Shown here: piece after piece, positions 1-64,000 of the stretch
Numbering within the stretch: the first letter of the stretch is position 1
How the letters are laid out: each line of letters opens with the position of its first letter
Assembly: GCA_016844925.1 (NCBI GenBank)
Contig: JAERTI010000043.1
Location: 2,386-66,385, forward strand
Source: Candidatus Uhrbacteria bacterium
GTDB taxonomy: Bacteria; Patescibacteriota; Patescibacteriia; UBA9934; GWF2-40-263
Reading direction: 5' to 3'
Length of the DNA stretch: 64,000 bases
Translations under genes and position numbers: made by a program
The notes under the pieces: model-generated
The model's database searches: none
What the model saw: the letters and a program-made list of their open reading frames with translations, nothing else
Told to the model about the DNA's origin: nothing

Positions 1-719
1 TGCAGTCGCACGCAGTTGCGTACGGCCTGACGGAGCAGCAGGGGCTCGGGGTGAACGATGCCGCAGATGACCCGCGTCAGCTCACCGACGTCGTCGCCAC
101 TGAGCTTGGGAACAGCGAGCTTGATCGTCTGGATGTGGGGAGCCGCTTCCGACCCGCCGAAGGGCGCGCCGGTCAGGTCCACGATCTCACGCAGGCTCGC
201 CACGACGAACGCCACCTGACCTTCGATGGTTCGCATCTCCGGCGGGACGTCGTCCACGGGAGCCTTGGGCTTGCGCGAGACGATGCCGTTGCGCGGCTTC
301 TTCGCTTTGCGCTCGGCAGCGAGTTGACGTGTCCTCTCGTTGGCACGTTCACGAGAGGTCTGGACATCCTGTCCACGGTCTCCGTGATAGATTCCGCGCA
401 CGGCGGAGTCTTCGTCCGTCGGCGGCGAAGCGTCGAGCACGGGAATGAGCTCGACGTCGTCGTCCTCCCCCGTCTCGGTGCGGTCGTTCACGGTCACGGC
501 CATCATCTCCTGGGAGGTGATAGCGAATGGGTCGTCGACAGCTTCGACCTCCTGGCTCATGGCCGCATCCGACGGCAGAGCGTCGGGTACGTCCGTCACC
601 GGAGAATCCGGCGCCGGGACCACGTTGAGCTCCTGGTCGGGTGGAGCCTTCGGATCGTTCGTTCTCAGTCGGATCGCACCAGGGCGGACCTGGAACGGGA
701 CTTGCGGTTCATCTCCCAT
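1..719 (-). CDS. hypothetical protein, 5' partial in window (runs off the window start); GC-rich island 1
   Basis: My own translation of the minus strand gives an uninterrupted frame from the ATG at about 719 to position 1, with GGAGGA 4 nt upstream. The protein has an acidic N-terminal region followed by a structured C-terminal part. The plus-strand track ORF 51..809 is low-complexity (HGHGHH, RRRRS) and is probably its shadow. Confidence 0.35.
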   Translation of the reverse strand, partial: MGDEPQVPFQVRPGAIRLRTNDPKAPPDQELNVVPAPDSPVTDVPDALPSDAAMSQEVEAVDDPFAITSQEMMAVTVNDRTETGEDDDVELIPVLDASPPTDEDSAVRGIYHGDRGQDVQTSRERANERTRQLAAERKAKKPRNGIVSRKPKAPVDDVPPEMRTIEGQVAFVVASLREIVDLTGAPFGGSEAAPHIQTIKLAVPKLSGDDVGELTRVICGIVHPEPLLLRQAVRNCVRL

Positions 720-1017
720 GGGTCCTCCAATGGCGGCAAGGGTTTCGGACACGTCAGGTTCCTTTCTCTTGCAAAGAGCGTCCCGCCTCTTCATAACGAA
801 AAGGCGTGAGGCCGAGAGCAATACAAAGCACTGCTATCGACCCCACGCCATCTTCCTGTAGAAGGAGGGGAATTGCCGGCTAGCTTATGAGAACCTACAC
901 AGGAGACCGGCTTTTTTCTTATTGTAAGGGAGTTACACTGTCAAAAAAAGGCTTAGTTGTCAAGGGAAGGCGCCTGCGTTAGGCTTTGGATGGTTTTCAC
1001 CACGGAGGATCTAAGAA

Positions 1018-1716
1018 GTGTCTCAGTTCAACTCGATTCAGATGGCTCTGGCCGATCTGCTCATGGCCCTGGGGGCTGTGCAGGTCAAGGTGGAGGGATT
1101 CACGCTCAAGAAGCATGAAACTCACCCGGACGCGCCTCGTTCGCCCTACTTCCTGAACCTGCGCGACAGGAGCAACCCTGGCAAGAAGGGGACCCTCACG
1201 CCCGGTGCCTACGAGCTCATCGCCCTGTGCTGGGGCCAGGTGGTCGACGACAATGTTCTGTTCGCCGTCGGTGCTTGCGGACTCCCGCACGCGGCCACGC
1301 CCATGATGAAGGTGCTCGCCCGTCAGCGCCCGCAGCAGCTGGTGCTGCTGGACAAGCGCGAGGAGGACGGCAAGCGGTGGATCGCCGGTGTCACGGATCG
1401 CGGCGACCTGCAGCTGGATGCCAAGGTGCTGATCTTCGACGACGTCATCACTGGCGCGGACAGCAAGCTCGAGGCCATCAAGGTTCTGCGCGAGGCGCAG
1501 ATGCGCGTGGAGAACGTCGTGGTGGTCGTGGACCGTCAGCAGGGCGGGGCCGAGGCGCTCGCCGAGCACGGCATCGGCACCCACAGCGTGTTCACCGTGA
1601 CCGAGCTCATGGAGTACTACGCCGCCACCGGCCAGGTGGACCCGAGCGTCCCTCAGCTGGTGCGCGACTACATCAAGGCCGACGCCGAGTTCGAGGCTGG
1701 ACTCCTGTCAGCGTGA
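1018..1716 (+). CDS. type I phosphoribosyltransferase-domain protein (orotate/purine PRTase-like)
   Basis: The PRPP-binding motif VLIFDDVITGADS is present. GTG start with GGAGGA 8 nt upstream. About 62% GC, unlike the core. Confidence 0.55.
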   Translation: MSQFNSIQMALADLLMALGAVQVKVEGFTLKKHETHPDAPRSPYFLNLRDRSNPGKKGTLTPGAYELIALCWGQVVDDNVLFAVGACGLPHAATPMMKVLARQRPQQLVLLDKREEDGKRWIAGVTDRGDLQLDAKVLIFDDVITGADSKLEAIKVLREAQMRVENVVVVVDRQQGGAEALAEHGIGTHSVFTVTELMEYYAATGQVDPSVPQLVRDYIKADAEFEAGLLSA

Positions 1717-1744
1717 TCTACGTGCTGTGACTTCTGTGCTTGCA

Positions 1745-1800
1745 GGTGCAAGAGCGCAGCCGCCCGCGTGAGAAATACGATATTTCTCCGCGGGTTTTTT
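1745..1800 (+). terminator. rho-independent terminator (CCCGCG...CGCGGG plus TTTTTT)
   Basis: GC hairpin cccgcgtgagaaatacgatatttctccgcggg followed by a T6 run, directly after the PRTase stop. Confidence 0.6.
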
Positions 1801-1873
1801 GATTGACGTTTTTGGTTGTGTTCATTACGCTGGCCCTCCGGCGAGCTGACTCGTCGATGCCGTGGAGGTTCAG

Positions 1874-2854
1874 ATGGCAGAGTGGGAAATTCCCGAAGAT
1901 CCTGAAGCAGCAACATTCTCACTGATCATCGAGGTGATGACGGGTGAGGAGGAGGACTACAGCTACAGCGCACGCACGATCCCTCTGATCGGTCTGGAGA
2001 TCGAGTCTGCGACCTGTGATCAGGTGCTCCGCACCGGTGGTGAGGGCCGAGAGCCCCGCATCGGCACCTACGTGGTGACCGCGGATCAGCACGGGGTGCA
2101 CTTCGTCGCTGGCCCCGAGGGAATCACGGAAGAAGAGCGGCGGGACCTGTGCCAGGTTCTGGGCGCCGAGCTCATGCGCTACCGGCGCCAGTTGGTGGGT
2201 ATCGCACAGCGCTTGCAGCCCGAGGCGGTCAAGGGGATTGCCGAGGAGGTGATCCGAGCCGTGGTGGAGCAGGCACGTCGAGACGATCCGCTTCACGAGT
2301 CCCTGCGGATTCCCGATTCTGAGCACATCCAGCTCGAGGCCGTGTGCAAGGCGCACGGTTTCCTGGTGCAGAAGGTGCATTCGGTGGCGCCTGGCATGGT
2401 GGCCATCGGCAAGATGGAGAGCCCGCACACGCGGCGCTACGCGGACGTTCGCATCATGGCAACGCCACGCGAGCCCATCGGGCCGGTGGTGGTGAAGATC
2501 GGGATGCTCAGCCACGCGAGCCCTCTGTTCCAGGTGGTGCACACCCACCTGCTGGAACGGGTGCTGGAAGCTGTCGACCGTGACTACGGTGGCGTGCTCA
2601 CGCAGATCGCCGTGGAGACGGAGGTGGAGATCCAGAGGGCATCGCGCCTGATGGAGACCCTCCAAGACACGGCCGGCTTCAGCGAGGATCAGATTCGCAA
2701 CGGTGCTGCAGATGTTCGCGATGCGGAACAGGAACGTGAACAGGAGCGGCGCGCGGACGAGGCGGTGAAGCTGGGCCAAGCCCTCGCGGGGCTGGGTCAG
2801 ACCAGTTTCGTTCGAGCCAACACGGCTCATCCTCCGGAGGTCCCGGAGGCCTAG
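1874..2854 (+). CDS. hypothetical protein (GC-rich island 1)
   Basis: Track ORF 1862..2854. GGAGG sits 6 nt before the ATG at 1874. No recognisable domain. Confidence 0.4.
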   Translation: MAEWEIPEDPEAATFSLIIEVMTGEEEDYSYSARTIPLIGLEIESATCDQVLRTGGEGREPRIGTYVVTADQHGVHFVAGPEGITEEERRDLCQVLGAELMRYRRQLVGIAQRLQPEAVKGIAEEVIRAVVEQARRDDPLHESLRIPDSEHIQLEAVCKAHGFLVQKVHSVAPGMVAIGKMESPHTRRYADVRIMATPREPIGPVVVKIGMLSHASPLFQVVHTHLLERVLEAVDRDYGGVLTQIAVETEVEIQRASRLMETLQDTAGFSEDQIRNGAADVRDAEQEREQERRADEAVKLGQALAGLGQTSFVRANTAHPPEVPEA

Positions 2855-2904
2855 AACAACGAGGCGGGGACAGAAAGTCAGGGATATCTTTCTGAACACG
2901 TCTA

Positions 2905-2948
2905 CCCGGGTTGAGTGTACGGTACATTCCCCGGGTTTTTTATTGAAA
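2905..2948 (+). terminator. rho-independent terminator marking the boundary between island 1 and the core
   Basis: acccggg...ccccggg stem followed by ttttttatt. GC content drops immediately after. Confidence 0.55.
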
Positions 2949-3133
2949 ACGTCCAAAATTGGCGACCTTCCACCTTCCTCGCTGTGCTCTTCGGTCAACG
3001 ACCGTTTTAGGTCGTCTCCCTCAGTGCTCGCTCGGGCGGCGGAATGTCACTCAATTTTGAACGTTTTCAAACGCGCCGTGCCTGTGTCTCTTGTCTCGAC
3101 ACGATGGGTTCTCCGGGCTATACTCACGCGCGT

Positions 3134-4207
3134 ATGTTGCAAGTTGGAATTGTTGGGCTCCCGAACGTGGGAAAGTCCACCTTATTTAAAACACTCACAA
3201 AGAAGCAGGTTGACTGCGAAAACTTTCCGTTCTGTACCATCGAACCAAACGTTGGGGTGGTTGAGGTGCCTGATGAGCGCATCGATGTGCTTTCAAAGAT
3301 GTCTGGTTCGCAGAAAGTTATTCCGACAGCCATTGAGTTCGTCGATATCGCTGGATTGGTGAAAGGGGCTCATAAGGGTGAGGGGCTTGGGAACAAGTTT
3401 TTGGCGAACATCCGAGAAGTGGACATGATTGTGCACGTGGTTCGAGATTTCGTGGATGAGAACGTGCATCACGTGGACGGATCCATTGACCCTGCTCGTG
3501 ATGTGGAGATCATTGAGCTTGAGCTGGCCATGGCTGATATGGCAACGGTTGAAAAGCGCATGGCTGGTATCCAGGGGAAGATGAAAGCAGGGAAGACCAA
3601 GGAGCTTGAAGTACAGCTCGGCGCACTCGAGCGTATCTCTGCTGTTTTGGAGCAGGGGAAGATGGCGAATACCGTCGAGCTGAGCGATGACGAGGAGGTG
3701 CTTTTGCGAGATATGAGTCTGCTCACACGCAAGCCAATTCTCTATGTGGTGAATGTGGCAGAGGATGCATCGATGACAGATTGGGAAAGCCCACTTGGGG
3801 CTGATCGACTTGCTGCACCTATTAGTATCAAGCTCGAGTCAGAGATCGTCGATATGGAAGAGGAAGAGCAGAAGATGTTCTTGGCAGAGCTCGGTTTGGA
3901 ACGCTCAGGCCTCGATCGCTTGATTAAGAAGTGTTATGAGCTGCTCGATTTGATCACCTATTTCACCTCCGGAGAAAAAGAAACCCGCGCCTGGACGATT
4001 ACCCGAGGGACACGTGCCCCACAGGCAGCCGGAAAGATTCATACAGATTTTGAAAAAGGATTCATCCGCGCTGAGGTGATTGGTTATGAGGATTTTGTGG
4101 CCGGCGGCGGAGAGTCTGGTGCGCGCGATGCAGGAAAGCTTCGTGTAGAAGGGAAGGACTACGTGATGAACGATGGCGATGTCTGTCACTTCCGCGTGAG
4201 TACATAA
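3134..4207 (+). CDS. ychF: ribosome-binding ATPase YchF (Obg-family GTPase)
   Basis: GIVGLPNVGKSTLF P-loop and a C-terminal TGS domain. The true start is MLQVGIVG, internal to track ORF 3044..4207. Confidence 0.9.
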   Translation: MLQVGIVGLPNVGKSTLFKTLTKKQVDCENFPFCTIEPNVGVVEVPDERIDVLSKMSGSQKVIPTAIEFVDIAGLVKGAHKGEGLGNKFLANIREVDMIVHVVRDFVDENVHHVDGSIDPARDVEIIELELAMADMATVEKRMAGIQGKMKAGKTKELEVQLGALERISAVLEQGKMANTVELSDDEEVLLRDMSLLTRKPILYVVNVAEDASMTDWESPLGADRLAAPISIKLESEIVDMEEEEQKMFLAELGLERSGLDRLIKKCYELLDLITYFTSGEKETRAWTITRGTRAPQAAGKIHTDFEKGFIRAEVIGYEDFVAGGGESGARDAGKLRVEGKDYVMNDGDVCHFRVST

Positions 4208-4214
4208 ACAAACG

Positions 4215-4246
4215 AAAAACCGAGGCTTAACCTCGGTTTTTTGATT
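4215..4246. terminator. bidirectional terminator between ychF and the convergent methyltransferase gene
   Basis: ccgaggcttaacctcgg followed by tttttt. Confidence 0.6.
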
Positions 4247-4247
4247 T

Positions 4248-5429
4248 CTAGCTAGAGAAGACGAAAATGTTTCTTGCCACGAACTGATCGGAGCGTTTGT
4301 AGAGGTGCTCTGCTTCGATCTTATAGCCAATGCTCGTGAGCATATCTTGGATAGGGAGACGGTACCAAGTGCCGTCTTTTTGTTTGAAGGCAGGGAAGGC
4401 GACGACGGCTCGGCCGGTTGATTTGAGAAGGTTCTTGAGGGCGACGAACGAATCTTTGTACATCGGCATGAGGTCCTTCTCGATCTTTTTCATTTCAAAC
4501 GGGTCAACGGTTTGCGAGCGAGGGTTCCCAAGGAAGACTTCTGCGACGATGCAGTCGACCGGTGTATCTAGGTGGTCGGGGAGCTCTGCTGCTGGTGTGG
4601 TTCGCAGTGTAATGTTGGATGAGGCTGCGTGAAACTTTTCAGAGAGCCAGTCCATGTTTGTTCCTGTGTCGGTTACGGCTTTCTCAGAGATGTCGGAGCC
4701 GATAACCGTCTCGAACCCCATGAGCGTCGCTTCCATGAGTACCGTTCCAGACCCGCAGAACGGATCGAGAAGTGTCGCGCCCTGAGGATTGATCCCAGAG
4801 AGGTTGATCATGAGTCGAGCAAGCTTTGGAGGGAGCATCCCTGAGCGTCGGTCTCGAGCGGGGCGCCCGATGTCACGCGCTTCCCATGAACGGAAGTCCT
4901 GCACGCTCTCTGTCTGCCCGATGAGGATCTTATCTTCTTGAACAAGGAGGACGTACTCACCCCCTGAGGAGAGCAGGCCGTTGGTCTCTACAACAGCTGA
5001 TGAGAGTCGAGGTTCCTTGCTGGAAACAAAACGGACAGGACGTCCAGATTCTCGGAGCTGCTTCTTAATCCGCACGCCGAAGTTGTTCAGATCTTTTTCA
5101 AGCGCTTTGGTTTGTTTGGCATCCGTAAGGTTGTAGACACTGACGCCAAAACTAATCTTGTTCTTCCCCATAGCCCCTGAGGCATAGGTGGCGATAAGGT
5201 CAGCAGCGTCGTCTTCGTTCCAAGAGGGAAGTTCCCCAATGATATGCCCCATTTTCACAACGCCAGAGAGGCGGTCTTGCAGTGCCCCGAGGTTTTTTTC
5301 GCTCGTGTCAGCCAGTAAGACCTGATCAGCAGTGAGCGTAATTTCAAAATCGTCGCCTAAAACGGTTTCAAGTTCAGCGATTGAGAGTTTTGGGCGTGCA
5401 CCAAGGATGAAATAGACCATAGATATCAT
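4248..5429 (-). CDS. class I SAM-dependent RNA methyltransferase (THUMP/N2-guanine MTase-like)
   Basis: LDPFCGSGT motif I. Overall architecture resembles Trm14, TrmN and RlmL-type enzymes. Start chosen at the internal M (MISMVYF). Confidence 0.65.
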   Translation of the reverse strand: MISMVYFILGARPKLSIAELETVLGDDFEITLTADQVLLADTSEKNLGALQDRLSGVVKMGHIIGELPSWNEDDAADLIATYASGAMGKNKISFGVSVYNLTDAKQTKALEKDLNNFGVRIKKQLRESGRPVRFVSSKEPRLSSAVVETNGLLSSGGEYVLLVQEDKILIGQTESVQDFRSWEARDIGRPARDRRSGMLPPKLARLMINLSGINPQGATLLDPFCGSGTVLMEATLMGFETVIGSDISEKAVTDTGTNMDWLSEKFHAASSNITLRTTPAAELPDHLDTPVDCIVAEVFLGNPRSQTVDPFEMKKIEKDLMPMYKDSFVALKNLLKSTGRAVVAFPAFKQKDGTWYRLPIQDMLTSIGYKIEAEHLYKRSDQFVARNIFVFSS

Positions 5430-5442
5430 TTGTGTGCTTATT

Positions 5443-5471
5443 ATTGACCAAAAACCCAAAGAACGCTAGAG
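5443..5471 (+). promoter_or_regulatory. sigma70-like promoter for the rpsF-ssb-rpsR operon
   Basis: TTGACC, 17 nt spacer, TAGAGT, about 70 nt upstream of rpsF. Confidence 0.4.
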
Positions 5472-5541
5472 TGCACGCGCTAACAATTAACTGTCCAAGG
5501 CCCCATGAGGGCTGCTCGGGACCACCCGAGCCAGTACTATT

Positions 5542-6117
5542 ATGAAGGAATACGAACTCCTTTACATCGTACCGTCGCAGTACACAGACGAAGAGGTTTC
5601 TGGCGTTCAGAAAATCGTCGGTGAGTTGCTCAAGGCTAACGATGCAACGATTCTCCGTGATGAGAATCTTGGTAAGGTCCACCTTGCCTACCCTATTAAG
5701 AAGGTTCAGTACGGCACATACGTCGTTGTGCACTTTGATGCAGAAGCTGCTGCTATCAAGGAACTCGACCGAAAGCTGAAGCTGACCGATGAAGTTCTTC
5801 GTCACATGATGCTCGAGCGCGCCTCAGGTGCTGTCGAGAAGAAGATCGAACTCATCTCATACGTGGCTCCATTGAACGAAGAGGGACGTCGCGTTGCCGC
5901 AGACGAGAAGAAGAAAGAGGAGGCACCACGTGCTCCACGTCCAGCAGCGGCTCCAGCTCCTGCGCCGGCACCTGCTCCAGCTCCTGAGGCTGAAGCAGCA
6001 AAGATTGCTCCTCCAACACCTGCAGCAACAACGGCTGAGGAGAGCAAGATGTCCATGGCGGAGCTCGACCAAAAACTTGATAAGATTCTCGAAGGAGATA
6101 TTGCTGAGAACATCTAA
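5542..6117 (+). CDS. rpsF: 30S ribosomal protein S6 with a long Ala/Pro/Glu-rich C-terminal extension
   Basis: The N-terminal 100 aa are typical of S6. Gene order rpsF-ssb-rpsR. Confidence 0.85.
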   Translation: MKEYELLYIVPSQYTDEEVSGVQKIVGELLKANDATILRDENLGKVHLAYPIKKVQYGTYVVVHFDAEAAAIKELDRKLKLTDEVLRHMMLERASGAVEKKIELISYVAPLNEEGRRVAADEKKKEEAPRAPRPAAAPAPAPAPAPAPEAEAAKIAPPTPAATTAEESKMSMAELDQKLDKILEGDIAENI

Positions 6118-6128
6118 ACGAAACATTT

Positions 6129-6593
6129 ATGTACTCACTCAATCGAGCAACCATCATTGGAAACCTCACGCGTGACCCGGAGCTCAAGCAGATTCCGTCT
6201 GGTCAGAGCGTGTGTTCCTTCGCTGTTGCAACCAACCGCGCTTGGACTGGTAAGGACGGCGCGAAGCAGGAGGCAACAGAGTTTCATAACGTTGTAGCTT
6301 GGGCTCGCTTGGCGGAGATCTGCTCGCAGTATCTCGCTAAGGGACGCAAGGTTTACATCGAAGGACGTTTACAGACGCGTGACTGGGAAGGTCAGGACGG
6401 TGTGCGTCGGTATCGCACAGAGATCGTGGCTGAGAACATGATTATTCTCGACAAGGCAGGTGCAAGCAGTGGTGGCGCCATGCCACGACCAGCAGCAACA
6501 CCAAGCGCCTTTGTCCCACCTCAGGCTCCAGCGGTGAGCGACCCAGCACCGAATCCAGATGATGAGATCAAGATTGAGGACATTCCATTCTAG
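6129..6593 (+). CDS. ssb: single-stranded DNA-binding protein
   Basis: OB-fold consensus and an acidic C-terminal tail ending DDEIKIEDIPF. Confidence 0.9.
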   Translation: MYSLNRATIIGNLTRDPELKQIPSGQSVCSFAVATNRAWTGKDGAKQEATEFHNVVAWARLAEICSQYLAKGRKVYIEGRLQTRDWEGQDGVRRYRTEIVAENMIILDKAGASSGGAMPRPAATPSAFVPPQAPAVSDPAPNPDDEIKIEDIPF

Positions 6594-6596
6594 ACT

Positions 6597-6824
6597 ATGA
6601 AAAAGAAAAACATCGTGCAGAAGCAAAAGCAATGCTACTTCTGCTACAACAACATTCAAGATGTAGATTACAAGGACGTCGCTATCCTGCGCCGCTTCCT
6701 CTCATCTTTTGCGAAGATTGTGCCACGTAAGCGTTCAAAGGTGTGCATGAAGCACCAGCGAACCCTCAACACTGCGATTAAGCGCGCACGTGTGATGGCC
6801 CTCCTTCCATTCGTCCAGAAATAA
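6597..6824 (+). CDS. rpsR: 30S ribosomal protein S18
   Basis: CYFC...RRFLS...RKRSKVC motifs typical of S18. Confidence 0.9.
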   Translation: MKKKNIVQKQKQCYFCYNNIQDVDYKDVAILRRFLSSFAKIVPRKRSKVCMKHQRTLNTAIKRARVMALLPFVQK

Positions 6825-6825
6825 G

Positions 6826-6860
6826 ATTCAAAGGCGGGGCTTGTCCCTGCCTTTTGGTTT
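6826..6860 (+). terminator. terminator after rpsR
   Basis: ggcggggcttgtccctgcc followed by ttttggttt. Confidence 0.5.
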
Positions 6861-7796
6861 ATGCCAGATTACAAACAGATTGCGCACGAGCGCGCCACGA
6901 TTAACGCAGCCATCCGATCGTTTTTTGTTGATCGTGGTTTTGTAGAAGTCGAGACGCCTCTCATCGTACGGTCGCCCGGCATGGAACCGAATCTCCGTCC
7001 GTTTGAGACGAAGGTGATCGAACCGGATGGGTCACAGCACGCCGCGGGGCTGATTACGAGTCCTGAGTACGCAATGAAAAAGTTGCTCGGCCAAGGGATG
7101 GAGAAAATCTTCACTATCACAAAGGTCTTCCGTAATGAGGAGGCCTTTGGGGGTCAACACAATCCGGAGTTTTCTATGCTTGAGTGGTACCAGCAAGGGG
7201 CTGATTACCAGGGCTGCATGGACGAGACTGAGGCATTGGTTCAGGTTGTTGCGCGTGCACTCGGTGTGGATCAACCGGAGTCCGTCGAGCGACTCAAGCT
7301 ACGCGACCTGTTTCTTGAGCATGCTGGCGTGGATCTAGATTATGACCTGCCGCCGACTCATGACTCTACAGATACACAGAGCGATCGATTCTACCGTATC
7401 TTTCTCGAGAAAATCGAACCAGTACTTCAAGATCGAAACGTCTTTCTTTTCGACTACCCCAAGTATCAGGCTGCCCTCTCGACACTTACCCCTGACGGGC
7501 TCTACGGACAGCGGTTCGAGCTGTTCATGAGTGGACTTGAGCTCTGCAATGGATTCACTGAGCTCACCGATCCGGCAGAGCAGCGCCGTCGGTTTGAGCA
7601 GGAGGCTGGGGAGCGTAAGGATCTCGGAAAGACCGTTTTCCCGATTGACGAAGAGCTCTTGGCGCTGCTAGGATCTGTGCAAACGCCAACGTACGGCAAT
7701 GCCCTCGGGATCGATCGGTTGCACATGGTGCTCACGGGTCGATCTGACATCGAAGACGTTCTCTTATTCCCAGCTAACCGACTGTTTAAGCGTTGA
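6861..7796 (+). CDS. epmA: EF-P (R)-beta-lysine ligase EpmA (truncated class II LysRS paralog)
   Basis: Class II aaRS motifs FRNEE and ELCNGFTELTDPAEQRRRF. 311 aa with no anticodon-binding domain. Lies immediately upstream of efp. Confidence 0.8.
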   Translation: MPDYKQIAHERATINAAIRSFFVDRGFVEVETPLIVRSPGMEPNLRPFETKVIEPDGSQHAAGLITSPEYAMKKLLGQGMEKIFTITKVFRNEEAFGGQHNPEFSMLEWYQQGADYQGCMDETEALVQVVARALGVDQPESVERLKLRDLFLEHAGVDLDYDLPPTHDSTDTQSDRFYRIFLEKIEPVLQDRNVFLFDYPKYQAALSTLTPDGLYGQRFELFMSGLELCNGFTELTDPAEQRRRFEQEAGERKDLGKTVFPIDEELLALLGSVQTPTYGNALGIDRLHMVLTGRSDIEDVLLFPANRLFKR

Positions 7797-7797
7797 T

Positions 7798-8364
7798 ATG
7801 CCATCACCAAACGACATTAAGAAAGGAACGATCATTAATCGCAACAACATTTTGTGGCTTGTGGTGGACTTCCAGCGTGTCTCACCAGGGAAGGGAAGTT
7901 CCTTCGTTCGCACAAAGATGAAGAACTTGAAAACAGGAAAGGTGATCGAGGAGAACCTGAAGTCATCTGAGACGCTGACATTCGAGGATGTTCAGTACAA
8001 GAAGATGCAGTACTTGTTCAACGACGGAACACTCTATACGTTCATGGACAATCAGACGTATGAGCAGGTGGCTGTCTCTGGGTCAGAAATGGAAGAGGAG
8101 ATTCCTTATCTAAAGGAAGGTCTAGAAATTACGGTTGTCATGCACGAGGGGGCAGCTGTTACCGTCGCACTTCCACAAAAGATTGAATACACAGTTACGT
8201 ACACGGAGCCTGCGGTAAAGGGAGATACGGCTTCAGGAAATGTGTTGAAGGAAGCTGAGATGGACAACGGGCTCAAGGTAAAGGTACCTGCGTTTATCAA
8301 GCAAGGTGATGTGGTCATCATCAATACAGATCAGGGTGCGTACTCTGAGCGCGTGAGTAAGTAA
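7798..8364 (+). CDS. efp: elongation factor P
   Basis: Start at MPSPNDIKKG, internal to track ORF 7699..8364. PGKG loop lysine is present. 188 aa. Confidence 0.9.
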   Translation: MPSPNDIKKGTIINRNNILWLVVDFQRVSPGKGSSFVRTKMKNLKTGKVIEENLKSSETLTFEDVQYKKMQYLFNDGTLYTFMDNQTYEQVAVSGSEMEEEIPYLKEGLEITVVMHEGAAVTVALPQKIEYTVTYTEPAVKGDTASGNVLKEAEMDNGLKVKVPAFIKQGDVVIINTDQGAYSERVSK

Positions 8365-8371
8365 TGAGGAA

Positions 8372-8410
8372 AAAGAAAAAGCCCGCTGACCGAAAGGTTG
8401 GCGGGTCGTT
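8372..8410 (+). terminator. terminator after efp
   Basis: cccgctgaccgaaaggttggcggg followed by tcgttttgtttg. Confidence 0.55.
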
Positions 8411-8425
8411 TTGTTTGTGCTTGCG

Positions 8426-9118
8426 TCAGCGAGGCTGGCGGATGGGACGGAAGCCCCTGTGGCCGTAGCTCCCGTAGGTGCGTTGCACTGGCGCGAGTCT
8501 TCGTGGAGCCGCCATGGACGGCTGGGGGAACAGGTTCCTGCGAGCTGTGCGGAGAGACTGCGCAACCTTGAGGAGCTTCTTGATCCGAGAGGCACGATCA
8601 CGAGCCGCCTGCCGGCGTCTCTTCTCGAGCTCACGCGTTACAAGCTTCATCGCTCGTTCGCCCACGATCTCCATCAGATCGAAGCGACTCAGCGGAGGGT
8701 CTCTCCGAGAGCGGCCGATCCTCAGGGTGACGCCGAACAGGTTGTCCCTGCCGAAGTTCTTGAATCGATGGATGATGGTCTTGATGCCTTGAGCCACGCG
8801 AGTGGCGATGTACTTGATCGCACGGTGCTTGGAGGCTTGGATCTCCAGGTACACGCGAATCCCGCGCTCGTTGTTCAGTAGAGCTGAGACGACGAAGTCG
8901 CGCATCTTGCGTACGCACCCCTTGCGCAGCGTGAGCTGCAGCTCGAAGGTGGGCTCGTGAGCGGCATGTGGCGGCGGGAAGATCTTCAGATCTACCCGTT
9001 CTTCGATGTTTTCCTCCTTACCTCGGGTGAGTTCATGTGGGATCCCCATCTGGTCCAGTTCCTTGCTGAGAGCTTGCTCGAGAGCAAGACCGGCCTGAAA
9101 CCGCGGTCGTCTTCCCAT
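8426..9118 (-). CDS. hypothetical basic protein (single-gene GC-rich islet between efp and recA)
   Basis: The track ORF 8426..9391 overlaps the recA 3' end. Trimmed to MGRRPRF with GGGAGA upstream. RG-rich C-terminus. About 58% GC. No convincing family match. Confidence 0.4.
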   Translation of the reverse strand: MGRRPRFQAGLALEQALSKELDQMGIPHELTRGKEENIEERVDLKIFPPPHAAHEPTFELQLTLRKGCVRKMRDFVVSALLNNERGIRVYLEIQASKHRAIKYIATRVAQGIKTIIHRFKNFGRDNLFGVTLRIGRSRRDPPLSRFDLMEIVGERAMKLVTRELEKRRRQAARDRASRIKKLLKVAQSLRTARRNLFPQPSMAAPRRLAPVQRTYGSYGHRGFRPIRQPR

Positions 9119-9159
9119 GAATGTTCTCCCTTGGTGTTGATCACCATATTCAGCATAGG

Positions 9160-9215
9160 GGTTTGCTTTACTCCACGCAAGTTCCAAACAAAAAACAGGG
9201 CATTTGCCCTGTTTT
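9160..9215. terminator. bidirectional terminator downstream of recA
   Basis: aaaaaacagggcatttgccctgttttgtc. Confidence 0.55.
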
Positions 9216-9218
9216 GTC

Positions 9219-10247
9219 TTACTCAGTGAGATCTCCGGCTTCAATCGCTTTTTCAATATCTTTACGAATGCTCTTGATGAGCTTTGGATTCTCACGAAGG
9301 AATCGTTTGGCATTCTCTCGCCCGAGACCAAGTTTTTCTTCTTTGTAGTAGTAGTTGTTTCCTTTCTTGTCGAGTACTCCATAAGGCACACCTAGCTCCA
9401 GTAGGTCTCCTGCAATAGAGATACCTTCGTTGTACATGATGTCGAACTCACAGGTGCGGAACGGAGGTGCGACTTTGTTCTTCACGATCTTGACCTTCGT
9501 TCTGTTTCCAATGATCTGGTCAGCCTGCTTGATCTGAGCGCGGCGACGGATCTCGATACGAACAGAGGAGTAGAACTTGAGCGCCTTACCACCAGTAGTG
9601 GTCTCAGGGTTGCCGAACATCACACCGATCTTCATGCGGATCTGGTTGATGAAGATAACCGTTGTGTTGGACTTGTTTACGATGGCGGCGAGCTTACGCA
9701 GAGCCTGGCTCATCAGTCGTGCTTGAAGTCCCATGTGGGAGTCTCCCATGTCGCCTTCAATTTCCGCTTTTGGTGTCAGGGCTGCAACGGAGTCAATGAC
9801 CACAACGTCCACAGCACTTGAGCGTACGAGCGTCTCAACGATCTCGAGCGCCTGTTCACCTGTGTCCGGCTGAGAGATAAAGAGCTCGTCGATGTTTACG
9901 CCGATCTTCTGTGCGTACTCTGGGTCAAGCGCGTGCTCAGCATCGACGTACGCGGCAAGACCTCCAGTCTTCTGCACTTCAGCCACAATGTGCTGGGCAA
10001 GGGTGGTCTTACCTGAGGACTCAGGACCGTAGACCTCAATGATGCGTCCACGGGGGACACCTCCGACGCCGAGGGCCAGATCCAGGGAAAGGCAGCCGGT
10101 GGAGATGGATTCAACCTTCATGGTCTGAGCCTCGCCCAGGCGCATGATGGCGCCGTCACCAAAACGTTGTTTGATTTGAGAAATGGCATCCAGTGCCGCC
10201 TTAGAACGTGCGTCTGTGTCGACCTCCTTGGTTACTTGTTTTGCCAT
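9219..10247 (-). CDS. recA: recombinase RecA
   Basis: GPESSGKTT Walker A. Full-length canonical RecA, 342 aa. Confidence 0.95.
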
Positions 10248-10312
10248 AACATGGGATTTCAGGGAATGAGTGAGAATAGCTTAGCAGGGTAGGTAAAAGA
10301 TACAAGTGGATA

Positions 10313-10510
10313 CTAGCTGGCATCATCGAGCATGGACCAGGCTTTGTTATCCATCAGTTTTTTCTGAGCTTCCCAGGGGGTAAATACGCCAATAGGCTTG
10401 CCGTGTTTCATGATGACATAGCGCTTAAAGCCTTGTTGTTTTGTCACGCTTGCGAAATTACGCAGGAAGTCTCGGACGGATATGGGCTCCGTTTTGATAC
10501 TAGAAGCCAT
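10313..10510 (-). CDS. Phd/YefM-type antitoxin-like protein (orphan)
   Basis: Motif ISVRDFLRNFASV...YVIMKHGKPIGVFTPWE is typical of the prevent-host-death family. No toxin gene is adjacent. Confidence 0.5.
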   Translation of the reverse strand: MASSIKTEPISVRDFLRNFASVTKQQGFKRYVIMKHGKPIGVFTPWEAQKKLMDNKAWSMLDDAS

Positions 10511-10552
10511 AGGTTTGAGGGGATCATGACTTACAAAACCATTCAATCATCC

Positions 10553-10588
10553 TGTCAGACATTTGTCAAACAATTGTCTGACAAATAG
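10553..10588. promoter_or_regulatory. palindromic operator (TGTCAGACA-N13-TGTCTGACA) overlapping a -35 TTGACA upstream of the Phd-like gene
   Basis: 9-bp perfect inverted arms around a near-palindromic spacer. Located 45 nt upstream of the antitoxin start. Confidence 0.45.
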
Positions 10589-10633
10589 TGGAAAGAAAAT
10601 CCCGAGCGAGGGCTCGGGCGTACAGTGATCTCC

Positions 10634-10915
10634 TTAAGGGCTGTTCTGTTCGTCTACCTGTTTTTCGGCAGGGAGGCCCATGATGTACATCACGGCCGTG
10701 CATGACGGCACCGAATCGATGCCAACTTTTGAGAAGGCCTGTCGGTGAGTGATGATCTTGATGATCTCCCATCCCTCAGCAAGGAGCTGGTTCAGCACCT
10801 CTTCCGTCTTCTGGCTCGCGATGATCCGAGAGGGGCTTTGGTATTCGGTTCCTGCCGGCCGCACGTTTACCCTCAGGTTGGGGCCAGGGACATGCTTCAC
10901 TTTTACGTAACTCAC
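10634..10915 (-). CDS. hypothetical small protein (terminal cassette of array 1)
   Basis: 93-aa ORF. Its 5' leader, tcacgagcctgNtagcagg, is shared with the gene at 11957..12511. Confidence 0.4.
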   Translation of the reverse strand: MSYVKVKHVPGPNLRVNVRPAGTEYQSPSRIIASQKTEEVLNQLLAEGWEIIKIITHRQAFSKVGIDSVPSCTAVMYIMGLPAEKQVDEQNSP

Positions 10916-10963
10916 GATGAGTCCGGATTCACGAGCCTGGTAGCAGGTCGTGTGTTAGTTGGT

Positions 10964-11060
10964 TCCTCCATCTGACCGTCCGTCATCGACGGCGGGTCAG
11001 ATGGAGTCCCGAGCGTTTGCTTAGACTCCGAATCGTAAATATCGAGAGTCTTGAGCGGTT
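10964..11060 (-). repeat. cassette-boundary element (core CCTCCATC-variable-GATGGAGTCCCGAG on the + strand)
   Basis: The inverted repeat ctccatctgaccg...cggGtcagatggag is followed by tcccgagc. Confidence 0.7.
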
Positions 11061-11108
11061 GGCTCGGGGATCCCGCGTTGCGGGTCAGTTTTGGAGGCTG
11101 GCTCCAGC

Positions 11109-11738
11109 CTACTTGGAGGTAGGAGTCGTCTGTGGGCGGCAGAACACCCACTGCTTATCACCCCGCGACTTGATGTCGGGGCCGAAGAAGCTTGTGCTCA
11201 GGAAGCGCCTGTCGCGACGACGGCCCACAAGGAAGACCTTCAGGTTGCTTTCAATGTCCCTGAGGGGCTCCATAGCGATGAAGCGTATTTCGTCCACTGG
11301 CTGGTCGGGGTAGGCAAGACGAAGGGCCGGGCCAACTTCCGCAGGGCACAAGTCGAGCCCCAAGGCCTTGCTGGCCTTGTAAACCTGTCTCGTGGTCGCT
11401 CCTTTAGGAAAACCTAGTTCCACTGCAGTGAGCGAGACCAGCTCGACCTGTGTCGGCTTCGAGGCGCAGGGGGTTCTCTTCAGCAGGTCATCCGCCCAGT
11501 GGCTGGTGACGAAACCAGACTGATTGAAGGCCCGACGATAGGCTCGTCGGTTCTGATGCTGGCCTAAGGTGATGGTCCGCCAGGTGAGAGGTTTCTCCCA
11601 GGGGTTTTTCTTGAGCAAGAACCGTTTAAGAGCCACGAGCCACACACGCCCGTCAGGTCCTGCCAGCTTGTTTTCCAGGTCCAGTCGAGTCTCCTGGACC
11701 TCACTGAGTTCGAGCATGCCGAGCATGCCTTGAGACAT
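11109..11738 (-). CDS. hypothetical protein, paralog family A (with 25186..25776)
   Basis: Shares RFLLKKNPWEKPLTWRT and VELVSLTAVELGF with the protein at 25186..25776. Confidence 0.45.
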   Translation of the reverse strand: MSQGMLGMLELSEVQETRLDLENKLAGPDGRVWLVALKRFLLKKNPWEKPLTWRTITLGQHQNRRAYRRAFNQSGFVTSHWADDLLKRTPCASKPTQVELVSLTAVELGFPKGATTRQVYKASKALGLDLCPAEVGPALRLAYPDQPVDEIRFIAMEPLRDIESNLKVFLVGRRRDRRFLSTSFFGPDIKSRGDKQWVFCRPQTTPTSK

Positions 11739-11785
11739 AACCGGCTCCTTTCTCCAGCGGCACCCCGCTGGTGGGGAGGGTGTTT

Positions 11786-11925
11786 GTTCCTCCACCCCTC
11801 ATCTCGACAAGGTCGAAATGACAGATGGAGTCCCGAATCGCGTATCGATTCAGGAAGCTTTCCCCACATCCGCTGCATCTATAAAGACAGATGCCCGAAC
11901 GAACATGGGGGGACAAGGATTAGGG
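11786..11925 (-). repeat. cassette-boundary element with a second hairpin (CCCGAATCG...CGATTCAGG) and a CCCACA...TGGGGG arm
   Basis: Conserved motif gatggagtcccgaatcgcgtatcgattcagga. Confidence 0.7.
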
Positions 11926-11956
11926 GAGGTCCGTATTTACCTTCAGGAAGCCTGCG

Positions 11957-12511
11957 CTAGACAGAAGCCTCCTGGGATGTCTTGGGTCTACGCCAGCGCA
12001 GCAGCTTGAGCAGCCGCTCATGCGAGATGGCACCAGTGTCCCAGGCGCGAGTGAACCAGTCACCGGCACCTTTGCCACCGAGCAAATATCCCTCAGGACA
12101 CCGCGCTGTTCCTTGTGACCACATTCCTCGAAGAGCGGTTTGGTTCTGTAGCGCCTGCAGCAGATGCGCACGTCGCTCGGGACACGAAGCGTCCCAGATC
12201 TGCAGCAGCGGCGGAAGGAAACGCTGCACTGCCAGAATGGTTCCGGAGATTCTCGCCCTTCGAAAGTTGGCCTTATGCAGGTTCGTCCCGTACAGACGCG
12301 CTTTACGCAGGTCCGCACCATAGAGGTCCGCACCGTACAGGTTCGCACCATACAGGTTCGCCTCAGACAGGTCCGCTCCGCGCAGGTCTGTTCGAGATAG
12401 GTTGAGTTGAACCCCTGGGTTTGCTTTTCGCCAGGTGGCGATGACTCGTTTGCCACCTACGGCCCGGATTTGTTCCATTAGGTTCTTCTTGTTGTACTTC
12501 GTCATGGCCAT
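11957..12511 (-). CDS. pentapeptide-repeat protein (C-terminal subtype 1)
   Basis: A(D/N)LxG repeats, N-terminal ATWRKANPGVQLNL motif, and a C-terminus ISHERLLKLLRWRRPKT that is paralogous to 30643..31386. Confidence 0.7.
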   Translation of the reverse strand: MAMTKYNKKNLMEQIRAVGGKRVIATWRKANPGVQLNLSRTDLRGADLSEANLYGANLYGADLYGADLRKARLYGTNLHKANFRRARISGTILAVQRFLPPLLQIWDASCPERRAHLLQALQNQTALRGMWSQGTARCPEGYLLGGKGAGDWFTRAWDTGAISHERLLKLLRWRRPKTSQEASV

Positions 12512-12557
12512 GGGGCCACCTCTGGTTCACGAGCCTGTTAGCAGGCCGTATGTTGCT

Positions 12558-12700
12558 GTTCCTCCATCTCTCATCTCGACCGGAGTCAAAACAAGGGATG
12601 GAGTCCCGAGCCGTATGCTCGGGCCGTTCCCTCTCAAGTGAATTAGAACTGGTCTTTGTATTACCACGATCCTAATTCCGTCCATGAGATGGGGTGTGGG
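12558..12700 (-). repeat. cassette-boundary element plus an AT-rich hairpin module (GAATCAGAACTGG...CCTGATTC)
   Basis: ctccatctctcatctcgaccggagtcaaaacaagggatggagtcccgagccgtatgctcggg. The extra module also occurs at 25930 and 33070. Confidence 0.7.
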
Positions 12701-12702
12701 AG

Positions 12703-13011
12703 TTACCTTGTGTTCTCAATCAGATACATGGCTGTAAACCAACTAGCACCCGTGAGGATCCAGATGAAGGTGAAAACCCAGCCAATCTTTTTCATGCCCT
12801 TCCAGACAAGATCTGCCACCCCCCAGAAGAGGTAGAAAGAGTTTGCTGTCACCAGTGGGAGCAGTAGTAGTGGAAGGGTCCACTGCTCAGCAACGCTTTT
12901 CTCGTTGATGAACGTGAGCTTGTGCATCTCCAGCACAAGGGTCATGAATCCGACGATGCTCAGCATCATTTGGACACTCACCCAAGCAAGTTCTTTTCGA
13001 TGACGCTTCAT
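12703..13011 (-). CDS. small membrane protein
   Basis: Multiple TM helices. The N-terminal extension in the track ORF is translated repeat sequence. Confidence 0.45.
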   Translation of the reverse strand: MKRHRKELAWVSVQMMLSIVGFMTLVLEMHKLTFINEKSVAEQWTLPLLLLPLVTANSFYLFWGVADLVWKGMKKIGWVFTFIWILTGASWFTAMYLIENTR

Positions 13012-13084
13012 CTCGTGCCTTTCTGCGGCTTGACTGACCGCACCCACCTTGGTCCAATCCAAGGTGGTTTTCTGTTGAAGATCG

Positions 13085-13232
13085 ATTCCTCCATCTCCTC
13101 TCTCGACCGGAGTCAAAACAGAGGATGGAGTCCCGAATCGCGTATTCGATTCAGGATTTCGTGCCCACAGCCGCTGTTCGTGATTCGCCTCTGACCAAGC
13201 TGGTCAATGAACGAACGGGAACGGATGTGGGG
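13085..13232 (-). repeat. cassette-boundary element (hairpin 1, CCCGAATCG hairpin 2, and the CCCACAGCCGCTGTTCG...CGAACGGGAACGGATGTGGG arm)
   Basis: Direct read. The same tripartite unit occurs at 14829-14990 and 28380-28525. Confidence 0.75.
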
Positions 13233-13247
13233 GTTCTTGCGACCGGT

Positions 13248-13709
13248 TTAGTCGCTGTTGCGCATGCGGATGCACACCTCGGGCACATCGGTTGTTGCGC
13301 AGATCGTCACAGATACCTTCTTACCGGTGGCTGCCAGTTCGATGGTGATCGGTGGGAAACGTACGTCATACCCATCGTCAACATCGACGAGAGTTGCTTG
13401 GCAGAACTCCTCGTGAGTGATCGTCTTGATCAGGATCAGGTTCAGTGCCTCCTGAGGAGAGACAAGGATCACGTCGAGTTGATCCAGTCCTGGGCCACCG
13501 TCCTCCATCATCGAGATGTGGGTGGTCAGTTGGCCGTGCGTTGCCCTCAGATCTTCTTCGTTCACACGGATGAAGAAGCCGATGTCCACGCAGATGTCGT
13601 CTCCGAAGATGGCTCCACGCTTGCCAAGGATTTCGAAGACCTCTCCGTTGGTTTTGGCCAGGCCTTCGCCCAGCACAAACGTCCACTTGAATTCACTGTC
13701 CGTCAACAT
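13248..13709 (-). CDS. hypothetical protein
   Basis: 153-aa ORF. A lacO-like palindrome, GTGAGC-N4-GCTCAC, lies upstream at about 13770-13790. Confidence 0.4.
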   Translation of the reverse strand: MLTDSEFKWTFVLGEGLAKTNGEVFEILGKRGAIFGDDICVDIGFFIRVNEEDLRATHGQLTTHISMMEDGGPGLDQLDVILVSPQEALNLILIKTITHEEFCQATLVDVDDGYDVRFPPITIELAATGKKVSVTICATTDVPEVCIRMRNSD

Positions 13710-13854
13710 GACATTCTCCTACGGGTATTCCTCCCCGCAAAGGTCACACGGGTTGTGTGAAATTGTGAGCGAGTGCTCACTAATCCATACGCAAGGATTT
13801 ACGTACGGATCAGTGCTCTCGGTTCATATGAGCTGTGGAGCTTCTGTTTTAGTG

Positions 13855-13985
13855 CTGTTCCTCCATCTCGCGCCTCGACGGCTGTCGAAACAAGGGATGG
13901 AGTCCCGAGCTGCGTGAGCGCTCTAGAGACTCCTTTGCCAGTCTTTTTCCCTGGCAGGGTCTCGAGCCGTGCTCGGGAAGTGGTC
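13855..13985 (-). repeat. cassette-boundary element with the CTCTAGAGACTCC...CTCGAGC...GCTCGGGAAGTGG extension
   Basis: Direct read. The same extension follows the elements at 25060, 30440, 33840, 34600 and 35170. Confidence 0.7.
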
Positions 13986-14031
13986 GCTATTAGCGATAAG
14001 TACCAGGGTTCGTTGTTCCTGGTTCGGTTTT

Positions 14032-14487
14032 TTACTTCTCCTTTTGGAAGTTTGTCTGGTAGCCACAGGCGATGGCGGCCACCAAGATTGAAGGATTGAG
14101 TCCCCAGCAAGTTTCGAGTTCCTTGCAGGTGGCCCACATGGTTGCAGGCTGGTCCAGCGTTGTTTTGCTGAAAGTTGTTTCATACAGGGACGCCCCACTC
14201 AGGTCTGCCTCAGTCAGGTCCGCCCCAATCAGGTCTGCTGCTTCCAGGTCCGCTCCAGCAAGGTTCGCGTCTTTGAGATTTGCCCCGTTCAGACGCGCGG
14301 CACACAAGAATGCTCTTCTCAGGTCTGTCCCACGGAGGTTCGCTCCGCTCAAGATCATCCAACCCATGTTCACCCCAGCCAAGTCTGCATAGGAGAGGTT
14401 TAGTTGGATCCCTGGATTCGCTAGTTGCCAAGCACGGAGGGTTACATTCCCTTTTTTCACAAGGGCGACATGTTCACGATTGGCCAC
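14032..14487 (-). CDS. pentapeptide-repeat protein (C-terminal subtype 2: MWATCKELETCWGL)
   Basis: GTG start giving (M)ANREHVALV, matching paralogs that begin MANxxHVAxV. Confidence 0.65.
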   Translation of the reverse strand: MANREHVALVKKGNVTLRAWQLANPGIQLNLSYADLAGVNMGWMILSGANLRGTDLRRAFLCAARLNGANLKDANLAGADLEAADLIGADLTEADLSGASLYETTFSKTTLDQPATMWATCKELETCWGLNPSILVAAIACGYQTNFQKEK

Positions 14488-14552
14488 AGACCAATCCCCC
14501 TTTCTTCCTGGGTCCACCAGGTTAGTGAGCTTTCGCTCGGGTTGATAAGATC

Positions 14553-14690
14553 TTCCTCCATCTCACCGTCCGTCTTAGACGGCAGGTCAGATGGAGTCCC
14601 GAATCTGCGTTCTAGATTCAGGAATTCGTTTCCCACATGACGCTGCACCTGTAAGGACAGGTACCCAAACGTCTGTGGGTGTGTGTTTGA
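14553..14690 (-). repeat. cassette-boundary element
   Basis: ctccatctcaccgtccgtcttagacggcaggtcagatggagtcccgaatctgcgttctagattcagga. Confidence 0.7.
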
Positions 14691-14828
14691 GTTTGATGAG
14701 CCAGTTCCTGTCCATAGCCATGGACACTCCTTTCTACCGCTTTACGGGCGGCGTTCACAGGGGTTCTAGCTCCTGTGGGTGTGGGTTGTCTCCGGCGTGC
14801 CGGAGTGTGATGAACTTCTGGAGAATCA

Positions 14829-14990
14829 TTCCTCCATCTCAGAGAGCTAGTAGCTGATGGCTAAAAGCTAATCGTTCTCTAGGATAGAGTCCCGAATCGC
14901 GTATTCGATTCAGGAAGTCTCTCCCACAACCGCTGTTCGTGATTCGCCTCTGACCGAGCTGGTCAACGAACGAACGGGAACGGACGTGGG
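14829..14990 (-). repeat. cassette-boundary element; the 14690-14829 interval has no convincing ORF (possible empty cassette)
   Basis: ctccatctcagagagctagtagctgatggctaaaagc...gatagagtcccgaatcgcgtattcgattcagga followed by the CCCACA arm. Confidence 0.65.
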
Positions 14991-15109
14991 ATGTATGTGT
15001 GTTTTTATTCGAGCAGGTCACACGCCTGCGTGAACGTTTTGAAACGGCGCCATCTCAGAAGCTACTTGTGAGAGATAATTCCGTTGTCGCAGATTCAGGT
15101 GAAGTCATT

Positions 15110-15769
15110 TCATGTGCCATCGCCATCGAGTAGGTAGCCTTCCGGACACTTGTCCGTCGCTGTTTTTGACCACAAATCTTGCAGTGCCATACCATGATAG
15201 CGCAAGCTCACGATGAGCTGTCCGCGACGTTCTAGACACAAGCTGTCCCAGAGTTGCAGCAGTGGAGCTAGGAATGTCTTCACATCTAGGATGGTGCCAC
15301 CGATACGAGCATTTTCGAGGTCCGCTCCATTCAGGGCTGCCCCGCTCAGTTTCGCCTCGCGCAGGTCCGCTCCATTCAAGGCTGCCCCGTCCAGTTTCGT
15401 CTCGCGCAAGTCCGCCCTGCGCAGGTCCACCTCATTCAGGGTTGCCCTTTCCAGGTTTGCCATATACAAGTGCGTAGAGCGTAGGTCCGCCCCATTCAGT
15501 TTGGCCTCGCGCAGGTCCGCACCGCTCAGGTACGACCGGGGCATGTACGCACCGCGCAGGTCCGCCTCGCGCAGGTCCGCCTCGCGCAGGTCCACCCCGT
15601 CCAGTTTCGTCTCGCGCAGGTCCGCCCCGCGCAGGTCCGCATTGAACAGGTTGATCGAGTAAAGTTTGGCGCCATGCAGGTCCAGGCGGACCCCTGGGTT
15701 CTCTTCTCGCCACTTTGCAATAGCATCTGTTCTTCGTCGCACCACGGCGACGTGATCAGGATTGGCCAT
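15110..15769 (-). CDS. pentapeptide-repeat protein (subtype 1)
   Basis: Tandem ADLRxxxL repeats, N-terminal KWREENPGVRLDL, C-terminal GTILDVKTFLAPLLQLWDS domain. Confidence 0.7.
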   Translation of the reverse strand: MANPDHVAVVRRRTDAIAKWREENPGVRLDLHGAKLYSINLFNADLRGADLRETKLDGVDLREADLREADLRGAYMPRSYLSGADLREAKLNGADLRSTHLYMANLERATLNEVDLRRADLRETKLDGAALNGADLREAKLSGAALNGADLENARIGGTILDVKTFLAPLLQLWDSLCLERRGQLIVSLRYHGMALQDLWSKTATDKCPEGYLLDGDGT

Positions 15770-15837
15770 GGACCAGAACCCCTTTTCTTCCTGGATCCGC
15801 CAGGCCGGCCAGCAAAGCTGGTGGGTAAAAGATCATT

Positions 15838-15995
15838 CCTCCATCCCAGACAGCTAGTAGCTGATAGCTAACGGCTATAGCTAATCGCTATCTAAGATGG
15901 AGTCCCCGTCCCTCGATGGATAGCGAGGGGACCGGGCAGGCCGAGCCGTAGCGCTCGGGTGTCCCTCCTCTGGGCGGATTCCCAGGGGAGGAGGT
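15838..15995 (-). repeat. cassette-boundary element plus a 3' hairpin CCTCCTCTGGGCGGATTCCCAGGGGAGGAGG
   Basis: Direct read. A homologous 3' hairpin occurs at 31567-31600. Confidence 0.7.
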
Positions 15996-16005
15996 GTTGT
16001 TGAGA

Positions 16006-16539
16006 CTAGCTGTTTGTGCTCTCGGGCTTGTACCCGCCCGCGACAGCGTCAGTGTAGAGGCCGTGGGGAAGTCCCCAACAGGTCTCCAGGTTCTTGCAGG
16101 TGGCCCACATGCTCACAGGTTGGTTCATCTTCGCCCCGGACAGGTTCGCCCCGGACAGATTCGCCCAGGACAGGTTCGCCCCGGACAGGTTCGCCTCGCG
16201 CAGGTCTGCACCGTGCAGGTTCGACCCGGACAGGTTCACCCCGCTCAGGTCCACCTCGTTCAGGTCCGCTTGGCGCAGGTCCGCTTGGCGCAGGTTCGTA
16301 CCGGCCAGGTGTGCCCAGCGCAGGTCTGCACCGTGCAGGTCCGACCCGGACAGGTCGGTACGGGCCAGGTGTGCCCAGCGCAGGTCTGCACCGTGCAGGT
16401 CCGACCCGGATAGGTTCGCCCCGCGCAGGTCTGCACCGCACAGGTCCAGATGGGCTTCCGGGTTCTCGCGCTTCCAGGTGGAGATGACTTTCTTGCCGTT
16501 GCCGGCCTGAATGCCTTCGATGACGTTCTGGATAGTCAT
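16006..16539 (-). CDS. pentapeptide-repeat protein (subtype 2)
   Basis: Start MTIQNVIEGIQ follows the conserved leader gcagagaggagtggccccgtggccATG. Confidence 0.7.
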   Translation of the reverse strand: MTIQNVIEGIQAGNGKKVISTWKRENPEAHLDLCGADLRGANLSGSDLHGADLRWAHLARTDLSGSDLHGADLRWAHLAGTNLRQADLRQADLNEVDLSGVNLSGSNLHGADLREANLSGANLSWANLSGANLSGAKMNQPVSMWATCKNLETCWGLPHGLYTDAVAGGYKPESTNS

Positions 16540-16544
16540 GGCCA

Positions 16545-16770
16545 CGGGGCCACTCCTCTCTGCAGCTTGACTTGCCGCATCCACCTGAGGATTCCAGTCC
16601 TCGGTGGGGTTGTGTGGAAAGATCGTTCCTCCATCTCCTCTCTCGACCGGAGTCGAAACAGGGGATGGAGTCCTGAATCGCGTATCGATTCAGGGGTTGT
16701 CTCCCACCTTCGCTGCTTCCCTTTGCCTCTGACCGAGCTGGTCAACGAGGAAGCTTGAACGAATGTGGGA
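16545..16770 (-). repeat. cassette-boundary element including the conserved 5' leader module (GCAGAGAGGA RBS and CCCCAC...GTGG hairpin)
   Basis: Direct read. Homologous leaders occur at 27490, 30370 and 33770. Confidence 0.7.
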
Positions 16771-16783
16771 TCTGTACACAGTG

Positions 16784-17773
16784 CTATGCCTTTACGGCAA
16801 GCATGTAGTGCTCGCTGATATCCTCTTCGAGGAAGAGAATGTTCTTGGTCCAGGCATCGCCATTGTAGTACAGGTATTCCACACCCCTAGACGTGCTGAA
16901 ACCTGCGCTGTTCTGAGTCTGAAAAATGGTTCCAGCAAACAAGATGCTCGTCATCGGTTCGCTTTTCCATCGCTCAGGAATCAGTTCCGGATGCTCGAGC
17001 AGATGATCCAAGACCCTGGCGTTCAACCACGGCTTATCGACCATGAGTTCAAGAGCTTTTTCAAGTGGTCGCCCAACGTGGGCCTTCATGAAGAAGAGGG
17101 CCATCCCGTTTGAGGTGCACCGGACGATGCCATTGAATCGCTTTTCGTGCTCTGTGAAGCCGTCCCGCTGGCGGCACGGCTTATCTGCATCGACAAGCTC
17201 AACGCGCGTCAGCAGGTCATTGTGTCGGTCGATGAGGATCATGAAATCCCATTGACTCCTGCAAATGCGCACCTCGATCTTGTGAGCGGTCGATCCATCG
17301 AGGTTCATTTCGGGGATCAACTGCACCAGTCCTGGCTGCAACAAAGTGGCTTGAGAGAGCAGTTGTTCCAAAGAGGGAAACTGCATTGAGCCGTGCACCC
17401 AATTTGGACGCGCCGCTGTCTTTGGCTTCTCCATCCGCTCCAGGTGTTGGGACAGAAGTCGGATGGCTGCCACCTCAGAGAGGGTAACGATCAGGTTCAG
17501 TCCCAATGAAGGTGATTTCTCCTCCTTCGACATGCGTGCTTTGACGACGCGATTGAGGACGTCTGCAAACGATTCGAGTTCGAGCAAGGGAGTCCAGCAA
17601 TCAGTTGCCGGTGCATCCCACGGAACTCCCCTGCGAAGGTTCAGTTCACCTGAGGTGTGCAAGAACAAACGTTCTTGTTCGGGGTGATAGAAGCCGCTTG
17701 TCTCGAAGATGGTCCAGACACCCATGCGGTACTTGATGTTTTCCTGAGCACCTGAGAGTGCGCTTTTGAACAT
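16784..17773 (-). CDS. hypothetical protein, paralog family B (ELIPExWK ... FxGTIF motif)
   Basis: AAAGGAGG RBS. A TGTGACA-ggg-catGTCACA palindrome lies just upstream. The C-terminal motif is shared with 19554, 26459 and 33193. Confidence 0.5.
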   Translation of the reverse strand: MFKSALSGAQENIKYRMGVWTIFETSGFYHPEQERLFLHTSGELNLRRGVPWDAPATDCWTPLLELESFADVLNRVVKARMSKEEKSPSLGLNLIVTLSEVAAIRLLSQHLERMEKPKTAARPNWVHGSMQFPSLEQLLSQATLLQPGLVQLIPEMNLDGSTAHKIEVRICRSQWDFMILIDRHNDLLTRVELVDADKPCRQRDGFTEHEKRFNGIVRCTSNGMALFFMKAHVGRPLEKALELMVDKPWLNARVLDHLLEHPELIPERWKSEPMTSILFAGTIFQTQNSAGFSTSRGVEYLYYNGDAWTKNILFLEEDISEHYMLAVKA

Positions 17774-17835
17774 CTGTATCCTCCTTTGTGACATGCCCTG
17801 TCACATGGGCGAGCTTATGCTCGAGTAAAAAGATC

Positions 17836-17935
17836 TTCCTCCATCTCCTCTCTCGACCGGAGTCGAAATAGGGGATGGAGTCCCGAGCGCAAGCGTTCAG
17901 GACCCCGTCTTGGGTCCAAGCCGCTTGGCTCGGGT
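17836..17935 (-). repeat. cassette-boundary element
   Basis: ctccatctcctctctcgaccggagtcgaaataggggatggagtcccgagcgc...gctcggg. Confidence 0.7.
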
Positions 17936-17940
17936 TCGTT

Positions 17941-18663
17941 TCAGTCTCCCAGAGAGGGAGGTTCCAGCGAGAGCTGGTCCACGCGCCCGATGTACGGACT
18001 GTGGAACTCGGCCGCGCGGTCGAGTTGCTCGCGCCAGTACTTGTCGTCCTCGATGACCAGGCGCGTCATGAGCGTCGAGTAGATGTCCCAGAACCGGTCT
18101 TCGGTCATGCCGCGACTCGCCATGCCCGCCAGCAAGCGCAGGAGGGTGATGAAGCTCCAGTAGCCCGAGATCGTCCAGATGACGATCCAGAGGTGCGTGT
18201 TGTGCCCCAGAGGTTCATTGAGTTTGGTGAGGAGGATCATCACGGTGGTGAACCAGATGGACATCGGCAAGCTCCGCCACAGGATGAACCACTTGGTCTG
18301 TCGCTCTGCCGTCTTCTTGAAGGACGCCTGTTGACTCACGAAGGAGGGGAGTCCGTACTGAGCGGTGTCGACCATCTCACGCATGGCCGCGATAATCGGG
18401 TACTGGATTCCACGTGCGTGGTTGTCCATGAACCCGAGGATGATGCTGTAGTCCCGCCCTTTCTCGATCATCTCCTTGATCTCGGGGATGTCGAAGTGCA
18501 GGGCGAAGCCACGGGTCAGGACCAGTCCCACCCGGTAGATGAGGTGTCCCAGCGTTCCGGTGACCAGCAGGACCAGGATGACCCAGCCCAACGGCTCGGG
18601 AATGCTCGGGAGCGCCTCGAGCAGCTGCTCGTAGTAACGGTTGAAGGTATCCAAGGTGCTTCT
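17941..18663 (-). CDS. membrane protein (start uncertain; probable TTG start)
   Basis: The track ORF 17941..18873 has an N-terminus that is translated repeat sequence, so it was trimmed. 5-6 TM helices. Confidence 0.4.
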   Translation of the reverse strand, partial: RSTLDTFNRYYEQLLEALPSIPEPLGWVILVLLVTGTLGHLIYRVGLVLTRGFALHFDIPEIKEMIEKGRDYSIILGFMDNHARGIQYPIIAAMREMVDTAQYGLPSFVSQQASFKKTAERQTKWFILWRSLPMSIWFTTVMILLTKLNEPLGHNTHLWIVIWTISGYWSFITLLRLLAGMASRGMTEDRFWDIYSTLMTRLVIEDDKYWREQLDRAAEFHSPYIGRVDQLSLEPPSLGD

Positions 18664-18674
18664 CGACTTTCTCC

Positions 18675-18830
18675 AGCGAACCCCGCTGGCGGGTTTGGTT
18701 GAAGCGGTTGCTCCATCTCCCGTCTCGACCGAAGTCGAAGCGGGGGATGGAGTCCCGAACGTACAAGTGCCGGTTACTCCACCCAACGAGGTGTTGGTGG
18801 GTTCCGGTGTCGTTCGGGTCGTTGTGATCC
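18675..18830 (-). repeat. cassette-boundary element with the CGTACAAGTGCCGG...TGTTCGGG extension
   Basis: Direct read. The extension is shared with the elements at 23150 and 27640. Confidence 0.7.
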
Positions 18831-19330
18831 TAGGCGGATCGGTTGCGGTCGGGGTATCCGGCCGCGACGGCATCGCTGAGGAGGCCGTAGGGCAGGTTCT
18901 TGGCGAACTCCAGGTTCAGGGTCCTTGCCCACATGTGCGGGCTGATCCCCTTCAGGATAGCCCCATCGAAGTCGGTGCTGTACAGGTTGACTCCTTCGAG
19001 ATTCGCTCTCGTGAGATCCGCCCCGGAGAGGTCCGCCTCACGGAGGATGGCACCCTGCAAGTAGGCCTGAGCCAGGTTTGCGCCCTGCAGTCTCGCGCCC
19101 TGGAAGTTGGCCTGGGCGAGATTTGCACAAGAGAAGTCCGCCTCCTGCAGGTGGCTGAATCGGAAGTCTGCACGACAGATGCGCTGCCCCGGGAGCTTGA
19201 TTGCCCCCAGCTGCATTCCTGCCAGCACCGCACTGTCCAGATCGAAGCTTCCTTCAGCGCGACGACTCATCCATTGCTGAATCGCCACCGGTCCGCTGCG
19301 GACGATGGCGACGTGTTCGGAGTTGGCCAT
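18830..19330 (-). CDS. pentapeptide-repeat protein
   Basis: MANSEHVAIV start. Conserved 5' leader with CCGGCACCGCCGG hairpin, shared with 23197..23904. Confidence 0.7.
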   Translation of the reverse strand: MANSEHVAIVRSGPVAIQQWMSRRAEGSFDLDSAVLAGMQLGAIKLPGQRICRADFRFSHLQEADFSCANLAQANFQGARLQGANLAQAYLQGAILREADLSGADLTRANLEGVNLYSTDFDGAILKGISPHMWARTLNLEFAKNLPYGLLSDAVAAGYPDRNRSA

Positions 19331-19334
19331 AAGG

Positions 19335-19525
19335 CCCTTTCTGCCGGCGATGCCGGTCTCGGGTTAGACGCGCAAGACGTCCCTTCCCGATTTTAGGCGG
19401 AGGCTCATTCCTCCATCTCCCGTCTCGACTGGGGTCGAGGTGGGGGATGGAGTCCCGAGCCGCGTATGCGTCGAGTCTCCCATACCGGTTATACCCGGTG
19501 AGTCTCGAGCGATGGCTCGGAAATG
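19335..19525 (-). repeat. cassette-boundary element
   Basis: ctccatctcccgtctcgactggggtcgaggtgggggatggagtcccgagc followed by the ccggttatacccggtgagtctcgagc extension. Confidence 0.7.
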
Positions 19526-19553
19526 AACAGCGGTTGTGCTGTTAGTCGTTGGG

Positions 19554-20198
19554 TTAGTCTTCCCGCAGGACCAGGGAGTCGCAATTTGATGGCCAGTGTT
19601 CGTGGAGCCATTGCTTGCCCCAAGTCCAGATTGGCTTGCCAGAAGTGTCATGACCCCAGGTGAGGTACCGGACGAACAAGAGGTCGTCGCACTGGTAGAC
19701 CGTTCCCCAGAAGACGGTTTTCTTGAACGGAGCTTTCTTCTGGCTGTAGGGAACGTATTTCCAGTCGTTCGGAATCAAGACCGGGTACTTCAGCAAAAAG
19801 TCCAGAATGCAGCTGTTGGGAGTTTCAAACTTCCTATAGGCATCCTGTAGATCCAGACCGGTGGCAGCTTGGCCTGTGGCCGGGTTTAGTCTCCGATCGA
19901 AGTAGTGGTTGAATGCGCTTGGATCCCAGTAACGCATCTCCCACTGATTGTGAAACGCGATGCTGCAGCCCGTGATGGGCATGGGTTCTGCGTTCTGGTC
20001 GATCGGAATGCCGTATCCAGGCAGGAGGACGCGACCGTTGCGAACTTGTCGAAGAGTGTCTTGAACGAGTTGGAGATCAAGATCGCCATTTCTGACACTG
20101 TTGAAGATCTGGTTCAGGTGCGCCTCAACGCGGTCAAGCGAGGGGTGCAAGAGTTCGAGTAGTTCTTCAGGAATATCACCGGAAGGATCACTCATCAT
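19554..20198 (-). CDS. hypothetical protein, family B-like (LIPNDWK ... VFWGTVY)
   Basis: AAGGGAGA RBS followed by ATGATG. N-terminus trimmed from the track ORF. Confidence 0.5.
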   Translation of the reverse strand: MMSDPSGDIPEELLELLHPSLDRVEAHLNQIFNSVRNGDLDLQLVQDTLRQVRNGRVLLPGYGIPIDQNAEPMPITGCSIAFHNQWEMRYWDPSAFNHYFDRRLNPATGQAATGLDLQDAYRKFETPNSCILDFLLKYPVLIPNDWKYVPYSQKKAPFKKTVFWGTVYQCDDLLFVRYLTWGHDTSGKPIWTWGKQWLHEHWPSNCDSLVLRED

Positions 20199-20224
20199 TC
20201 TCCCTTTCGTAGCTCTATTGAAGG

Positions 20225-20340
20225 ACCATTCCTCCATCTCCCGTCTCGACTGGGGTCGAAGCGGGGGATGGAGTCCCGAGCGCGTGTTGCTCAGGTCGTG
20301 CCCATAACCGTTGTTCTTATGGCTTATCGACCCGTTGTCG
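20225..20340 (-). repeat. cassette-boundary element
   Basis: ctccatctcccgtctcgactggggtcgaagcgggggatggagtcccgagcgc. Confidence 0.7.
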
Positions 20341-20378
20341 ATCAAGAACCTGTACGGAGATGGGGTGTACGTGATGAC

Positions 20379-20634
20379 TCAGGGGTTGAGCATGCACCGG
20401 TCGAACGTCACGTTGATGAAGTGCGTCTTCTCAAAATCGACGTCGATGAGCGTGCAGTCCTCGAGCGTGCAATCGATGAACGTCTTTCCCGCCAGTTCTT
20501 TTCCTGAGAACGTGGCAAGGACGATGTGCTCATCTTCAATGGTTTCCACGTCAGCGATGCGACGATTCCATTGGACCGAGTTGTGTTGATCTACTCCTTG
20601 CGCTAGCACTTTTTCAACTATGTCAGTTAGATTC
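20379..20634 (-). CDS. small pentapeptide-repeat-like protein (low-GC cassette)
   Basis: TTG start after GAAAGGAGAG. Qnr-like FSGKELAGKTFIDCTLEDCTLIDVDF repeats. About 40% GC. Confidence 0.4.
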
Positions 20635-20669
20635 AATGTATCTCTCCTTTCAAATTGAAGGCGTTTTGT

Positions 20670-20800
20670 TGCCTCCATCTCCCGTCTCGACTGGGGTCGA
20701 AACAGGGGATGGAGTCCCGAGCGCTGAAGTAGCGTCCGAGACTCCGTCCCGATGTAGATCGGTGAGTCCCGGCATGGCGCTCGGGTTCGTTGTTGTTGTG
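20670..20800 (-). repeat. cassette-boundary element
   Basis: ctccatctcccgtctcgactggggtcgaaacaggggatggagtcccgagcgc. Confidence 0.7.
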
Positions 20801-22381
20801 CTAGGCGGCCAGCACCCTACGCGGATCGAACTTGCTGCGGTTGGGGCGCCGGGGGTTGTATCCCGGGATGGACTTGGCCCACTGGGGCCCGCGTCCGCGC
20901 TTGGTGCGCTGTCCACGCACGCGGTGCATGCCCTCGTGGCCGAGCATGCTCATCAGGTTCAGGTCGATGCCCTCCCTGGCCAGGTCCATCTCCATGTCGG
21001 TGATGGCATCCTCGTCCATGAGGGCCCAGACCTCTTCTTCCTGCAGGTCGACTTCTCCCCAGTAGGAGAGGTCTTCGCAGTCGGCGCACATGCAGAACTC
21101 GGAGTCCCAGTGGCCGTCCTCTTCCATCCAGAGCCAATCGCGGTCCAACCACGATTCGTCGTCGTACCACTGGTCGACGTCGGGGTCCCAGTCGTAGATC
21201 AGGTCCTGATCGAGCAGGTCCCTCTCTTCCTGTTCCTGGGTGTAGCGGCTCATCCAGTAGCCCTCCTCGTCCCTGTCGGGCGTAAGGAGGCTGTTGACGC
21301 GCTCACGCCAGCCGTAGTCCGGATCTTCATCCCACGACTCAGTGGTCATGAAGGAGTATCGCTCTTGGGCGATGGCAGCTGCTTCTTTGTCGTAGAAGCG
21401 ATGCCAAGGTGAGGAGAAGGTGTGTCGCGTTCCGAAGTCGGAAAACAGGACGTCTGGAACCAGTCGGATCTGGGGATTCATTTCTGCGTCGAGGATCATC
21501 TCCCAGAGCAGCTGCTCTTCGCGATGCCAGCTGAAGATCTCTTCACGCCAGCAGACCACGTTGTCACCGAGCTTTCGGATCTCTTCCCAGTACACTTCCT
21601 CGTGCACCGTCATGGCAGCATCGGTCATGCCGTGCTGGTCCGAACTGTCTCGGAGCAGAGCCCCTATCTCGTCGTTGGTGTAGCGGACCTCGGACAGGTC
21701 GTGAACGCTACCCACGGCGTCGGTGGCGAGCCGGAGCTTCTCCGTCTCGCCGACGAACGGGCTCACCTTGCACAGCACCTGACCGATGTCCTCCAGGGCC
21801 TTCCAGCCCCAGTAGTCCAGCGGCTTGCGCTGCTTGCGAGACTTTTGGTTCACTCGACGCTGCCACTGCTTGCGCGGCTTCTTTGCCGTGCGCTTCCAGC
21901 AGGCGGCTCGACGCTCTCGAGCGTTCTCTTTGGCATTCAGTTCGAAGTCCCCGTAGTAGTTGGCGTTCTGCCAAACTCGTCGGTCCGACTTGTCACCACG
22001 AATCTTCAGAGCTGCGCGGCTGTGTGCGAAGCCAGCAAGGTCGTCCTCTCCCAGTTCGGACAGGTCTCCTTGAATCATCTCCAGGGCGCGGGTGGCGGCC
22101 AGGCGCAGGGCGACGCAGAACATGTCTTCGGTCACCGGTTCGTCACCGGCGATGATGTAGCCCTCGGCCCAGTAGGCGGGGGTCCAGACCATGTCGACCA
22201 GGGTCCTGTGGTACTCGAACTCCATGCCCCAGTACTGAACCAGCCGATCAGCCAGAGCCAGGACGGTTTCGTTCTCTTCCAGCTCCTCGCTGTAGGTCTC
22301 GTACGGGTCCCGGTGCCTCATCCAGGCTCCCAGAGCCACGACGTCTATCGGGCCAAGGTTCTGAATGTACGATGTGTCCAT
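20801..22381 (-). CDS. acidic Trp/Tyr-rich protein, family C (C-terminal GRGPQWAKSIPGYNPRRPNRSKFDPRRV motif)
   Basis: 526 aa. The motif is shared with 24576, 40785 and 42683. Confidence 0.5.
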   Translation of the reverse strand: MDTSYIQNLGPIDVVALGAWMRHRDPYETYSEELEENETVLALADRLVQYWGMEFEYHRTLVDMVWTPAYWAEGYIIAGDEPVTEDMFCVALRLAATRALEMIQGDLSELGEDDLAGFAHSRAALKIRGDKSDRRVWQNANYYGDFELNAKENARERRAACWKRTAKKPRKQWQRRVNQKSRKQRKPLDYWGWKALEDIGQVLCKVSPFVGETEKLRLATDAVGSVHDLSEVRYTNDEIGALLRDSSDQHGMTDAAMTVHEEVYWEEIRKLGDNVVCWREEIFSWHREEQLLWEMILDAEMNPQIRLVPDVLFSDFGTRHTFSSPWHRFYDKEAAAIAQERYSFMTTESWDEDPDYGWRERVNSLLTPDRDEEGYWMSRYTQEQEERDLLDQDLIYDWDPDVDQWYDDESWLDRDWLWMEEDGHWDSEFCMCADCEDLSYWGEVDLQEEEVWALMDEDAITDMEMDLAREGIDLNLMSMLGHEGMHRVRGQRTKRGRGPQWAKSIPGYNPRRPNRSKFDPRRVLAA

Positions 22382-22424
22382 CGATCTGCCTTCCTGCAGA
22401 GGGGTGGTGTGATGTGCGAACAGA

Positions 22425-22560
22425 GTGTCTTCTTACACTCCATACGTGTCGAGAAAGCCAAGTGGGTCTGTGCTCCCAATGGTCTTCTCGCCACAGATGG
22501 AGTCCCGAGCCGTAGCGTTTGGACCCCTCAAAAAATATTGTTGGGTCCCGAGTTGGTTCG
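22425..22560 (-). repeat. cassette-boundary element (variant with a CTCTTACACTCCATAC left arm)
   Basis: gtctgtgctcc...ctcgccacagatggagtcccgagccgtagcg. Confidence 0.6.
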
Positions 22561-22604
22561 GGTACGAGTGCTGTGTGCACTCAGGCGGCGTTACCGGGCG
22601 AGGT

Positions 22605-23057
22605 TTACTTCCCCAGTTTTGTTGCGGTGAGCTTCGCTTCAGTCAGTCTTGCATCGGCCAAACTTGCTCCAGACAAGTCAGCGTTGTACAGGTTCACACC
22701 TGACAACTCTGCTCCAGACAAGTTGGCTCCTGACAGGTCGGCTTGTGCCAGGTAAGTCCTGTGCAGTTTCGCTCTGCTTAGGTTCGCCTCGCGTAGGTTC
22801 GCTCTGTGCAGTCTTGCCCAGGAGAGCGTCGCATCAAGCAGATCTGCGCCGGAGAGATCTGCGCTGCAAAGATTCGCTCCTTGCAGGTTGGCACCGCGGA
22901 GGATTATGCCGGACAGGTTGGCTTCAGCGAGATCTACCCAAGGGAGTTGTGCCATGGACAGATCCAGGGTTTCCTTTGGGTGCTCGCTTCGCCACATGTC
23001 GATGGCTTCCTTGCCTCTGAAGGCACGGATTTCCGCAAGTAGTTCCTCTTTGGTCAT
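22605..23057 (-). CDS. pentapeptide-repeat protein
   Basis: Start MTKEELLAEIRAF. A perfect 14-bp palindrome, GCGACAATTGTCGC, lies 25 nt upstream. Confidence 0.65.
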   Translation of the reverse strand: MTKEELLAEIRAFRGKEAIDMWRSEHPKETLDLSMAQLPWVDLAEANLSGIILRGANLQGANLCSADLSGADLLDATLSWARLHRANLREANLSRAKLHRTYLAQADLSGANLSGAELSGVNLYNADLSGASLADARLTEAKLTATKLGK

Positions 23058-23092
23058 GTGACCATCCTTTCCGCGACAATTGTCGCAAAGAC

Positions 23093-23215
23093 GTTCCTCC
23101 ATCTCCCGCCTCGACTTGAGTCGAAGTGGGGGATGGAGTCCCGAGCGTACAAGTGCCGGCTACTCCATTCTGACTGTGTGTCAGGGGGTGCCGATACTAC
23201 TCGGGGTCGTTGTTC
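23093..23215 (-). repeat. cassette-boundary element
   Basis: ctccatctcccgcctcgacttgagtcgaagtgggggatggagtcccgagcgtacaagtgccgg. Confidence 0.7.
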
Positions 23216-23904
23216 GGTGCGATCACTTCAGGGCACGTGTTGTGCCCAAGTGCCCGCAAGTCCTTCTCGCGATTGCTCCAGAGCACTCTCAGGACGTAGC
23301 GTTCACTCAGTCCGTAGGTGTCCCAGGCGAACGTGAAGGCCGTCTGATCTTCCGTGTCCTCACCGCGCAGGTGCGTTTCCGGACAGCGGCCAAGGCCGGT
23401 TTCGTTCACTTCTCGCACGGTCTCCTTACGGATTAGTGCGTTGAGAAGGTTTGTCCGGTTGGTTGCGGGGGCGCTGTCCCAGAGCTTCAGAAACGAGGGC
23501 GCCCAGTTCGTTGGATCCAGGATGGTGTCCTGAATCTTAGCGTCCTGAAGGTTGGCCCCCTCCATGCGCACGCCGTCGAGCTGTGCTCCAGTCAGGTTGG
23601 CACCGACCAGAACAGCGTTGAAGAGCCTTGCTCCGCGCAGGTCTGCTCCAGAGAGATCTACCCCTGTCAGGTCGAGCCCTCGCGGTGTGTCATCCAGGCT
23701 TCCAGCCAGTTCCCAGGCTTCTTTCTGGGAGATCCCTTCAGGGAAGAATCCTTCCCGAAGAAGATCTTCTTCCACCTGCCTAGCAGAAGGCTCGAACAGC
23801 TCTGCGCCAGCGAGGTTCATGGGTTTGCCGCGATGCTTCCTTTTCCAGATCAGAAAAGCGATGTCGCTTTTCTTGAGCGCTTCGACGAGTTTCTGGTCGG
23901 CCAT
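23197..23904 (-). CDS. pentapeptide-repeat protein (subtype 1 C-terminal domain)
   Basis: ORF track; pentapeptide repeats in the middle and a GTIL...LWDS C-terminal domain. Confidence 0.65.
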   Translation of the reverse strand: MADQKLVEALKKSDIAFLIWKRKHRGKPMNLAGAELFEPSARQVEEDLLREGFFPEGISQKEAWELAGSLDDTPRGLDLTGVDLSGADLRGARLFNAVLVGANLTGAQLDGVRMEGANLQDAKIQDTILDPTNWAPSFLKLWDSAPATNRTNLLNALIRKETVREVNETGLGRCPETHLRGEDTEDQTAFTFAWDTYGLSERYVLRVLWSNREKDLRALGHNTCPEVIAPNNDPE

Positions 23905-24110
23905 GAGGCCCTTTCTGCCGGCGGTGCCGGTCTCGGGTTAGACGCGCAAGACGTCCCTTCCCGTGGTTGAATGATCGTCCTCCATCTCCCGTCTCGACCG
24001 GAGTCGAGCTGGAGGATGGAGTCCCGAGCACGTCTTGCTCGGGTCATGCCCACACATACTGCTCTAGATGCCTAGAGTCACGTAGGTATGTGTGGGAGGG
24101 GTGTACAGTT
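23905..24110 (-). repeat. cassette-boundary element plus the conserved PRP 5' leader
   Basis: ctccatctcccgtctcgaccggagtcgagctggaggatggagtcccgagcacgtcttgctcggg. Confidence 0.7.
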
Positions 24111-24125
24111 TGCAGCTAGTTCATA

Positions 24126-24380
24126 CTAGTTGCTGACGTCCACCATGTTGGCGTTGAGGATCAGCAGACCGTGCGGCGTCTTGATGTGCAGGCGATCGCC
24201 CAGCTGCTTGCCCTGCAACGTGCCGGTCGCCAACTCGTAGGAGCCGGAGTTGCGCGTGAAGATCCCCTTCACGATGCACTCGGCCGTGTTCAAGGAGCGC
24301 CCCTCACCCTGAGGAACGCAGCAGACGACGCGGTGAAGCAAAGGCTTGGGAAAGGAGATCAGCGACGGAAGGGTGTTCAT
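24126..24380 (-). CDS. hypothetical small protein
   Basis: 84-aa ORF with a competing plus-strand frame. Weak call. Confidence 0.3.
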   Translation of the reverse strand: MNTLPSLISFPKPLLHRVVCCVPQGEGRSLNTAECIVKGIFTRNSGSYELATGTLQGKQLGDRLHIKTPHGLLILNANMVDVSN

Positions 24381-24454
24381 TTCTTATCCATTCTGCAGCG
24401 AGACATGCTGCGCCTGACTTGGGTCCCGACCCAGATCAGGTTAAACAGGAGGAT

Positions 24455-24575
24455 CATTCCCCCCATCTCCCATCTCGACCGGAGTCGAAGTGGGGGATGG
24501 AGTCCCGAGCGTATGCTGTGAGACCCCGTTTCGAAATATTCGATAGGTCTTTGAGCGTGACGCTCGGGTAGGAGG
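24455..24575 (-). repeat. cassette-boundary element
   Basis: ccccatctcccatctcgaccggagtcgaagtgggggatggagtcccgagcg. Confidence 0.65.
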
Positions 24576-25055
24576 TTAGTGGGGGGCGATCGGATTGTGG
24601 CGGCGGTGCACTCTGGTTACGCGACACTCCCACTGCTTGGCGCAGTTTCGGCTTGAGCGCTTCCAGGATCGTCCGCGGCGCATGCGTCCGAGTTCCTTTT
24701 CGGCGATTTTTCCGAAGTAGCCGGGGTTGTACGAGTCCTTGCGGATTTTGTGTGCGGCCCTGGTGGGACCGTAGGACGAGAGGCTCGACTCGTCAGCGGT
24801 CTCCAACAGGTGTCGGAGAGCTTCCTTCTCCTCGATCAAGCTTTTTTCAGCTTGGTCGACGAAGTCGCTGTACACGTCGTAGCCCTCGAGAGAATCCCAG
24901 TCTTCCTCGATCCAGCTATCTTCCTCGATGTGGGAGGCGTAAAGCTCCTCCCAGAGCTCCTCGTTGTTGAAAGGTTCCTGTTCTTGTTCGAGTTTGGCCA
25001 CAAGGGCCCCCAGATTCTCCGACTGGTAGCAGTCAGAGTGTTGATTGGATGTCAC
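24576..25055 (-). CDS. acidic Trp-rich protein, family C (GPTRAAHKIRKDSYNPGYFGK)
   Basis: GTG start abutting the element. Motif homologous to the C-terminus of 20801 and 40785. Confidence 0.45.
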   Translation of the reverse strand: MTSNQHSDCYQSENLGALVAKLEQEQEPFNNEELWEELYASHIEEDSWIEEDWDSLEGYDVYSDFVDQAEKSLIEEKEALRHLLETADESSLSSYGPTRAAHKIRKDSYNPGYFGKIAEKELGRMRRGRSWKRSSRNCAKQWECRVTRVHRRHNPIAPH

Positions 25056-25180
25056 TCCATCTCTCGTCTCGACCGGAGTCGAGGTGGGGGATGGAGTCCC
25101 GAGCGCGTAAGGGCTCTAGAGACTCCTTTGCCGATTGTTATACCTCGGCGAGTCTCGAGTGATGCTCGGGAAGTGGTGTG
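25056..25180 (-). repeat. cassette-boundary element
   Basis: ctccatctctcgtctcgaccggagtcgaggtgggggatggagtcccgagcgcg followed by the ctctagagactcc extension. Confidence 0.7.
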
Positions 25181-25185
25181 ACGCT

Positions 25186-25776
25186 TCAGTTTCTCGCGAA
25201 GATGAAGCGGGTCGTAGGCGGGAATCGGTGCTCTTTGCTTAGGCGCTGAACGCTGACACAATCTCCACGTGATGTCGTTCTGTGCAGAACGTACAGGTCG
25301 TTCCAGATCGCATCTGTGTGGAAGAACATCGAGAGGAAGAGTTCGTCTTCTATAATGGCTGTGCTCAGCAGCAGGGCGGGTGCCTCCTCCTGTGTGCAGA
25401 CGTTCAGGCCATGCTTGTAGGCCGCACCGATGATTTCATTGAGGGTCGCGCCTTCGTGGCTGAAACCAAGATCTTCGACGGAGACCAGGACCAGTTCGAC
25501 TCGCTTCATGTACCCCAGATCGTGGATCCGCAACTTCTCGATGAACTCCTTGCTCATCCCGACTCCAGCAATTCGGAGTGCGTAGATGTAGTTCATGGCG
25601 GAGTAGAATCGTCCGAGCCAAACCGTTCGCCAGGTGGGGAACTTCGCGGGCCAAGGGTTCTGCCTCTGGACGAACTTCTCCAGGGCCTTCACCCAGAGTT
25701 CTCTTTCGGTCCCGATGAACGTCCAGAGTACTTGCATTACCACAGCAGTTCGTTGGAGCAGTTGTGTGTCGCCCAT
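25186..25776 (-). CDS. hypothetical protein, family A
   Basis: AAAGGAGA RBS. Paralog of 11109..11738. Confidence 0.45.
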   Translation of the reverse strand: MGDTQLLQRTAVVMQVLWTFIGTERELWVKALEKFVQRQNPWPAKFPTWRTVWLGRFYSAMNYIYALRIAGVGMSKEFIEKLRIHDLGYMKRVELVLVSVEDLGFSHEGATLNEIIGAAYKHGLNVCTQEEAPALLLSTAIIEDELFLSMFFHTDAIWNDLYVLHRTTSRGDCVSVQRLSKEHRFPPTTRFIFARN

Positions 25777-25779
25777 GGG

Positions 25780-26005
25780 GGCAATCTCCTTTTCTTCAGC
25801 TAATCCAGCTGACAGGTCCGGTCGCGCCGGAGCGGTTGTGGTGAACAATTGGAGAATGATTCCTCCATCTCACCGTCCGTCTTAGACGGCAGGTGAGATG
25901 GAGTCCCGAATCGCGTATTCGATTCAGGGGTTCCCGTCTCAGGTGAATCAGAACTGGTCTTTGTATTAACCACGATCCTGATTCCGTCCCTGGAGGGGCA
26001 TAAAA
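25780..26005 (-). repeat. cassette-boundary element (leader module, hairpin 1, CCCGAATCG hairpin 2, and the AT-rich GAATCAGAACTGG module)
   Basis: ggttgtggtgaacaattggagaatgattcctccatctcaccgtccgtcttagacggcaggtgagatggagtcccgaatcgcgtattcgattcagg. Confidence 0.7.
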
Positions 26006-26009
26006 GGTG

Positions 26010-26462
26010 CTAGAGGGTCATAGAGCTCATGACTACCACGAGTCCCAGTGTGTAGAACTGGAAGATGCTCAGAACAAGTGCGGCAAGAGCAAGTCGTATA
26101 AATCCTTGTGGATTCGTCAATTCAAGAGCCGCGACGGATCCAGACATCACCAGCGCCAGGCAACCAGCCAAGTAGCACAGGGCGAACATGAGCCAGTTCG
26201 GGTCAGACAGTGGGCCAACTTCCCGGAGAAAGATGACGCTTGAAATGCTCAGGCTCACACTCAGGGCAAGCCAGATCAGGCGCTTCCACAGTCGTGGGGT
26301 CGCAAGGGTCTCGAATAGGGCTTCGAGCTTCTGGTCCAGGCTGATGCCGAACCTTTGTTGGAAAATGGGTTCCAGGGTCGGAACAAAGATCCAACAGAAA
26401 GCGTAGAGGACTCCCAGGCAGTTTTGCGTGCTCCGGATCATCCAGTCCTTGAGGCGCTTCAT
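26010..26462 (-). CDS. membrane protein, translationally coupled (ATGA overlap) to the upstream family-B gene
   Basis: Start MKRLKDWMIR overlaps the stop of 26459..27022. 4 TM helices. Confidence 0.45.
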   Translation of the reverse strand: MKRLKDWMIRSTQNCLGVLYAFCWIFVPTLEPIFQQRFGISLDQKLEALFETLATPRLWKRLIWLALSVSLSISSVIFLREVGPLSDPNWLMFALCYLAGCLALVMSGSVAALELTNPQGFIRLALAALVLSIFQFYTLGLVVVMSSMTL

Positions 26463-27022
26463 CGATTCGCTCCTTCCTTGAGCATCACCATGTAGCAGCT
26501 GTCGGACAGGCGGTTCCTGAACGCGTGAGCGTCTGTATCCCACCAGGGTCCGTTTCGGTACATGTAGCGGAGGCACTTGTCTGGGCCAGAGTAGGGTTGA
26601 ATTGTCCCAGGGAAGAAGATCTTCCGTGGCTTGCCCTGTTCGTCGTGCTTCCAAGCTTCGGGGATCAGCTTCCCTCGCTTAGTCAGCGCATTCATCACCC
26701 CTGCGTGTACGGCCCGGTCCATGGGCATCACTGCCATGACATCTGCAAGCTTGTACCCCACACCAAAGTGAGCGATAGGGACAAGCTCAATGTCGTCAGC
26801 ATTCCATGTGAAGGTTCCTGTTCCGTTGTGAAAGTCGATGCCGCCGTAGGGAGGCTCGGTTTCCAGGATCACGGTTGGCTTGCGCTGCGGAACACCGTCG
26901 ATGACGTTCTGAAGCCCTTGGAGAACATGATCCAAGTCGAGCTTTCCCTTGCGCGTCTTGCGCAAGATCTCTTCGGCAAGGAGGGCGACTCGTCCGTACT
27001 GCGCGTTGTCGATACGCATCAC
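26459..27022 (-). CDS. hypothetical protein, family B (RKGKLDLD ... LIPEAWK ... KIFFPGTI)
   Basis: Close paralog of 33193..33765. Confidence 0.5.
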   Translation of the reverse strand: MMRIDNAQYGRVALLAEEILRKTRKGKLDLDHVLQGLQNVIDGVPQRKPTVILETEPPYGGIDFHNGTGTFTWNADDIELVPIAHFGVGYKLADVMAVMPMDRAVHAGVMNALTKRGKLIPEAWKHDEQGKPRKIFFPGTIQPYSGPDKCLRYMYRNGPWWDTDAHAFRNRLSDSCYMVMLKEGANR

Positions 27023-27099
27023 GTTCCTTTCTGCGGCAGAGAGGCCGCTCCATCCTGGTCCAATCCAGGATGGGGTTGAGTTGAAGGTACGTTTGAAGG

Positions 27100-27210
27100 C
27101 TCATTCCTCCATCTCCCGTCTCGACCGGAGTCGAAACAGAGGATGGAGTCCCGAGATGGATCTCGGGTCGTGTCCACCAGGTCGTTTGTGCCTGGTGGGT
27201 TTAAGAGGGG
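27100..27210 (-). repeat. cassette-boundary element
   Basis: ctccatctcccgtctcgaccggagtcgaaacagaggatggagtcccgagatggatctcggg. Confidence 0.7.
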
Positions 27211-27486
27211 CTAGGTGAGCAAGACTCGAGTTTCCTCGATGGCCGCCTGCGCGTTCGGGCCCAGGGTCCGCAGGGTGAGCACCTTGTCGTACAGGTGCGG
27301 CTGCAGGTTTCCGGGGTGGAAAAGGTGCCAGGAACCAGAGAGATCCTGGGCCAGCAGGCCGTGGATCAGCTCAGGGTTGTCGATGCAGTCGATCCGGTAA
27401 GCACTGCACGCGTTGACCTGATCCGCTCGGTCCCAGTCGATCAGCTCCAGTTGCTGGACGGAAATCTCGGTAAAGGCGATGTTCAT
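27211..27486 (-). CDS. hypothetical small protein
   Basis: Start MNIAFTEISV follows the conserved leader gcagagaggatcgaagcATG. Confidence 0.4.
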   Translation of the reverse strand: MNIAFTEISVQQLELIDWDRADQVNACSAYRIDCIDNPELIHGLLAQDLSGSWHLFHPGNLQPHLYDKVLTLRTLGPNAQAAIEETRVLLT

Positions 27487-27489
27487 GCT

Positions 27490-27720
27490 TCGATCCTCTC
27501 TGCAGCTTGACTCACTGCATCCACCACTGAGTTCCAACTCAGGGTGAGTCTCTTGCGAAGGTTCATTCCTCCATCTTTAGCGAGAGTGCGCTAGGTCTGT
27601 GCTCCTAACGTCTCTCGCTACAGATGGAGTCCCGAACATACAAGCGCCGGCCACTCCATTCTGACGAGGTGTCAGTGGGGCCCGGTGTTGTTCGGGGTTT
27701 AGGTACTCACCTGATGTCTA
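27490..27720 (-). repeat. cassette-boundary element (leader module plus hairpin 1 variant CTCCATCTTTAGCGAGAG...CTCTCGCTACAGATGGAG)
   Basis: Direct read. The same hairpin-1 variant occurs at 30450 and 33840. Confidence 0.7.
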
Positions 27721-27771
27721 TCAGGTACTACGAGGAGGTGCTCGTCGCAGTAGTCGTAGTCGGCGTAGCTG

Positions 27772-28299
27772 TCAGCTGCCGATGATTCCGTTGATGACCT
27801 TGAAGGTCTTGTGGAACTCGCGGATATCTGCTCGTGCACTCAGGATCCAGTCTCCGAGCTCGTAGATGAACCAGAAGGTCCAGTAGAACAGGACGGCATG
27901 GGTCATCACGCTGGGCGAGGAGGTGCGTGTGATCAGCTCCGCTACGAAGATGAATGCTCCGCTGTAGAGCGTGGCACGGTGCATACGTGGCGCGTTCTTC
28001 ATGGACAGTCGCTGGTACCACTCGTCCTTTCTGTTGGGGAGATCGAGGGGGGTGTTCCGAGCCACCTGGATCATCTCCAGGATCACGAAGGTCAGGATGC
28101 CGTTGTCCTTCCGTGGGTGTTCGAGGATGGCACGTTCTCCCGCGGTCAGACTCAGCTTCTCCTCCATCGTCTCGCGGACAGTGGAGATGTTTTGTGAAAG
28201 TCGGGGCCCCTTCAAGAGCCGACGACCCGCAAGAAACATGGCGTGAATTGCCGTGAGAGTGATCAGCACACCAGGTGCCACCTGCAAGAGGGATTCCAT
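27772..28299 (-). CDS. membrane protein
   Basis: GAAAGG RBS and start MESLLQVAPGV. Multiple TM helices. Confidence 0.45.
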   Translation of the reverse strand: MESLLQVAPGVLITLTAIHAMFLAGRRLLKGPRLSQNISTVRETMEEKLSLTAGERAILEHPRKDNGILTFVILEMIQVARNTPLDLPNRKDEWYQRLSMKNAPRMHRATLYSGAFIFVAELITRTSSPSVMTHAVLFYWTFWFIYELGDWILSARADIREFHKTFKVINGIIGS

Positions 28300-28329
28300 G
28301 TAGGAAACCTTTCTCTGTTGGGTTGGTTT

Positions 28330-28525
28330 ACTACCTTCCCAAATCAATTGGGTTAGACAGAGCTCATCTCTGTCCCTTCCCATCTGCCTACACAAGCGGT
28401 ACTCATGTATGCAGATCGGATCCCGAATCGCGTATTCGATTCAGGAAGTCGTACCCACAGCCGCTGTTCGTGATTCGCCTCTGACCGAGTTGGTCAATGA
28501 ACGAACGGGAACGGAAGTGGGGTGG
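28330..28525 (-). repeat. cassette-boundary element (variant hairpin CCCATCTGCCTACAC...GCAGATCGGATCCCGA)
   Basis: Direct read. Paralogous to the element at 29395-29535. Confidence 0.65.
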
Positions 28526-28535
28526 TAAGGAAGGG

Positions 28536-29318
28536 CTACAGGTGCTTGGCGACCCGCGCTGCTTCTTCCTTGGTGACCTTCAAGTGGACGGTGTCGCCCT
28601 CGGTCACAATTTCCAATCGAGTCAGTTCTGCTCGATTCTGCCTCATGCTCGCGGTGAGCTTGCTGACCTGGGCCCAAGTCACCTCGATCAGGAAGTGTCC
28701 AGAGAAGCGGTTGCTCCACATGTCCTGGAACTCCCTCGTGATGAACGCTGGAGTTTGTTCAGGGATGTCCATCATGGGCTTGCTCAAGCCAAGAGGCTCG
28801 AACTTTGGGTTGGGGATCTTGTCAATTTTCTTCTCTAGAGCCGACTTGGGCTGTGCTCCAACCAGCGTCATCGAGCCGGTCAGGGTGCGGACGCCTCGGC
28901 TTCGCTTCTCGACCAGGAGAATGACGCTCATCAACGTGTCATCCCAGAGGGTCAGGCTGATCCCTTCAAATGCCAGCGCGCCGTTTTGCATGCGCTTGAA
29001 GCCTTTCATGTGCTCAAAGGTCAGAACGCCCTTTGCCCACAAGTGGGTTGCCTCCTTTGCGGAGACAGAGACAAACTGCACATGTTCAAGAAGGCCGAGT
29101 CTCTGGTCTTCTTGCAAGGTGAGCTCGATGCTTTTGAGCGTCGATTGAACATCGTCGCTGTCCAGTACTGCCCACTCAGGTCCGTCCTTGTACGTGAAGG
29201 ACGCACGGGGACTCATCTGTGGTGGGTTGTCCGTGCGCTTGATCCATTGGTCGAAGATGACCAGTTCATCGTGATGTGCCTTGAGCACGTGTTCGCATTC
29301 AATGTAGCTTTGTGCCAC
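28536..29318 (-). CDS. hypothetical protein
   Basis: 260-aa ORF with no recognisable domain. Confidence 0.45.
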   Translation of the reverse strand: MAQSYIECEHVLKAHHDELVIFDQWIKRTDNPPQMSPRASFTYKDGPEWAVLDSDDVQSTLKSIELTLQEDQRLGLLEHVQFVSVSAKEATHLWAKGVLTFEHMKGFKRMQNGALAFEGISLTLWDDTLMSVILLVEKRSRGVRTLTGSMTLVGAQPKSALEKKIDKIPNPKFEPLGLSKPMMDIPEQTPAFITREFQDMWSNRFSGHFLIEVTWAQVSKLTASMRQNRAELTRLEIVTEGDTVHLKVTKEEAARVAKHL

Positions 29319-29394
29319 GTTGATCCTTTTCCTGGTCTGACCAGGTCTGACAAAGGCGCGATCGCCTTTTCCGTTTGGGTCAGGTGGAGTGAAT

Positions 29395-29535
29395 CTCCGC
29401 CTCTTCCCATCTGCCTACACGAGAGGTCTCATGTGTGCAGATTGGATCCCGAATCGCGTAGTCGATTCAGGAAGTTCTTTCCCACAACCGCTGCATCTGT
29501 AAGGACAGACACTTAAACGGGGGTGGGGTGCGAGG
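29395..29535 (-). repeat. cassette-boundary element (variant)
   Basis: cccatctgcctacacgagaggtctcatgtgtgcagattggatcccgaatcgcgtagtcgattcagg. Confidence 0.65.
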
Positions 29536-29539
29536 GGGC

Positions 29540-29818
29540 TCAGGTGAGCGTCATTCCGTAGCCCAGGGCTATCAGCGGGAGGACCAGGAAGAAGATCAGC
29601 TCGACGGCGAACATCGTGAGACGCTCACTCGGGCTTCCTTTCGAGAATTCCCAGTACTTGTTGAAAGCCACCAGGGACGCTACCAACGCCACCCAGAGAC
29701 CGAGGTCTGCCGGCACGAGCAGGATCAACGGGATCATGTTCAGGCTGTACAAGTAGCCCATCAGGACTTGGGAGGCAGCGAAAGCTACGGCCCCCAGGAA
29801 GAAGAGAATTTTCTCCAT
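29540..29818 (-). CDS. small membrane protein (3 TM)
   Basis: GAAAGGGAAACA RBS followed by ATG (MEKILFF). Confidence 0.4.
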   Translation of the reverse strand: MEKILFFLGAVAFAASQVLMGYLYSLNMIPLILLVPADLGLWVALVASLVAFNKYWEFSKGSPSERLTMFAVELIFFLVLPLIALGYGMTLT

Positions 29819-29995
29819 TGTTTCCCTTTCACGTTCTTGGGTTGTAAAGGTGGTGAACGCATACCACCGATCCGTACGCGAGTTGTTCGCGTCCGGGTCA
29901 GTGTCCTCAAGCGTTGCGTGTGCTTGAGGTCGTTTCCCACAATCGTTGCTCTGAATGTCCAGAGCCCTGACGAGTGTGGGGTGCATGGTCGCTGT

Positions 29996-30367
29996 CTAGT
30001 CAGCGTCCGTCAGCTTGGGGGTCACACCCATGGCGCTCAGGTGGATGCAAGCGACATCGACCGCCGAACGAACATCCAGGATGCTCTGGTGAAAGGTCTT
30101 CACCCAGGAGAGTTCGCCAGTGAGCTCCCAACCGATCTCTTCGGCCTGGAAGAGCATCCACTGCAAGGAGGTATCCTCCAGCAGCAACACATACTCAGTG
30201 TCCTCGACCGTGTAAGCCTCACGGGCGCTGTAAACAGCCCCCGTGTCGAGCGCCTTGCCATCCTCCGTCGTCGCGTTCTGTGCGTAGCGCTTGAGCGTCA
30301 GGTTCTCGGGGTGGGGCATCCACAGGAAGTAGAAGACGTCCTCCTGAAGCTTCATGATCGTTGCCAT
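29996..30367 (-). CDS. hypothetical protein
   Basis: Conserved leader gcagagaggaacaagATG. No hairpin 1 between this gene and 29540..29818, so the two may form one cassette. Confidence 0.4.
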   Translation of the reverse strand: MATIMKLQEDVFYFLWMPHPENLTLKRYAQNATTEDGKALDTGAVYSAREAYTVEDTEYVLLLEDTSLQWMLFQAEEIGWELTGELSWVKTFHQSILDVRSAVDVACIHLSAMGVTPKLTDAD

Positions 30368-30369
30368 CT

Positions 30370-30640
30370 TGTTCCTCTCTGCGGCTTGACTCACCGCGTC
30401 CACACGTGGGTTCCATCCCCGTGTGGGGTTGTTGCGAAGGTTCACTCCTCCATCTTTGACGAGAGCTCTCAGGTCTGTGCTCCTGAGATTCTCGTCACAG
30501 ATGGAGTCCCGAGCTGCGTATGCGCTCTAGAGACTCCTTGCTATCCGGTTATACCCGGCGAGTCTCGAGCTTGCCTGCCGGTAGGGAGGCGGGTGCTCGG
30601 GAATGAGCTTTAGAAAAGCTCAAGTTTTTCCGAAGGCTTG
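30370..30640 (-). repeat. cassette-boundary element (leader, hairpin 1 variant, and extensions)
   Basis: ctctgcggcttgactcaccgcgtccacacgtggg...ctccatctttgacgagagctctcaggtctgtgctcctgagattctcgtcacagatggagtcccgag. Confidence 0.7.
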
Positions 30641-30642
30641 TT

Positions 30643-31386
30643 TTAGACAGAGGCCTCCTTGAACGTCTTGGGTCTACGCCAGCGCAGCAATTTGAGCAGT
30701 CGTTCCTGCGAGATGTAGGTGGTGTCCCAGGCGGTTGTGAAGGCATCTCCGGTACACTTGCCGCTGAGCAGATGTCCTTGAGGGCATCGATACGTCCACT
30801 TCAGACACTTGCTACGAAGAGCCTTTCTGGCTTCCAGTGCGCGCAGCAGCTGGGCACGTCGGTCAGGACACGAGTTGTCCCAGGTGTTTAGCAGCGGAGG
30901 CAAGAAGCGCCCTACTTCAAGAATGGTTCCGGAGATTTTCACTCTACGCAGATTCGCTCCGTCCAGATCTACTCTGTCGAGTCTTGCTTCACGCAGGTCA
31001 GATTCAGTCAGCTGAGCTCCGTACAGGTCCGCCCTTGTCAGGTTTGCTCTGCGCAATGTCGCTTCGCGCAAGTTGGCCATGCGCAGCATTGCTCTCATCA
31101 TGTCTGCACCACGCAAGTCTGCACCACGTAGTTTTGCAGAGAACATTATTGCCTCGATTAGATCCGCTTCACGTAGGTCTGCTCCGCACAGGTCCGTCCA
31201 GGACATGTCCGTTTCAGTCAGATCTGCTTTGGCCAGACAAGCTCCGCTCAGATCCGCACAGCTCAGGTCTGTCCCACTCAGGTCCAGCTGGATTCCTGGA
31301 TGTGCTTCTCGCCAGGTATCGATGGCTTTCTTGCCACCAATCGATCTGATCTGTGCAACCAGATCCTGTTTGTCTTGTTCGGTCAT
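30643..31386 (-). CDS. pentapeptide-repeat protein (subtype 1; C-terminus ISQERLLKLLRWRRPKTFKEASV)
   Basis: Paralog of 11957..12511. Confidence 0.7.
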   Translation of the reverse strand: MTEQDKQDLVAQIRSIGGKKAIDTWREAHPGIQLDLSGTDLSCADLSGACLAKADLTETDMSWTDLCGADLREADLIEAIMFSAKLRGADLRGADMMRAMLRMANLREATLRRANLTRADLYGAQLTESDLREARLDRVDLDGANLRRVKISGTILEVGRFLPPLLNTWDNSCPDRRAQLLRALEARKALRSKCLKWTYRCPQGHLLSGKCTGDAFTTAWDTTYISQERLLKLLRWRRPKTFKEASV

Positions 31387-31389
31387 GAC

Positions 31390-31610
31390 GACCCTTCTCC
31401 AGTAGAGGCTGGGATAGAGAATTGCATCGAGTCATACTCGACGGTTTCAAGGTGCTAGAAAATTTGGAGGGTTACTCCATCTCACTTCCCGTCGGTGACG
31501 GTGAGTCAGATGGAGTCCCGAGCGTTGCACTGGGACCCGTGAGGTCCGAGCGTTGCGCTCAGGATCGTCCTCCCCCCGGGCGAATTCCCGAGGGGAGGGG
31601 TTCGGAGTAC
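31390..31610 (-). repeat. cassette-boundary element plus the CCTCCCCCCGGGCGAATTCCCGAGGGGAGG 3' hairpin
   Basis: ctccatctcacttcccgtcggtgacggtgagtcagatggagtcccgagcg. Confidence 0.7.
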
Positions 31611-32860
31611 TACTCCGAGAGGTGGTAGAACTGCAGCAGGTCGTGAGGCTGCATGTTCACGTCCAGCTCCTGACCGGTCTCGTACAAGGCCGGGTTCACG
31701 ACCTCTCGGAGGTACACGGCAACCTGCACCGTCTCGCCGCTGGTGTTGGGCAGCAGCTGGCAGGCGATGCGGGTGGTGTAGGAGAAGGTGTTCTCCCAGA
31801 CCATGGGGGTCAGCATCCAGAACGGGAGCGTGAGCGTGTCGCCGACGGGGGTCAGCGTTTCCACCTCCTCGAGGCCGAACATGTTGTCCGAACCCTCCTG
31901 GGTCTCGAAGACCGTGCAGTGCTCGATGAACGGCGTCGGGTCCAGGGGGAGCGGGCTGTCCAAGCTGGTGACCAGGATGGTCCACTCGAGCGTCTGCGCC
32001 GTCATGGTGCCTTCATCGCTCCAGTTCAGCGTGTCCGCCGTCAGGACCGGGTTGGGCGTTCCATTGGCGGGATCGAGGTAGTACTCCTCGTCCGCGTACC
32101 AGTCGAACAGGCCCTGGCTGGGCAGCAGGCTGTTGGAGTAGGTGTGCTGCACCGGTCCGACGTCCCAGGGCTCGATGGGCTCTTCCTCGGCTCCGATCAG
32201 CGCGGCGACCCGCGGGGGGTTGCCGTTGGTCTCGGTGACGACCGACTGGACCGAACGGCCCAGCTGGTCGAAGACGTTGGCCACCGCCGGGATCGGCAGA
32301 TCCGCCATGATGCCGACCTGCTGTTCCGGAACGGTCTCCGTGAGCTGGCAGACGATGTCGGCGTTGCGGATGCCTTCTTCGCCCACGCTCTGACCCAAGA
32401 TGGCGACCAGGTTCCCTTCGTCCGTCAAGGGCGAGGGGTCCGAGTAGTCGACGATCTGCGGCCAGCCGCGGAGCTGGCAGCTCTGGACGTACTGTCTGAT
32501 CAGCGCGCCGTCGCCGAACTCGTAGAGCTCGTCGCCGTCGGTGTCGATGCCGATGCTGATCTGGATCGTCATCAGGTTGAGCTGCTGCCCGTAGGGGCTG
32601 TGGAACGTGACCGAGCCGAGGATGACCTCCTGGTCCGGCTGGGCGAGGAACGGCTGCGCCGCGTGGAAGGCGGTGGTGAAGCCGATCTCCAGCAGCTGGT
32701 CGGAGACTTCGGGGACCTCCTCGGGCTCGTTCGCCGGCTGCTCGGTCGGCTCGTCGCAGTCCTCGTGGACGTCGACGTACACGTCGTTGTAGATGTGGGT
32801 ATCGCCGAGGGTCTCGGGCAGGCAACCGGTGAGGGTGAACAGGGAGATCACGAAGATCAA
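31610..32860 (-). CDS. putative secreted lipoprotein (lipobox LTGC)
   Basis: N-terminus MIFVISLFTLTGC followed by an acidic 400-aa domain. Confidence 0.5.
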   Translation of the reverse strand: MIFVISLFTLTGCLPETLGDTHIYNDVYVDVHEDCDEPTEQPANEPEEVPEVSDQLLEIGFTTAFHAAQPFLAQPDQEVILGSVTFHSPYGQQLNLMTIQISIGIDTDGDELYEFGDGALIRQYVQSCQLRGWPQIVDYSDPSPLTDEGNLVAILGQSVGEEGIRNADIVCQLTETVPEQQVGIMADLPIPAVANVFDQLGRSVQSVVTETNGNPPRVAALIGAEEEPIEPWDVGPVQHTYSNSLLPSQGLFDWYADEEYYLDPANGTPNPVLTADTLNWSDEGTMTAQTLEWTILVTSLDSPLPLDPTPFIEHCTVFETQEGSDNMFGLEEVETLTPVGDTLTLPFWMLTPMVWENTFSYTTRIACQLLPNTSGETVQVAVYLREVVNPALYETGQELDVNMQPHDLLQFYHLSE

Positions 32861-32884
32861 GTTGAAAGTACGAATAGGTCGTTC

Positions 32885-33150
32885 TCCTTTTCCAGCTAAC
32901 CCAGCTGGCGGGTGCGGCCCTCAGGCCACGGGTTCAAGATGCAACTCCATCTGACTTTCCGTCATTGCGAGCGGAGCGAAGCAATCTCTATTATCGGAGA
33001 TTGCCACGCCTGGCGTTGCCAGGCTCGCAATGACGGAAAGTCAGATGGAGTCCCGAATCGCGTATTCGATTCAGGGGGTACCCGTCTCAGGTGAATCAGA
33101 ACTGGTCTTTGTATTAACCACGATCCTGATTCCGTCCCTGGAGGGGGTAT
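32885..33150 (-). repeat. cassette-boundary element whose hairpin 1 is a 28-bp perfect stem (CTCCATCTGACTTTCCGTCATTGCGAGC ... GCTCGCAATGACGGAAAGTCAGATGGAG)
   Basis: Direct read of 32945-33050. Followed by the CCCGAATCG hairpin and the AT-rich module. Confidence 0.8.
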
Positions 33151-33192
33151 GAAAGGTGCTAGAGCGTCATGGAGATGACGCTGGAGCTTAGA

Positions 33193-33765
33193 TTAGTCGA
33201 CCTTGCGGACGGCCATGTACGTACAGTTGCCCAACGGAGCATCCTCTGGGAAGTTGTGGGTGTTCCACCATCGTGGTCCTTCCCAGTAGATGTACATCAT
33301 GTTCTTGAATCCGCTGGGGCACTCAAAGAGGGTGCCGGGGAAGATGATCTTTCTCGTGTTGCCGAAGGTGTCGAACTTCCAGGCCTCTGGGATCAGTTCC
33401 GTATTGCTGATCAGGTAATCCATGACAGCGGCGTCAACACCGCGGGTCGTTGAGAATTCCTCCACGACCTCCTTCAAACGACGACGATCGGTTCCGGAGG
33501 GGACGTGAACGAGCTCAATTTGAGTTGGGTCCCAAGTGAATGGATCATCTCGGTGGTGTTCAAGCACCGTGTATCCGTTCGGGGTCTTGGGGGGGAGGTT
33601 CGGGATCAGTTCCGTCTGAGCGGGCTGATCATCACCTTGAAGGATGGACGTAAGTCCGCGGAAGGCTTGATCAAGATCGATCTTCCCCTTCCTCACCTTC
33701 CTGAAAAGCTTAGTCTGGAGCATGGCGAGCTTGCCAAGTTGCATTTCGTCAGGACGTTGAGTCAT
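33193..33765 (-). CDS. hypothetical protein, family B
   Basis: Leader gcagaaaggacctgtcATG. Motifs RKGKIDLD, LIPEAWK and KIIFPGTL. Confidence 0.5.
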   Translation of the reverse strand: MTQRPDEMQLGKLAMLQTKLFRKVRKGKIDLDQAFRGLTSILQGDDQPAQTELIPNLPPKTPNGYTVLEHHRDDPFTWDPTQIELVHVPSGTDRRRLKEVVEEFSTTRGVDAAVMDYLISNTELIPEAWKFDTFGNTRKIIFPGTLFECPSGFKNMMYIYWEGPRWWNTHNFPEDAPLGNCTYMAVRKVD

Positions 33766-33769
33766 GACA

Positions 33770-33985
33770 GGTCCTTTCTGCGGTATGACGTACCGCGTCC
33801 ACCTCTGATCTTCAGGGTGGGGTTATTACGGAGGCTGATTCCTCCATCTTTGACGAGAGTTCTCAGGTCTGTGCTCCTAAGAGTCTCGTCACAGATGGAG
33901 TCCCGAGCTGCGTATGCGCTCTAGAGACTCCTTCTATCCGGTTATACCCGGCGAGTCTCGAGCGATGCTCGGGATGTGGTGTGAT
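33770..33985 (-). repeat. cassette-boundary element
   Basis: ctccatctttgacgagagttctcaggtctgtgctcctaagagtctcgtcacagatggagtcccgagctgcg. Confidence 0.7.
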
Positions 33986-34007
33986 TAGAGCTCACTCCAG
34001 GCTGCCC

Positions 34008-34514
34008 TTAGCAGGGCTGGATCCGACTCCTGTTGTTCTTGACCCTGTTCCTGGGGTTGATCTGGTAGCCGCAGGCGATGGCGGCCAGCAGGATCGCGGG
34101 GTCGAGGCCCTTGCAGGTTTCCAGGCCCTTGCAGGTGGCCCACTCAACAGGACTCTGGTTGACCTTTGCGTCGGTGAAATCTGCGCCGGAGAAATCCGCT
34201 CCGAAGATTTCCGCATCGAGCAGATTGGCACCGCACAGGGTCGCACAAAACATATTGGTCTTATGGAGAGTTGCCGCAGTGAAGTCTGCACCGGTGGCGT
34301 CGACGCTATTCAGGGCTGCTTTGTTCAGACAGGCATCAGAGAGATTGGTACCGATCAGGTTCGCCCCCGAAAGGTCAGACTTCTCCAGGAGCGTATCGGA
34401 GACGTCCTCACCCGACAGGTTGATCTTCTTGTCAGGGTTTGCCTCCTTCCAGTTCTCCACAACGAATTGGCCATGAGATCCATGCAGGCTTTCTGCCAGT
34501 TGCTTGTCGCCCAT
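34008..34514 (-). CDS. pentapeptide-repeat protein (subtype 2)
   Basis: NWKEANPDKKINL N-terminal motif and WATCKGLETCKGL C-terminal motif. Confidence 0.65.
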   Translation of the reverse strand: MGDKQLAESLHGSHGQFVVENWKEANPDKKINLSGEDVSDTLLEKSDLSGANLIGTNLSDACLNKAALNSVDATGADFTAATLHKTNMFCATLCGANLLDAEIFGADFSGADFTDAKVNQSPVEWATCKGLETCKGLDPAILLAAIACGYQINPRNRVKNNRSRIQPC

Positions 34515-34519
34515 TTGGG

Positions 34520-34725
34520 CAACCTCCTTTTCTCCAGCTTCACCCAGCTGATGGGTCCGGCTGTTGCCGGAGGGGTTGTGGTGAACAATTGGAGGCTGAT
34601 TCCTCCATCTCCTGTCTCGACAGGTGTCGAAACAGAGGATGGAGTCCCGAGCTGCGTATTCGCTCTAGAGACTCCTTTGCCAGTCTTTTTCCCTGGCGGG
34701 GTCTCGAGCGGATGCTCGGGAAGTG
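34520..34725 (-). repeat. cassette-boundary element
   Basis: cacccagctgatgggtccgg...gaacaattggaggctgattcctccatctcctgtctcgacaggtgtcgaaacagaggatggagtcccgagctgcg. Confidence 0.7.
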
Positions 34726-34729
34726 GTGG

Positions 34730-35095
34730 CTACATGTTGAGGGCGCGCAAGACGCACTTGCTCAAGATGGCTATCGAGAAGTCGAGGTCTTGGAGATGTG
34801 TCTTGCGGAACTTGGCGTAGCGCAGCACGGTTCTTTTGATGTTGCACCCCCGCAGGTCCGCGCCTGCGAAGTTCGCGCTCGTCAAGATTGCGTTGGAGAG
34901 GTTGGCTCCCCGCAGGTCCGCGCCCGTGAAGTTGGCTCCGATCAAGATGAGTCCGCTCAGATCCACGTTCCTGAGGTCTGCGCAGGTCAAGTTGAGGTTT
35001 CGTTCTCCGTGTTCGCTCTTCCAGCAGTGGAGACCCAAGATGCGCTGAGCTCGATCTTCTCGCTTCAAGATCTCGACCAGATCCATATTTGCCAT
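34730..35095 (-). CDS. pentapeptide-repeat protein (short)
   Basis: ORF track; tandem A(D/N)LxGxxL repeats. Confidence 0.6.
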   Translation of the reverse strand: MANMDLVEILKREDRAQRILGLHCWKSEHGERNLNLTCADLRNVDLSGLILIGANFTGADLRGANLSNAILTSANFAGADLRGCNIKRTVLRYAKFRKTHLQDLDFSIAILSKCVLRALNM

Positions 35096-35099
35096 GTGA

Positions 35100-35305
35100 C
35101 TTCTCCTTTTCTCCAGCTTTACCCAGCTGACGGGTCCGGCAGCGCCGGAAGGGTTGTTGTGAACGATTGGAGAATGATTCCTCCATCTCCCGTCTCGACA
35201 GGTGTCGAAACAGAGGATGGAGTCCCGAGCTGCGTATTCGCTCTAGAGACTCCTTTGCCAGTCTTTTTCCCTGGCGGGGTCTCGAGCGGATGCTCGGGAA
35301 GTGGG
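35100..35305 (-). repeat. cassette-boundary element
   Basis: Near-duplicate of the element at 34520-34725. Confidence 0.7.
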
Positions 35306-35307
35306 GG

Positions 35308-35685
35308 CTATCGCTTGTAGCCCATTTCGATGACGGCATCCATGAAGTGCCTCGGGGAGGGGAGCCAGTCTGCCCAGTTCAATCTTCGGCAGTGTACCCA
35401 CTGGGAGAAGTTGTCGTACTTGACGTTCCTCAGGTCCGCGTCGTGGAAGTCCACTCCGTACAGGTTCGCTCCGCGCAGGTCGGCGAAGCGCAGCCGGGCG
35501 TGGCAGAGGACGGCGTCTTCGAGGTTCGCTCCGCGCAGGTCGGCCCAGCGCAGGTTCGCTCCCTCGAGGTTCATGCCGCTCAGGTCCGCGTCTCGCAGGT
35601 CGATTTGCCCGAGCGCCCTGAAGGCCAGGCTTCGTTCCCAGTCGTCCTCGATTTTGAGGATTTCGAGGATTCGTTCGATGGTCAT
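35308..35685 (-). CDS. pentapeptide-repeat protein (first cassette of array 1 in transcription order)
   Basis: ORF track; ADLRGANL repeats. Confidence 0.6.
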   Translation of the reverse strand: MTIERILEILKIEDDWERSLAFRALGQIDLRDADLSGMNLEGANLRWADLRGANLEDAVLCHARLRFADLRGANLYGVDFHDADLRNVKYDNFSQWVHCRRLNWADWLPSPRHFMDAVIEMGYKR

Positions 35686-35689
35686 GTGA

Positions 35690-35760
35690 GCAACCTCCTT
35701 TTAAACAGCTTGACCCAGCTGACGGGTCCGGCGTGGCCGGAGAGGTGATGCGGCTAGGCC
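35690..35760 (-). repeat. truncated leader module at the array 1 boundary (ACCCAGCTGACGGGTCCGG... with no following hairpin 1)
   Basis: Conserved leader sequence that diverges at about 35740 into the core terminator region. Confidence 0.5.
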
Positions 35761-35764
35761 GCGA

Positions 35765-35830
35765 TGAGGTGTGTTGCGCAAAAAAGGCGCACCAGAGACA
35801 CGGTTATTACCGAATCTCTGATGCGCCTTT
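35765..35830. terminator. terminator hairpin (aaaaaaggcgcacc...ggtgcgccttttt)
   Basis: Direct read. Confidence 0.5.
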
Positions 35831-35964
35831 TTCTGTAAAAGCGAATCTATGGTCATCTCGGGGCGGTTAGCCTATTAGGGCGTGCACAGATTCCGCCTAG
35901 AGATGTTTAATTGTACGTTGCAATATACTCCATTTTTGGGGTTTTGTCAAGGTATTATGACAAA

Positions 35965-36000
35965 AAACCGCCTATTTTTAGGCGGTTTTTGCATTTTGTT
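35965..36000. terminator. bidirectional terminator (aaaaaaccgcctatttttaggcggttttt)
   Basis: Direct read. Confidence 0.6.
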
Positions 36001-36689
36001 TAGTCTCGTAAACTTAATGTTCGGTCTTGTTGCAGCACCACTCGTCTGTATTCCATGGCAGGTCTTGAGTAGCGCTTTGTGGACTCGATTTCTATAACAT
36101 TGAGTCCCCGTTCCAGGGCGATATCGATCTCGAAGCTTCCATCTACGGAGAGCAGGACGTCTACGCCGTTCACTTTTACCGCGGCGCCGTCTTCTGCGTG
36201 ACCCGTGACCGAGATGAGTGCATCTCCAGTGAGGGAGCCGTCAGACGGCTGGTAAACGAGTAGGTCTGGCGGGGCAACGATGGCGCGGACTTGATAGCCG
36301 ACGTAGCCGGTGATGGCAATGGCCACGGCGAGTACGGCCAGCACTTTCACATAACGACTTGCTACGAGGAACTGAAAGGCGCGGGCGCGGCGGCGGGGGA
36401 GGCGGGCGTTTTTCATGAAGTCGCAGGTGCCGCACTCTTCCTCGTACTGATCTAGGAAGTAGTTCACATCACCCCCTAAGGCCCGTACGTAGATCTTTAG
36501 ATAGTTTTTCGCGTAGACGGGATCCGGGAGCGCAGCGTAGTTGCTCTCCTCAAAGGCCTTGAGGAATGACTTGCGGATCTTGGTCTTAGCCTCCATCTCG
36601 CTGAGTGTCAGATTCGCGCTACGCCGAATAGCCTTGAGCTTGGCGCCCAGGTTTTCTGCGTAGTCAAATTTTCGAATCACGAATGACAT
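36000..36689 (-). CDS. RodZ-like protein (N-terminal XRE-type HTH, single TM, periplasmic domain)
   Basis: N-terminal HTH region (...KAIRRSANLTLSEMEAKTKIRKSFLKAFE...), then a TM helix LAVLAVAIAITGYVGY. Confidence 0.55.
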   Translation of the reverse strand: MSFVIRKFDYAENLGAKLKAIRRSANLTLSEMEAKTKIRKSFLKAFEESNYAALPDPVYAKNYLKIYVRALGGDVNYFLDQYEEECGTCDFMKNARLPRRRARAFQFLVASRYVKVLAVLAVAIAITGYVGYQVRAIVAPPDLLVYQPSDGSLTGDALISVTGHAEDGAAVKVNGVDVLLSVDGSFEIDIALERGLNVIEIESTKRYSRPAMEYRRVVLQQDRTLSLRD

Positions 36690-36701
36690 GCTGCAAATAG
36701 C

Positions 36702-39156
36702 TTACTCGTCTTCCTCGTCCTCATCAATCCACTCATCGTCGATCTCGAGCTCTCCGTCTTCTTCTTCTTCTTCTTCTTCTTCTTCTTCTTCTTCGAGCTC
36801 GCCATCATCTTCCTCTTCCTCAATCTCTTCTTCCTCACCTTCTTCCCATTCACCTTCTTCCTCTTCATCAACTTCTGTTTCCTCTACGTCCTCTTCTTCA
36901 ATGTCCTCATCTTCTTCATCTGGCCACTGAGGTTCGTCGCCGTAGGCTTCATCGTAATCATCTTGGGCCGTTGGCATACCTTCCTTGATGTCTCCTCCCG
37001 GCGGCCAAGAGTCGATCAAGATTTCACGGGCCTTGGCACCGTTTCCTTCACCAATCACTCCAGCGTTTTCAAGTTCATCCATGATGCGGGCGGCGCGGGC
37101 GTAGCCGACGCGCAGGCGGCGCTGAAGGAAGCTGGTGGAAGCTTTGCCTGCCTGCAGAACGGTTTGGATCGCTTCTTCAAACAGGTCATCGTGATCGTCA
37201 TCATCAAAGACCGTTCCGGCCTTGGTGATTTCTGTGACAGCCATGTTGTAGTCCGGCGTGCCTTTCTTACGCAGGAACTTCACAATGTCCTCGATCTCTT
37301 CTGTTGAGACGTAGGCACCCTGGATACGTTTTGGTTTGGCGACCTCGGCGCTGGTAAAGAGCATGTCTCCGCGACCGAGGAGTTTCTCGGCTCCAGCCTG
37401 GTCCAAGATGGTGCGGGAGTCTGTCTGTGAGGCAACGGCACAAGCGATACGTCCAGGGACGTTAGCCTTAATGGTTCCGGTGATGACGTCTACAGATGGG
37501 CGCTGTGTGGCCAGGACCAAGTGGATTCCCACAGCACGGGCCATCTGAGCAATGCGGACAATCGTACCCTCGATTTCTCGGCCGGAGGTAGACATGAGGT
37601 CGGCGAGCTCATCGATAACGAGCACGATCTTTGGCATGCGCTCTTCCACCTTGCTGTTGTATTGATCAATGTTTCTGGCGCCAAACTTACTAAGAATATC
37701 CAGGCGGCGTTCCATTTCTCGGACGGTCCACTTGAGGGCGTTCACCGTATCGTCGACGGAGGTAATCGGTGGGACGAGTAGGTGAGGGATGCCGTTGTAG
37801 ACGGTGAGCTCCACGCGCTTAGGGTCTACCAGGATCAGTTTGAGATCATCTGGGCCGTTTTGATACAGCCAGGAGATGATCATGGTGTTGAGACAGACGG
37901 ACTTACCAGAACCCGTGGCACCCGCTACCAGCATGTGTGGCATGCGGTTAAGCTCGATGACCTCTGTGGCTCCTGAGACGTCTTTTCCAAGCGGAACGGA
38001 GAGTGGAGATTCTGAGGACTTGAACTTCTTGGTTTCCATGACGTCGCGCAGGGTCACCTTGGCCACCTTCGCGTTTGGCACCTCGATTCCCACAAGAGAC
38101 TTTCCTGGGATCGGTGCCTCCATGCGAAGTGGGTGGGCGGCAAGGGCTAGGGCCAGGTCGTTTTGTAGCGAGACGATGCGAGAGAGCTTCACTCCCTGGG
38201 CTGGGCGCATGGTGAACTGGGTGACCGTTGGTCCTACAGAGGTCTTGCCCATCTCCACGTGCATGCCGAACTCTTCGAACGTCTGCTCAATGATTTCTTT
38301 GTTGCGCTCGATATCTCCAGCCGTGGCCTTAGAGCCCCCACGCTCGAGAAGTTTCATTGGAATCTTAATGGTGCGGCGCTGTGAGGAGACAAGAGCGGTT
38401 TCTTCTCGCTTGGCTGTTGGAACGGGTTTGGTGTTGAACTCGTGCGCGTCTTCCTCGTCCTCTTCTTCGATGTCGTCCTCTTCCAGTTCCTCGTCCTCTT
38501 CTTCAATTTCTTCTTCTTCACCTTCGGCAACTTCATCCTCATCTTCCCACTCTTCCTCCTCATTCTCTTCTTCGTCCTCATCATGGATGCTGTCGCGGTG
38601 AAGCATGGCGCCGAACCAGCCGGTGAGGTGGGTGTGGGCGCTAGCGATGGAACGTAGGGAGGTATTGAACGTCAGCAGGACCGAGATGAGGAGCAGGGCA
38701 CTGGTTGAAACGACGGCTCCCCAGTAACCAACGAAGGCTGGGAGCAATGTGCCGAGGAATTGGCCCAGGTATCCGCCAGCCAGGGTGAGGTCTGTGGTGA
38801 AGGGCTCGGGGCGAGCAACAAGGAACAGGTTCATCAGGGCGTTGAACGAGAGAAAGAAAAACAGCAGCCCGATATAATTCCATACCGAGAGGCTGCCGCG
38901 TTCAGGATACGCTGCTGAGGCACCGATGATGATGATCACCAGTGGAACCAAGAAGCGGTCTAGACCAAAAAAGAGGCTGAGACCGTGGTTGATGGCCGTG
39001 CCGAGGCTGCCGGCGACCTGAAAGAAACTAAGAAAAATCAGGGCGGCGATGGCGAACAAAAAGATGACCGCAATACCCCGTTTTGTTTCTGGATTGAGCT
39101 CGAGACCTAAGAATGCCTCCTCCTCATGCGCGCGTTTGCGCGAACGCTTTTTTTTT
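36702..39156 (-). CDS. ftsK: DNA translocase FtsK with acidic poly-Glu linker and C-terminal tail
   Basis: N-terminal TM domain, Walker A GATGSGKS, and a C-terminal gamma-domain winged helix. Start trimmed to MARKKKRSR from the track ORF. Confidence 0.85.
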
Positions 39157-39235
39157 CGTGCCATAGATGGCGCTATTTTAGCATATTGCGGTGAAATTTC
39201 GCCGGAAGCGTCAAGGGACGAGGTTTCGTCAGTAT

Positions 39236-39266
39236 TGATTGACAAAATCGCCATTTCCTGGTATCT
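39236..39266 (+). promoter_or_regulatory. sigma70-like promoter (TTGACA-17 nt-TATCTT) pointing toward array 2
   Basis: Direct read. Divergent from ftsK. Confidence 0.4.
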
Positions 39267-39299
39267 TCTGTCGTTCTTCAAAAGCCAAAAACCTGAGGT

Positions 39300-39365
39300 T
39301 TTGTGCACACTGGAGAGAGTCACAAAACCAAGAAAAAAGCCTGTGTTTGTAGGGAAATACCCTCT
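39300..39365 (+). terminator. hairpin plus T-tract (agcctgtgtttg...caaacacaggctcttttgttt)
   Basis: Direct read. Confidence 0.45.
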
Positions 39366-39395
39366 TCTCTCCAAACACAGGCTCTTTTGTTTGAG

Positions 39396-39459
39396 AAGGT
39401 TCCCCTTTGGTCCACCAATAAATGCCTGTATCCTGCAGCGTTGTTGGCTCAAAGGGGAA
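39396..39459. repeat. 12-bp inverted repeat (GGTTCCCCTTTG ... CAAAGGGGAAC) at the junction between core and array 2
   Basis: Direct read. Candidate attachment or boundary structure. Confidence 0.45.
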
Positions 39460-39469
39460 CTTCCTCCCA

Positions 39470-39916
39470 ATGACTCTAGCAAGAGGCGCGATGAAGCGTG
39501 ATGAGTTGCGGCACATGCCGCGGAAGACCACCGATAAGATCGGTGAGCAGGTAGGACGGGAGATCAACGAACGCATGGAAACCGGACGGTTTCGTGGGTG
39601 GCTGATGCGGCGACACTGGGTGTGGCTGTGGGTCATCATCGCGGGCAGCTGGGGACTGGACTTCGTGATCAACCACGCGCTGATGGCAGCCAACCTGGCG
39701 GCCGGACTCGGGCACTGGATCGACTGCATCCTGGGCCCCATCGATGCCGCCCTGGTCGCCGCCGCGCCGCTGGCGTCGGTGCGTGAGCTCTGGCGTCGTG
39801 TCTGGGTTCTGTACGACCGGTGGCGCCTGAGCCCCACCTCGGTGCCTGTGCCCAAGGCAGAGGTCCCCGAAGGTGCGTCAGTTCACGAGGAGGCCACGGA
39901 CGAGTCCGTCGCCTAA
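39470..39916 (+). CDS. small membrane protein (first ORF of array 2)
   Basis: GC-rich, 2-3 TM helices. Start uncertain. Confidence 0.35.
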   Translation: MTLARGAMKRDELRHMPRKTTDKIGEQVGREINERMETGRFRGWLMRRHWVWLWVIIAGSWGLDFVINHALMAANLAAGLGHWIDCILGPIDAALVAAAPLASVRELWRRVWVLYDRWRLSPTSVPVPKAEVPEGASVHEEATDESVA

Positions 39917-39919
39917 GCA

Positions 39920-40070
39920 CAACGGCCCGAGCGGCCTGCGAGTCTCGCAGCGCTAGCTCGGGACTCCATAGAAAACTCTGTGAGGTGCACTCTCCAGCAT
40001 CGCACGGGGATTTCTACGGAGTTTCGACTTCGGACAACAGCAAATCCCACAATGCTGGGTAAAGGATTGG
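39920..40070 (+). repeat. cassette-boundary element, array 2 orientation (CTCGGGACTCCAT...)
   Basis: gagtctcgcagcgctagctcgggactccatagaaaactctgtgaggtgcactctccagcatcgcacgggg. Confidence 0.7.
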
Positions 40071-40073
40071 TCA

Positions 40074-40544
40074 GTGACCAGTCATTCGTTGGAAAGAGCA
40101 ATTCGTTTGGGTCCTGAGACCCTTCGTAAGTATCGGGACACGAATCCCGACGATTGTGCTCTCTGGGGAGCGGACTTTAGCGGGTTGAATTTGGCAGGTG
40201 TTGATCTGTCGGGTATCTCCTGCTGGAACGTGAACTTCTCAGGTGCCAACCTTGCAGGGGCGAACCTCTCTCATGGCTCCTTCTGGAACTCGAACTTCTC
40301 GGGAGCAGACCTCGCGGGAGCGAACCTGTCCAACATGTCGTGTAACAGAGCGTGCTTTTTCGAGGCAAACCTCGCGGGAGCGAACTTCTCTTATACCTCC
40401 TGTTGGGATATGTGCTTTTTCGAGGCCAACCTCGCAGGAGCGAACTTCTCCCACAGTTCCTTCTGGGATCCGAACTTCTCAGGGGCCAACCTCGCAGGGG
40501 CGAGCCTTGGCGGGATGTGGCGTATTGACACGCGTGGAGATTAG
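40074..40544 (+). CDS. pentapeptide-repeat protein
   Basis: GTG start. NFSGANLAGANLS repeats. Confidence 0.65.
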   Translation: MTSHSLERAIRLGPETLRKYRDTNPDDCALWGADFSGLNLAGVDLSGISCWNVNFSGANLAGANLSHGSFWNSNFSGADLAGANLSNMSCNRACFFEANLAGANFSYTSCWDMCFFEANLAGANFSHSSFWDPNFSGANLAGASLGGMWRIDTRGD

Positions 40545-40549
40545 TTCAC

Positions 40550-40790
40550 CCAGAGGTTCGCAGCCTTGAGTTAAGGGTCGCGAGCAAAGACTAAGAGTGG
40601 GTTGAGAGGCAACTCCGAAGAAAACAAACGACGCAAACCCGAGCTTTGCGGCCGGGATCCACCCAGGGTCTCGCAGCACTAGCTCGGGACTCCATAGAAA
40701 ATTCTGTGAGATGCACTCTCCAGCATCGCACGGGGGTTTCTACGGAGTTCTGAACTCTGACAACCAAACCCCAACCACAGGAAGGTGCGA
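40550..40790 (+). repeat. cassette-boundary element (near-duplicate of the element at 39920-40070)
   Basis: ggtctcgcagcactagctcgggactccatagaaaattctgtgagatgcactctccagcatcgcacggggg. Confidence 0.7.
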
Positions 40791-41777
40791 GTGTTCGCAT
40801 GCTACGCCGAGGATCTGGGCCTGACCGGGCTCGTGGACCTCTGGGAGTACCGCTATCTGGCGCAGGAGGAGTCGCCGGAGAAGCTGGAGATGATGTGGGA
40901 CGAGGATCAGCTTCACCGCGAAGCGCTGGGTCTGTGCAACAAGTACAGCCTGGACGAGGAGTGGTCGGAGTCCGACCTGGTGCAGATGGTCTACAACCCG
41001 TCCTGGTACACCTCGTCCTTCGGGGAGTACTGGAGCGAGTGCTCTGACAGTGCGCGCGACCGCTTCTGCCTGATGATGCGCGAGGCGGCCCTGATCGCCC
41101 TGCAGATGCGCAAGGGGATCTACATGGATCCCGTGGACATCGAGCTGAGCGACTGGGACCACGACCTGGAGTACTACTGCGCGAGCAAGGCTGCCGCCAT
41201 GGTGCGCCGGGCTCAGCGGCACTTCACCAAGATCCAGGACCCTGGCAATCGCGAGTCGCGCCGGGCGAGTCGTCTGCACACCGAGGCGGCGCGTGGTCCC
41301 CAGTGGGCCAAGCACAAGCCGGGCTTCAACCCCGTCGAGCACTGCCGTGCTGGCCAGCTCGAGACCGAGCTGTGGACCGAGCAGAACCTGCAGGACGATG
41401 CTCAGGAGCTGATGGCTCGTGACGAGGAAGATGTCGAGTGTGAGCGCTGCGAGCGCGAGTACCGCGAGGAGCTGCGCGAGTTCGAATGGGAGCTGGAGAT
41501 GCTCTTGTACGAGAGCTACTACTGCGACGACCCTTGTTCGTGCTTGTACTGCATGGAGGATCAGGAACTGGACTGGGAGCAGGACGACTGCTGGGATGAT
41601 GAGCCTGGTGACTACGGTCTTCTGGACGTGACCTTCATCGGTCTGAACTCCAGCGGTGGACGTCGCCGGAAGATGGCGCGCGGTCCCCAGTGGGCCAAGC
41701 ACATCCCGGGCTTCAACCCCCGCAAGCCCGAGCGCCACAAGTTCGACATTCGCAAGGTAGCAACCTTCGCCGCCTGA
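40785..41777 (+). CDS. acidic Trp/Tyr-rich protein, family C (ARGPQWAKHxPGFNP motif occurs twice)
   Basis: C-terminus RGPQWAKHIPGFNPRKPERHKFDIRKVATFAA is homologous to the C-terminus of 20801..22381. Confidence 0.5.
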   Translation: MRVFACYAEDLGLTGLVDLWEYRYLAQEESPEKLEMMWDEDQLHREALGLCNKYSLDEEWSESDLVQMVYNPSWYTSSFGEYWSECSDSARDRFCLMMREAALIALQMRKGIYMDPVDIELSDWDHDLEYYCASKAAAMVRRAQRHFTKIQDPGNRESRRASRLHTEAARGPQWAKHKPGFNPVEHCRAGQLETELWTEQNLQDDAQELMARDEEDVECERCEREYREELREFEWELEMLLYESYYCDDPCSCLYCMEDQELDWEQDDCWDDEPGDYGLLDVTFIGLNSSGGRRRKMARGPQWAKHIPGFNPRKPERHKFDIRKVATFAA

Positions 41778-41779
41778 AC

Positions 41780-41910
41780 ACGGGCACATCGCCCAACGAC
41801 CCGAGTGTGAGCTCGAGATTCGCTGACAAGCCGTCAGTACGGAGTCTCGCGCTTAACACTCGGGACTCCACACGACGATTCGTTAACAGAACGAGTGGTC
41901 ATGAGGAGGA
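41780..41910 (+). repeat. cassette-boundary element
   Basis: gtctcgcgcttaacactcgggactccacacgacg. Confidence 0.6.
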
Positions 41911-41920
41911 AGGAGAAGAG

Positions 41921-42271
41921 ATGCTCTTGCTGTTTTTGATCCTGTCGGCTCCGGTGCCGGGGGTCGTGGCTGCTCAGGTAGTCACCATTCCCGACGAGCC
42001 CGGACCGGTCAGGCCCGTTCCCGACGAGCCCAAGCGTCTGGATCCGCCCATCGCAGCGGTTCCGCCTGAGGAACTGGTCTTCGAGCTGGGTCGTCGAGAG
42101 GTGCTGATTCGCGAGGAGGAGTTCATCATGCCGGTGCCCCCCAAGGGTTCCCGCGTCGAGAAGGCCGCCAACGCGAGGATGTACAAGGACTGGCGCAAGC
42201 CCGCGGGAGTTCCGCAGGCGCACCGCCGACCCCACCACAAGACCAGGCGCACCCGCGTCCGGTTTCACTAG
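41921..42271 (+). CDS. secreted proline-rich protein (signal peptide)
   Basis: GGAGGAAGGAGAAGAG RBS. N-terminus MLLLFLILSAPVPGVVAAQ. Confidence 0.4.
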   Translation: MLLLFLILSAPVPGVVAAQVVTIPDEPGPVRPVPDEPKRLDPPIAAVPPEELVFELGRREVLIREEEFIMPVPPKGSRVEKAANARMYKDWRKPAGVPQAHRRPHHKTRRTRVRFH

Positions 42272-42294
42272 CGCAACGCGCATACTGGAGGAAG

Positions 42295-42519
42295 ATGTCA
42301 GGACTCAAGCCGGCATTCGGATCCACGAAAGGAAAAGGAAAGCGCTCGCGCGTGCTCAGGCAGAAGCGGCGTGCTGAGATCCCGTTCGACAGAGCGGCGG
42401 ATCGGGCGCTGCGGGCAAATGCCGCGGCACGCGTGGAGGACACGATCGACCCGGAGATCATCGAGCGGTACGGGGGCAGGGCTCCCAGGGTGACCGCCTG
42501 GCGACGGGAAGACGAGTAG
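42295..42519 (+). CDS. small basic protein
   Basis: GGAGGAAG RBS. In the same cassette as 41921..42271. Confidence 0.35.
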   Translation: MSGLKPAFGSTKGKGKRSRVLRQKRRAEIPFDRAADRALRANAAARVEDTIDPEIIERYGGRAPRVTAWRREDE

Positions 42520-42524
42520 AAGGC

Positions 42525-42680
42525 TGGCTGAGGCTAGTCAACGAATACGACCCGAGCGGTCGGTTGCGAGTCTCGCAGCTGCACGCTCGGGACTCCAATG
42601 GAGACGGGCCAAGGGGGCTCGTTTGCTAGGGGTGCCGCAAGGCATTTCCGAAACCCACCATTCAACCTGTAGGAAGGTTT
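42525..42680 (+). repeat. cassette-boundary element
   Basis: gcgagtctcgcagctgcacgctcgggactccaatggag. Confidence 0.65.
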
Positions 42681-42682
42681 GA

Positions 42683-43231
42683 GTGCTGATCAACGCAATC
42701 ATGAACGGCGAAGAGACCCTGTTGGGTCTGGTGAATCAGGACACGCTGGCGTGCGCGGGTGGCGAGTGCGCCGTGGACTACGACACCGAGGGCGAGGACA
42801 TGCCCTTCATCGCCTACGTGGCCAAGCAGATCCTCGACGCCGAGTACTTCGAGGAGTACCCGATCTGTCAGTTGGTGGACATCTACCGCCGACCGATCGA
42901 GCACCTGGACACGTACCTCGAGTGGATCGAGGTGGCCATCACCGACAAGACTGCGTGCCTGATCCTGCGTGCCGCCGCCCTGATGGCCCTCAAGGCCCAG
43001 GCGGAGGATGAGATGGACCGGGAGTACACCCGCACCGAGCCCACGCCCGAGGACTACGGCATCAAGCCGATCCGCAGCGGCATGGGTCCCCGGTATCGCG
43101 GTGTCCCGGACTACATCAAGGACTACGATCCGGAGGACCGCCTCATCATCGACGAGGACGGCAACGAGTTCCGGCTGGCCATGATCAGCTGGAAGGACCT
43201 GGGTCGGTACACGCGGCAGTACGCCGCCTGA
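42683..43231 (+). CDS. hypothetical acidic protein, family C-related (GMGPRYRGVPDYIKDYDP)
   Basis: ORF track. Motif similar to the family C C-terminal motif. Confidence 0.45.
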   Translation: MLINAIMNGEETLLGLVNQDTLACAGGECAVDYDTEGEDMPFIAYVAKQILDAEYFEEYPICQLVDIYRRPIEHLDTYLEWIEVAITDKTACLILRAAALMALKAQAEDEMDREYTRTEPTPEDYGIKPIRSGMGPRYRGVPDYIKDYDPEDRLIIDEDGNEFRLAMISWKDLGRYTRQYAA

Positions 43232-43234
43232 ACA

Positions 43235-43390
43235 ACGGGGGCGCTCCCCACGCCGGGGAGCGCCCGCCCGAGCGAGTCCCACGACTTGCTCGGGACTCCA
43301 TCTTGCTTCTCGATTTGATCGAGCGGCGGGATGGAGCACAGTGGTAGAGCTCCTTGGGCTGGCATGGTGCCGGTCTGGTGTCGAGGTAAT
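43235..43390 (+). repeat. cassette-boundary element (GGGGCGCTCCCC-acgc-CGGGGAGCGCCC 3' hairpin, then CTCGGGACTCCATC...GGATGGAG)
   Basis: Direct read. Confidence 0.7.
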
Positions 43391-43394
43391 CGAC

Positions 43395-43634
43395 ATGACC
43401 AAGTCTGATTTGAAGGATGTGCTGGAAAATCTGTTTTGCCTGGTGGCTGCTGCCATCATGCTGGGTTGTTGGGCGACACTCTCGCTTGATGATGCTGTGT
43501 GGGGATTGGCCATTGGGGCAGCGACCTTTCCTTTCTTCATCGTGCTTGTGCGTTTCCTGAGCGCAGACAGCTCCAAGGCGGATCCTGGAACCGGCGCTGA
43601 AGGAGTTCCGCAGGTGGAAAAGCCTTCGGTCTGA
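43395..43634 (+). CDS. small membrane protein
   Basis: Start MTKSDLKD. 2 TM helices. Confidence 0.35.
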   Translation: MTKSDLKDVLENLFCLVAAAIMLGCWATLSLDDAVWGLAIGAATFPFFIVLVRFLSADSSKADPGTGAEGVPQVEKPSV

Positions 43635-43639
43635 AAAAA

Positions 43640-43815
43640 AGAAACGCCCGAGCCGTAGCGCTCAGGACTCATCGAGCCAAGCTCGAGACGGAAGTCCTTC
43701 GCAGCAGCTACGCACGCGCTCGGGACTCCATCGTTTGGCTCGACACGATCGAGACAAACGATGGAGCACAGTGGTAAAGCTCCTTGGACCGGGATTCCCT
43801 CGGTCTGGCTATAGG
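43640..43815 (+). repeat. cassette-boundary element
   Basis: cgctcgggactccatcgtttggctcgacacgatcgagacaaacgatggagcacagtggtaaagctcc. Confidence 0.7.
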
Positions 43816-43826
43816 TGGTCATTCAA

Positions 43827-44081
43827 ATGACCCATGACAACCCTCTGAACAATGTCCCGCAGCGGATCACTGAGATCAGCAAGATGCCTCCGGGCTTCAA
43901 GCGTGATGAAGCCATCGATTCGCTTCGCATCTTCCTCGCACAGACCGTCTCGGTCGCGAGGCTCTGCCTGGCAGAGCTCGACGCAGCACTGCTGCCTCAG
44001 AGTGATCGTCCCGAACGGATGGTCGTGCCGGCACTGTCTGAGTTCTGCAGGACCTCCGAGTGGATTCGGGATCCCAAGTGA
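43827..44081 (+). CDS. hypothetical small protein (first gene of a coupled pair)
   Basis: Stop overlaps the next start in a GTGA arrangement. Confidence 0.35.
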   Translation: MTHDNPLNNVPQRITEISKMPPGFKRDEAIDSLRIFLAQTVSVARLCLAELDAALLPQSDRPERMVVPALSEFCRTSEWIRDPK

Positions 44082-44491
44082 GCACATTCGTTTTCGTGGT
44101 CTTTGTCTCGTCTGAGCGAGTGAAGGCGACGGTTGTGCGGGTGACTGCCGCTGAACCAAAGGACGATGTGCGGCTTCGTGGTCGTGCCGTCGAGGTTCTG
44201 GTGGACGACACTTGGCATGAGATCGGGGTGGATGACGAGGAGGGAGGCATGTTGGGCACACAGCTCATCCGAGCCTTTTCCTCCAGTGGCCGAGCAGGTC
44301 ACTTCATCTTCAATCACCTTGGGCTGGACACCTACACCACACGCGATGGGACAATTTACCGTTGCGGTGGAAGGCACATGCCCAAGATCACTGATCTGAC
44401 GCTCGGTCTCCTCAAGGCGGCGGAGCGGATCAAGTGGCAAGAGCAGCAGGCTGCGCGAAAGCGGCAGCAAGAAGACGACCCGAGCGAGTAG
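44078..44491 (+). CDS. hypothetical protein (second gene of the coupled pair)
   Basis: GTG start overlapping the TGA of the upstream gene. Confidence 0.4.
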   Translation: MSTFVFVVFVSSERVKATVVRVTAAEPKDDVRLRGRAVEVLVDDTWHEIGVDDEEGGMLGTQLIRAFSSSGRAGHFIFNHLGLDTYTTRDGTIYRCGGRHMPKITDLTLGLLKAAERIKWQEQQAARKRQQEDDPSE

Positions 44492-44645
44492 CGCTCACGT
44501 CTCCACACTGGAGGCCTTAGAAGCAGCTACGCACGCGCTCGGGACTCCATCTGACGTTTCGATACGGTCGAGACATCAGATGGAGCACAGTGGTAAAGCT
44601 CCACAAACGGCCTCAGGACGCGGGTTCCGTATTCCTGTGAAGGTC
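44485..44645 (+). repeat. cassette-boundary element
   Basis: cgctcgggactccatctgacgtttcgatacggtcgagacatcagatggagcacagtggtaaagctcc. Confidence 0.7.
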
Positions 44646-44647
44646 TG

Positions 44648-44890
44648 ATGTTCGAGTATCTCATGGCAGGGCCATGGTTTGGTGAGCACAGAATCGATCC
44701 CATGTGGATCAGGCAGCAGATCGTTCGAACGCTCTTGCTTCCCAAGGGCGATCTTCGTCAGTGGAGCCTCGGAGAGATCCGCAAGGAACTGACGGCTGCG
44801 CGTGATGATTGCGACAGGCTCCTGCAAGAGCTTGAAGAAGCTATCGCGGCAGATACCGAGAAGTCTGCGGCTACAGGTGACTCGGCATGA
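44648..44890 (+). CDS. hypothetical small protein (coupled via an ATGA overlap to 44887..45102)
   Basis: ORF track. Stop/start overlap with the next gene. Confidence 0.35.
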   Translation: MFEYLMAGPWFGEHRIDPMWIRQQIVRTLLLPKGDLRQWSLGEIRKELTAARDDCDRLLQELEEAIAADTEKSAATGDSA

Positions 44891-45102
44891 GCGGTGACAA
44901 GCCCACGCTGCCCGCCCCCAAGCTCAACCTCGGGGACCTGATCAACATGTTCTACGAGGAGTACCTGGCGCTCTACCAGGATGAAGACGTTGCCTCCGTG
45001 GCTGCCGCCGCGACGATCAACAACATCCTGCGCGACGCCGACGAGAGGGATCTGCAGATCGAACGGTCTCCAGCGCCCAAAAAAGAAACGCCCGAGCCGT
45101 AA
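44887..45102 (+). CDS. small protein, family D (ASVAAAATINNIL motif)
   Basis: Paralog of 45286..45507 and 45603..45839. Confidence 0.4.
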   Translation: MSGDKPTLPAPKLNLGDLINMFYEEYLALYQDEDVASVAAAATINNILRDADERDLQIERSPAPKKETPEP

Positions 45103-45285
45103 CGCTCAGGACTCATCGAGCCAAGCTCGACACGGAAGTCCTTCGCAGCAGCTACGTACGCGCTCGGGACTCCATCCCGCGTTTCGACGAGTTCGAGATG
45201 TGAGATGGGGAAACCCAACCTGGTCTCTAGGCCTCTGACCTAGATAAAAACGGGAATCCTCCCGTTTGAACAGACTACGAGCAAC
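45085..45285 (+). repeat. cassette-boundary element plus an AAACGGGAATCCTCCCGTTT hairpin about 20 nt before the next start
   Basis: Direct read. The same pre-start hairpin occurs at 48395-48420. Confidence 0.65.
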
Positions 45286-45507
45286 ATGACTGATTCAAAA
45301 CAGTCGACCGATTCAAGTGGAACTGGTCTGGGGGTTCTTATCACTATGTTCTTTAACGAGTTCATGGAGATGTACGGAGACGAAGAGCTCGCCAGCGTTG
45401 CCACTGCCGCTGTGATCAACGACCTTCTTGTGGATGCTCGGGAGGAAGAAGAGCAGCACGCAAAGAACACGCACGGCAAAGATGTGAAGGGCACAAAGCA
45501 GAACTAG
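45286..45507 (+). CDS. small protein, family D
   Basis: LITMFFNEFMEMYGDEELASVATAAVINDLL. Confidence 0.4.
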   Translation: MTDSKQSTDSSGTGLGVLITMFFNEFMEMYGDEELASVATAAVINDLLVDAREEEEQHAKNTHGKDVKGTKQN

Positions 45508-45509
45508 CA

Positions 45510-45600
45510 TTCTGATCCTTCGCTCGACAAAGTCGCACTGTACGAGTGCGGCCTCCATCCGACATCTTGAGTAAAGTATTCGAGGTGTGAGATGGAGGAA
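45510..45600 (+). repeat. hairpin element CCTCCATCCGACATC...GTGTGAGATGGAGG
   Basis: Direct read. Confidence 0.55.
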
Positions 45601-45602
45601 GT

Positions 45603-45839
45603 GTGAAGCAAGGTAAAGGCGAGAGCCTCGAGCCTCTGATCACGCTGTGGTACGACACGTACTTTGCGTTGTTCGGAGAGGGAAGCGAGGAGTTGGCGTC
45701 GGTGGCTGCTGCGGCAACCATCAACAACATCCTTGCGGACAGAGAAAAGCAGAAAAAGGTCGAGGATGCTCTGCGGCTCGTAAGGGAACACGCCGAGCCG
45801 TCGACCAGCGACGACGAGAGGGGTTCGGGGCACAACTAG
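45603..45839 (+). CDS. small protein, family D
   Basis: LITLWYDTYFALFGEGSEELASVAAAATINNIL. Confidence 0.4.
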   Translation: MKQGKGESLEPLITLWYDTYFALFGEGSEELASVAAAATINNILADREKQKKVEDALRLVREHAEPSTSDDERGSGHN

Positions 45840-45891
45840 TGCCTCGGGCCTCGCCTAGCAACAACGCCCCAACATCAAAAGGAGGTGTCTC

Positions 45892-46092
45892 ATGGGCAAG
45901 AAGAAGGGGAAGCGCAGCCAGCCGGTTGTGCCCAAGAAGAAGGACGATGGCACGATTGTCATCAAGCGGGAGGATCTCCCGAAGGAGCGGGGGGCTCCCA
46001 TCCCCCGTGGGCAGCGGTTTCACACCCGCAACCGTGACATCCGTCGCGGATCCCGGCGTCACCCTAAGCACAAGGGCCGGCGCGAAGATTAA
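45892..46092 (+). CDS. very basic small protein
   Basis: AAAGGAGGTG RBS. K/R-rich. Confidence 0.35.
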   Translation: MGKKKGKRSQPVVPKKKDDGTIVIKREDLPKERGAPIPRGQRFHTRNRDIRRGSRRHPKHKGRRED

Positions 46093-46094
46093 CC

Positions 46095-46190
46095 CCAACC
46101 TCACGGAGGTACCGATGTATACGTACATCAACGGAGCCGTGCTGAACGAGTACGGCTTCCCATCTGAGTTTTCGAATGATCGTAGGTTCG
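46095..46190 (+). repeat. hairpin element of type A (CCCATCT...GGATGGG)
   Basis: cccatctgagttttcgaatgatcgtaggttcggatggg. Confidence 0.5.
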
Positions 46191-46233
46191 GATGGGAATC
46201 AACCCGACACCCCAAAGGAGGTATCTGGGGAAC

Positions 46234-47046
46234 ATGACAGAGCAGGAGCGGCATCGCTCAAACAACGAGACGGAGCAGCGGCTGAGGGCTGCGTCGAAGT
46301 CGATCAGGGAGGCCTGGGACGACTTTCTGGAGAGCCATCCCTCTTATACGGAAGAGACCGTACTGGAGTATGGACTTTCGTACAGCGTCTATCGGCGCGA
46401 AGTGGACCTGCGTTGCCTGGACTTGATCCAGGTGGATATGGGGCACAGTTTCTTCCTGCCAGATTGTCTTGTGGAGTTCAATCGGTGGGGCCATACCAGC
46501 CTTCTCGATGCGATCATGACCAACATCGAGTTTCGGACCTGTGTGTTCGAACGCGTGTCGTTTGCGGGCGCTGACCTGCGCGGAGCAGAGTTTCGCTCGT
46601 GTGACCTGTTCTTCGTCGATTTTCAGGAGGCGAACCTTGAGCGCGCCAACCTGGAGCGACTGAACCTGGAGATGTGTTGGTTCAAGGGAGCCAACCTGGA
46701 GATGGCGAACATTCGTCAGACCATTCTCGAGGAAGCCTACTGGTTGCCAGCACTTCTGCTGCTCTGGCGCCCGATGGATTCTCGTGAGCGGCTCTACTAC
46801 GCACGGGAGCTCATGCGCTTTCGGCGGAAGGTCCGCTGGGGAACCAATGGGGCTGATCCGTACGATGTCCGTGGCGACAAACCACAGAACGTGGACGACT
46901 TTCGTCGCTATTCAGCGGTTCACGACAACGTGTTCGAGCGAGCGTGGAGAACGCATGGGATTACCCCCGCGCAGGTGGTATCCGCACTGAAGCGTTACGC
47001 TCCAGGAACCCTGACCCGAACGGCCAGGAAGATCTTTCTCGGGTGA
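46234..47046 (+). CDS. pentapeptide-repeat-containing protein
   Basis: AAAGGAGG RBS and start MTEQERHRS. Central ADLRGAEF / ANLERANLERLNLE repeats. Confidence 0.5.
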   Translation: MTEQERHRSNNETEQRLRAASKSIREAWDDFLESHPSYTEETVLEYGLSYSVYRREVDLRCLDLIQVDMGHSFFLPDCLVEFNRWGHTSLLDAIMTNIEFRTCVFERVSFAGADLRGAEFRSCDLFFVDFQEANLERANLERLNLEMCWFKGANLEMANIRQTILEEAYWLPALLLLWRPMDSRERLYYARELMRFRRKVRWGTNGADPYDVRGDKPQNVDDFRRYSAVHDNVFERAWRTHGITPAQVVSALKRYAPGTLTRTARKIFLG

Positions 47047-47049
47047 CGA

Positions 47050-47180
47050 CCCAACAAATACGTAACGAGAGCTGTGCAGTGACTCCGTTAGGCCACACGG
47101 GCCGACGTTGAGACCGAGCACAGCTTCCTCTCTGGCTTCTCGAGTTCGCTCGAGAGGTGAGACAGGATCTTGAACCGGAG
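47050..47180 (+). repeat. type B element (ACGAGAGCTGTGC...GAGCACAGCTTCCTCTC...), which contains GTTAGGC
   Basis: Direct read. Three copies occur, at 47050, 49655 and 50640. Confidence 0.6.
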
Positions 47181-47185
47181 TTCTT

Positions 47186-47611
47186 ATGACCCCTGACCAG
47201 ACGCTGGCAGTGCTGCTAGGTCTGCTTGTCGTGGTGGTGTGCGCAGGTGCGCATACGTGGTACCGCGGCTGGCGACTGCACCAGAAATCCTTCAGGAGGG
47301 CGCACTACGCGCATGTGATCCTGGATGGATCACGGATGCTCAACCGCACACACGGGTACCTCGCGTATCCGCAAGTCTACTTGTGCCCAATCTTCAAGAT
47401 CGGGTGGGAGGATGGCTACGCGTGCGTGCAGTACATGGAGGGCAGAGCGGTCGTAGATCCAGATCGATACGACGCCGAGCTCGGCGGTGAGCTCTACTTC
47501 TTCAACGATGGAGAGTGCACCCACCACGTACTCGTCGGTCACCAGATCGACGTGAAGCTCTTCTATCGGCAGCTCGGCTGCCACAGACTCAGCGCCCGCA
47601 TCGCGCTGTGA
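47186..47611 (+). CDS. hypothetical protein with an N-terminal TM helix
   Basis: ORF track. Confidence 0.4.
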   Translation: MTPDQTLAVLLGLLVVVVCAGAHTWYRGWRLHQKSFRRAHYAHVILDGSRMLNRTHGYLAYPQVYLCPIFKIGWEDGYACVQYMEGRAVVDPDRYDAELGGELYFFNDGECTHHVLVGHQIDVKLFYRQLGCHRLSARIAL

Positions 47612-47614
47612 CAA

Positions 47615-47705
47615 CGGCTCAGCTGTGCCCCGACTCCCGATGACGACCATCGGTCGAGTCGCCGCACAGCTTCCCATCTTACGGATTGATCAATGTGATC
47701 GAGCT
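47615..47705 (+). repeat. type A hairpin element (CCCATCTTACGGATTGATC...GATCGAGCTGTGAGATGGG)
   Basis: Direct read. Four copies precede consecutive genes. Confidence 0.6.
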
Positions 47706-47745
47706 GTGAGATGGGACGTAGATCATTTTAGTTAGCCACAAGGAA

Positions 47746-48258
47746 GTGGCAGAAAGGGAACACGTGGAAACGATTCCTGTGACAGAGATCGGGGATGCTG
47801 TGATTGTGGTGTTGATGATTCTCTTCATCCTGCTTCAGGCTGGAGTCCTCGATGTCTTGGAGCCAGTCGCTCACTGCCTCGAGAGGAAGTGGCGAGGGGT
47901 TCCGATCCTGCATGTACGCTTCCTGGACGGTGTGCCAGTGTCCGCGGAAGTGACAATCGTCTGGAGCTGCGAGGATCTCAGCTACTCCCGCAACAACGTG
48001 GCAGACTTCGAGCATGTCGCTCTGGTGGTTCGGTACCACAACAAAGGCATGCTGGATGTGCAGGCCAAGTTCGGAGAAGAGGTTCTCGTGTCCCCCCTGT
48101 GGGATGTGAGCAACCCAAGGCACACGGTCGAGTACGGGCGTTTCAAGCACCTCCTGCTTGTGTGTCCAAGTCGGGAGCATGCCGAGTCATTCAGTGAGTC
48201 GTTCGGGCTCTCTGAGATTCTCGGAACAGAACAGCTTCCCGACAAGGTGAAGCCCTAA
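47746..48258 (+). CDS. hypothetical protein (strand uncertain; the antisense ORF 47728..48180 is also open)
   Basis: GTG start after AAGGAAG. GC-rich, with both frames open. Confidence 0.3.
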   Translation: MAEREHVETIPVTEIGDAVIVVLMILFILLQAGVLDVLEPVAHCLERKWRGVPILHVRFLDGVPVSAEVTIVWSCEDLSYSRNNVADFEHVALVVRYHNKGMLDVQAKFGEEVLVSPLWDVSNPRHTVEYGRFKHLLLVCPSREHAESFSESFGLSEILGTEQLPDKVKP

Positions 48259-48289
48259 CGACGAACGGCTGTGGCAGTGTTTCCCGGTA

Positions 48290-48430
48290 GCGCACCGGTT
48301 GAGATGTTGTCACGGCCGCCCATCTTACGGATTGATCAGAAGGATCGAGTCGTGAGATGGGGAAACCCAACTCGGTCTCTAGGCCAGTGTCCTAGATAAA
48401 GGCGGGAATCCTCCCGTTTGAACAGACCAA
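48290..48430 (+). repeat. type A hairpin element plus the AAAGGCGGGAATCCTCCCGTTT pre-start hairpin
   Basis: Direct read. Confidence 0.6.
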
Positions 48431-48437
48431 AGATGCC

Positions 48438-49127
48438 ATGGGAAACATGACCCATATGCTCCTGCTGCTGGACGGAAAGGATCGTCTCAATAGGTGGATG
48501 GCTGAGAATCCTGGAGAGGAACTGGATTATCAGCGCGCGACACTGAGGGGCATTGATCTGGAGTTCATGAAGCTCCGTGCCACCTTTGTCCGCGCAGATC
48601 TGACGGGCGCCCGGCTGAAAGGTACGGATCTGACAGCGGCAGACATGCGGTCCTGCAGACTCGGTGGCGCTGACCTCACAGATGCCAACCTTCGCGGTCT
48701 GAGCCTTTCAGGTGCCTACATGCCGCACGCCCGTCTCGATGGTGCGTGCTTGGTCGACGTAGATTTCCGTGGAGCGTCTTGCTACGGCGTGAGTCTCCAT
48801 GGGGCTGATCTGACGGGAACCATCCTCGATCTGAACCAGTGGGGAGCCGCCCTTCTCGATCGCTGGGATCGTGCGACGCAGCTTCAGCGCAGGTACATCA
48901 TGCCCATCCTCAGGCAGGCAGATCAGATTCGTATCTCGCCAGATGAGAATCAAAACCCGTGGACGAGAAATGGGTTGTTCCTCGCCAGGGATGACAGCTT
49001 CTCTCAGATGTGGAGCACCCGCGCTCTTAAGATACAGCTCTTCCTGGACTTCCTCTGGAAACATCGTGAGAATGATCTGCGGGCCATCGGGTTCAACGCT
49101 TGTCCTCAGGAGATCCCCTTGCACTAG
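48438..49127 (+). CDS. pentapeptide-repeat protein (subtype 1 C-terminal domain)
   Basis: LNRWMAENPGEELDY N-terminal motif and GTILDLNQWGAALLDRWD C-terminal domain. Confidence 0.6.
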   Translation: MGNMTHMLLLLDGKDRLNRWMAENPGEELDYQRATLRGIDLEFMKLRATFVRADLTGARLKGTDLTAADMRSCRLGGADLTDANLRGLSLSGAYMPHARLDGACLVDVDFRGASCYGVSLHGADLTGTILDLNQWGAALLDRWDRATQLQRRYIMPILRQADQIRISPDENQNPWTRNGLFLARDDSFSQMWSTRALKIQLFLDFLWKHRENDLRAIGFNACPQEIPLH

Positions 49128-49199
49128 TCGTTCAAAACAAGAATGACACTCTCTGATTCCGGGAAATGTACGCCCCGTTGAGTCAGACGGTCCCTCGAG

Positions 49200-49280
49200 C
49201 AGCACGTGCTCAAGGGAATCCATCCCACAACTTGATCGAACGGATCGAGTTGTGAGATGGGGTATGACCCCATAAAGGAG
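49200..49280 (+). repeat. type A hairpin element
   Basis: catcccacaacttgatcgaacggatcgagttgtgagatgggg. Confidence 0.6.
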
Positions 49281-49285
49281 AAAGG

Positions 49286-49654
49286 ATGGATCGCGTGGTT
49301 GCACGTCTGATCACGTACGGGCTGTGCGCCTTAGCCTGCACTCTTCTCGGAGTGTTTGGTGTGTTGATGGCTGTGCTGATGCTCTGGCCGTTGGTGCTGG
49401 GAGCACCGTTCATGCCCGACTGGGCAAATGTTCTTGCGCCACTGGTCGCTCCGGTGTACTGGATCGGCTTCTACAAGCTCATTCCTGTACTTCGTAGGCC
49501 CCTGCTTGAGCTTCTGGGTTCGGCAACGGCGACCTTGGGCGAGTTCCTCGAAGATCAGTGGGTTACTCGTCTGGGTAACGGAGTGAAGTGGTGCGACGAT
49601 GACTTCATGGATCCTTTTAAGGAGGATCGTTCGAAGCCGTTGTCAGACAACTAA
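49286..49654 (+). CDS. membrane protein
   Basis: AAAGGAGAAAGG RBS. 3 TM helices. Confidence 0.4.
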   Translation: MDRVVARLITYGLCALACTLLGVFGVLMAVLMLWPLVLGAPFMPDWANVLAPLVAPVYWIGFYKLIPVLRRPLLELLGSATATLGEFLEDQWVTRLGNGVKWCDDDFMDPFKEDRSKPLSDN

Positions 49655-49810
49655 ACATACGAGAGCTGTGCTTGACTGCCGTCAGGCAGGACGAGACTCC
49701 GCGAGACCACACGGGTCCGCGTTGAGACCGAGCACGGCTTCCTCTCCGGACTTTCGAGTGAATCGAGGTTCCAGAGAGGGAATCGTTCCCACAACAAACG
49801 GCGGGAGTTC
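49655..49810 (+). repeat. type B element
   Basis: acgagagctgtgcttgactgccgtcaggc...gagcacggcttcctctccgg. Confidence 0.6.
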
Positions 49811-49867
49811 CGTCCCCGGCTCCGGGTAGGAGTGTCTTGATGCTACTCAGTAGCTAAAGGACATGGT

Positions 49868-50128
49868 GTGATTATTCTCGAAGGGTTGTTTATCGCACTG
49901 GTGTTGTTCATCAGGTTCAGCTTCAAGTTCTTCAGCATTGTGGCCGACCTAGCTACGGTGATGTACATGGTTTGCTGGCCGATTATCACCACGATGCTTG
50001 CCATCGAGTTGAGCATCCAGAATCAGCTTCTGGACCCCCTGGGGTCTACCGTGAACATCTTGGCCGCACTGGCCTTCTGCATCCAAATTCTCTGGTGGTT
50101 CGTCTTGCCCAGCAGGATCGGGCCGTAG
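49868..50128 (+). CDS. small membrane protein
   Basis: 86 aa with 3 TM helices. Confidence 0.4.
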   Translation: MIILEGLFIALVLFIRFSFKFFSIVADLATVMYMVCWPIITTMLAIELSIQNQLLDPLGSTVNILAALAFCIQILWWFVLPSRIGP

Positions 50129-50164
50129 AGATAATGGATGGCTACGCTGTGACAGACTCCGAGG

Positions 50165-50230
50165 GACGACCCCTCGTTGAGACTGGACACAGCGTCCCAT
50201 CTGACAGTTTGATCAATAGGATCGAGTTGT
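50165..50230 (+). repeat. type A hairpin element
   Basis: cccatctgacagtttgatcaataggatcgagttgtgagatggg. Confidence 0.6.
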
Positions 50231-50273
50231 GAGATGGGAATTCTCCCTAAACCCGAGGAGGTATCCGGGAAAA

Positions 50274-50621
50274 GTGGAACGTTATTTTAAGAGGTGGCAG
50301 TTTCTTGCACTGGGCTCCGTCCGGGTGCTCACGGTTGCAGCCATGTTCTTGTACATCTACCTCATCTCGCATCACGCGATTTGGTGGCTGTACTTTCCGA
50401 TGATGTGCATTATTCAGGTCGACGCGCTGGCGTGCATTGTTGGTGTTCATGGCAGAAGACTCGAGGCTGCAGAGCGTTACGCAGAGAAGGGGACGGCCCA
50501 AAACCGAAATGCACTTATGAGTGCGACTTCTCCTTTGCGAATTCCGAGACTGCTTCGGGACAACGTCTTCATGCATCTGTCCGTATGGCTACTTTTCGTC
50601 CTTTCGTTGGTGCTACGATAA
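50274..50621 (+). CDS. membrane protein
   Basis: GGAGG followed 11 nt later by a GTG start. 3-4 TM helices. Confidence 0.4.
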   Translation: MERYFKRWQFLALGSVRVLTVAAMFLYIYLISHHAIWWLYFPMMCIIQVDALACIVGVHGRRLEAAERYAEKGTAQNRNALMSATSPLRIPRLLRDNVFMHLSVWLLFVLSLVLR

Positions 50622-50639
50622 AACAAGAATGAGCACCTC

Positions 50640-50810
50640 ACGATCCCAGCGGGGTTGTTGATGCACAAGAGCGCGAACTCAAGCGCACGAGAGCTGTACT
50701 GAAGACTCCCGGTGACGATCACCGGTAGAAGTTACAGGACGGCTTCCTCTCCGGACTCTCGATTAAATCGAGGTTCCAGAGAGGGATTGGTTGCTGAGAG
50801 AATTCTCACA
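50640..50810 (+). repeat. type B element (last of array 2)
   Basis: cacgagagctgtactgaag...acggcttcctctccggactctcgattaaatcgaggttccagagaggga. Confidence 0.6.
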
Positions 50811-51082
50811 TGACCGTTCTGAGACTTATTTTTGGAGGCATCATGTTGCTGTAGTGCACAGTCGATGGGGTAGCGGCGAGAAGGTTTATCCACGAGCGTA
50901 CGCGCTCAGTTCACAGGCGGGTCCGGAATAACGTCCGGTCACCCGCCGCCCTTGATCTGCTTGTGACACACGTCGCAATCAGATGGATGGGAATCATCTC
51001 TCAACTGGAGGACGAGTCATTCTTTCGTTCTCTTGTTGAGGGATGAACCCTTGCTCTGTTTACAAGCTGAAGGAGGCTGCTG

Positions 51083-52678
51083 ATGAGCACATTGCCCGAG
51101 AAGGTGCGCTGCACCGCTGGGTGCAGGCGCGAGTTTCCGCTGAACGCCCGCTACCCGGGCATCGACATTGCGATGCTCGTTGTTCCCGAAGAGGTTACGA
51201 GCGTGGAGGCGGCCCTCAAGGCTGCCAAGTGTCAGAAGTGCCTGTGTCTGACCGGTCCCATGGACAGGGGGCTGATGCAGGTCATCGACCAGCTGCAGTC
51301 GCCGACCAAGGACGTCTCCGTTTCGACGGGGGCTTCCGAGGAGACCGTGGAAGAAGACGAAGGCATCGACGCCGACGCTCTTCAGGCCCTGAGTTCCATG
51401 GGGCAGTCTGCCGGCCGCCCTGTGATGGTGGACGTCCGTGAGCTGGAGGGGACTCATCGCGGCCGCCCGGTTCAAGACGATCCGGACCGCCTGTCCCGTC
51501 GGGACGTGCGGGCCGCTCTGCGGGCACAGCCCAAGGAGCCCAAGGGTCCCTCGCTTCCCGAGGAGGCTCTGGAGGCTCTCGCCCAGGCTGGCGAAAGCGC
51601 TCGAGCGCGTGACGAAGCAGCGAAGCGTTCCAAGCTGGCGAGCTTCGGTGGCCTCATGGGGTCGCTGGGTCGCCGTCTGGAGGAGATTCGTCGTGTTGCG
51701 CAGTCCCAGAGGGTCGACAAGATGATCGACGACTTCTGGAGCAAGCTCGCTGAGGCACTCCCCAAGGATCCCAAGCAGCGCGGCAAGAAGAAGCTGCTCG
51801 CTCACCTGGGGACCAGTCACCAGGAGCTCCGTGAGCTCGACAAACTCTGCTACCACCACTGCTCCGTAGCACCCAGCGATGGGGACAACGGGCTGTGGGG
51901 GGTTCAGGGGGCACCGGGTTCGCACCTGGAACCTCGTGAAGGTGACCCGCTCTACAAGCAGATGCGTGGCAAGCCGACCATGGACATGGATCCGTTCCCC
52001 GGTGGGGAGCGTCCGGCACACTGGAGTGGGCGCGGCGAAGGACGTCGTCCCACGCTGGGACTGGTCTCGGTGGTGGGAGGATCGAGCTTTCCGGATCCGA
52101 ACCCGCCACGTGAGGTGTACGCCGGTCCCAAGATCGTCTACGCCGCGGACAAGACCTTCGTTCAGTTCAGCGATGACACGCAGGCCTACGACCAGCCGGT
52201 CCAGGGGCGTGGAACGCTGCGGCTGTGCGGCAAGGGCATGTACGCCATGATGGAGCGTACGCCGGAAGGCTGGGTGTACCACCCGTGTCTGCCCGGTGAG
52301 CAGGAGGCCGGTCCTCAGACGCTGATGTTCGTCAGGCTCGCCCTGCGGCGCGTCGACGGCCAGCTGGTCACGGCGAAGAAGCAGGAAGAGCTGCAGGCTG
52401 AGCGTGAAGCTGAGCTGAAGGCGCTGGAGGCTGAGGCTCGCGAGCGAGCCAAGTGGCTGATTGCGTGCATCGAGGTCAGTGATCAGGGGGAGCGAGCGCT
52501 TCCTCACGAGATCCAGATCGCGATCGGTCTGCACATCGGTGAGTACGACGACCTGCCTCGCGCACGTCCGGTGTACGCTCACCCTGAGATGAACGAGATC
52601 GAGGGTGGTGGTCCGGCCGAGGATGAGTCCATCGGACTCTCACCGCAGACCATCGACGGTGAGCAGCCGACGGCATGA
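51083..52678 (+). CDS. hypothetical protein (531 aa), GC-rich
   Basis: GAAGGAGG RBS. The antisense ORF 51017..52582 is treated as a shadow. Confidence 0.5.
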   Translation: MSTLPEKVRCTAGCRREFPLNARYPGIDIAMLVVPEEVTSVEAALKAAKCQKCLCLTGPMDRGLMQVIDQLQSPTKDVSVSTGASEETVEEDEGIDADALQALSSMGQSAGRPVMVDVRELEGTHRGRPVQDDPDRLSRRDVRAALRAQPKEPKGPSLPEEALEALAQAGESARARDEAAKRSKLASFGGLMGSLGRRLEEIRRVAQSQRVDKMIDDFWSKLAEALPKDPKQRGKKKLLAHLGTSHQELRELDKLCYHHCSVAPSDGDNGLWGVQGAPGSHLEPREGDPLYKQMRGKPTMDMDPFPGGERPAHWSGRGEGRRPTLGLVSVVGGSSFPDPNPPREVYAGPKIVYAADKTFVQFSDDTQAYDQPVQGRGTLRLCGKGMYAMMERTPEGWVYHPCLPGEQEAGPQTLMFVRLALRRVDGQLVTAKKQEELQAEREAELKALEAEARERAKWLIACIEVSDQGERALPHEIQIAIGLHIGEYDDLPRARPVYAHPEMNEIEGGGPAEDESIGLSPQTIDGEQPTA

Positions 52679-53004
52679 ACACATGGGGCCCTGGGTTCCC
52701 CCGCTGACATACGCGTCCGCACGAACCCACTTTTTACCTGGGTATGACAGAAGTCATGCACAGATAGAAGGATGACATCTTGAATATTCTGACAGCGCTG
52801 TTACAATTCCGTGTGCTACCGGACTGAGTCTTCTCTAGAAGGCTGCGAAGTGGGGTACGACATTAACGACCAGATCTAAATCGCGAGCATAGGTTGCTCT
52901 CCGCAAGGATGAGCGACCAAAATCTCTCTCCTCATGCTCAAACGTTCTGACCTGGTTATTTTCTCTCGTCGTGGTCTCTCTCCGCAGCCTCCTACAGAAG
53001 AAGG

Positions 53005-53265
53005 GTCAAAAATGGCGAACTACTTGTGCTTCGGTGAACAAACGACTCACCGTACCTCTGGTACGGCTCCTCGCTTGCTCCCCTCCAGCAAGGCGTATTT
53101 CACTCATTTTTGACCCTTCTTCTTTTTGTTTGGCTAAAATTGGCGAACTGCTTGCTCTTCGGATGAAAACCACCTCACCGTACCTCTGGTACGGCTCGGA
53201 GGTCTTTCATCCTCCAGAGCGGCGCATTTCACCGAATTTTGGACGTTTCTTCTTTTTATTAGGTC
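53005..53265 (+). repeat. two tandem 120-bp units, each bounded by about 12-bp inverted repeats (GGGTCAAAAATGG ... CATTTTTGACCC) and ending in a T-tract
   Basis: Direct read. Each unit has internal hairpins CCGTACC-tct-GGTACGG and CTTGCT...AGCAAG. Confidence 0.6.
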
Positions 53266-53385
53266 AAAATGCTGTGGATAACGCGCTTCTTTCGCTCAAA
53301 TTAGGGGGCTTGGGACCCTAATTTGTCGCTTAGTTTAGGTAATACGGGCCTATTCTTGACAATCCACGGTTCATCCACTTTGTTG

Positions 53386-53414
53386 GGGTTGACGGTCGTG
53401 AAAACGCGTGTTAC
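53386..53414 (+). promoter_or_regulatory. sigma70-like promoter (TTGACG-17 nt-TACTAT) upstream of rpoB
   Basis: Direct read. Confidence 0.4.
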
Positions 53415-53635
53415 TATCTGCCTGCATTCAGGTCGAGCGGAGCTAATTTTAGCGAAACTTGACAACCCGCGCCTCGTATATTGCTGAACGGTCAACCGGG
53501 TTCGGACATTAAGAGAAGCTCCTGGTCTCAATGGCACCCACCATGAAACCGGGTAACGACCCACTCTTTAATGCCCTTCATCTTCATCAATCATTAGTAA
53601 GTTGCCTCCTGAACAAGGAAGCACTTTTTTAGTTT

Positions 53636-53757
53636 ATCGATCCTTTTAAAATCAGGCGATCTGCGGGCTTATGGGGCCCCGTCGGCTTGTCACCCTATTT
53701 AGATAGGGTTCTGGCGCCGACACCCCATGCACCCGCATCTCACCTAATTTTAAAAGG
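53636..53757 (+). promoter_or_regulatory. 14-bp perfect inverted repeat (GATCCTTTTAAAAT ... ATTTTAAAAGGATC) bracketing a GC-rich 85-nt core; the 3' arm contains the rpoB Shine-Dalgarno sequence
   Basis: Direct read. Candidate RBS-sequestering leader structure. Confidence 0.45.
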
Positions 53758-53775
53758 ATCAGAATCAACCTAACT

Positions 53776-56700
53776 ATGCCCATTTATCGCCGTACCCCTG
53801 TTAAGACGCGCGAGCGTAAGGTCTTCGACAATGCGGTTAAGGACGCCATGGACGTCCCTGACTTGATCGAAGTGCAGCGCCGCTCGTACCGCTGGTTCTT
53901 TGACGAAGGAATTAAAGAACTTTTCCAAGAGATTACTCCAGTAAAAGACTTTATTGGTCGTGACTTGGAGTTGTACTTTGATGGTTACTACCTCGATGAA
54001 CCAAAGTTCGATGAGGATACGTCTCGTTTGAAGAACGTGACGTTTGAGGCCCCATTGCGTGTAAAGACACGTTTGGTGAACGTTCGTACAAAAGAGGTAA
54101 AGGAGCAGGAGATCTATTTGGGTGACCTGCCAATCATGACCCCTCGTGGAACCTTCCTTATTAACGGAGTGGAGCGTGTGGTGGTCTCTCAGCTTGTGCG
54201 TTCAGCTGGAGCCTTCTTTACCGCAGATGTCTACCGCGGTCGCCGTTACTATGGAGCGAAGATTATCCCGAACCGTGGGGCATGGCTCGAGTTTGAGACA
54301 GATCCAAAGAACGTGATCTGGGTAAAGATTGATCGTAAGCGTAAGGTGGCGGTAACAGCACTCCTTCGCGCTTTTGGTGTGACAGATGATGAGTCGATTA
54401 TCGAGCTCTTTAAGGATGTCGACATTCACCCAACAAATCACTACATCGAGGCAACACTGAATAAGGATGTTTCTACCAATGAGGATGAGGGTCTCATTGA
54501 GGTGTACAAGCGCATTCGTCCAGGTGACCGTGCCACAGCTGATAACGCTAAGGGGTTGATTCACTCGATGTTCTTCAACTTTGACCGTTACGACCTTGGA
54601 AAGGTGGGACGTTATAAGTTCAACCTTCGTTTTGATGACAACATCGATGAGGAGATGGTTGCAAAAGAAGAGAACCGCATTATCACGAAGGAAGATTTGG
54701 TGAAGATTATTCGTGAGGTGATTACGTTGAACATCAATCAGGGCGAACCAGATGATGTCGACCACCTTGGAAACCGTCGTGTGCGTGCCGTGGGTGAGCT
54801 TATTCAGGGACGCTTCCGCGTTGGACTCGCTCGTATGCAGCGCATTATTCGAGATCGCATGTCCACGCGTGACATCGAGTCTCTTACACCAGGAAAGTTG
54901 ATTAACGCCCGTCCTGTGATCGGAGCTATTCGTGAGTTCTTCATGTCCTCGCAGCTCTCACAGTTCATGGACCAGACCAACCCGCTGGCTGAGCTCGAGC
55001 ACAAGCGCCGACTGAGTGCCATGGGGCCTGGTGGACTTTCTCGTGAGCGTGCAGGATTTGAGGTGCGAGATGTTCACCCAACTCACTACGGACGTATTTG
55101 TCCGATTGCGACCCCTGAGGGACCAAACATTGGACTGATTGGTCACCTTGCCTCCTACGCTGTGATCAACGATTACGGATTTATCGAGACGCCTTACCGC
55201 AAGGTGGTGAAGGAGAAGAAGGGAGGTAAGATGGTAGCGCGTGTAACAGATGAGGTGGAGTACATTAACGCGTTTAAAGAAGAACGATCCGTTACTGTGC
55301 CGGCAACCGTTGAGGTGGATGAAAAAGGGTACTTCACAGATGAGTTTGTGGGAGCCCGTCGCTATGGAGAACCAAAAATCGTTCCTCAGGGCGAAGTGGA
55401 TTACATGGACGTCTCTTCAAAGCAGATCGTTTCCATTGGAACCGCACTCATTCCGTTCTTGGAGCACGATGACGCTACGCGTGCGTTGATGGGAACAAAC
55501 ATGCAACGGCAGGCCGTTCCGACGATCAAGCCGGACGCGCCTATTTGTGGAACAGGTTCTGAGTATCGCGCTGCACGTGATTCCGGTCACGTGGTAGTGG
55601 CAGAGCACACAGGTGAAATCACGGGCCTGCAGGGTGATAAAATTGAAATCACTGATGAGAAAAAGAACGTTACGAAGTACGAATTGAAGAAGTTCTTGCG
55701 TTCAAACAACTCAACATCGATTAACCAACGTCCTGTTGTGGACATTGGACAGAAGGTCATCAAAGGTGACGTGATTGCTGATTCAAGTGCCGTTGACCAT
55801 GGAGAGCTTGCACTTGGACAGAACTGTTTGGTCGCCTTCATGGCTTGGGACGGTTACAACTATGAGGACGCCGTCATTATTTCAGAGCGTCTGGTGCAGG
55901 ATGATCGCTTTACCTCTGTACACATTGAGAACTACACCATGGATGTTCGAGACACCAAGCTCGGCCCTGAGGTGGTCACTTCAGATATTCCAAACGTTTC
56001 AGAAGAGAAGTTGAAGAACTTGGATGCTGAAGGTGTGATCCGTGTGGGAGCTGAAGTGAAGTCCGGTGACATTCTTGTTGGAAAGATTACCCCTAAGGGT
56101 GAGACCGAGCTCAGTGCTGAGGAAAAACTTCTGCGCGCGATCTTCGGTGAGAAGGCACGAGATGTTCGTGACTCTTCTCTCTACCTCGAGCACGGTGAGC
56201 ATGGAACAGTTGTGGATGTGACAGTCTTCTCTCGTGAGGATGGCGACAAGCTTTCTCCGGGTGTGATCAAGTCCATTCAGGTGACCGTTGCTGACCTGCG
56301 TAAGGCGCAGGTGGGAGACAAGGTAGCTGGACGTCACGGAAACAAGGGTGTGATTTCCAAGATCGTGCCTGTGGCTGATATGCCGTACATGGACGATGGA
56401 ACCCCTGTCGACATCATGCTTACCCCACTGGGAGTTGTTTCTCGTATGAACCTTGGACAGATTCTGGAGGTTCACTTGGGACTGGCGGCAAACGCGCTTG
56501 GATACAACGTGAACACGCCGGTGCTTAACGGTGTACCTGAGGAGACCGTGTACGACGAGCTCGAGCGAGCAGGATTGCCACGTAGTGGTCAGCTGCAATT
56601 GTTTGATGGTCGTACTGGAGCAAAGTTTGAGAACCCGATTACCGTTGGGTACATGTACATCCTCAAGCTCTCTCACATGATTGAGGACAAGATGCACCAG

Positions 56701-57033
56701 CGCTCCATTGGTCCGTACTCGCTTATCACTCAGCAGCCGCTCGGAGGAAAAGCGCAGTCTGGAGGACAGCGATTCGGAGAGATGGAAGTTTGGGCACTGG
56801 AGGCCTACGGGGCCGCGCATATGCTGCAAGAGATTCTCACCATCAAATCTGACGATGTGCCAGGGCGCTCAAAGGCGTACGAGTCCATCATCAAGGGGCA
56901 ACCAATTACCAAAGTCAACATTCCGGAATCTTTCAACGTGTTGGTACGTGAGCTCAAGGGACTGTGTCTGGACGTAGAGCTGATGCGCGACGGTGAAAAG
57001 GTTGCTTTGCCGGGTGAGAAGAAACAGAAATAA
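53776..57033 (+). CDS. rpoB: DNA-directed RNA polymerase subunit beta
   Basis: Full-length beta subunit of 1085 aa, in the conserved rpoB-rpoC gene order. Confidence 0.95.
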
Positions 57034-57037
57034 GCCT

Positions 57038-60000
57038 ATGTTTAAACGACAAGAGACCCTCAAATCAACGGACTTTGACTCCATTCGCCTACGTCTGGCA
57101 TCCCCAGAGACGATCCGTTCATGGTCGTTTGGTGAAGTAGCAAAGCCGGAAACCATTAACTACCGTACCCAGAAGCCTGAGAAGCAGGGATTGTTTGCGG
57201 AAGAGATTTTTGGACCATCCAAGGACTGGGAGTGTTACTGCGGAAAGTATAAGAAGATCCGCTATAAGGGGATCGTCTGTGACAAGTGTGGTGTTGAGGT
57301 AACCCACGCCATCGTTCGACGTGAGCGCATGGGGCACATCGACCTCGCTGCACCGATCACACACATTTGGTTCCTGCGCGGCGTGCCTTCCAAGATTGGA
57401 AGCATTCTTGATCTATCTATTCAGAACTTGGAGAAGATTATTTACTTCGCCAGTTTCTTGGTGACAGACGTAAATGAGGAAGCAAAGGAGCAGACCATCG
57501 AGCAGGTGAAGCAGGAGCGTAAGAGTAAGGAGAAGATGATTGAAGGTGAGTTTAAGCGTGATGTTGGTCGTCTTGCACAGAAGTTTGGAGAAGACGAGAA
57601 GGCTATCGCGAAGGAGACTCAGCGTCTGGAAGAGATTCGCGACACCAAGCTCGAGGAGCTCGTTGAAGATTTTGAGCAGGTGATGGAAGACTTCAAAGCC
57701 ATGAAGGTCATGGCGATCATTTCCGAGCAGGTCTACCACGAGTGGTCCCTGAAGTACGGTCATGTATTTGAAGCAAACATTGGTGCTGAGGCTGTGAAGG
57801 ACATGCTTAAGCGTATCAACGTTGAGGAGACCATGAACGCGCTCGATGAAGAGCTCAAGACGGCTACGAAGACCAAGCGCAACCGCTTGCTCCGTCGCGT
57901 GAAGTTGCTCAAGGCGTTCCATATCAACCAGCTCCGTCCAGAGTGGATGGTACTTGAGGTGATCCCTGTGACCCCACCAGATCTGCGTCCAATGGTACCG
58001 CTGGACGGTGGACGTTTTGCTACGTCTGACCTTAACGATTTGTATCGTCGCGTGATCAACCGTAACAACCGCTTGAAGCGCCTCTACGATTTGAGCGCCC
58101 CTGAGGTGATCTCACGAAACGAGAAGCGCATGTTGCAGGAGGCGGTAGACGCCTTGATCGATAACAGTGCGCGTCACTCAAAGACCGTTATTGCTGCGAC
58201 AGGTAAGAAGCGTCAGTTGAAGTCACTTGCTGACCAGCTTAAGGGTAAGCAGGGTCGATTCCGTCAGAACTTGCTCGGTAAGCGTATCGACTACTCTGGA
58301 CGTTCTGTGATTGTGGTGGGACCTCACCTGCGATTGGAGCAGTGTGGTATTCCAAAAAAGATGGCCTTGGAGCTGTTTAAGCCGTTTGTGATTTCCAAGC
58401 TCATCGACCGCGAGTACGTTCACAACATTCGAAGCGCAAACCGCTTTATTGAATCAGATCGCCCAGAGACTTGGGACATCTTGGAAGAGGTGACACGTGA
58501 CGCCTTCGTGCTCTTGAACCGTGCACCCACGCTTCACCGTCTTGGTATTCAGGCCTTCCGCCCTACCTTGATTGAGGGTAAGGCTCTCCAGATTCACCCA
58601 CTCGTTTGTGACGCGTATAACGCGGACTTTGATGGTGACCAAATGGCTGTGCACGTCCCACTGACAGAAGAGGCACGCGCTGAGGCGCGAGAGATCATGC
58701 TCTCCACGAAGAACTTGCTGAAGCCAGCTCACGGTGGTCCAGTGGCGACACCAGGAAAAGACATTGCGTGGGGAATTTTCTTCCTCACCATGGAGATGAC
58801 AGAAAAGCCAGAGAGTATGGAAGGGCTCCCAACCTTTGCCGATGAAACAGACACCATGTATGCCGTTGCTACTGAGCAGGTTGCTCTGCGTGATTGGGTT
58901 GTGACGCGTTTGAAGAACGGGGAGAAAGTCATCACCACCCCAGGTCGCGTTATGGTGAACGAGCAGTTTCCTGCTGAGGTGCCGTTCAAAAATGAAATCA
59001 TGGGAAAGAAGCAGCTTTCTGCGATTGTGAAGTTCTATCTTGAGTTGCATGGTTCTGAGAAGACAGCCGTCTTCCTTGATCGCTTGAAGGACCTCGGATT
59101 TAAGTACTCCACACATGCTGGGTACTCATGGGGAATGGCAAACCTACCGGACTTGAAGGGGAAGGGTGCATTGATCGAAGAGGGAGATAAGCGTGTGCAG
59201 GAAGTGGAAGACTACTTCGCTGATGGGCTCTTGACTGGTACTGAGCGTCACACTTCTATCATTAAGATCTGGAACGAGATTAAAGACCGCATTTCCTCTG
59301 AAGCAAAGCAGTCTCTACCAAAAGACAACCCTGCTTACACCATGATTGAATCTGGTGCCCGTGGTTCATGGGGTCAGATGACACAGATGGTGGGTATGAA
59401 GGGTCTTGTGGCCAACCCTGCTGGTGAGATTATCGAGCTGCCGGTGAAGTCCTCCTTTAAAGAGGGGTACGATGTGCTGGAGTTCTTTATCTCTTCTCAC
59501 GGTGTGCGAAAAGGTTTGACTGATACAGCTTTGCGTACCGCTAACGCGGGTTACTTGACTCGTCGTCTGGTGGATGTGGCACAGGATGTGATCGTGCGCG
59601 AAGAAGACTGTGGAGATGATCAGGGAGTACTCCTGACACATGAGGAGTCTGAGGAAATTGGTGAGCCACTCTTGATCCGTATTCTTGGTCGTTTTGTCCT
59701 TTCAGACTTGAAGAAGCCAGGTGGACGCAAGGTGATTGTCCCAGCGGGTGGACTCATTACAGAGGAGCACATTCGTGAGATTGAAGCAGCAAGCAAGCCT
59801 CTTACCGAGGCGCACGTGCGTTCTGTGATGACCTGTCATCTGCGCCGTGGTGTTTGTCAGCGTTGTTACGGATATGACCTGGCGTACAACAAGCTCGTGA
59901 AGCTTGGAACATCTGTAGGAATTATGGCGGCGCAGTCTATTGGTGAGCCTGGTACACAGCTCACTATGCGTACCTTCCACACCGGTGGTGTGGCTGGAAA

Positions 60001-61072
60001 AGACATTACGCAGGGTCTGCCGCGTGTGGAGGAATTGTTCGAGGCTCGTAATCCAAAACAGAAAGCCATCATGGCAGAGGTTTCTGGAAAGGCGACCGTT
60101 GAGACGATTGCGCGTGAGATTGTTCAGGCTGGAACTGGTAAGCAGATTCTCGATACACGTCCAGGGCAGAAGACTGTGAAGATTGAGCACATGGGTACCG
60201 AAGACGAGAAGTTTAGCTTCGGTAAGACCGGTGAGTGTTTCTTGAAAGATGGTGACAAGATTAAGGAAGGTCAGCTCATCGCGAAGAAAGGATCTGGTGT
60301 TGAGTTTTTAGCGCCTGGAAATGGTGTGGTGAAGGTGGAGGACGAAAAGAATCGTGTTACCGCCATCTATGACCACATGAAGATTCGTGAGTATGTCATT
60401 CCGCCGGGATACACATTGTATGTAAAGGATGGTGACGAGGTTCAGGGTGGAGACTCTCTGACCGATGGTCACTTGGACTTGCAGGTACTGTTCAAGTTTA
60501 AAGGACAGGATGCCGTGCAGAAGTATCTCTCTACGGAGATTCAATACATCTACGCCAGTCAGGGACAGAAGCTCAATAACAAGCACATTGAAATTATTGT
60601 TCGCCAGATGTTCTCCCGTGTGAAGGTGATTGACCCAGGTCAGACAGATCTTCTCCCGGGTGAGATTATCGAGAAGGCTACCTTTGAGGATGCCAACGAT
60701 ACGGCACCTAAGGGCAAGAAGGCGACAGCACAGCCATTGTTCCTCGGGATCACAAAGATTTCTCTCTCGACAGACTCTTGGCTCTCAAGTGCTTCCTTCC
60801 AGGAGACAGCGCGTGTTCTCATCAACGCGGCTGTGACCGGTAAGGTTGACCGCCTTGAGGGTCTTAAGGAGAACGTGATTATCGGACGTCTCATTCCTGC
60901 GGGAACGGGATTCGAAGATATGGAACAGGAGCTGATCGGTGATGTAAATGCGGCACGCCTTGAGCGTGAGGCCGCACGATCTGCTGCACTTGAAGACGAG
61001 ATTGATAAAGCGTTCTCAGACAATGTGAACGTTGGATCAGGAACAGAGAAGAAAAAGGAATTGGCAGAATAG
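57038..61072 (+). CDS. rpoC: DNA-directed RNA polymerase subunit beta'
   Basis: Start [24 protein letters not shown]. Zinc-finger CYCGKYK...CDKCG and the NADFDGDQM catalytic motif. Confidence 0.95.
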
Positions 61073-61165
61073 TGTTAAAAAAGCAGGGTCATGTACCCTG
61101 CTTTTTGGTTGGAGCGTTGTGAAAAGAAAAAATCCACGAGAAGTGGATTGCGTGGTGAGGGCGAT

Positions 61166-61702
61166 CTAGCCCTCTTCGGAAATGCGTTTCAAGATCTCGG
61201 TGCCGTTGGAGGTCACGCTGTAGCACACTCTTTGTGGAGGGCCGTCGATGTGGTGGAGGCGCACCAGTCTCATTTGCAGGAGCTTGTCGAGTGCGGCCTG
61301 GAGTGACTCGATGTCGATGTCGCCGCAGGAATCGTGGAGTTCGATTGCAGACTGGATGGGGTTTCCATCCAGGGCCCTGAGCACACCGATGGCGACCAAC
61401 GAACTTCGAACGGATCGCAGGTTCTGATCCTGGACAATGCGCAGACCAACGGGGGTCGGTGCTTCCAAGCTCATCTTCAGGATCGCTCGGACACTTCCAT
61501 CGAAGATGGGGTGTTCGGATAGGTCTTCTGTTCGAAGTCGGTCCTGGAGCGCCATTGAGAACAGTTGGATGTACGAGAGGTCGTCTCGAACAATGGCGTA
61601 GAGGAGGTTTCGCGTCAGGCGTCCGAGAGCCTGTTCGCTCTTCTGTTCGAAGCATCGCTTCATGATGCGGTCCATGCGCTGCTCTTGGGTTAGCTCGCTC
61701 AT
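61166..61702 (-). CDS. hypothetical protein with a possible C-terminal winged-helix motif
   Basis: Start MSELTQEQR. C-terminus RVCYSVTSNGTEILKRI is weakly PadR-like. Confidence 0.35.
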   Translation of the reverse strand: MSELTQEQRMDRIMKRCFEQKSEQALGRLTRNLLYAIVRDDLSYIQLFSMALQDRLRTEDLSEHPIFDGSVRAILKMSLEAPTPVGLRIVQDQNLRSVRSSLVAIGVLRALDGNPIQSAIELHDSCGDIDIESLQAALDKLLQMRLVRLHHIDGPPQRVCYSVTSNGTEILKRISEEG

Positions 61703-61807
61703 GATGGTTCTCCGGGTGCAAGGGCAGGTTGTCATTGGTTCTGTGATGTGTCAATGCCGTTGGTGCAGGTGGCGAGAACACAGGCTTTTTGTTAGGATTC
61801 TTTCGAT

Positions 61808-62515
61808 ATGTCGGGACATAGCAAATGGCACACAATTCAGAAAAAGAAGGGGGCAGCTGACGCGAAGCGTGGGCAGGTGTTCACCAAACTTGCTAAGGCA
61901 ATCACGGTTGCGGCAAAGACTGGAGGTGGCGGAGACCCAGCGTTCAACTTTCAGCTCCGTGTGGCCATCGATAGTGCAAAGGCGGCTAACATGCCCAAGG
62001 ATAATATCGAGCGTGCAGTAAAGCGTGGTACAGGCGAAGGCGCTGATGCGGTGATCATCGAAGAAGTGATGTATGAGGGCTTTGGTCCCGGTGGAGCCGC
62101 ACTTTTGATACACTGTCTTACAGATAATCGAAATCGTTCCATTGCTGATGTTCGTACGGTGATGAATAAGAAGGGAGGAAATCTTGGTGGTCAGGGATCT
62201 GTTAAATGGATGTTCGACCATAAGGGGATCATTGTTGTGGCTGGAGAACTAAATGATGAGTTGGAGCTCTTGCTCATTGATTCGGGAGCAGAAGATATTC
62301 ATGTAGAGAATCAGATGATCGAGGTGGTGACCGGATCAAGCGAGCTCAAGCAGGTGCTAGATGCGATTGATCAGCCTGCCGAGCATGCCGGTCTTGCGTA
62401 TCTTCCAAAGGAGATGGTTACGTTGGAAGGAAAGGAACAGGAGCAGCTCGACGTTCTCATTGAGGCGCTTGATGCGCTCGACGATGTCGATACGGTTTAT
62501 ACAAACGTGAAATAA
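61808..62515 (+). CDS. yebC: YebC/PmpR-family probable transcriptional regulator
   Basis: N-terminus MSGHSKWHTIQKKKGAADAKRG is the family signature. Confidence 0.85.
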   Translation: MSGHSKWHTIQKKKGAADAKRGQVFTKLAKAITVAAKTGGGGDPAFNFQLRVAIDSAKAANMPKDNIERAVKRGTGEGADAVIIEEVMYEGFGPGGAALLIHCLTDNRNRSIADVRTVMNKKGGNLGGQGSVKWMFDHKGIIVVAGELNDELELLLIDSGAEDIHVENQMIEVVTGSSELKQVLDAIDQPAEHAGLAYLPKEMVTLEGKEQEQLDVLIEALDALDDVDTVYTNVK

Positions 62516-62517
62516 TT

Positions 62518-63000
62518 ATGGCAGAAGGAAGAATCATTTTGGGGCTAGATCCAGGCTATGGCCGTATGGGGTTTGGTGTGGTGCATGTTCAGGGGCCTAA
62601 CGTAGAGCTTGTTGACTATGGTGTGGCAACAACGACAAGTGGCGATGCGTTTGAACATCGCCTCCTGCAACTTGGAAATGATCTACATGACTTGTTCGCA
62701 CATCATCAGCCAGATGCTGTAGCTATTGAAAAATTATTCTTTGGAAAGTCTTCAACAACGGCCATGAAGGTGGCGCACGCACGTGGCGTTGCAATGCTTA
62801 TGGCTGCGCAGTCTGGCGCTCCTGTATTCGAGTTTGGACCCTCTCAGATTAAAAAAGCTGTGACTGGGGATGGGAAAGCGAATAAGCGCGCCATGCAGCA
62901 GATGGTGAAGCAACTTTTGGGTCTTCCAAGGATTCCTAAGCCAGATGATGCAGCGGATGCTCTGGCAGTCGCCATCACGGCAAGTACAAAAAAATGGTAA
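62518..63000 (+). CDS. ruvC: crossover junction endodeoxyribonuclease RuvC
   Basis: ILGLDPGYGRMGFGV N-terminus. 160 aa. Confidence 0.9.
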   Translation: MAEGRIILGLDPGYGRMGFGVVHVQGPNVELVDYGVATTTSGDAFEHRLLQLGNDLHDLFAHHQPDAVAIEKLFFGKSSTTAMKVAHARGVAMLMAAQSGAPVFEFGPSQIKKAVTGDGKANKRAMQQMVKQLLGLPRIPKPDDAADALAVAITASTKKW

Positions 63001-63002
63001 GC

Positions 63003-63032
63003 AAAAACACTCCTCTTATGAGGAGTGTTTTT
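63003..63032. terminator. bidirectional terminator (aacactcctc ttat gaggagtgttttt)
   Basis: Direct read. Confidence 0.6.
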
Positions 63033-63106
63033 GGAGCGGGTAGGGAGGATCGAACTCCCATCTCAAGGTTGGAAACCTCGCATAATAGCCATTATACTAT
63101 ACCCGC
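63032..63106 (-). tRNA. tRNA-Gly (anticodon UCC) with encoded CCA
   Basis: The reverse complement folds as a cloverleaf: acceptor GCGGGTA/TACCCGC, anticodon stem CGAGG/CCTTG, loop TTTCCAA, and a GTTCGATCC T-loop. Confidence 0.8.
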
Positions 63107-63107
63107 A

Positions 63108-63184
63108 TGGTCGGGCCGGCGGGACTCGAACCCACGACCTCCTGGTCCCAAACCAGGCGCTCTAGCCTACTGAGCTACGGCCCG
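63108..63184 (-). tRNA. tRNA-Pro (anticodon UGG) with encoded CCA
   Basis: Acceptor CGGGCCG/CGGCCCG, anticodon stem CCTGG/CCAGG, loop TTTGGGA, and a GGTTCGAGTCC T-arm. Confidence 0.8.
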
Positions 63185-63344
63185 AGTGCGAGGAGAATAT
63201 ACACCACCTACTGTTTTTTTTCAAGGGATGAATTTTGACGCATTCTTCAAGCTTTTTTCGGCAAGGGGTCACTGTTTCTGAGATTGTTTGATATAATTTT
63301 TCTATCTGCACCAGACATTTTTTTCAATCACCGCCAGCCGTCTC

Positions 63345-64000
63345 ATGTTAAGTATTCGATGGGTGCTTATCGGGTTATTTCTAGTTCTATTTTTATTTAG
63401 CGGGGCTTCGGTACATGCCATGGGTATCAGCCCTCCAGTGTTTGAGTTGAACGAGGTTGAAATCGATTCATTAAGTACTGTGAGTGTGGGGCTGGTAAGA
63501 AATGCCACAACGGAACCAACGGGGGATATCACCTTAACGGTCAGTCCTCGGAAAACGGGGGCGCCGTATTTTTACGGAGACGAGACGGTGGTTATTCCCG
63601 ATGGGGAGGATTTGGTCACCTATTCTTTTAATGTCATTCCAGATAGTTCTGCCTGGGGTACATGTGTGCTCTATGTTGATTTTATCAAGACGGTTTCAGG
63701 ATCAGGTTCTGGGGTAACCGTTCGAACGGGGGCAACCATGACAGGAAGTTTTACTGTTGCTGGAACACCAGCCGGAGACTGTGAGCCAATTCCTAATGTT
63801 AGTTCAGGGACAACGGGATCCACTTCCGAGACAGGGGGTGGGAGTTCAGGGGGAGGTTCAGATTCTGGTGGCGAAGACAATTCTGAAAGTGGAGAGTCTT
63901 CAGGAGGAACGGATGATTCGACTGGGGGTGATGAGGAGGCAAGCGATGGAGAGCTTTGTAATTGCGCAGACGATGAATCGAGTGGTGGTGATCGGCTTGG
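63345..64000 (+). CDS. secreted Gly/Ser/acidic-rich protein, 3' partial (runs off the window end)
   Basis: My own translation starts MLSIRWVLIGLFLVLFLFSGASVHA (signal peptide) and has no stop before the window ends. It is not in the ORF track because it is unterminated. Confidence 0.4.
   Translation, partial: MLSIRWVLIGLFLVLFLFSGASVHAMGISPPVFELNEVEIDSLSTVSVGLVRNATTEPTGDITLTVSPRKTGAPYFYGDETVVIPDGEDLVTYSFNVIPDSSAWGTCVLYVDFIKTVSGSGSGVTVRTGATMTGSFTVAGTPAGDCEPIPNVSSGTTGSTSETGGGSSGGGSDSGGEDNSESGESSGGTDDSTGGDEEASDGELCNCADDESSGGDRL

Follow-up and report, generated by a model that had tools for sequence, protein, structure and literature searches.

We report that two large GC-rich segments of a 64-kb stretch of DNA (hereafter the window) are arrays of small gene cassettes, about 50 altogether, mostly with one ORF per junction interval and all co-oriented within each array. 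One junction type, present in approximately 47 copies, lies between the units: a small hairpin (h1) is followed by the invariant core GGGACTCCATC and a second hairpin (HP). Cassette content turns over between strains. Recombinase genes and detectable promoters are absent in cis. Like an integron, the arrays consist of head-to-tail single-gene cassettes joined by a conserved structured site; unlike an integron, that site is a double hairpin and no integrase is in view. On balance, and with modest confidence, we favour a cassette system that resembles an integron but has a site specific to the lineage, which would be served by a candidate recombinase acting in trans. Such cassette systems have no known earlier description in tiny-genome candidate-phylum bacteria.

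A double-hairpin junction in two cassette arrays

The core can be written (G)CTCGGG-A-CTCCATC: the end of the h1 stem and the start of the HP stem abut, with one unpaired A between them. There are 30 exact copies of the core in the 64-kb window against 0.08 expected; the minus strand has 26 (11.0-35.2 kb), the plus strand 4 (43.3-45.2 kb). In HP (36-104 nt) the outer box, CTCCATC/GATGGAG, is fixed and the interior varies and covaries; across 50 unique junctions from the window and its relatives HP measures 36-63 nt, with a single one reaching 104 nt. Changes on both sides were seen in 12 of 18 HP pairs, the outer 6 bp being invariant, and 90.3% of HP cells are paired compared to 36-53% with the partner slid. 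In most of these 50 junctions the pairing of h1 takes in at least the core's GGG; z-scores for folds of the double hairpin range from -2.4 to -6.9. Matches to a covariance model of core plus HP are confined to the two arrays and score 50-70 bits on the gene strand versus 20-41 bits on the opposite strand; G-T wobble counts in HP showed no preference for either strand. The ~47 junction repeats, which define the two large segments, had been overlooked in the first-pass annotation.

Features of array A (recA to rodZ-like; model, covariance model):
10590..35775 (-): array A, ~32 co-oriented single-ORF cassettes; ORF and junction map
10601..10618 (-): distal end, CCCGAGCcctcGCTCGGG then ATTTTCTTTC
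10963..11010 (-): junction; exact core GGGACTCCATC and HP, model 59.8 bits
11787..11834 (-): junction; exact core, model
12559..12607 (-): junction; exact core, model
13086..13134 (-): junction; exact core, model
13858..13906 (-): junction; exact core, model
14553..14600 (-): junction; exact core, model
14833..14893 (-): junction; variant core GGGACTCTAT, 56-nt hairpin
15840..15906 (-): junction; exact core, 62-nt hairpin
16626..16674 (-): junction; core AGGACTCCATC, model
17836..17884 (-): junction, 3' boundary of a cassette common to S2; model
18708..18756 (-): junction, 5' boundary of the same cassette; model
19408..19456 (-): junction; exact core, model
20229..20277 (-): junction; exact core, model
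20670..20718 (-): junction; exact core, model
22439..22506 (-): junction; exact core, 63-nt hairpin
23094..23142 (-): junction; exact core, model
23977..24025 (-): junction; exact core, model
24458..24506 (-): junction; exact core, model
25052..25100 (-): junction; exact core, model
25860..25907 (-): junction; exact core, model, fold z = -6.9
27104..27152 (-): junction; top model score, 70.4 bits
27570..27633 (-): junction; exact core, 59-nt hairpin
28377..28424 (-): degenerate junction; model 11.4 bits, E 0.25, repeat family D13
29404..29450 (-): degenerate junction; model 16 bits, E 0.008, repeat family D13
30449..30510 (-): junction; exact core, 57-nt hairpin
31472..31519 (-): junction; exact core, model
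32946..33054 (-): junction; 104-nt hairpin, long almost fully paired outer stem
33843..33904 (-): junction; exact core, 57-nt hairpin
34600..34648 (-): junction; exact core, model
35178..35226 (-): junction nearest the promoter; exact core, model
35775..35950 (-): proximal end; promoter-like site, leader, terminator

Features of array B (ftsK to rpoB):
39239..39466 (+): proximal end; promoter-like TTGACA-17-TATCTT, terminator-like hairpin, inverted repeat (~39396-39466)
39470..52700 (+): array B, ~21 co-oriented ORFs; ORF and junction map
39960..40020 (+): first junction; 56-nt hairpin, TCCATAG..CTACGGA
40686..40746 (+): junction; 56-nt hairpin
41862..41911 (+): degenerate junction; core GGGACTCCAC, model 34.7 bits
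42589..42606 (+): degenerate junction; core GGGACTCCAA, model
43292..43339 (+): junction; exact core, model, fold z = -6.8
43722..43769 (+): junction; exact core, model
44541..44588 (+): junction; exact core, model
45166..45213 (+): junction; exact core, model
45549..45600 (+): junction, variant subtype; 43-nt hairpin, model
46154..46196 (+): junction; variant box CCCATC..GATGGG, model
47131..47162 (+): degenerate hairpin between two ORFs; model 21.8 bits
47668..47715 (+): junction; variant box CCCATCT..AGATGGG, repeat family D17, model
48314..48365 (+): junction; variant box, model
49214..49265 (+): junction; variant core GGGAATCCATC, model
49739..49778 (+): weak junction-like hairpin; 10.3 bits, E 0.6, on the minus strand; plus-strand match 49745-49775, 10.2 bits
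50191..50238 (+): junction; variant box, model
50744..50783 (+): weak junction-like hairpin past the last small ORF; 19.4 bits on the minus strand; plus-strand match 50750-50780, 17.5 bits
51083-52678 (+): last gene, a 531-aa ORFan

Strong promoter-like sites are placed at the proximal ends of the arrays. In array A this is TTGACA-17-TATATT at 35950-35922 (-), together with a conserved leader/sRNA candidate of ~130 nt and a terminator at 35802-35788; the array begins directly after the T-run of this terminator. Another terminator lies at 35963-35990. Since no sigma-70-like promoter was detected inside either array, a single outward-facing promoter at the proximal end (the ftsK/rodZ side) probably drives all cassettes of each array and would sit before a short leader ending in a terminator. 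The distal end of array A is an h1-like hairpin serving as terminator, with GCTCGGGA resembling half a core.

Cassette turnover between relatives

We compared the window strain (S1) with other Parcubacteria whose core is 73-96% identical, including S2 (92%) and L001, the nearest (96%). The contigs used come from metagenome assemblies, and in some of them scaffold gaps fall exactly at junctions. The arrays occupy the same two loci in the relatives examined, and the loci themselves are old, being occupied in lineages with only 73-76% core identity, in which the junction core and outer box are also kept. Their content differs. The rodZ-recA interval is 25.7 kb with ~32 ORFs in the window versus ~8.5 kb with 10 genes in S2, and 2.9-9 kb in the relatives overall (6.2 kb in L134, 2.9 kb in L132); the ftsK-rpoB interval of L120 is just 4.9 kb, with 2-3 junctions. 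L001 diverges from the window at ~10621, where homology at the distal end of array A restarts; for S2 it restarts at 10587. The proposal that the islands are ancient and fixed is therefore refuted for array content, which differs between relatives with cores 92-96% identical.

At clearly resolved boundaries, S1-S2 homology begins and stops 0-4 nt from the core and the adjoining h1 or HP differs. For example, S2 has another cassette after the core of the junction at 39960..40020. Cassettes common to strains stay colinear, indicating gain, loss or replacement and no shuffling. In any modular array, breakpoints will to some extent inevitably fall at the one sequence that all units have in common.

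Candidate mechanisms

No integrase, transposase or phage match was found in the 64 kb, as the first-pass annotation had noted, either by Pfam scans of ORFs of at least 70 aa in all six frames (leaving out those largely contained in a much longer ORF) or by a PHROGs search of 44 cassette and other GC-rich-segment ORFs without a pentapeptide match, whose only PHROG match was to a phosphoribosyltransferase. Precomputed Pfam annotation likewise showed no recombinase of any kind within ~20 kb around the arrays in relatives with longer loci. Each cassette comprises a 5' HP, a leader, one ORF and a 3' h1. In the mechanism that we favour, crossover would take place at the core, through a recombinase that is specific for a site or structure and has its gene elsewhere in the genome. 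This enzyme would excise, insert and replace whole cassettes, and such exchange would account for hypervariability between strains at the two loci on either side of ftsK-rodZ. The favoured candidate, we infer, is a tyrosine recombinase that resembles integron integrases and acts on folded DNA. As integron integrases are able to use 5'-GWT-3' at genomic sites (bioRxiv 10.1101/2022.09.11.507474), it is not chemically implausible that an enzyme of this kind would accept the GAT of the box.

A possible, though distinctly less probable, explanation is that the arrays are tandemly expanded gene families and the junction acts at the RNA level, as a module of a long polycistronic transcript: the h1 stem would stabilise the 3' end or serve as a terminator, the HP stem would stabilise the 5' end or control translation, and the core would be where an endonuclease processes the transcript. 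Content would change through homologous recombination, unequal crossing-over, slippage or uptake of relatives' DNA via conserved flanks, the latter akin to the 'minimal mobile elements' of Neisseria. Indeed, the array genes are mainly pentapeptide-repeat proteins (at least 14 cassettes) and ORFans, with several paralogue families; promoter-like and terminator-like sites within the arrays are not above shuffled expectation; GGAGG is found in the HP 3' arm of most array A junctions; and junction flanks have 140-220 nt in common at 80-94% identity. Colinearity of shared cassettes fits as well, as does the position of the arrays, which have the same neighbouring core genes in each relative. However, unrelated ORFans bear the same junction, h1 types and HP classes assort freely in many combinations, the spacing between HP and start codon is highly variable (up to ~150 nt) and GGAGG is missing from array B subtypes. 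The core is also far better conserved than any flanking regulatory sequence in lineages diverged by 24-27%, and just 13-18 nt are common at the resolved S1-S2 boundaries, which is short for RecA-dependent exchange, since this usually requires more homology. Given the many paralogous cassettes and similar flanks, homologous recombination could nonetheless contribute.

It is improbable that an HUH (Y1) transposase with its gene elsewhere moves the units as non-autonomous single-strand elements with hairpin ends, on the model of IS200/IS605 or REP/RAYT systems. In such a scheme HP and h1 would form the left and right ends, respectively, with insertion just 3' of ...CTCGGGA; every right end would recreate this target, so that arrays grow in tandem. 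Both unit ends do carry a hairpin with the junction directly outside both stems, the first core in S2 follows chromosomal GAGctagtaaCTCGGGA (20 nt past the T-run of the proximal array A terminator) and the final array A unit in S1 terminates GCTCGGGA|TTTT. Nevertheless, no Y1 transposase (PF01797) was found in the window or the neighbouring loci, and the elements are not dispersed, with no covariance-model match in 28 kb of core DNA. IS200/IS605 elements have a lagging-strand bias, whereas the two arrays run in opposite orientation on what GC skew suggests is one replichore.

We give still less weight to a true CALIN or sedentary integron, in which a bona fide IntI, encoded elsewhere, would act on the hairpins as divergent attC sites. 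The architecture agrees with this: the imperfect palindromes are clustered, vary in length and have conserved outer boxes, every unit has a single ORF in the common orientation, and neither a promoter nor an integrase within reach was detected; the non-coding-strand box (GATGGAG) also fits GWTRRR. Yet AAC/GTT, the triplet that is most conserved in attC (PMC4889954), is missing, so the junction repeats are not attC sites; RYYYAAC...GTTRRRY pairs occur at chance rate, with none at the junctions. Consistent extrahelical bases were not seen; with respect to a site of this kind, the ORFs are on the opposite strand from usual, and complete integrons are reported to be lacking in very small genomes (PMC4889954). 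The earlier suggestion of a CALIN-like situation with a recombinase in trans thus holds as an analogy for the two large segments, with their single-ORF cassettes, structured repeats and no recombinase in cis, but membership of the CALIN class is not established.

Base composition and the small GC-rich segments

The GC contrast described in the first-pass annotation is real, with core DNA at ~50-53% (2946-8410, 0.516; 9121-10589, 0.498; 35761-39469, 0.532; 52701-64000, 0.506) and four segments at 57-63%. Relative to the 58-62% given for these, 10590-35760 (0.574) is slightly lower; the others are at 0.626 (1-2945), 0.603 (8411-9120) and 0.591 (39470-52700; 0.598 as array B). The core genes named (ychF, efp, recA, rodZ-like, ftsK, rpoB, rpoC and ruvC) stand, and rpsF, ssb, rpsR, epmA-like and yebC are also in the window. 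Terminators or inverted repeats do lie at the segment boundaries (2905-2948, 8381-8406, 35788-35990 and 39396-39466); they are, however, ordinary gene-end signals and not island att sites. Arrays A and B are alike in tetranucleotide signature (r 0.87-0.94, versus 0.77-0.79 with the core). Because the GC excess is mostly at third codon positions (GC3 0.721 in array A and 0.736 in array B versus 0.571 in the core) and variable-region GC follows each host's own core GC in three lineages, the pattern argues for a trait of the lineage's accessory or recombining DNA, and not import from a high-GC donor, as the cause we infer.

Old, fixed, horizontally acquired islands or prophage remnants that lost their integrase would suit the raised GC, the somewhat distinct tetranucleotide signature and the missing mobility gene, but this reading is highly improbable and already contradicted by the strain comparisons, with their variable array content. 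Also against it are the host-tracking GC, PHROG matches limited to a phosphoribosyltransferase, the absence of flanking tRNA or direct-repeat att sites around the segments and the syntenic orthologues in both small segments.

The GC-rich segments thus divide into cassette arrays and syntenic fast-evolving genes. Features of the small segments and their borders:
1018..1716 (+): GC-rich phosphoribosyltransferase-like gene, segment 1-2945; weak Pfam PRTase-family matches
1862..2854 (+): GC-rich 330-aa gene 5' of ychF, part of segment 1-2945
2905-2948: terminator-like hairpin and T-run, found by eye
8381-8406: efp terminator
8426..9118 (-): GC-rich, Arg-rich gene of ~230 aa 3' of recA, which explains segment 8411-9120

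No junction core or covariance-model match lies within 1-10900. The claim that all four segments are insertions fails for 8411-9120 and 1862-2945, as their genes stay syntenic in relatives; conserved, fast-evolving GC-rich genes rule out that reading of the two small segments. By these comparisons, 8411-9120 and at least 1862-2945 are lineage-specific genes held in place. The gene at 8426..9118 is found in every relative examined, and its product has 53% amino-acid identity with that of the syntenic gene in L132 (core ~76% identical), while the product of 1862..2854 is 39% identical to that of its syntenic L132 orthologue at 17028-18050. The gene at 1018..1716 matches PHROG 32468 (E 4.9e-9).

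A double-hairpin junction repeated through two gene arrays

Two large segments of the window, array A (10.6-35.8 kb, between recA and the rodZ-like gene) and array B (39.5-52.7 kb, between ftsK and rpoB), harbour many copies of a single repeated element that the first-pass annotation overlooked. Read in gene direction, it comprises a small hairpin (h1; GAGCgaatacgcaGCTC and GAATCgaatacgcGATTC are two versions), then the core GGGACTCCATC and a large hairpin (HP) that starts with CTCCATC and ends with GATGGAG, usually followed by GGAA, a leader and the next ORF. The 11-mer core is present in 30 exact copies against 0.08 expected by chance, with 26 on the minus strand (11,000-35,226) and four on the plus strand (43,292-45,176). 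Once one-mismatch cores, degenerate copies and a CCCATCT...AGATGGG subtype from the distal half of array B are counted in, array A has approximately 30 junctions and array B 17, at spacings of 0.4-2.8 kb. We built a covariance model of the junction from 32 copies. Its matches were confined to the two arrays, with none in 1-10,900 or 50,800-64,000, and it also missed the long-hairpin junctions at 39,960 and 40,686. Scores were 50-70 bits on the gene strand compared to 20-41 bits for the bare palindrome on the opposite strand. Neither a covariance match nor an exact core was found outside the arrays, in 28 kb of core DNA and in the core parts of the relatives' loci.

The large hairpin is conserved in structure, not in sequence. 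Across the 32-sequence alignment its outer six pairs are invariant, 12 of 18 pairs have changes on both sides and 90.3% of cells are paired, a share that drops to 36-53% once the 3' partner is shifted along by 1-3 columns. HP measures 36-63 nt and falls into several unrelated interior classes (50 unique junction contexts, window and relatives together); one copy reaches 104 nt, with a long and nearly fully paired outer stem. The sequence of h1 varies; it pairs with at least the core GGG in most junctions, and the pairing reaches into GACTCC in about half of them. Folded as single-stranded DNA, the junctions form two abutting stem-loops with a single unpaired A between them (...CTCGGG-A-CTCCATC...), with z-scores of -2.4 to -6.9 relative to shuffles. 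A non-standard pair, read as C.A from the alignment, is found just inside the outer box in 18 of the 32 sequences and a second one, at 17-34, in 14 of the 32. No consistent bulged bases were seen in HP across this alignment, and wobble counts favour neither of its strands. The core (e.g. 35216-35226) also holds the odd palindrome GGACTCC, including a GANTC site; a methyltransferase-domain gene is located at 4248-5459, its best Pfam match being the RNA-type UPF0020 family.

Searches for the element elsewhere used patterns, blastn and Rfam. A loose pattern, GGGACTCCATC-N(25-52)-GATGGAGG, gave 117 single chance hits in unrelated taxa over genome contigs. A stricter pattern returned three loci from metagenome contigs, of which L120 and L121 are genuine and L119 looks like chance, and the one single hit of a pattern scan of IMG/VR was poorly paired and also judged to be chance. 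No match to the junction was found by blastn in phage and plasmid collections. At gathering thresholds, Rfam reported two tRNAs only in the whole window, and by E-value it had no match in 10-53 kb (Rfam has no attC family). Full-text literature searches turned up no report of arrays resembling integrons or attC clusters in candidate-phyla-radiation bacteria.

Composition and gene content of the GC-rich segments

The first-pass annotation had read four GC-rich segments as insertions among core genes. The contrast in GC is real, with values of 0.626 (1-2945), 0.603 (8411-9120), 0.574 (10590-35760) and 0.591 (39470-52700) in the segments against 0.516 (2946-8410), 0.498 (9121-10589), 0.532 (35761-39469) and 0.506 (52701-64000) between and beyond them. 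The core genes that had been named all hold up in Pfam (ychF, rpsF, ssb, rpsR, an EpmA-like class II synthetase paralogue, efp, recA, a RodZ-like HTH protein, ftsK, rpoB, rpoC, yebC and ruvC). Indeed, no integrase, transposase or phage family was found in the 64 kb, as had been claimed, either by Pfam on six-frame ORFs of at least 70 aa (leaving out ORFs mostly covered by a much longer one) or by PHROGs on the 44 ORFs without a pentapeptide match, among which the sole match was a phosphoribosyltransferase. The boundary structures are likewise present but are not special borders, being ordinary gene-end terminators and one intergenic inverted repeat.

For the two small segments the insertion reading does not hold, since orthologues are in place in relatives and neither segment has a junction element by covariance model or core search. 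The gene in 8411-9120, downstream of recA, encodes a protein of ~230 aa with an Arg-rich C-terminus, and its syntenic orthologue on the relative's contig L132 has 53% amino-acid identity. The 330-aa gene at 1862-2854, upstream of ychF, also has its L132 orthologue at the same position (39% amino-acid identity), and same-size genes occur at both positions in every relative seen. Both are GC-rich genes that evolve fast yet are conserved, rather than insertions.

In the arrays, the GC excess is mainly at third codon positions (GC3 of 0.72 and 0.74 in arrays A and B, respectively, compared to 0.57 in core genes), and GC2 is 0.42-0.43 compared to 0.375. Tetranucleotide signatures of arrays A and B correlate at r 0.87-0.94 and those of either array with the core at 0.77-0.79; the two core halves agree at 0.85. 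The GC of variable regions follows the core GC of each host, at 0.52-0.62 over a core of 0.45-0.48 in L132, 0.57-0.60 over 0.50-0.53 in the window genome and 0.62-0.71 over 0.57-0.60 in L120, which speaks against a common high-GC donor. The data favour a bias inherent to DNA that is under weak constraint or recombines often, with biased gene conversion as one possible cause. GC-rich patches in this genome are, on their own, no evidence of foreign origin.

Approximately 60% of the 64-kb window is accessory cassette DNA at two fixed loci. Array A holds ~32 ORFs, all on the minus strand (median 186 aa), and array B ~21, all on the plus strand (median 130 aa), with one ORF in most junction intervals. 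At least 14 ORFs encode pentapeptide-repeat proteins; the remaining array ORFs have no Pfam or PHROG relative, and PDB sequence searches with a 531-aa and a 336-aa ORF gave no match. Two cassette proteins queried against a collection of 5.8 billion proteins matched only themselves and a fragment from S2 (a strain with a 92% identical core), suggesting that the cargo is lineage-restricted. Three ORFan paralogue families have no homologue outside this lineage:

16784-17794, 19554-20345, 26459-27022 and 33193-33765: LIPEAWK family
20801-22381, 24576-25055 and 40785-41777: RGPQWAK...PGFNP family
44887-45102, 45286-45507 and 45603-45839: ELASVAAAATINN family

One of the three occurs in both arrays. 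We asked whether the 531-aa ORF, which closes array B on the rpoB side, might be a recombinase in disguise; Pfam gave no hit for it, and we treated it as cargo. A 605-aa ORF occupies its position in L120 and is not homologous to it. Overall, the cargo (mainly pentapeptide-repeat proteins, small membrane proteins and acidic ORFans) points to host- or phage-interaction functions. The pentapeptide-repeat fold mimics DNA.

Gene calls in relatives include apparent reverse-oriented cassettes, which might have told DNA-level from RNA-level models but which we rejected as antisense shadow ORFs:

L134, 4628-5434, 6858-7583 and 8637-9392: antisense shadow calls
L132, 7940-8704: antisense shadow call

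Many antisense ORFs of the window start with MESR..., a translation of the junction element. Codon-position substitutions between two homologues (42/23/26) indicate that such calls are shadows and that the real genes are on the array strand. Long antisense shadow ORFs that gene callers place across these GC-rich arrays call for caution.

Cassette turnover between relatives and a putative recombination system

Contigs of relatives were recovered through look-ups of exact proteins and a single pattern scan. The sequences compared all come from metagenome assemblies, some with scaffold gaps exactly at junctions and with mis-joins possible at repeats; the S2 order was recovered in several independent assemblies (ENA, JGI). 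RecA of the window falls in the same 90%-identity cluster as NQV89042.1 (recombinase RecA, Parcubacteria group bacterium), which places the genome in the candidate phyla radiation (Patescibacteria). Array content changes several-fold between close relatives. S2 has the same flanking genes and a rodZ-recA interval of ~8.5 kb with 10 genes, compared to 25.7 kb here, and this interval is 6.2 kb in L134 (GCA_041294345.1) and 2.9 kb in L132, whose cores are ~74-78% identical. The ftsK-rpoB interval is 4.9 kb in L120 (~73% identical) compared to 13 kb in the window. The closest relative, L001 (96% identity), is colinear through recA to 10621 and carries different cassettes beyond.

The same core and outer box were found in S2, L001, L120, L132 and L134, with differing hairpin interiors. 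Where a cassette is common to the window genome and S2, homology starts and ends 0-4 nt from the core (for example, window 18759-17874 and 16977-17862 of the S2 contig L124, 90% identity); the h1 upstream of its 5' core and the HP downstream of its 3' core are unrelated between the strains. In place of the cassette at 39970-40685, which follows the first array B junction, S2 has an unrelated one, with both borders on cores. Two S2-type assemblies, 99.97% identical over 14.5 kb, split at a core, past which the next cassette is 90% identical and the following one unrelated. An apparent cassette indel between contigs L130 and L124 proved to be a scaffold gap of Ns. The h1 types and HP classes were found in many combinations, the outcome expected if units join at the core. 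From the homology borders at cores, the physical unit is HP-leader-ORF-h1 with exchange inside (G)CTCGGGACTCCATC, bearing in mind that a breakpoint at the sole sequence common to all units is partly unavoidable in any modular array.

Our preferred explanation for the activity at this junction is a dedicated recombinase, specific for site or structure, whose gene lies outside the window. By acting between the two hairpins, such an enzyme would excise, insert and replace cassettes, which would be expressed from a proximal promoter, like integron Pc. The data themselves show the repeat and its significance, covariation within HP, modular borders, turnover at two fixed loci between strains and species, and neither a recombinase gene nor detectable promoters in cis. 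Which enzyme acts, whether its substrate is a folded single strand or a duplex, which way the arrays grow and how they are transcribed are matters that we infer. We propose, with slightly more doubt than belief, that Parcubacteria carry a previously undescribed integron-equivalent cassette system with its own site, two abutting hairpins around CTCGGG-A-CTCCATC, and a recombinase that may be of a new kind, and that this system maintains two divergent hypervariable arrays flanking ftsK-rodZ as the main strain-specific gene store.

The junction might instead be an RNA-level module (terminator, stabiliser or processing site) in families that arose by tandem duplication, with homologous recombination and transformation driving the turnover. 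Paralogy among cassettes, the colinearity of shared cassettes and junction flanks that are 80-94% identical over 140-220 nt agree with this explanation, as does the failure to detect internal promoters: sigma-70-like promoters and intrinsic terminators within the arrays were not above shuffled expectation. However, it is weakened by a junction common to unrelated ORFans, by resolved borders with only 13-18 nt in common and by h1 and HP types that assort freely. The RNase III sites of phage T7 are also hairpins between consecutive genes of a long transcript without internal promoters, but sites of this type do not bound units that are gained, lost or replaced between strains. Neisseria minimal mobile and intergenic mosaic elements place alternative genes between the same conserved flanks, form repeat-bounded modules and undergo exchange plausibly aided by natural transformation. 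Those Neisseria systems depend on short dRS3 repeats and on flanking genes in which homologous recombination takes place, and they have neither an invariant-core double-hairpin junction nor arrays of 20-30 cassettes.

HUH single-strand transposition of hairpin-ended units fits the geometry. IS200/IS605, their non-autonomous derivatives and REP/RAYT are HUH Y1 single-strand systems, and the arrays share with IS200/IS605 and REP/RAYT hairpins at both unit ends, cleavage or joining immediately beyond the foot of the hairpin, a short conserved motif beside a variable palindrome and possible mobilisation in trans. Indeed, h1 and HP are subterminal hairpins abutting at the core, with the junction outside the stems and one unpaired base, and the array ends agree with such a process. 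Unlike those systems, each unit here has a passenger ORF, the units form two tandem arrays rather than being dispersed (no REP-type copies in 28 kb of core DNA) and a lagging-strand orientation bias is absent. Furthermore, no Y1 transposase gene (PF01797) was found among window ORFs of at least 70 aa or in the precomputed Pfam annotation of neighbouring loci.

The proposed recombinase-driven arrays come closest to the sedentary integrons of chromosomes and to CALIN, in which attC sites are clustered but an integron-integrase is lacking (Cury et al. 2016, PMC4889954). As in these, the arrays are long series of small co-oriented single-ORF cassettes with no detectable promoter and mostly unknown function, and the imperfect palindromes, 36-104 nt here and 20-100 nt for the variable part of attC, have conserved outer boxes and compensatory interior changes. 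Two hallmarks of integrons were found, namely a variable-length imperfect palindrome conserved in structure and two or more clustered sites separating co-oriented ORFs that usually have no promoter of their own. Close strains differ in content and an outward promoter-like site is located at one end, as in integrons, and there is no nearby integrase, as in CALIN. Vibrio integrons, too, include pentapeptide-repeat cassettes (qnrVC, PMC2600354). Unlike integrons, however, the boxes are CTCCATC/GATGGAG whereas attC has RYYYAAC/GTTRRRY, the crossover core is between two abutting hairpins and 5' of the large one relative to the ORF, and it is the 5' end of a cassette, not its 3' end, with which the large hairpin moves. 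The extrahelical bases that, with an unpaired central spacer, set strand choice in integron sites were not clearly seen either, and two divergent arrays flank ftsK-rodZ. The host belongs to the candidate phyla radiation and its genome is very small, a size class reported without complete integrons (PMC4889954). A regular expression for the attC R''/R' boxes found 2 sites per strand in 64 kb compared to 1.8 expected, both in ORFs and none at a junction. The earlier comparison to CALIN with a recombinase in trans thus stands as an analogy for array architecture and the lack of a nearby integrase, but as true CALIN the arrays fail on the AAC/GTT boxes, which are missing. Taken from the non-coding strand, GATGGAG is a box similar to GTTRRRY in which GAT replaces GTT. 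Since integron integrases take 5'-GWT-3' at genomic sites (bioRxiv 10.1101/2022.09.11.507474), an IntI-like enzyme at the junction is conceivable by analogy. No IntI, a tyrosine recombinase marked by an IntI-specific insertion, was found among window ORFs or within ~10 kb of the arrays in relatives.

Xer/dif sites of 28-31 bp have two ~11-bp arms around a 6-8-bp spacer, and pdif modules alternate in orientation; by inspection of the aligned junctions the core is not flanked by such a dyad, and the sites all point the same way. The other earlier suggestion, islands that are old and fixed, and likewise remnants of prophages, are contradicted by the strain comparisons and by gene content, with integrase and phage genes negative in Pfam and PHROGs, no match in phage and plasmid collections, and the sole tRNA genes of the window (63032-63184) 10 kb from array B.

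Little is known about how candidate-phyla-radiation bacteria with tiny genomes generate strain-level diversity. If a dedicated recombinase does act at the double-hairpin core, the arrays would represent an integron-like system invisible to existing finders, which look for attC with AAC/GTT and for IntI, and would offer a defined DNA substrate for finding the enzyme. The system would be categorically new if that enzyme proves unrelated to integron integrases.

Array ends and flanking genes

Strong promoter-like sites face into each array, such that the arrays diverge from the ftsK-rodZ block:

35950-35922, minus strand: promoter-like site into array A (TTGACA-17-TATATT)
39239-39267, plus strand: promoter-like site into array B (TTGACA-17-TATCTT)

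Each is followed by a short leader ending in a terminator. The array A leader (35775-35950, minus strand) is a unit of ~130 nt with a strong terminator, directly upstream of the array. Blocks such as TCTGTGCACGCCCTAATAGGC are conserved, five compensatory pairs are seen across the window genome, S2 and L132, and the leader has no Rfam match. We regard it as a candidate small RNA or attenuator leader that would gate read-through into the array. The array B entry (39239-39466, plus strand) has the same layout, running from promoter-like site through hairpin and inverted repeat to the first ORF; the hairpin is terminator-like (AGCCTGTGTTTG...CAAACACAGGCT plus a T-run) and the inverted repeat is 14 bp. 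No sequence similarity was found between the two leaders.

At the proximal end of array A in S2, the first core is 20 nt past the leader T-run (...TTTTTTGTGAGCCTGAGCTAGTAACTC immediately followed by GGGACTCCATC) and may be the primary attachment site. The first cassette of the window genome is without HP, so this proximal site seems to have been lost here. At the distal end, array A of both the window genome and L001 stops at CCCGAGCcctcGCTCGGGA followed by TTTT, with an h1-like hairpin as terminator; S2 has a full junction and then a small terminator. A near-perfect palindrome, TTGTCAGACAATTGTTTGACAAATGTCTGACA, is located at 10545-10590, upstream of recA and of a 77-aa ORF (10313-10546, minus strand) that looks, by eye, like an antitoxin of the Phd/YefM type or a DNA-binding protein. 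The palindrome is kept in S2 and L001 and looks like a putative recA-operon operator.

Between the end of array B and rpoB is a stretch of ~1 kb (52701-53775, GC 0.48-0.52) with no convincing gene; Pfam gave no hit for its 116-aa ORF (52971-53321), which is not rplL, and neither rplJ nor rplL precedes rpoB in the window. Both arrays flank ftsK (36702-39482, minus strand), and FtsK activates Xer recombination. The gene has Glu-rich low-complexity runs at 36702-36940 and 38433-38590. Its longest ORF is 926 aa but relatives have 803-848 aa, suggesting that the true start is probably near 39248.

Follow-up and report, generated by a model that had tools for sequence, protein, structure and literature searches.

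The stretch of DNA analysed here (64,000 nucleotides, the window) comes from a bacterium with a tiny genome that its RecA homologues assign to Candidatus Uhrbacteria, within the candidate phyla radiation (CPR). It carries two long runs of genes with a structured element recurring between neighbours. Are these elements recombination sites of an integron-like cassette system, or do they belong to a gene cluster that changes by other means?

Two cassette arrays at fixed intergenic sites

Array 1 (10597-35760, minus strand) lies between recA and a small RNA/rodZ. It comprises 31 cassette units with 32 ORFs of 84-526 aa, all transcribed from the minus strand and separated by 30 element copies, in agreement with the preliminary description of about 30 such cassettes with a repeated element between 10.6 and 35.75 kb. 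Each interval holds one minus-strand ORF, except for one with two ORFs 9 bp apart (next to element 24) and one without a long ORF (14623-14831, beside element 7). Gaps between genes are mostly 94-332 bp. With at most one mismatch, the motif GATGGAGTCCCGAR was counted 27 times on the plus strand (11000-35229) and six times on the minus strand (39957-45176) of the window; 0.03 matches are expected by chance. A covariance model of the core and hairpin 1 (hp1) identified 29 full-length copies (10963-35235, all minus strand), to which one copy with a 107-nt hp1 (core 33043-33056) was added. Most element positions given below rest on the motif count plus this model.

At the tail of array 1 (10597-10620, minus strand), an hp2-like hairpin CCCGAGCCCTCGCTCGGG followed by ATTTTCTTT forms a terminator-like half-element (hairpin plus T-run, 10601-10618), and homology to the relative L001 resumes at this point. 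Half-elements had been proposed for both ends; none is visible at the head near 35760, where the first cassette lacks hp1. The head carries a strong sigma-70-like promoter (TTGACA-17-TATATT, 35922-35950, minus strand), the only strong one on the array strand. Between this promoter and the first cassette lies a structured RNA of about 135 nt with an intrinsic terminator (35775-35915, minus strand), which is conserved in relatives and belongs to no Rfam family. Inside the array, terminator-like matches on the array strand are only weak, and the one strong terminator is that of the tail.

Array 2 (39490-50800) consists of plus-strand cassettes that diverge from ftsK, in the opposite orientation to array 1. 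It contains about 16 elements in all. Eight canonical copies extend up to 45.2 kb (39926-45210, plus strand; cores at 39958, 40684, 41860, 42587, 43290, 43720, 44539 and 45164), followed by a variant subfamily of the same two-hairpin design (45553-50780, plus strand; near 45553, 46160, 47131, 47674, 48320, 49200, 50197 and 50750) with hp2' GCTGTG...CACAGC and hp1' CCCATCT...AGATGGG or CCTCTC...GAGAGG.

The arrays are found at a small number of constant intergenic positions (hot spots), namely rodZ-recA and ftsK-rpoB. They are richer in GC than the core, as first described, but the difference is smaller (0.58 versus 0.52) than the reported 58-62% versus about 50%; array GC exceeded core GC by 5-12 points in 9 of the 9 genomes compared. 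No elements were detected in the roughly 26 kb of the window outside the two arrays, relatives examined by the covariance model had them only inside arrays, and 90 kb of array-poor Uhrbacteria loci held one copy. The elements are confined to arrays and not spread like REPs, as had been anticipated.

Two hairpins around a nearly invariant core

In the direction of transcription, the element consists of hp2 (CCYGAR...YTCGGG, 18-166 nt), an unpaired A and hp1 (CTCCATC...GATGGAG). Its plus-strand layout is CCTCCATC, a stem-loop, GATGGAGTCCCGAR, a second hairpin and YTCRGG, just as the preliminary description had it, and canonical attC R boxes are absent, which that description had also recognized. 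The 14-nt core YTCGGG-A-CTCCATC, at which adjacent cassettes meet, is almost invariant: on the left it completes hp2 of the cassette upstream, and on the right it begins hp1 of the cassette downstream. Across genomes with core genes only about 70% identical, 11-14 nt of this core are invariant. Different hp2 types combine freely with different hp1 types around it.

Compensatory changes are present in both stems. For hp1, 91.5% of cells are paired (shuffled controls 76%, slid controls 36-49%), and both sides have changed in 13 of the 18 pairs. The closing stem of hp2 covaries as well (CCCGAGC/GCTCGGG, CCTGAAT/ATTCGGG, CCTGAAT/ATTCAGG and others) around an interior of 18-166 nt, and whole-element folds reach z values of -5.4 to -7.8. 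This covariation indicates that hp1 and hp2 are both under structural selection. Since both arms of each hairpin covary, the join is placed between the hairpins. Preferential folding of the bottom strand, as in attC, was not borne out: folding favours the sense over the antisense strand (37 versus 17 copies), as does the number of G.U pairs (80 versus 44).

The copies of array 1, all on the minus strand, are numbered by ascending coordinate. Element 1 (10966-11068) shows the order hp2-core-hp1 with its core at 10999-11012; elements 2 (11790-11854) and 4 (13089-13155; sense RNA fold z = -5.4) have a short A-type hp2. Elements 3 (12562-12623), 5 (13861-13977) and 6 (14556-14622) are followed by element 7 (14832-14914) with the core variant TCTATC, element 8 (15839-15959), a variant with a small additional hairpin between hp2 and core, and element 9 (16629-16694), whose hp2 CCTGAAT/ATTCAGG is a compensated stem. 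Further copies are element 12 (19411-19521), element 14 (20673-20785; sense RNA fold z = -7.3) and elements 16 to 20 (23097-23205, 23980-24043, 24461-24568, 25055-25170 and 25863-25928). Element 21 (27107-27167) has the shortest hp2 (18 nt), element 22 (27569-27696; z = -7.8) a long hp1, and elements 23 (28376-28445; hp2 normal) and 24 (29402-29471) share the variant hp1 ATCCGATCTGC...GCAGATGGGA. Elements 25 (30448-30601), 26 (31475-31563), 28 (33842-33973), 29 (34603-34720) and 30 (35181-35298; z = -7.6) lie nearer the head. The entire intergenic regions around elements 29 and 30 are 94% identical over 209 nt, while the genes beside them are only 33-46% identical.

Within hp1 the anti-Shine-Dalgarno-like CUCCAUC pairs with GAUGGAGG, from which we conclude that the element probably also influences how the downstream gene is translated or how stable its mRNA is. 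In several copies in the relatives L129, L159 and L127, 5-9 nt separate the GGAGG of hp1 from the start codon, and this GGAGG probably serves as the ribosome-binding site.

Presence and absence of whole cassettes between strains

Between rodZ and recA, L123, L159 and L171 carry no genes, L167 about four, L166 eight, L165 ten and the strain studied here 32. Such a hot spot, empty, short or long in relatives and with common cassettes in constant order, does not fit the single insertion unit that had been proposed. Although RecA of L165 is 98% identical and its core DNA 91-95%, only four cassettes are common to both strains, in the same order. Elements 10 (17839-17934) and 11 (18711-18818; both minus strand) form the 3' and 5' boundaries of one common cassette, elements 13 (20232-20295) and 15 (22438-22562, long hp1) those of a common block, and element 27 (32945-33075, its 107-nt hp1 with a nested palindrome) the 5' boundary of a further common cassette. 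In 5 of the 5 aligned junctions, YTCGGGACTCCATC marks the limit of homology, which sets in at this sequence on the 5' side and ends right after it on the 3' side. Whole cassettes are present in one strain and absent from another, with joins within the 14-nt core, and the breaks fall exactly at the GATGGAG|TCCCGAG junction where they had been predicted. Because homology breaks at the YTCGGGACTCCATC core, the exchangeable unit is hp1-5'UTR-gene-hp2.

L001, with a flank 96% identical, has different terminal cassettes. Array tails vary between strains, so the outer junctions have no single fixed position. Common cassettes keep strict collinearity in the strains compared, the more distant L131 included, and none of these comparisons revealed shuffling. 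Strain-specific cassettes are interleaved along the array without concentration at the head. One gene family (m20801) occurs in array 1 here and at the array-2 position in L167. The L165 tail has a complete element followed by a terminator instead of a gene, L168 has a solitary element upstream of ftsK, and L123 contains at least three, probably four, identical tandem cassettes of 594 bp.

Tyrosine, serine, HUH and DDE recombinase domains were found neither among the ORFs scanned in the window nor among the largest ORFs of the loci of five relatives, nor in the Pfam annotation about 10 kb to each side of recA in further relatives. With no integrase or other recombinase found in these regions, site-specific recombination can only be inferred. 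The cassette genes themselves are mosaic; homologous recombination is therefore clearly active at the arrays.

Explanations for the arrays and their cargo

The best explanation, to which we assign about an even chance, is that the arrays form a cassette system resembling an integron, in which an enzyme encoded elsewhere acts on a non-canonical site of two hairpins. A sequence- and structure-specific recombinase would cut and rejoin where the two hairpins meet, possibly on a folded single strand, and cassettes would thereby be excised, inserted or deleted. The site would differ from canonical attC, and its enzyme need not be IntI. Of the original attC reading, the exchangeable cassettes stand; no recombinase was found in the regions scanned, and the crossover lies between two hairpins. 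In support we count the 30 co-oriented elements of array 1 and about 16 of array 2 against the 0.03 expected, the structural selection on both hairpins, the free combination of hp2 and hp1 types, the variable hot spot, the different terminal cassettes of L001, the joins in the core, the confinement to arrays, the raised array GC, the m20801 family at two array positions and the elements without a following gene (L165 tail; L168, ftsK). Against it stand the lack of a recombinase in the regions scanned, collinear common cassettes with strain-specific ones interleaved, better sense-strand folding (as RNA function predicts), the hp1 GGAGG at ribosome-binding distance in several relatives, mosaic cassette genes and array tails that are not fixed.

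Several of these points would follow from the main rival, a reading we consider possible and hold tentatively: the genes would form a long, hypervariable multigene operon, the element would be a conserved RNA module between its cistrons, and gene turnover would proceed by homologous recombination. Here the upstream message would have its 3' end guarded by hp2, and hp1 would shield the 5' end and mask the Shine-Dalgarno-like GGAGG; RNA processing or protein binding would take place at the single-stranded junction between them. Near-identical repeats would feed RecA-mediated recombination, unequal crossing-over or transformation without a dedicated recombinase, and gene gain and loss would be a by-product of deletion, duplication and swapping. 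Sense-strand folding and G.U pairs, the GGAGG spacing in L129, L159 and L127, the single head promoter and tail terminator of array 1 with only weak internal matches, the lack of a recombinase in the regions scanned and the collinearity all argue for it, as do the homogenized intergenic regions beside divergent genes (which resemble gene conversion), the L123 tandem cassettes (which resemble unequal crossing-over) and the mosaic genes. However, most start codons in the window are 26-151 nt past hp1 and are served by a ribosome-binding site of their own, which rules out masking as the general role of hp1, and end-protecting hairpins need no 11-14-nt sequence that stays invariant across genomes with core genes only about 70% identical. 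All elements have only about 14 nt in common, a short stretch for exchange by RecA, yet cassettes turn over rapidly among strains that are 91-96% identical. Complete elements without a following gene, as at the L165 tail, also speak against an RNA module, which leaves the few hot spots and the distinct array GC in every genome unexplained. That selfish REP/BIME- or MITE-like palindromic repeats invaded a pre-existing cluster and play no part in turnover is improbable. The modular palindromic design with several interchangeable hairpin modules and the additional nested palindromes of some copies (hp1 of element 27; L123 and L057 copies) would fit, but the elements always point the same way as the genes, with a single copy in each intergenic space, and are absent from core-gene intergenic spaces in the window and about 270 kb of related loci. 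Terminal inverted repeats and target duplications were not noticed on inspection by eye, and passive repeats would not put presence/absence joins in the element core. Hardly credible is an origin of the array purely from a single ancestral gene that was duplicated in tandem, along with the intergenic DNA beside it, and then diverged, the repeats being simply inherited: the paralogues described below and the identical L123 cassettes are in its favour, but about half of the cassettes are mutually dissimilar ORFan families, and close strains differ by entire unrelated cassettes. Moreover, the intergenic elements are far better conserved than the genes across genomes, so descent alone is insufficient and constraint or exchange is needed.

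How does the integron-like reading compare with known systems? As in sedentary chromosomal integrons (Vibrio VCR arrays), the units share one orientation in a long array, most consist of a single gene, and their functions are largely unknown. A structured repeat with a variable centre between conserved ends closes every unit, and the repeat copies of one lineage are homogeneous. Close strains differ in which cassettes they carry, with joins in the repeat; one strong promoter stands at the head, and base composition departs from the rest of the chromosome. In contrast to them, the Uhrbacteria arrays have no adjoining intI or attI and no RYYYAAC/GTTRRRY boxes, lie at several hot spots to either side of rodZ-ftsK, carry cargo dominated by a few paralogous families and reside in a CPR host. 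Whereas crossover in attC falls inside the R' box of one hairpin, here it would fall between two abutting hairpins, and the better-folding strand is the sense, not the bottom strand. CALINs (attC clusters without an integron integrase, as defined by IntegronFinder) likewise combine recombination-site-like repeats with no integrase nearby, but membership needs matches to the attC covariance model, whose consensus boxes are absent here. IS200/IS605-type single-strand transposons and REP/RAYT systems use HUH Y1 enzymes, and REPs are dispersed genome-wide. They share a mobile unit whose two ends carry different subterminal hairpins, a join in a short conserved sequence at the hairpin feet and strand-biased folding; here, however, no tnpA or RAYT gene was found in the regions scanned, and ordinary cargo genes are stacked head-to-tail at fixed sites instead of being dispersed. 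Acinetobacter plasmids carry dif modules with 28-bp XerC/XerD sites, and Prochlorococcus has tycheposon-derived islands with tRNA-derived att repeats. Both resemble the arrays in cargo strings between short recombination sites with the recombinase encoded elsewhere, and the islands also in fixed chromosomal hot spots, but the Uhrbacteria element has no dyad-symmetric 11-6-11 site and no tRNA-like core, and its flanking hairpins have no counterpart there. Intercistronic RNA hairpins include REP stabilizers in E. coli operons, RNase III sites in phage T7 and PPR10-type sites in chloroplasts. Like them, paired hairpins between cistrons could set stable message ends and mask a ribosome-binding site; none of these is known to mark off gene units that vary between strains, to separate all the genes of a 30-gene array or to be conserved across genera as an invariant core.

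The cassette genes had been described as lacking any obvious functional relationship to their neighbours. This needs revision: 12 of the 32 array-1 ORFs are pentapeptide-repeat paralogues (11 by Pfam family match, one of them weak, and one by BLAST), and three smaller paralogue families are present, the other half or so of the cassettes being unrelated ORFan families without detectable mutual similarity. The cassettes are drawn from a few fast-evolving families. Pentapeptide-repeat and fast-evolving ORFan cargo suggests a diversifying repertoire, which may serve interaction with a host or with phages.

The double-hairpin element and its distribution

The preliminary description had placed double-hairpin elements between the minus-strand genes from 10.6 to 35.8 kb. 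This was confirmed, with corrections, by motif counts, the ORFs and R1, a covariance model built on the core and its adjoining hairpin hp1. With no more than one mismatch allowed, the motif GATGGAGTCCCGAR has 27 copies on the plus strand (11000-35229) and six on the minus strand (39957-45176), versus 0.03 copies expected by chance. R1 recovered 29 full-length copies in array 1, and one further copy with a 107-nt hp1 brings the number of elements to 30. Three of these are variants: copies 23 and 24 carry an aberrant hp1 (ATCCRATCTGC...GCAGATGGGA) and copy 8 an additional small hairpin. From 10.6 to 35.8 kb, neighbouring copies enclose one ORF on the minus strand (84-526 aa), except for one interval with two ORFs and one with none, and the gaps from gene to gene are mostly 94-332 bp. 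Along the direction of transcription (minus strand), the upstream stop codon is followed by hairpin hp2 with the closing stem CCYGAR(C)...(G)YTCGGG, one unpaired A, hp1 with the closing stem CTCCATC...GATGGAG (usually followed by GAA), a 5'UTR and the start codon. The 5'UTR is structured, has its own ribosome-binding site and usually measures 26-151 nt, while a few copies have the start within 14 nt of hp1.

Both hairpins are under structural selection. The window and nine related loci supplied 48 distinct hp1 copies, which form a hairpin of 18-19 bp. In a 43-copy alignment, 91.5% of the cells are paired (versus 76% when shuffled and 36-49% with the partner slid), and compensatory changes on both sides were found for 13 of the 18 pairs. 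The closing stem of hp2 covaries too, as CCCGAGC/GCTCGGG (44 copies), CCTGAAT/ATTCGGG (6 copies) and also CCCGAGT/ACTCGGG, CCCGAAC/GTTCGGG or CCTGAAT/ATTCAGG; it encloses an interior of 18-166 nt (median 53). As sense RNA, the element folds into two directly abutting hairpins (z -5.4 to -7.8). Folding of hp1 is better as the sense (top) strand in 37 of 54 copies, which is a hint only, given the kinship among copies, and G.U pairs in hp1 number 80 in sense versus 44 in antisense, again among related copies. In A-type hp2, a sense-strand U.G pair corresponds to a C.A mismatch on the opposite strand, whereas one conserved C.A mismatch points against the sense-strand bias.

Some copies are more elaborate. 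An extra nested palindrome is found within hp1 at 32945-33056 (GTCATTGCGAGC...GCTCGCAATGAC) and in two relatives (L123, a metagenome locus, 11296-13200; L057, a metagenome-assembled genome, 1167 and 2458; for example TTGTCATTCTGACCCCGCC...GGCGGTGGGAAGAATC); the appearance is that of a hairpin invaded by a small palindromic element. Long-type hp2 copies (for example 34660-34720) contain GGAGTCYC in the 3' inner arm, a sequence able to pair with GAGACYCC of the inner 5' arm as well as with the core GGGACTCC (including GACTCC). Pairing of GGAGTC with the core is a possible alternative fold and would open hp1. The metagenome locus L159 has the core variant GACCCC and a matching GGGGTC; the GGAGTC motif is missing from short hp2 types.

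All R1 matches in the window lie within the two arrays, with none in the roughly 26 kb outside, and those in relatives are likewise inside arrays only. A further 90 kb from Uhrbacteria lineages without arrays yielded one copy only, located upstream of ftsK. Among unrelated genomes with a chance match to the 14-mer (733 kb), the top R1 score was 37 bits, versus 55-75 bits for most real copies. Given this confinement, the elements differ from REP-like dispersed repeats within the sequence examined, that is, 64 kb of the source genome and 8-21-kb pieces of relatives. Matches to the bare 14-mer in genome-collection contigs were mostly dismissed as chance, a real array being present only in L057, and the sole viral-contig match (L162) is a chance match within a coding region. 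Most single-match metagenome loci (L121-L161) are probably chance as well, judged from the single core match and the expected chance rate; real arrays among them are limited to L123, L127, L129, L131, L159 and L160.

Genomic setting, transcription signals and host

Array 1 is flanked by recA (9219-10247, minus) on one side and a rodZ-like gene with ftsK (36000-39482, minus) on the other. Array 2 runs on the opposite strand and begins directly after ftsK. Its eight canonical elements reach to 45.2 kb; from there to about 50.8 kb a subfamily that has diverged but keeps the two-hairpin design takes over (hp2' GCTGTG...CACAGC; hp1' CCCATCT...AGATGGG or CCTCTC...GAGAGG). The remaining window is densely filled with housekeeping genes (ychF, a methyltransferase gene, rpsF, ssb, epmA-like, efp, rpoB, rpoC, yebC, ruvC and two tRNAs). 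Array GC was 5-12 points above that of the core in 9/9 genomes compared. Another orphan-gene block of 61-64% GC, with its own terminators and without the element, occupies window positions 1-3000; high-GC accessory DNA thus extends beyond the element-bearing arrays. A 330-aa ORF at 1862-2854 is kept beside ychF in the related loci L166 and L167 (32-39% aa identity). The 531-aa ORF adjoining rpoB (51083-52678) was rejected as an array-associated enzyme, since a homologue is absent from every relative's locus.

On the strand of array 1, there is a single strong sigma-70-like promoter (TTGACA-17-TATATT; 35950-35922, minus). Within 35775-35950 (minus), this promoter drives a structured RNA of about 135 nt with an intrinsic terminator (z = -7.4). 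This head RNA belongs to no Rfam family and is conserved downstream of rodZ in L165, L166, L167 and L131 in the blocks TCTGTGCACGCCCTAATAGGCT and AGATTCGYTTTTACAGAA; it may represent either a separate small RNA gene or the leader/attenuator of the array. The sole strong terminator is at the array tail (10618-10601), and the internal elements lack T-runs. Upstream of recA, within 10290-10595 (minus), there is a conserved 65-aa ORF (MASSIKTEPISVRDFLRNF...), preceded by a threefold TGTCAGACAA / TTTGACAAATGTCTGACA repeat of operator-like appearance; the same arrangement is found in L001, L123, L131 and L165.

The top RecA homologues, with 83-93% identity, carry the names Candidatus Uhrbacteria, Parcubacteria or Patescibacteria, and the recA cluster P0011, also Uhrbacteria-like, is 90% identical to the window RecA. 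RpoB (53776-57033) comprises 1085 aa, has its nearest relatives among Firmicutes and cyanobacterial enzymes, aligns end to end with cyanobacterial RpoB and lacks the lineage-specific insertions of proteobacterial enzymes; these traits fit a CPR origin. From the affinities of RpoB and RecA, we conclude that the host is a CPR bacterium. The L057 locus (CAZIDX010000006.1) has ftsK (70% nt identity) and the element in common with the window. Its label 'uncultured Gammaproteobacteria' was not accepted, as RpoB is short and Firmicutes/cyanobacteria-like and RecA homologues are Uhrbacteria; the label probably reflects wrong taxonomy or faulty binning.

Cassette exchange between strains and cassette cargo

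The interval between rodZ and recA contains no genes in L123, L159 and L171-L173, about four in L167, eight in L166, ten in the close strain L165 and 32 in the window. L131 has about 7 kb of array in this place, and L168 and L174 have four ordinary-looking genes, purA included. Similarly, the ftsK-rpoB interval measures about 4 kb with two elements in L127 versus 14 kb in the window.

RecA of L165 is 98% identical to that of the window and core DNA 91-95%, yet the two strains have only four cassettes in common, in unchanged order: a 416-aa lipoprotein-like gene (31610-32860), a 526-aa gene (20801-22381), a 99-aa gene (20379-20678) and the gene in unit 17887-18745. About five cassettes are private to L165 and about 27 to the window. 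At the 5' edge of shared cassettes, the sequences are unrelated up to YTCGGG and then near-identical through ACTCCATC, hp1, the 5'UTR and the gene. At the 3' edge, identity runs through hp2 and ...CTCGGGACTCCATC, and divergence sets in with the first base of the next hp1. This picture comes from pairwise alignments of five junctions, all consistent, and agrees with the cassette breakpoint predicted beforehand at the hairpin junction. In hp2 as in hp1, and in the variant subfamilies too, one arm covaries with the other. It follows that neither hairpin is split by the join, which is therefore placed at G-A-C between the two. Breakpoints and covariation together define the exchangeable unit as hp1-5'UTR-gene-hp2.

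In a second close strain (L001, recA flank 96% identical), the two terminal genes are entirely different and homology returns at the terminal hairpin. Overall, variation by whole cassettes with joins at the site was observed between the window and L165, L001, L131, L166 and L167. As far as genome comparison reaches, the arrays are built of modular cassettes that are joined in the invariant core, confined to hot spots and rapidly turned over between strains. In L123 (11288-13224), at least three and probably four identical tandem cassettes follow each other with a 594-bp period (100% identity over the 300 nt compared), reflecting either recent cassette amplification or an assembly effect.

Pentapeptide repeats are the main recognizable cargo. 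Pfam matches were obtained for 11 of the 32 array-1 ORFs (one below the curated cut-off) and a BLAST paralogue raises the number to 12; array 2 adds three more. The array-1 members have an N-terminal W-x-x-x-N-P-G...L-D-L-S motif in common and are 30-50% identical to each other. Three smaller paralogue families exist in array 1. The remaining cassette ORFs have no Pfam match, the ten largest ORFans matched nothing in PADLOC or PHROGs, and a PDB sequence search with three large ORFans gave zero matches. Some cassette ORFs have signal-peptide-like or membrane segments.

The cassette proteins change far more quickly than the core does. Comparison of the window with L165 gives 49% identity for the 526-aa protein (20801-22381), and the 416-aa protein (31610-32860) is 79% identical over the first 205 aligned residues and then unalignable. 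In both proteins, blocks of 79-90% identity stand beside unalignable blocks, at a RecA identity of 98%; such mosaics suggest intragenic recombination or diversifying selection. Intergenic regions, by comparison, are up to 94% identical over 209 nt beside genes that are only 33-46% identical. The 526-aa protein (20801-20920) and a 330-aa protein of array 2 (41640-41777) have a very basic C-terminal motif in common, RGQRTKRGRGPQWAK.IPGYNPRRPNRSKFDP, which is conserved in L165; L167 has partial matches to that region. Targeting or nucleic-acid binding are possible functions of this tail.

Relation to known systems and interpretation

The arrays behave like sedentary chromosomal integrons, and the elements resemble attC sites, which are imperfect hairpins with conserved ends and a variable centre (here the hp2 closing stem with its 18-166-nt interior and the covarying hp1). 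Several features differ. Integrons have intI and attI, whereas neither is present in the sequence searched: Pfam detected no intI or other recombinase domain (Phage_integrase etc.) in about 70 window ORFs, none in the ten largest ORFs of five relatives' loci and none, in precomputed annotations of further relatives, in the recA flanks (about 10 kb per side). As the preliminary description had remarked, classical attC R boxes are not matched; 25 kb contain two RYYYAAC...GTTRRRY pairs (1.2 expected), none of them on an element and both part of one palindrome within a gene. For a CALIN, at least two matches to the attC covariance model of IntegronFinder are required away from intI, and the boxes on which that model relies are missing here. 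The integron crossover lies inside the R' box (G|TT) at the 3' end of a single hairpin, whereas breaks here fall into the 14-nt core between two hairpins. Finally, attC is used as the bottom strand, and the strand bias of the elements seems opposite, although this is a hint only as copies are related.

Other known systems were compared as well. REP/BIME sequences are dispersed, often form inverted pairs and are linked to a RAYT gene, whereas the elements in the window and its relatives are co-oriented and restricted to arrays, with no Y1 domain among the scanned ORFs. A Xer/dif site has 28 bp with two 11-bp inverted arms and a 6-8-bp spacer; on inspection, the core GCTCGGGACTCCATC and its flanks lack such dyad symmetry. 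Distribution, orientation or site symmetry contradict REP/RAYT, MITE and Xer/dif descriptions. Sequence inspection likewise ruled out a tRNA-like origin of the core and serine-recombinase-like dyads at it. IS200/IS605 elements have subterminal hairpins at their ends and short cleavage sequences, and the cassettes similarly have two different end hairpins and a conserved join; by analogy, such a logic may serve as a mechanistic lead, although tnpA (Y1 HUH) was not found in the sequence searched. Against Rfam 15, only two tRNAs reached the gathering score in the whole window, and a search of 33.8-36.05 kb with E up to 1 gave sub-threshold matches only, none on elements. In the literature searched, arrays of this kind are undescribed for CPR bacteria.

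We consider the chances about evenly balanced that a site-specific system, encoded elsewhere in the genome, acts at the hairpin junction. An invariant core of 11-14 nt, kept among genomes with about 70% identity in their core genes, implies sequence-specific recognition. The free combination of hp2 and hp1 types around this core favours the same reading, as do complete elements without a downstream gene and a long co-oriented array with a single element for each gene, which we otherwise know only from integrons. The main rival reading, which we rate as rather improbable though credible, is that the element is a conserved intercistronic RNA module whose repeats allow gene swaps by homologous recombination or unequal crossing-over. 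The sense-strand folding bias speaks for such a module, and so does a Shine-Dalgarno-like GGAGG in hp1, which in some relatives probably acts as ribosome-binding site; a general masking of the true ribosome-binding site by hp1 was rejected for the window, where start codons are mostly 26-151 nt away. The collinearity of shared cassettes, the homogenized spacers, the identical tandem cassettes in L123, the mosaic genes and the missing recombinase in the sequence searched point the same way. The RNA module and site-specific exchange are not mutually exclusive: attC sites also affect the translation of the next cassette.

We propose tentatively, with somewhat more doubt than conviction, that the arrays belong to a new, CPR-native system of cassette capture and exchange, parallel to integrons in function and distinct in mechanism. 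In such a system, a hairpin at the 5' end and another at the 3' end would delimit each cassette, and recombination would take place at the single nucleotide where two hairpins abut, inside the invariant core GGG-A-CUCC. Its enzyme would have its gene in another part of the genome and might be other than a tyrosine recombinase, and the system would keep a fast-diversifying repertoire, made up of pentapeptide-repeat proteins and orphans, at the hot spots around rodZ-ftsK.

Stockpiling and reshuffling of single-gene cassettes is, to our knowledge, well understood for integrons only, and these require IntI and attC. A second, independently built cassette system would, if true, be a case of convergent evolution, and a new pair of recombination site and enzyme would be of interest for genome engineering. 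Even if the element is an RNA module, an operon of 30 genes with the same invariant module in every intergenic space would be organised in an unusual way. CPR bacteria, with genomes of about 1 Mb, live in dependence on hosts and are considered poor in mobile elements. The arrays occupy at least 36 kb of the 64-kb window and would, if the reading holds, provide these organisms with a dedicated engine of gene-content variation, with pentapeptide-repeat proteins and fast-evolving ORFans as a candidate variable interface of Uhrbacteria with hosts or phages.

What the first reader, a model, noticed from the sequence alone, without database searches (positions are those of the whole stretch)
11957..49127. 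Expansion of at least 15 pentapeptide-repeat cassette proteins with a shared N-terminal W-x3-(N/H)P(G)-x-x-L-(D/N)-L motif and two alternative C-terminal domains
Twelve PRPs lie in array 1 and three in array 2. Nearly all begin with a helix (HVAxV..G..AI) followed by W(R/K)xxNPG(V/I)xL(D/N)L before the A(D/N)LxG repeats. One subgroup (11957, 15110, 23197, 30643, 48438) ends with a GTILxxxxFLxPLLxxWD domain. Another (14032, 16006, 18830, 34008) ends with MWATCKxLETCWGL...A(A/C)GY. PRPs of the Qnr, MfpA and AlbG type act as DNA mimics that protect gyrase, and qnrVC genes are classic integron cassettes. A diversifying PRP repertoire held in a cassette array may be an immunity or anti-toxin reservoir.
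Basis: partly seen in the sequence, partly recalled or inferred. Interest (0 to 1): 0.7.

Follow-up and report, generated by a model that had tools for sequence, protein, structure and literature searches.

The report
Pentapeptide-repeat protein expansion in cassette arrays
Fifteen small pentapeptide-repeat (beta-helix) proteins, many carrying a very rare C-terminal domain, sit in two strain-variable, repeat-bounded gene arrays of an uncultivated Parcubacteria (CPR) bacterium; they are real and unusual in number, they are not Qnr/MfpA-type gyrase protectors by any test available here, and their function is unknown.

Summary
Fourteen ORFs pass Pfam PF00805 and a fifteenth is sub-threshold, 12 in array 1 and 3 in array 2. 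Two AlphaFold models (pLDDT 89 and 94) give right-handed quadrilateral beta-helices with a two-helix N-cap. Both C-terminal groups are real, and each gains one member (46192; 35308).

The N-terminal motif is not special. Qnr and MfpA models score 38 and 47 bits against cut-offs of 240 and 360. The helices are uninterrupted, range from about 3 to 7 coils, and pI runs from 4.7 to 10.7.

What is new is the rarity of C-terminal domain A: 19 clusters among 1.84 billion representatives. Five of these come from this window and two from a sister genome's array. Domain B was seen only here.

The host is a Parcubacteria MAG. The arrays lie at conserved hotspots (recA|rodZ and ftsK|rpoB) and vary from 0 to about 30 units between relatives. 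Units are bounded by a covarying hairpin that resembles attC but is non-canonical, and no integrase is present in the window.

The most likely role is a set of modular binding or decoy scaffolds acting in antagonistic interactions. This is inferred, not shown.

The parts
10960..35700 (-). Array 1: about 30 same-orientation units between recA (9219-10247) and the rodZ-like gene (36000-36689). Each unit is preceded by the conserved repeat ...CCCGAGC-n-GCTCGGGACTCCATC-[variable hairpin]-GATGGAGGAA.
   Evidence: synteny and variable size in relatives
39958..50240 (+). Array 2: about 13 units between ftsK (36702-39482) and the rpoB region. There are eight repeats of the same core, then five of a second hairpin type (45546, 47665, 48311, 49211, 50188).
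   Evidence: counterparts in L064, L130, L134, L162
11957..12511 (-). PRP, 184 aa. N-module WRKANPGVQLNL, about 14 pentapeptides, C-terminal domain A (subtype A1); pI 10.7, net +17.
   Evidence: (model pLDDT 89)
14032..14517 (-). PRP, 161 aa (likely start GTG at 14487, giving MANREHVALV). N-module WQLANPGIQLNL, C-terminal module B.
15110..15769 (-). PRP, 219 aa. N-module WREENPGVRLDL, about 29 pentapeptides with 45- and 60-nt internal tandem duplications. Domain A is truncated after CPEGYLLDGDGT.
16006..16584 (-). PRP, 192 aa ORF (likely start ATG at 16539, 177 aa). N-module WKRENPEAHLDL, exact 20-aa coil duplication, C-terminal module B.
   Evidence: (model pLDDT 94.4)
18830..19330 (-). PRP, 166 aa. 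Degenerate N-module (WMSRRAEGSFDL) and a divergent module B (MWARTLNLEFAKNL...AAGY).
20379..20678 (-). Weak, short PRP-like ORF, 99 aa. No N-module and no C-module.
   Evidence: Pentapeptide_4 24.6 bits, below the cut-off of 38
22605..23102 (-). PRP, 165 aa ORF (likely start at MTKEELL, 23057). N-module WRSEHPKETLDL; ends within the repeats, with no C-module.
23197..23904 (-). PRP, 235 aa. Degenerate N-module (WKRKHRGKPMNL), an insert of about 50 aa, a short helix, and domain A subtype A2 with the tail DLRALGHNTCPEVI.
30643..31386 (-). PRP, 247 aa. N-module WREAHPGIQLDL, about 27 pentapeptides, domain A (A1). The identical protein occurs in SRR13374099 and SRR13374101.
34008..34514 (-). PRP, 168 aa. 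N-module WKEANPDKKINL, C-terminal module B.
34730..35095 (-). PRP, 121 aa. Degenerate N-module (WKSEHGERNLNL), no C-module. It shares a 167-nt upstream leader (96% identical) with the 34008 unit.
   Evidence: (D9)
35308..35685 (-). PRP, 125 aa. No clear N-motif; divergent module B (QWVHCRRLNWADWLP...EMGY).
40074..40544 (+). PRP, 156 aa. YRDTNPDD variant of the N-motif, a 60-nt (one coil) tandem repeat array, no C-module.
   Evidence: (D15)
46192..47046 (+). PRP, 284 aa. Long N-terminal extension and a divergent domain A (TILEEAYWLPALLLLWR...FERAWRTHGIT).
   Evidence: P0271 is a 270-aa near-identical variant
48438..49127 (+). PRP, 229 aa. N-module WMAENPGEELDY, domain A subtype A2 with the tail DLRAIGFNACPQEI.

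Best explanation
Shown: the window comes from a Parcubacteria-group (CPR/Patescibacteria) chromosome. Two hotspots, recA|rodZ and ftsK|rpoB, carry arrays of single-gene units bounded by a conserved, covarying hairpin repeat, and array content differs between relatives. One third of the units encode small, signal-peptide-less PRPs built from three modules. The first is a two-helix N-cap that is generic to a large PRP subfamily. The second is an uninterrupted right-handed quadrilateral beta-helix of 12-29 pentapeptides, whose length changes by whole-coil (60-nt) tandem duplication. The third is one of two C-terminal modules, or none: a roughly 90-aa all-helical domain A that is extremely rare worldwide, or a roughly 35-aa cap B seen only here. 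The two N-cap variants occur with both C-modules, so the modules have been recombined.

Inferred: these proteins act without catalysis, as stoichiometric binding or decoy scaffolds. The beta-helix would serve as a rigid surface or spacer of variable length, and the C-module as the partner-binding or oligomerising end. The array would hold them as an exchangeable, diversifying accessory repertoire used in antagonistic interactions of an episymbiont, such as immunity to toxins, or defence or anti-defence against phage. They are not Qnr/MfpA-type proteins.
Against: No functional evidence of any kind exists. There were no PADLOC hits, and none of the other roughly 30 array ORFs tested has a recognisable toxin, defence or partner domain. 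Domain-A PRPs outside this lineage are single genes in ordinary housekeeping neighbourhoods with no conserved partner, which would fit a housekeeping or regulatory role equally well. Expression is unknown, and no promoter signal above chance was found. Several copies look decayed (15110 truncated, 20379 weak). No recombinase was found, so mobility of the units is inferred only from comparison of relatives.
Confidence: 0.45

Rival explanations
1. One reading: the PRPs are Qnr/MfpA/AlbG-like DNA mimics that bind gyrase or topoisomerase IV, and together form an immunity reservoir against topoisomerase poisons.
Against: NCBIfam scores are far below cut-off: Qnr NF033086 reaches at most 37.9 bits against 240, MfpA NF000349 at most 46.6 against 360, and every Qnr subfamily model scores below 40 bits against 425-500. 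The best sequence and structure matches are cyanobacterial Rfr-type PRPs, not the topoisomerase protectors. The helices run uninterrupted in register, so there are no Qnr loops A or B. Helix length ranges from about 3 to 7 coils, and some members are strongly basic (11957 net +17, 30643 +6, 34730 +5). No mfpB-like GTPase or toxin biosynthesis gene lies in the arrays.
Confidence: 0.1
2. The PRPs are host-directed effectors of an episymbiotic CPR cell. They would be delivered to or displayed towards the host, like the beta-helix effectors PipB2, SopA and NleL, and the arrays would be a variable effector repertoire.
Against: No signal peptide or recognisable secretion signal is visible in the N-termini. 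The N-module is shared with PRPs of free-living phyla. The effector matches are confined to the generic repeat region and lie far below the family cut-offs.
Confidence: 0.15
3. There is no specific selected role. PRP-coding units multiply inside the arrays by duplication, slippage and recombination of their periodic DNA, and then decay, so the expansion is a by-product of array dynamics.
For: Internal 15/45/60-nt tandem repeats are present. Leaders are shared between units (D9, D10, D19). Truncated or weak copies exist (15110, 20379, and the copies lacking a C-module). Three identical tandem units occur in a relative's array (L130).
Against: Paralogues are old (at most about 47% identity), yet they keep intact ORFs, conserved N- and C-module residues and confidently folding helices. 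The same rare domain-A PRPs recur in the array of a sister genome and in a related strain. Domain A is conserved across phyla.
Confidence: 0.15

Closest known systems
Qnr / MfpA / AlbG / McbG topoisomerase-protecting PRPs
   Same: Right-handed quadrilateral beta-helix of tandem A(D/N)LXX repeats; small cytoplasmic proteins; qnrVC occurs as an integron cassette.
   Different: They fail all curated family models by about 200-450 bits. They have no loops A or B and a different N-cap. The C-terminus is not the MfpA/Qnr dimerisation helix but either a 90-aa helical domain or a 35-aa cap. Length and charge are far more variable.
Cyanobacterial Rfr-type PRPs (Rfr32 2G0Y, Np275/276 2J8K, All3740 3DU1, Alr5209, HetL)
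   Different: Scores are below the equivalog cut-offs. The N-cap and C-terminal modules differ, the genes are array-borne, and the host is a CPR bacterium with a small genome.
Widespread 'YjbI/COG1357' PRPs that start MANxEHLxxLKQGVxxWNxWRxENPxxxPDLS
   Same: The window's N-module is the same module. It also occurs in the Bryobacteraceae domain-A homologue and within phrog_923.
   Different: Only a tiny fraction of these carry domain A (19 clusters in 1.84 billion). None seen carried module B.
Sedentary chromosomal integrons / CALIN (attC arrays without integrase)
   Same: Arrays of same-orientation, mostly single-ORF units. An imperfect hairpin repeat with invariant 7-bp outer boxes and a covarying inner stem lies between ORFs. 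Content varies between strains, and most cargo is of unknown function.
   Different: No IntI lies in 64 kb. The boxes are CTCCATC/GATGGAG rather than RYYYAAC/GTTRRRY. A second conserved palindrome (CCCGAGC...GCTCGGG) abuts the hairpin. The host phylum has no integron report in the searched library. Whether any recombinase acts on these sites is unknown.
Phage-encoded PRPs (phrog_7713, phrog_923; V. cholerae phage 24 gp60 anti-Sucellos)
   Same: Small PRPs, often with assorted C-terminal modules such as PF19062. At least one acts as an anti-defence protein.
   Different: Only the repeat region and N-cap match. No viral model shares the full architecture (TMq at most 0.38). The window is cellular chromosome (recA, ftsK, rpoBC).

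Membership tests
Pentapeptide repeat family (Pfam PF00805) | Tandem A(D/N)LXX pentapeptides scoring above the Pfam gathering threshold | tested here: met
   14 of 15 score 50-144 bits against a cut-off of 20.2. 20379 is sub-threshold.
Pentapeptide repeat family (Pfam PF00805) | Right-handed quadrilateral beta-helix fold | tested here: met
Qnr family (NCBIfam NF033086 and subfamilies, including QnrVC) | Score above the curated family cut-off | tested here: not met
   Best 37.9 bits against 240 for NF033086; QnrVC at most 34.6 against 460 (10 of 15 proteins tested).
Qnr family (NCBIfam NF033086 and subfamilies, including QnrVC) | Loops A and B interrupting the helix; length of about 214-218 aa | tested here: not met
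   In-register chains of 12-29 pentapeptides have no breaks, and the models show regular strands. Lengths are 99-284 aa. The loop requirement is from my knowledge of the Qnr structures.
Qnr family (NCBIfam NF033086 and subfamilies, including QnrVC) | Protection of gyrase or topo IV from quinolones | not testable with these tools
   Needs biochemistry or MIC assays.
MfpA (NCBIfam NF000349) | Score above the cut-off; an adjacent mfpB-type GTPase | tested here: not met
   Best 46.6 bits against 360. No GTPase or any Pfam family occurs in neighbouring array ORFs.
Integron gene-cassette array | Integron integrase (IntI, a tyrosine recombinase) next to the array | tested here: not met
   No Phage_integrase or other recombinase hit appeared in any larger non-array ORF or in the large ORFs lying antisense within array 2 (40740-41789, 42662-43822). 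One could lie elsewhere in the genome, as in a CALIN.
Integron gene-cassette array | attC sites: an imperfect hairpin with R''/R' boxes RYYYAAC...GTTRRRY | tested here: inconclusive
   The hairpin with invariant outer boxes and a covarying inner stem is present. The boxes read CTCCATC/GATGGAG, matching 5 of 7 consensus positions by my reading, and lack the AAC/GTT triplet. The IntegronFinder attC model was not available.
Integron gene-cassette array | Cassette content that varies between related genomes at a fixed site | tested here: met
   Array 1 has 0, about 4, about 5 or about 30 units in relatives with conserved flanks. L003 differs immediately beyond window position 10621.
PRP with C-terminal domain A (no curated family) | TILDPxxW...LW...R...L..AL...(C/S)PE...DxFTxAWDTxGI helical domain after the last coil | tested here: met
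   Six window proteins align with P0002-P0006. The profile search recovers only 19 clusters. There is no Pfam, PDB or BFVD counterpart.

The most novel reading that the evidence does not exclude
The two arrays would be a CPR-specific, integron-like cassette system that uses non-canonical attC-type hairpins (CTCCATC/GATGGAG boxes) and an unidentified recombinase or natural transformation. Its dominant cargo would be a diversifying repertoire of modular PRPs with otherwise almost unknown C-terminal domains. These would serve as exchangeable decoy or immunity proteins protecting an obligate episymbiont's essential machinery from host or phage toxins.
Probability: 0.15. Interest if true: 0.8.

Novelty: new variant of a known kind. 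Interest (0 to 1): 0.5.

Why it matters
PRPs are abundant, but outside the gyrase-protecting few their function is largely unknown. This locus offers a natural series of 15 modular variants with different helix lengths, surfaces and C-terminal modules, in a genome of probably about 1 Mb. It holds a quarter of the known diversity of a very rare C-terminal domain. The genes also sit in strain-variable, repeat-bounded arrays in a phylum where I found no report of cassette systems. If the arrays are mobile and the PRPs are decoys or immunity factors, this would extend both the integron concept and PRP biology to CPR episymbionts. If not, it remains a well-defined new PRP subfamily for structural and binding studies.

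Tried and rejected
- **Genome scan with a repeat 14-mer.** Only L064 was a true relative, and it is labelled Gammaproteobacteria, so probably mis-binned.
- **Finding the source record.** The NCBI record of the 261.5-kb source contig could not be retrieved. Taxonomy was taken from cluster names instead.
- **Homologue search with full-length type B proteins.** Generic PRPs swamped the result. Module B was seen only in the window's own proteins, but this is a weak negative because only the best 120 of 7313 hits were listed.
- **N-module search.** It returned only proteins of 90 aa or less, apparently through a length filter. It shows that the module is widespread but gives few taxon names.
- **Rfam.** Both the gathering and the permissive thresholds found nothing at the repeats.
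- **Promoter and terminator scan.** Nothing exceeded chance.
- **Defence and phage libraries.** PADLOC gave no hits. PHROGs matched only repeat-region families of unknown function.
- **afdb50 fold library.** It was unavailable.
- **Possible shared tail motif.** The A2 tail LRALGHxxCPxxI resembles a stretch of the 11109/25186 family, but the match is not significant (E = 0.07 for a single comparison).
- **Neighbourhoods of domain-A singletons.** In other organisms they show no common partner.


Full report
**Layout of the window.** Pfam identifies housekeeping genes at both ends and in the middle:
- ychF at 3044-4207
- an EpmA-like class II synthetase paralogue at 6861-7796
- recA at 9219-10247 (minus strand)
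- a RodZ-like HTH protein at 36000-36689 (minus strand)
- ftsK at 36702-39482 (minus strand)
- rpoB at 53776-57033 and rpoC at 56993-61072
- yebC and ruvC at 61808-63000
- tRNA-Gly and tRNA-Pro at 63032-63184

Between them lie two blocks of short, same-orientation ORFs. Array 1 spans about 10960-35700 with genes on the minus strand. Array 2 spans about 39958-50240 with genes on the plus strand.

The 13-mer GATGGAGTCCCGA, allowing up to 2 mismatches, occurs 38 times. Chance predicts 2.9 occurrences, and 0 of 100 shuffles reached 38. It is always in gene orientation.

**Check of the observation.** A six-frame screen found five more, plus one weak candidate.

Pfam PF00805 is above its gathering score in 14 ORFs, at 50-144 bits against a cut-off of 20.2. 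ORF 20379-20678 reaches only sub-threshold Pentapeptide_3/_4 scores.

Alignments confirm the two C-terminal groups. They add 46192 to group A and a divergent 35308 to group B.

The N-terminal region is a short helix, a turn, then a second helix ending in W-(R/K)-x-x-(N/H)-P-x4-L-(D/N)-L. It is clear in ten proteins and degenerate in three or four. It is missing in 20379, 35308 and 46192.

PRPs are the only products of either array with any Pfam family. About 30 other array ORFs were scanned and none has one.

**Fold.** AlphaFold2 was run on small alignments and gave confident models.
- Type A (11957): pLDDT 89, pTM 0.82. Helices at 5-18 and 20-30, strands every five residues from 35 to 90, then an all-helical domain at 95-182.
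- Type B (16006 from its likely ATG): pLDDT 94.4. Two N-terminal helices, a beta-helix from 30 to 140, and a small cap of about 35 residues.

**The N-terminal motif is generic.** A profile of the window's N-modules retrieved 309 proteins at E of 10 or less. Of the 120 best, 94 carry WNxWR or W-x3-(N/H/D)-P, and 86 begin MANxEH(V/L). A typical example is MANEEHVALLKQGVEVWNKWREENPDIRPDLSEADL.

Named sources include Ktedonobacteraceae. The Bryobacteraceae domain-A homologue HUI78338.1 has the motif as well. The large phage family phrog_923 aligns across it.

The motif marks a widespread PRP N-cap, not something specific to this locus. No solved structure contains it by sequence.

An exhaustive profile search of 1.84 billion cluster representatives found only 19 clusters with domain A.
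- Five are this window's own proteins.
- Two (P0275, P0277) are adjacent genes in array 1 of the sister MAG GCA_013204395.1.
- The rest are proteins of 124-270 aa from scattered metagenomes.

All but two of the 19 keep the architecture N-cap, then PRP, then domain A. P0280 has a transmembrane helix and domain A without repeats. P0278 (124 aa) looks like a fragment.

Two subtypes can be seen. A1 has the motif CPEGYLLG...DxFTxAWDT. A2 has an extra tail, DLRxLGHxxCPxxI.

Outside this lineage the genes are singletons in unremarkable neighbourhoods with no recurring partner.

Module B was seen only in the window's own proteins among the listed hits. This is a weak negative.

**Organism and the arrays.** RecA and RpoB fall in 90%-identity clusters named 'Parcubacteria group bacterium'. 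The rpoC here lacks the trigger-loop insertion typical of Proteobacteria (my reading of the translation).

A metagenome scan with the repeat pattern, followed by protein comparisons, shows a conserved backbone: epmA, recA, [array 1], rodZ, ftsK, [array 2], rpoB.

Array 1 varies widely between relatives:
- It is absent in L130 and L162.
- It has about five units and no PRP in L138.
- It has four units, two of them domain-A PRPs, in GCA_013204395.1.
- It has about thirty units here.

L003 encodes a 100% identical RecA, and its DNA is 96% identical up to window position 10621. Beyond that point it carries a different unit, a 318-aa domain-A PRP.

So the arrays are strain-variable, and domain-A PRPs are recurrent cargo in this lineage. 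They are not universal cargo.

**The repeat.** In gene orientation each unit is preceded by an imperfect palindrome (CCCGAGC...GCTCGGG, with covarying variants such as GAATCG...CGATTC). This is followed directly by a hairpin with invariant 7-bp boxes, CTCCATC and GATGGAG, and a variable inner stem.

Across 21 copies the 19-bp hairpin shows:
- 89.7% of cells paired, against 39-50% when partners are slid
- nine pairs with changes on both sides
- 31 double-change cells, against 10.1 in shuffles (0 of 500 as high)
- two conserved mismatches

This design resembles attC: structure conserved over sequence, with fixed outer boxes. However, the boxes are not RYYYAAC/GTTRRRY. No integrase or other recombinase is present in the 64 kb, and Rfam has nothing at the repeats. 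I therefore call the arrays cassette-like and do not file them as an integron.

**Relation to Qnr, MfpA and AlbG.** Ten of the PRPs were scanned with NCBIfam. The Qnr family model reaches at most 37.9 bits against a cut-off of 240. MfpA reaches at most 46.6 against 360. All Qnr subfamily models, QnrVC included, stay below 40 bits against cut-offs of 425-500. The top hits are the cyanobacterial Alr5209 and HetL models, also below their cut-offs.

The helices run uninterrupted in register for 12-29 pentapeptides, roughly 3-7 coils, so there are no Qnr loops. Predicted pI ranges from 4.7 to 10.7, and 11957 has a net charge of +17. No GTPase or toxin-pathway gene accompanies them.

Working like a DNA mimic cannot be excluded for the acidic members. 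Membership in these families is refuted.

**How the family diversifies.** Pairwise identity is at most about 47%, so the copies are old.

Tandem Repeats Finder detects 45- and 60-nt duplications inside 15110, 16006 and 40074. 16006 contains an exact 20-residue duplication, which is one full coil. Helix length therefore changes in whole-coil steps that keep the four faces in register.

Two N-helix variants exist, MANxEHVAxV and MTxxxLxAQIRxxGGKxAI. Each occurs with both domain A and module B, which indicates recombination between modules.

Leader sequences upstream of the start codons are shared among PRP and non-PRP units (families D9, D10 and D19). They belong to the unit architecture rather than to the PRPs.

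**Most likely function.** Nothing here shows function. The features are:
- three separable modules
- no catalytic motif
- no conserved partner gene
- a rigid helix of variable length and variable surface
- recurrent residence in strain-variable arrays
- known PRP roles that all rest on binding or mimicry: gyrase protection (established knowledge), HetL (my knowledge), and a phage anti-defence PRP

From these I consider non-catalytic binding or decoy scaffolds used in antagonistic interactions the best reading, with a confidence of 0.45. The architectural and contextual part is solid. The functional part is inference.

The rivals are gyrase protection (0.10), host-directed effectors (0.15), and a non-adaptive by-product of array dynamics (0.15).

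The finding is a new variant of a known kind: canonical PRPs with a generic N-cap, but with one very rare and one apparently lineage-restricted C-terminal module. They have multiplied to 15 copies inside cassette-like arrays of a CPR bacterium. Interest is moderate (0.5). The array system itself may deserve separate study.

Noticed in passing
window 10960-35700 and 39958-45230 (e.g. 34597-34672, 19405-19480): The inter-unit repeat has a palindrome, CCCGAGC-n-GCTCGGG, abutting a 19-bp hairpin with invariant CTCCATC/GATGGAG boxes, a covarying inner stem and two conserved mismatches. It resembles attC in design but not in consensus. No Rfam family matches and no integrase lies in the window. It may be a recombination site or a structured RNA leader.
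   Followed up: partly
window 45546-45596, 47665-47715, 48311-48361, 49211-49261, 50188-50238: The distal half of array 2 uses a second hairpin repeat type (CCCATCTnACnGnTTGATC...GATCGAGnTGTGAGATGGG). It shares only the CCATC/GATGG core with the main repeat, and it flanks PRPs 46192 and 48438.
   Followed up: no
recA|rodZ and ftsK|rpoB junctions; L130, L134, L138, L162, L165/L166, L064: Both arrays sit at fixed hotspots in a conserved backbone (epmA-recA-[array 1]-rodZ-ftsK-[array 2]-rpoB). Array 1 ranges from absent to about 30 units among relatives.
   Followed up: yes
window 20801-22381, 24576-25055, 40785-41777; L064 4067-5425; L130 5885-7198; L138 4930-6135: A family of acidic, W/C/E/D-rich proteins recurs in the arrays of several relatives. 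In the window copies 20801 and 40785 they end in a basic motif, RGPQWAKxxPGxNPRxPxRxKFDxR, which occurs twice in 40785. No Pfam family matches.
   Followed up: partly
window 16784-17794, 19554-20237, 26459-27022, 33193-33765; and 11109-11795, 25186-25848: Two further groups of array ORFs appear related. One shares a motif of the form ELIPExWK...(F/V)FxGT. The other shares KNPWxxxxTWRT; its two members are 33% identical with E = 3e-15. Neither has a Pfam family.
   Followed up: partly
window 13824-13990, 34566-34732, 35144-35310; 16554-16646, 27494-27586, 30373-30465: Long upstream leader modules (up to 167 nt, up to 96% identical) are shared between units with unrelated ORFs. Some contain a further conserved hairpin of the form CCACC-stem-TGGA-stem-GGTGG.
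   Followed up: no
L130 11298-13080: Three identical tandem copies of one unit encoding a 105-aa membrane protein occur at 594-nt spacing in a relative's array 2. This is either a recent unit amplification or an assembly artefact.
   Followed up: no
L064 (CAZIDX010000006.1): This contig is labelled 'uncultured Gammaproteobacteria bacterium', yet it carries the CPR-type ftsK (77-83% amino-acid identity) and the same array repeat. It is probably mis-binned or mislabelled.
   Followed up: partly
window 36702-36940 and 38433-38590: FtsK carries long Glu/Asp-rich low-complexity stretches, seen as GAA/GAG-type triplet repeats on the coding strand.
   Followed up: no
window 15485-15871, 15952-16413, 30892-31131, 35131-35748 (strand opposite to the PRP genes): Long antisense ORFs translating as QVRPGQVR... 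lie opposite the PRP genes. They are by-products of the 15-nt periodicity and should not be annotated as genes.
   Followed up: yes
window 46192-47046 versus P0271: A near-identical 270-aa variant from another sample differs by about 10 substitutions clustered within about 40 N-terminal residues, and by only about 1 elsewhere. This suggests a local recombination tract or a hypervariable patch.
   Followed up: no
window 23197-23260, 48438+ (tails) and 11109-11795: The A2 tail (DLRALGHNTCPEVI) weakly resembles KALGLDLCPAEVGP in the 11109/25186 family. E = 0.07 for a single comparison, so the match is not significant.
   Followed up: partly
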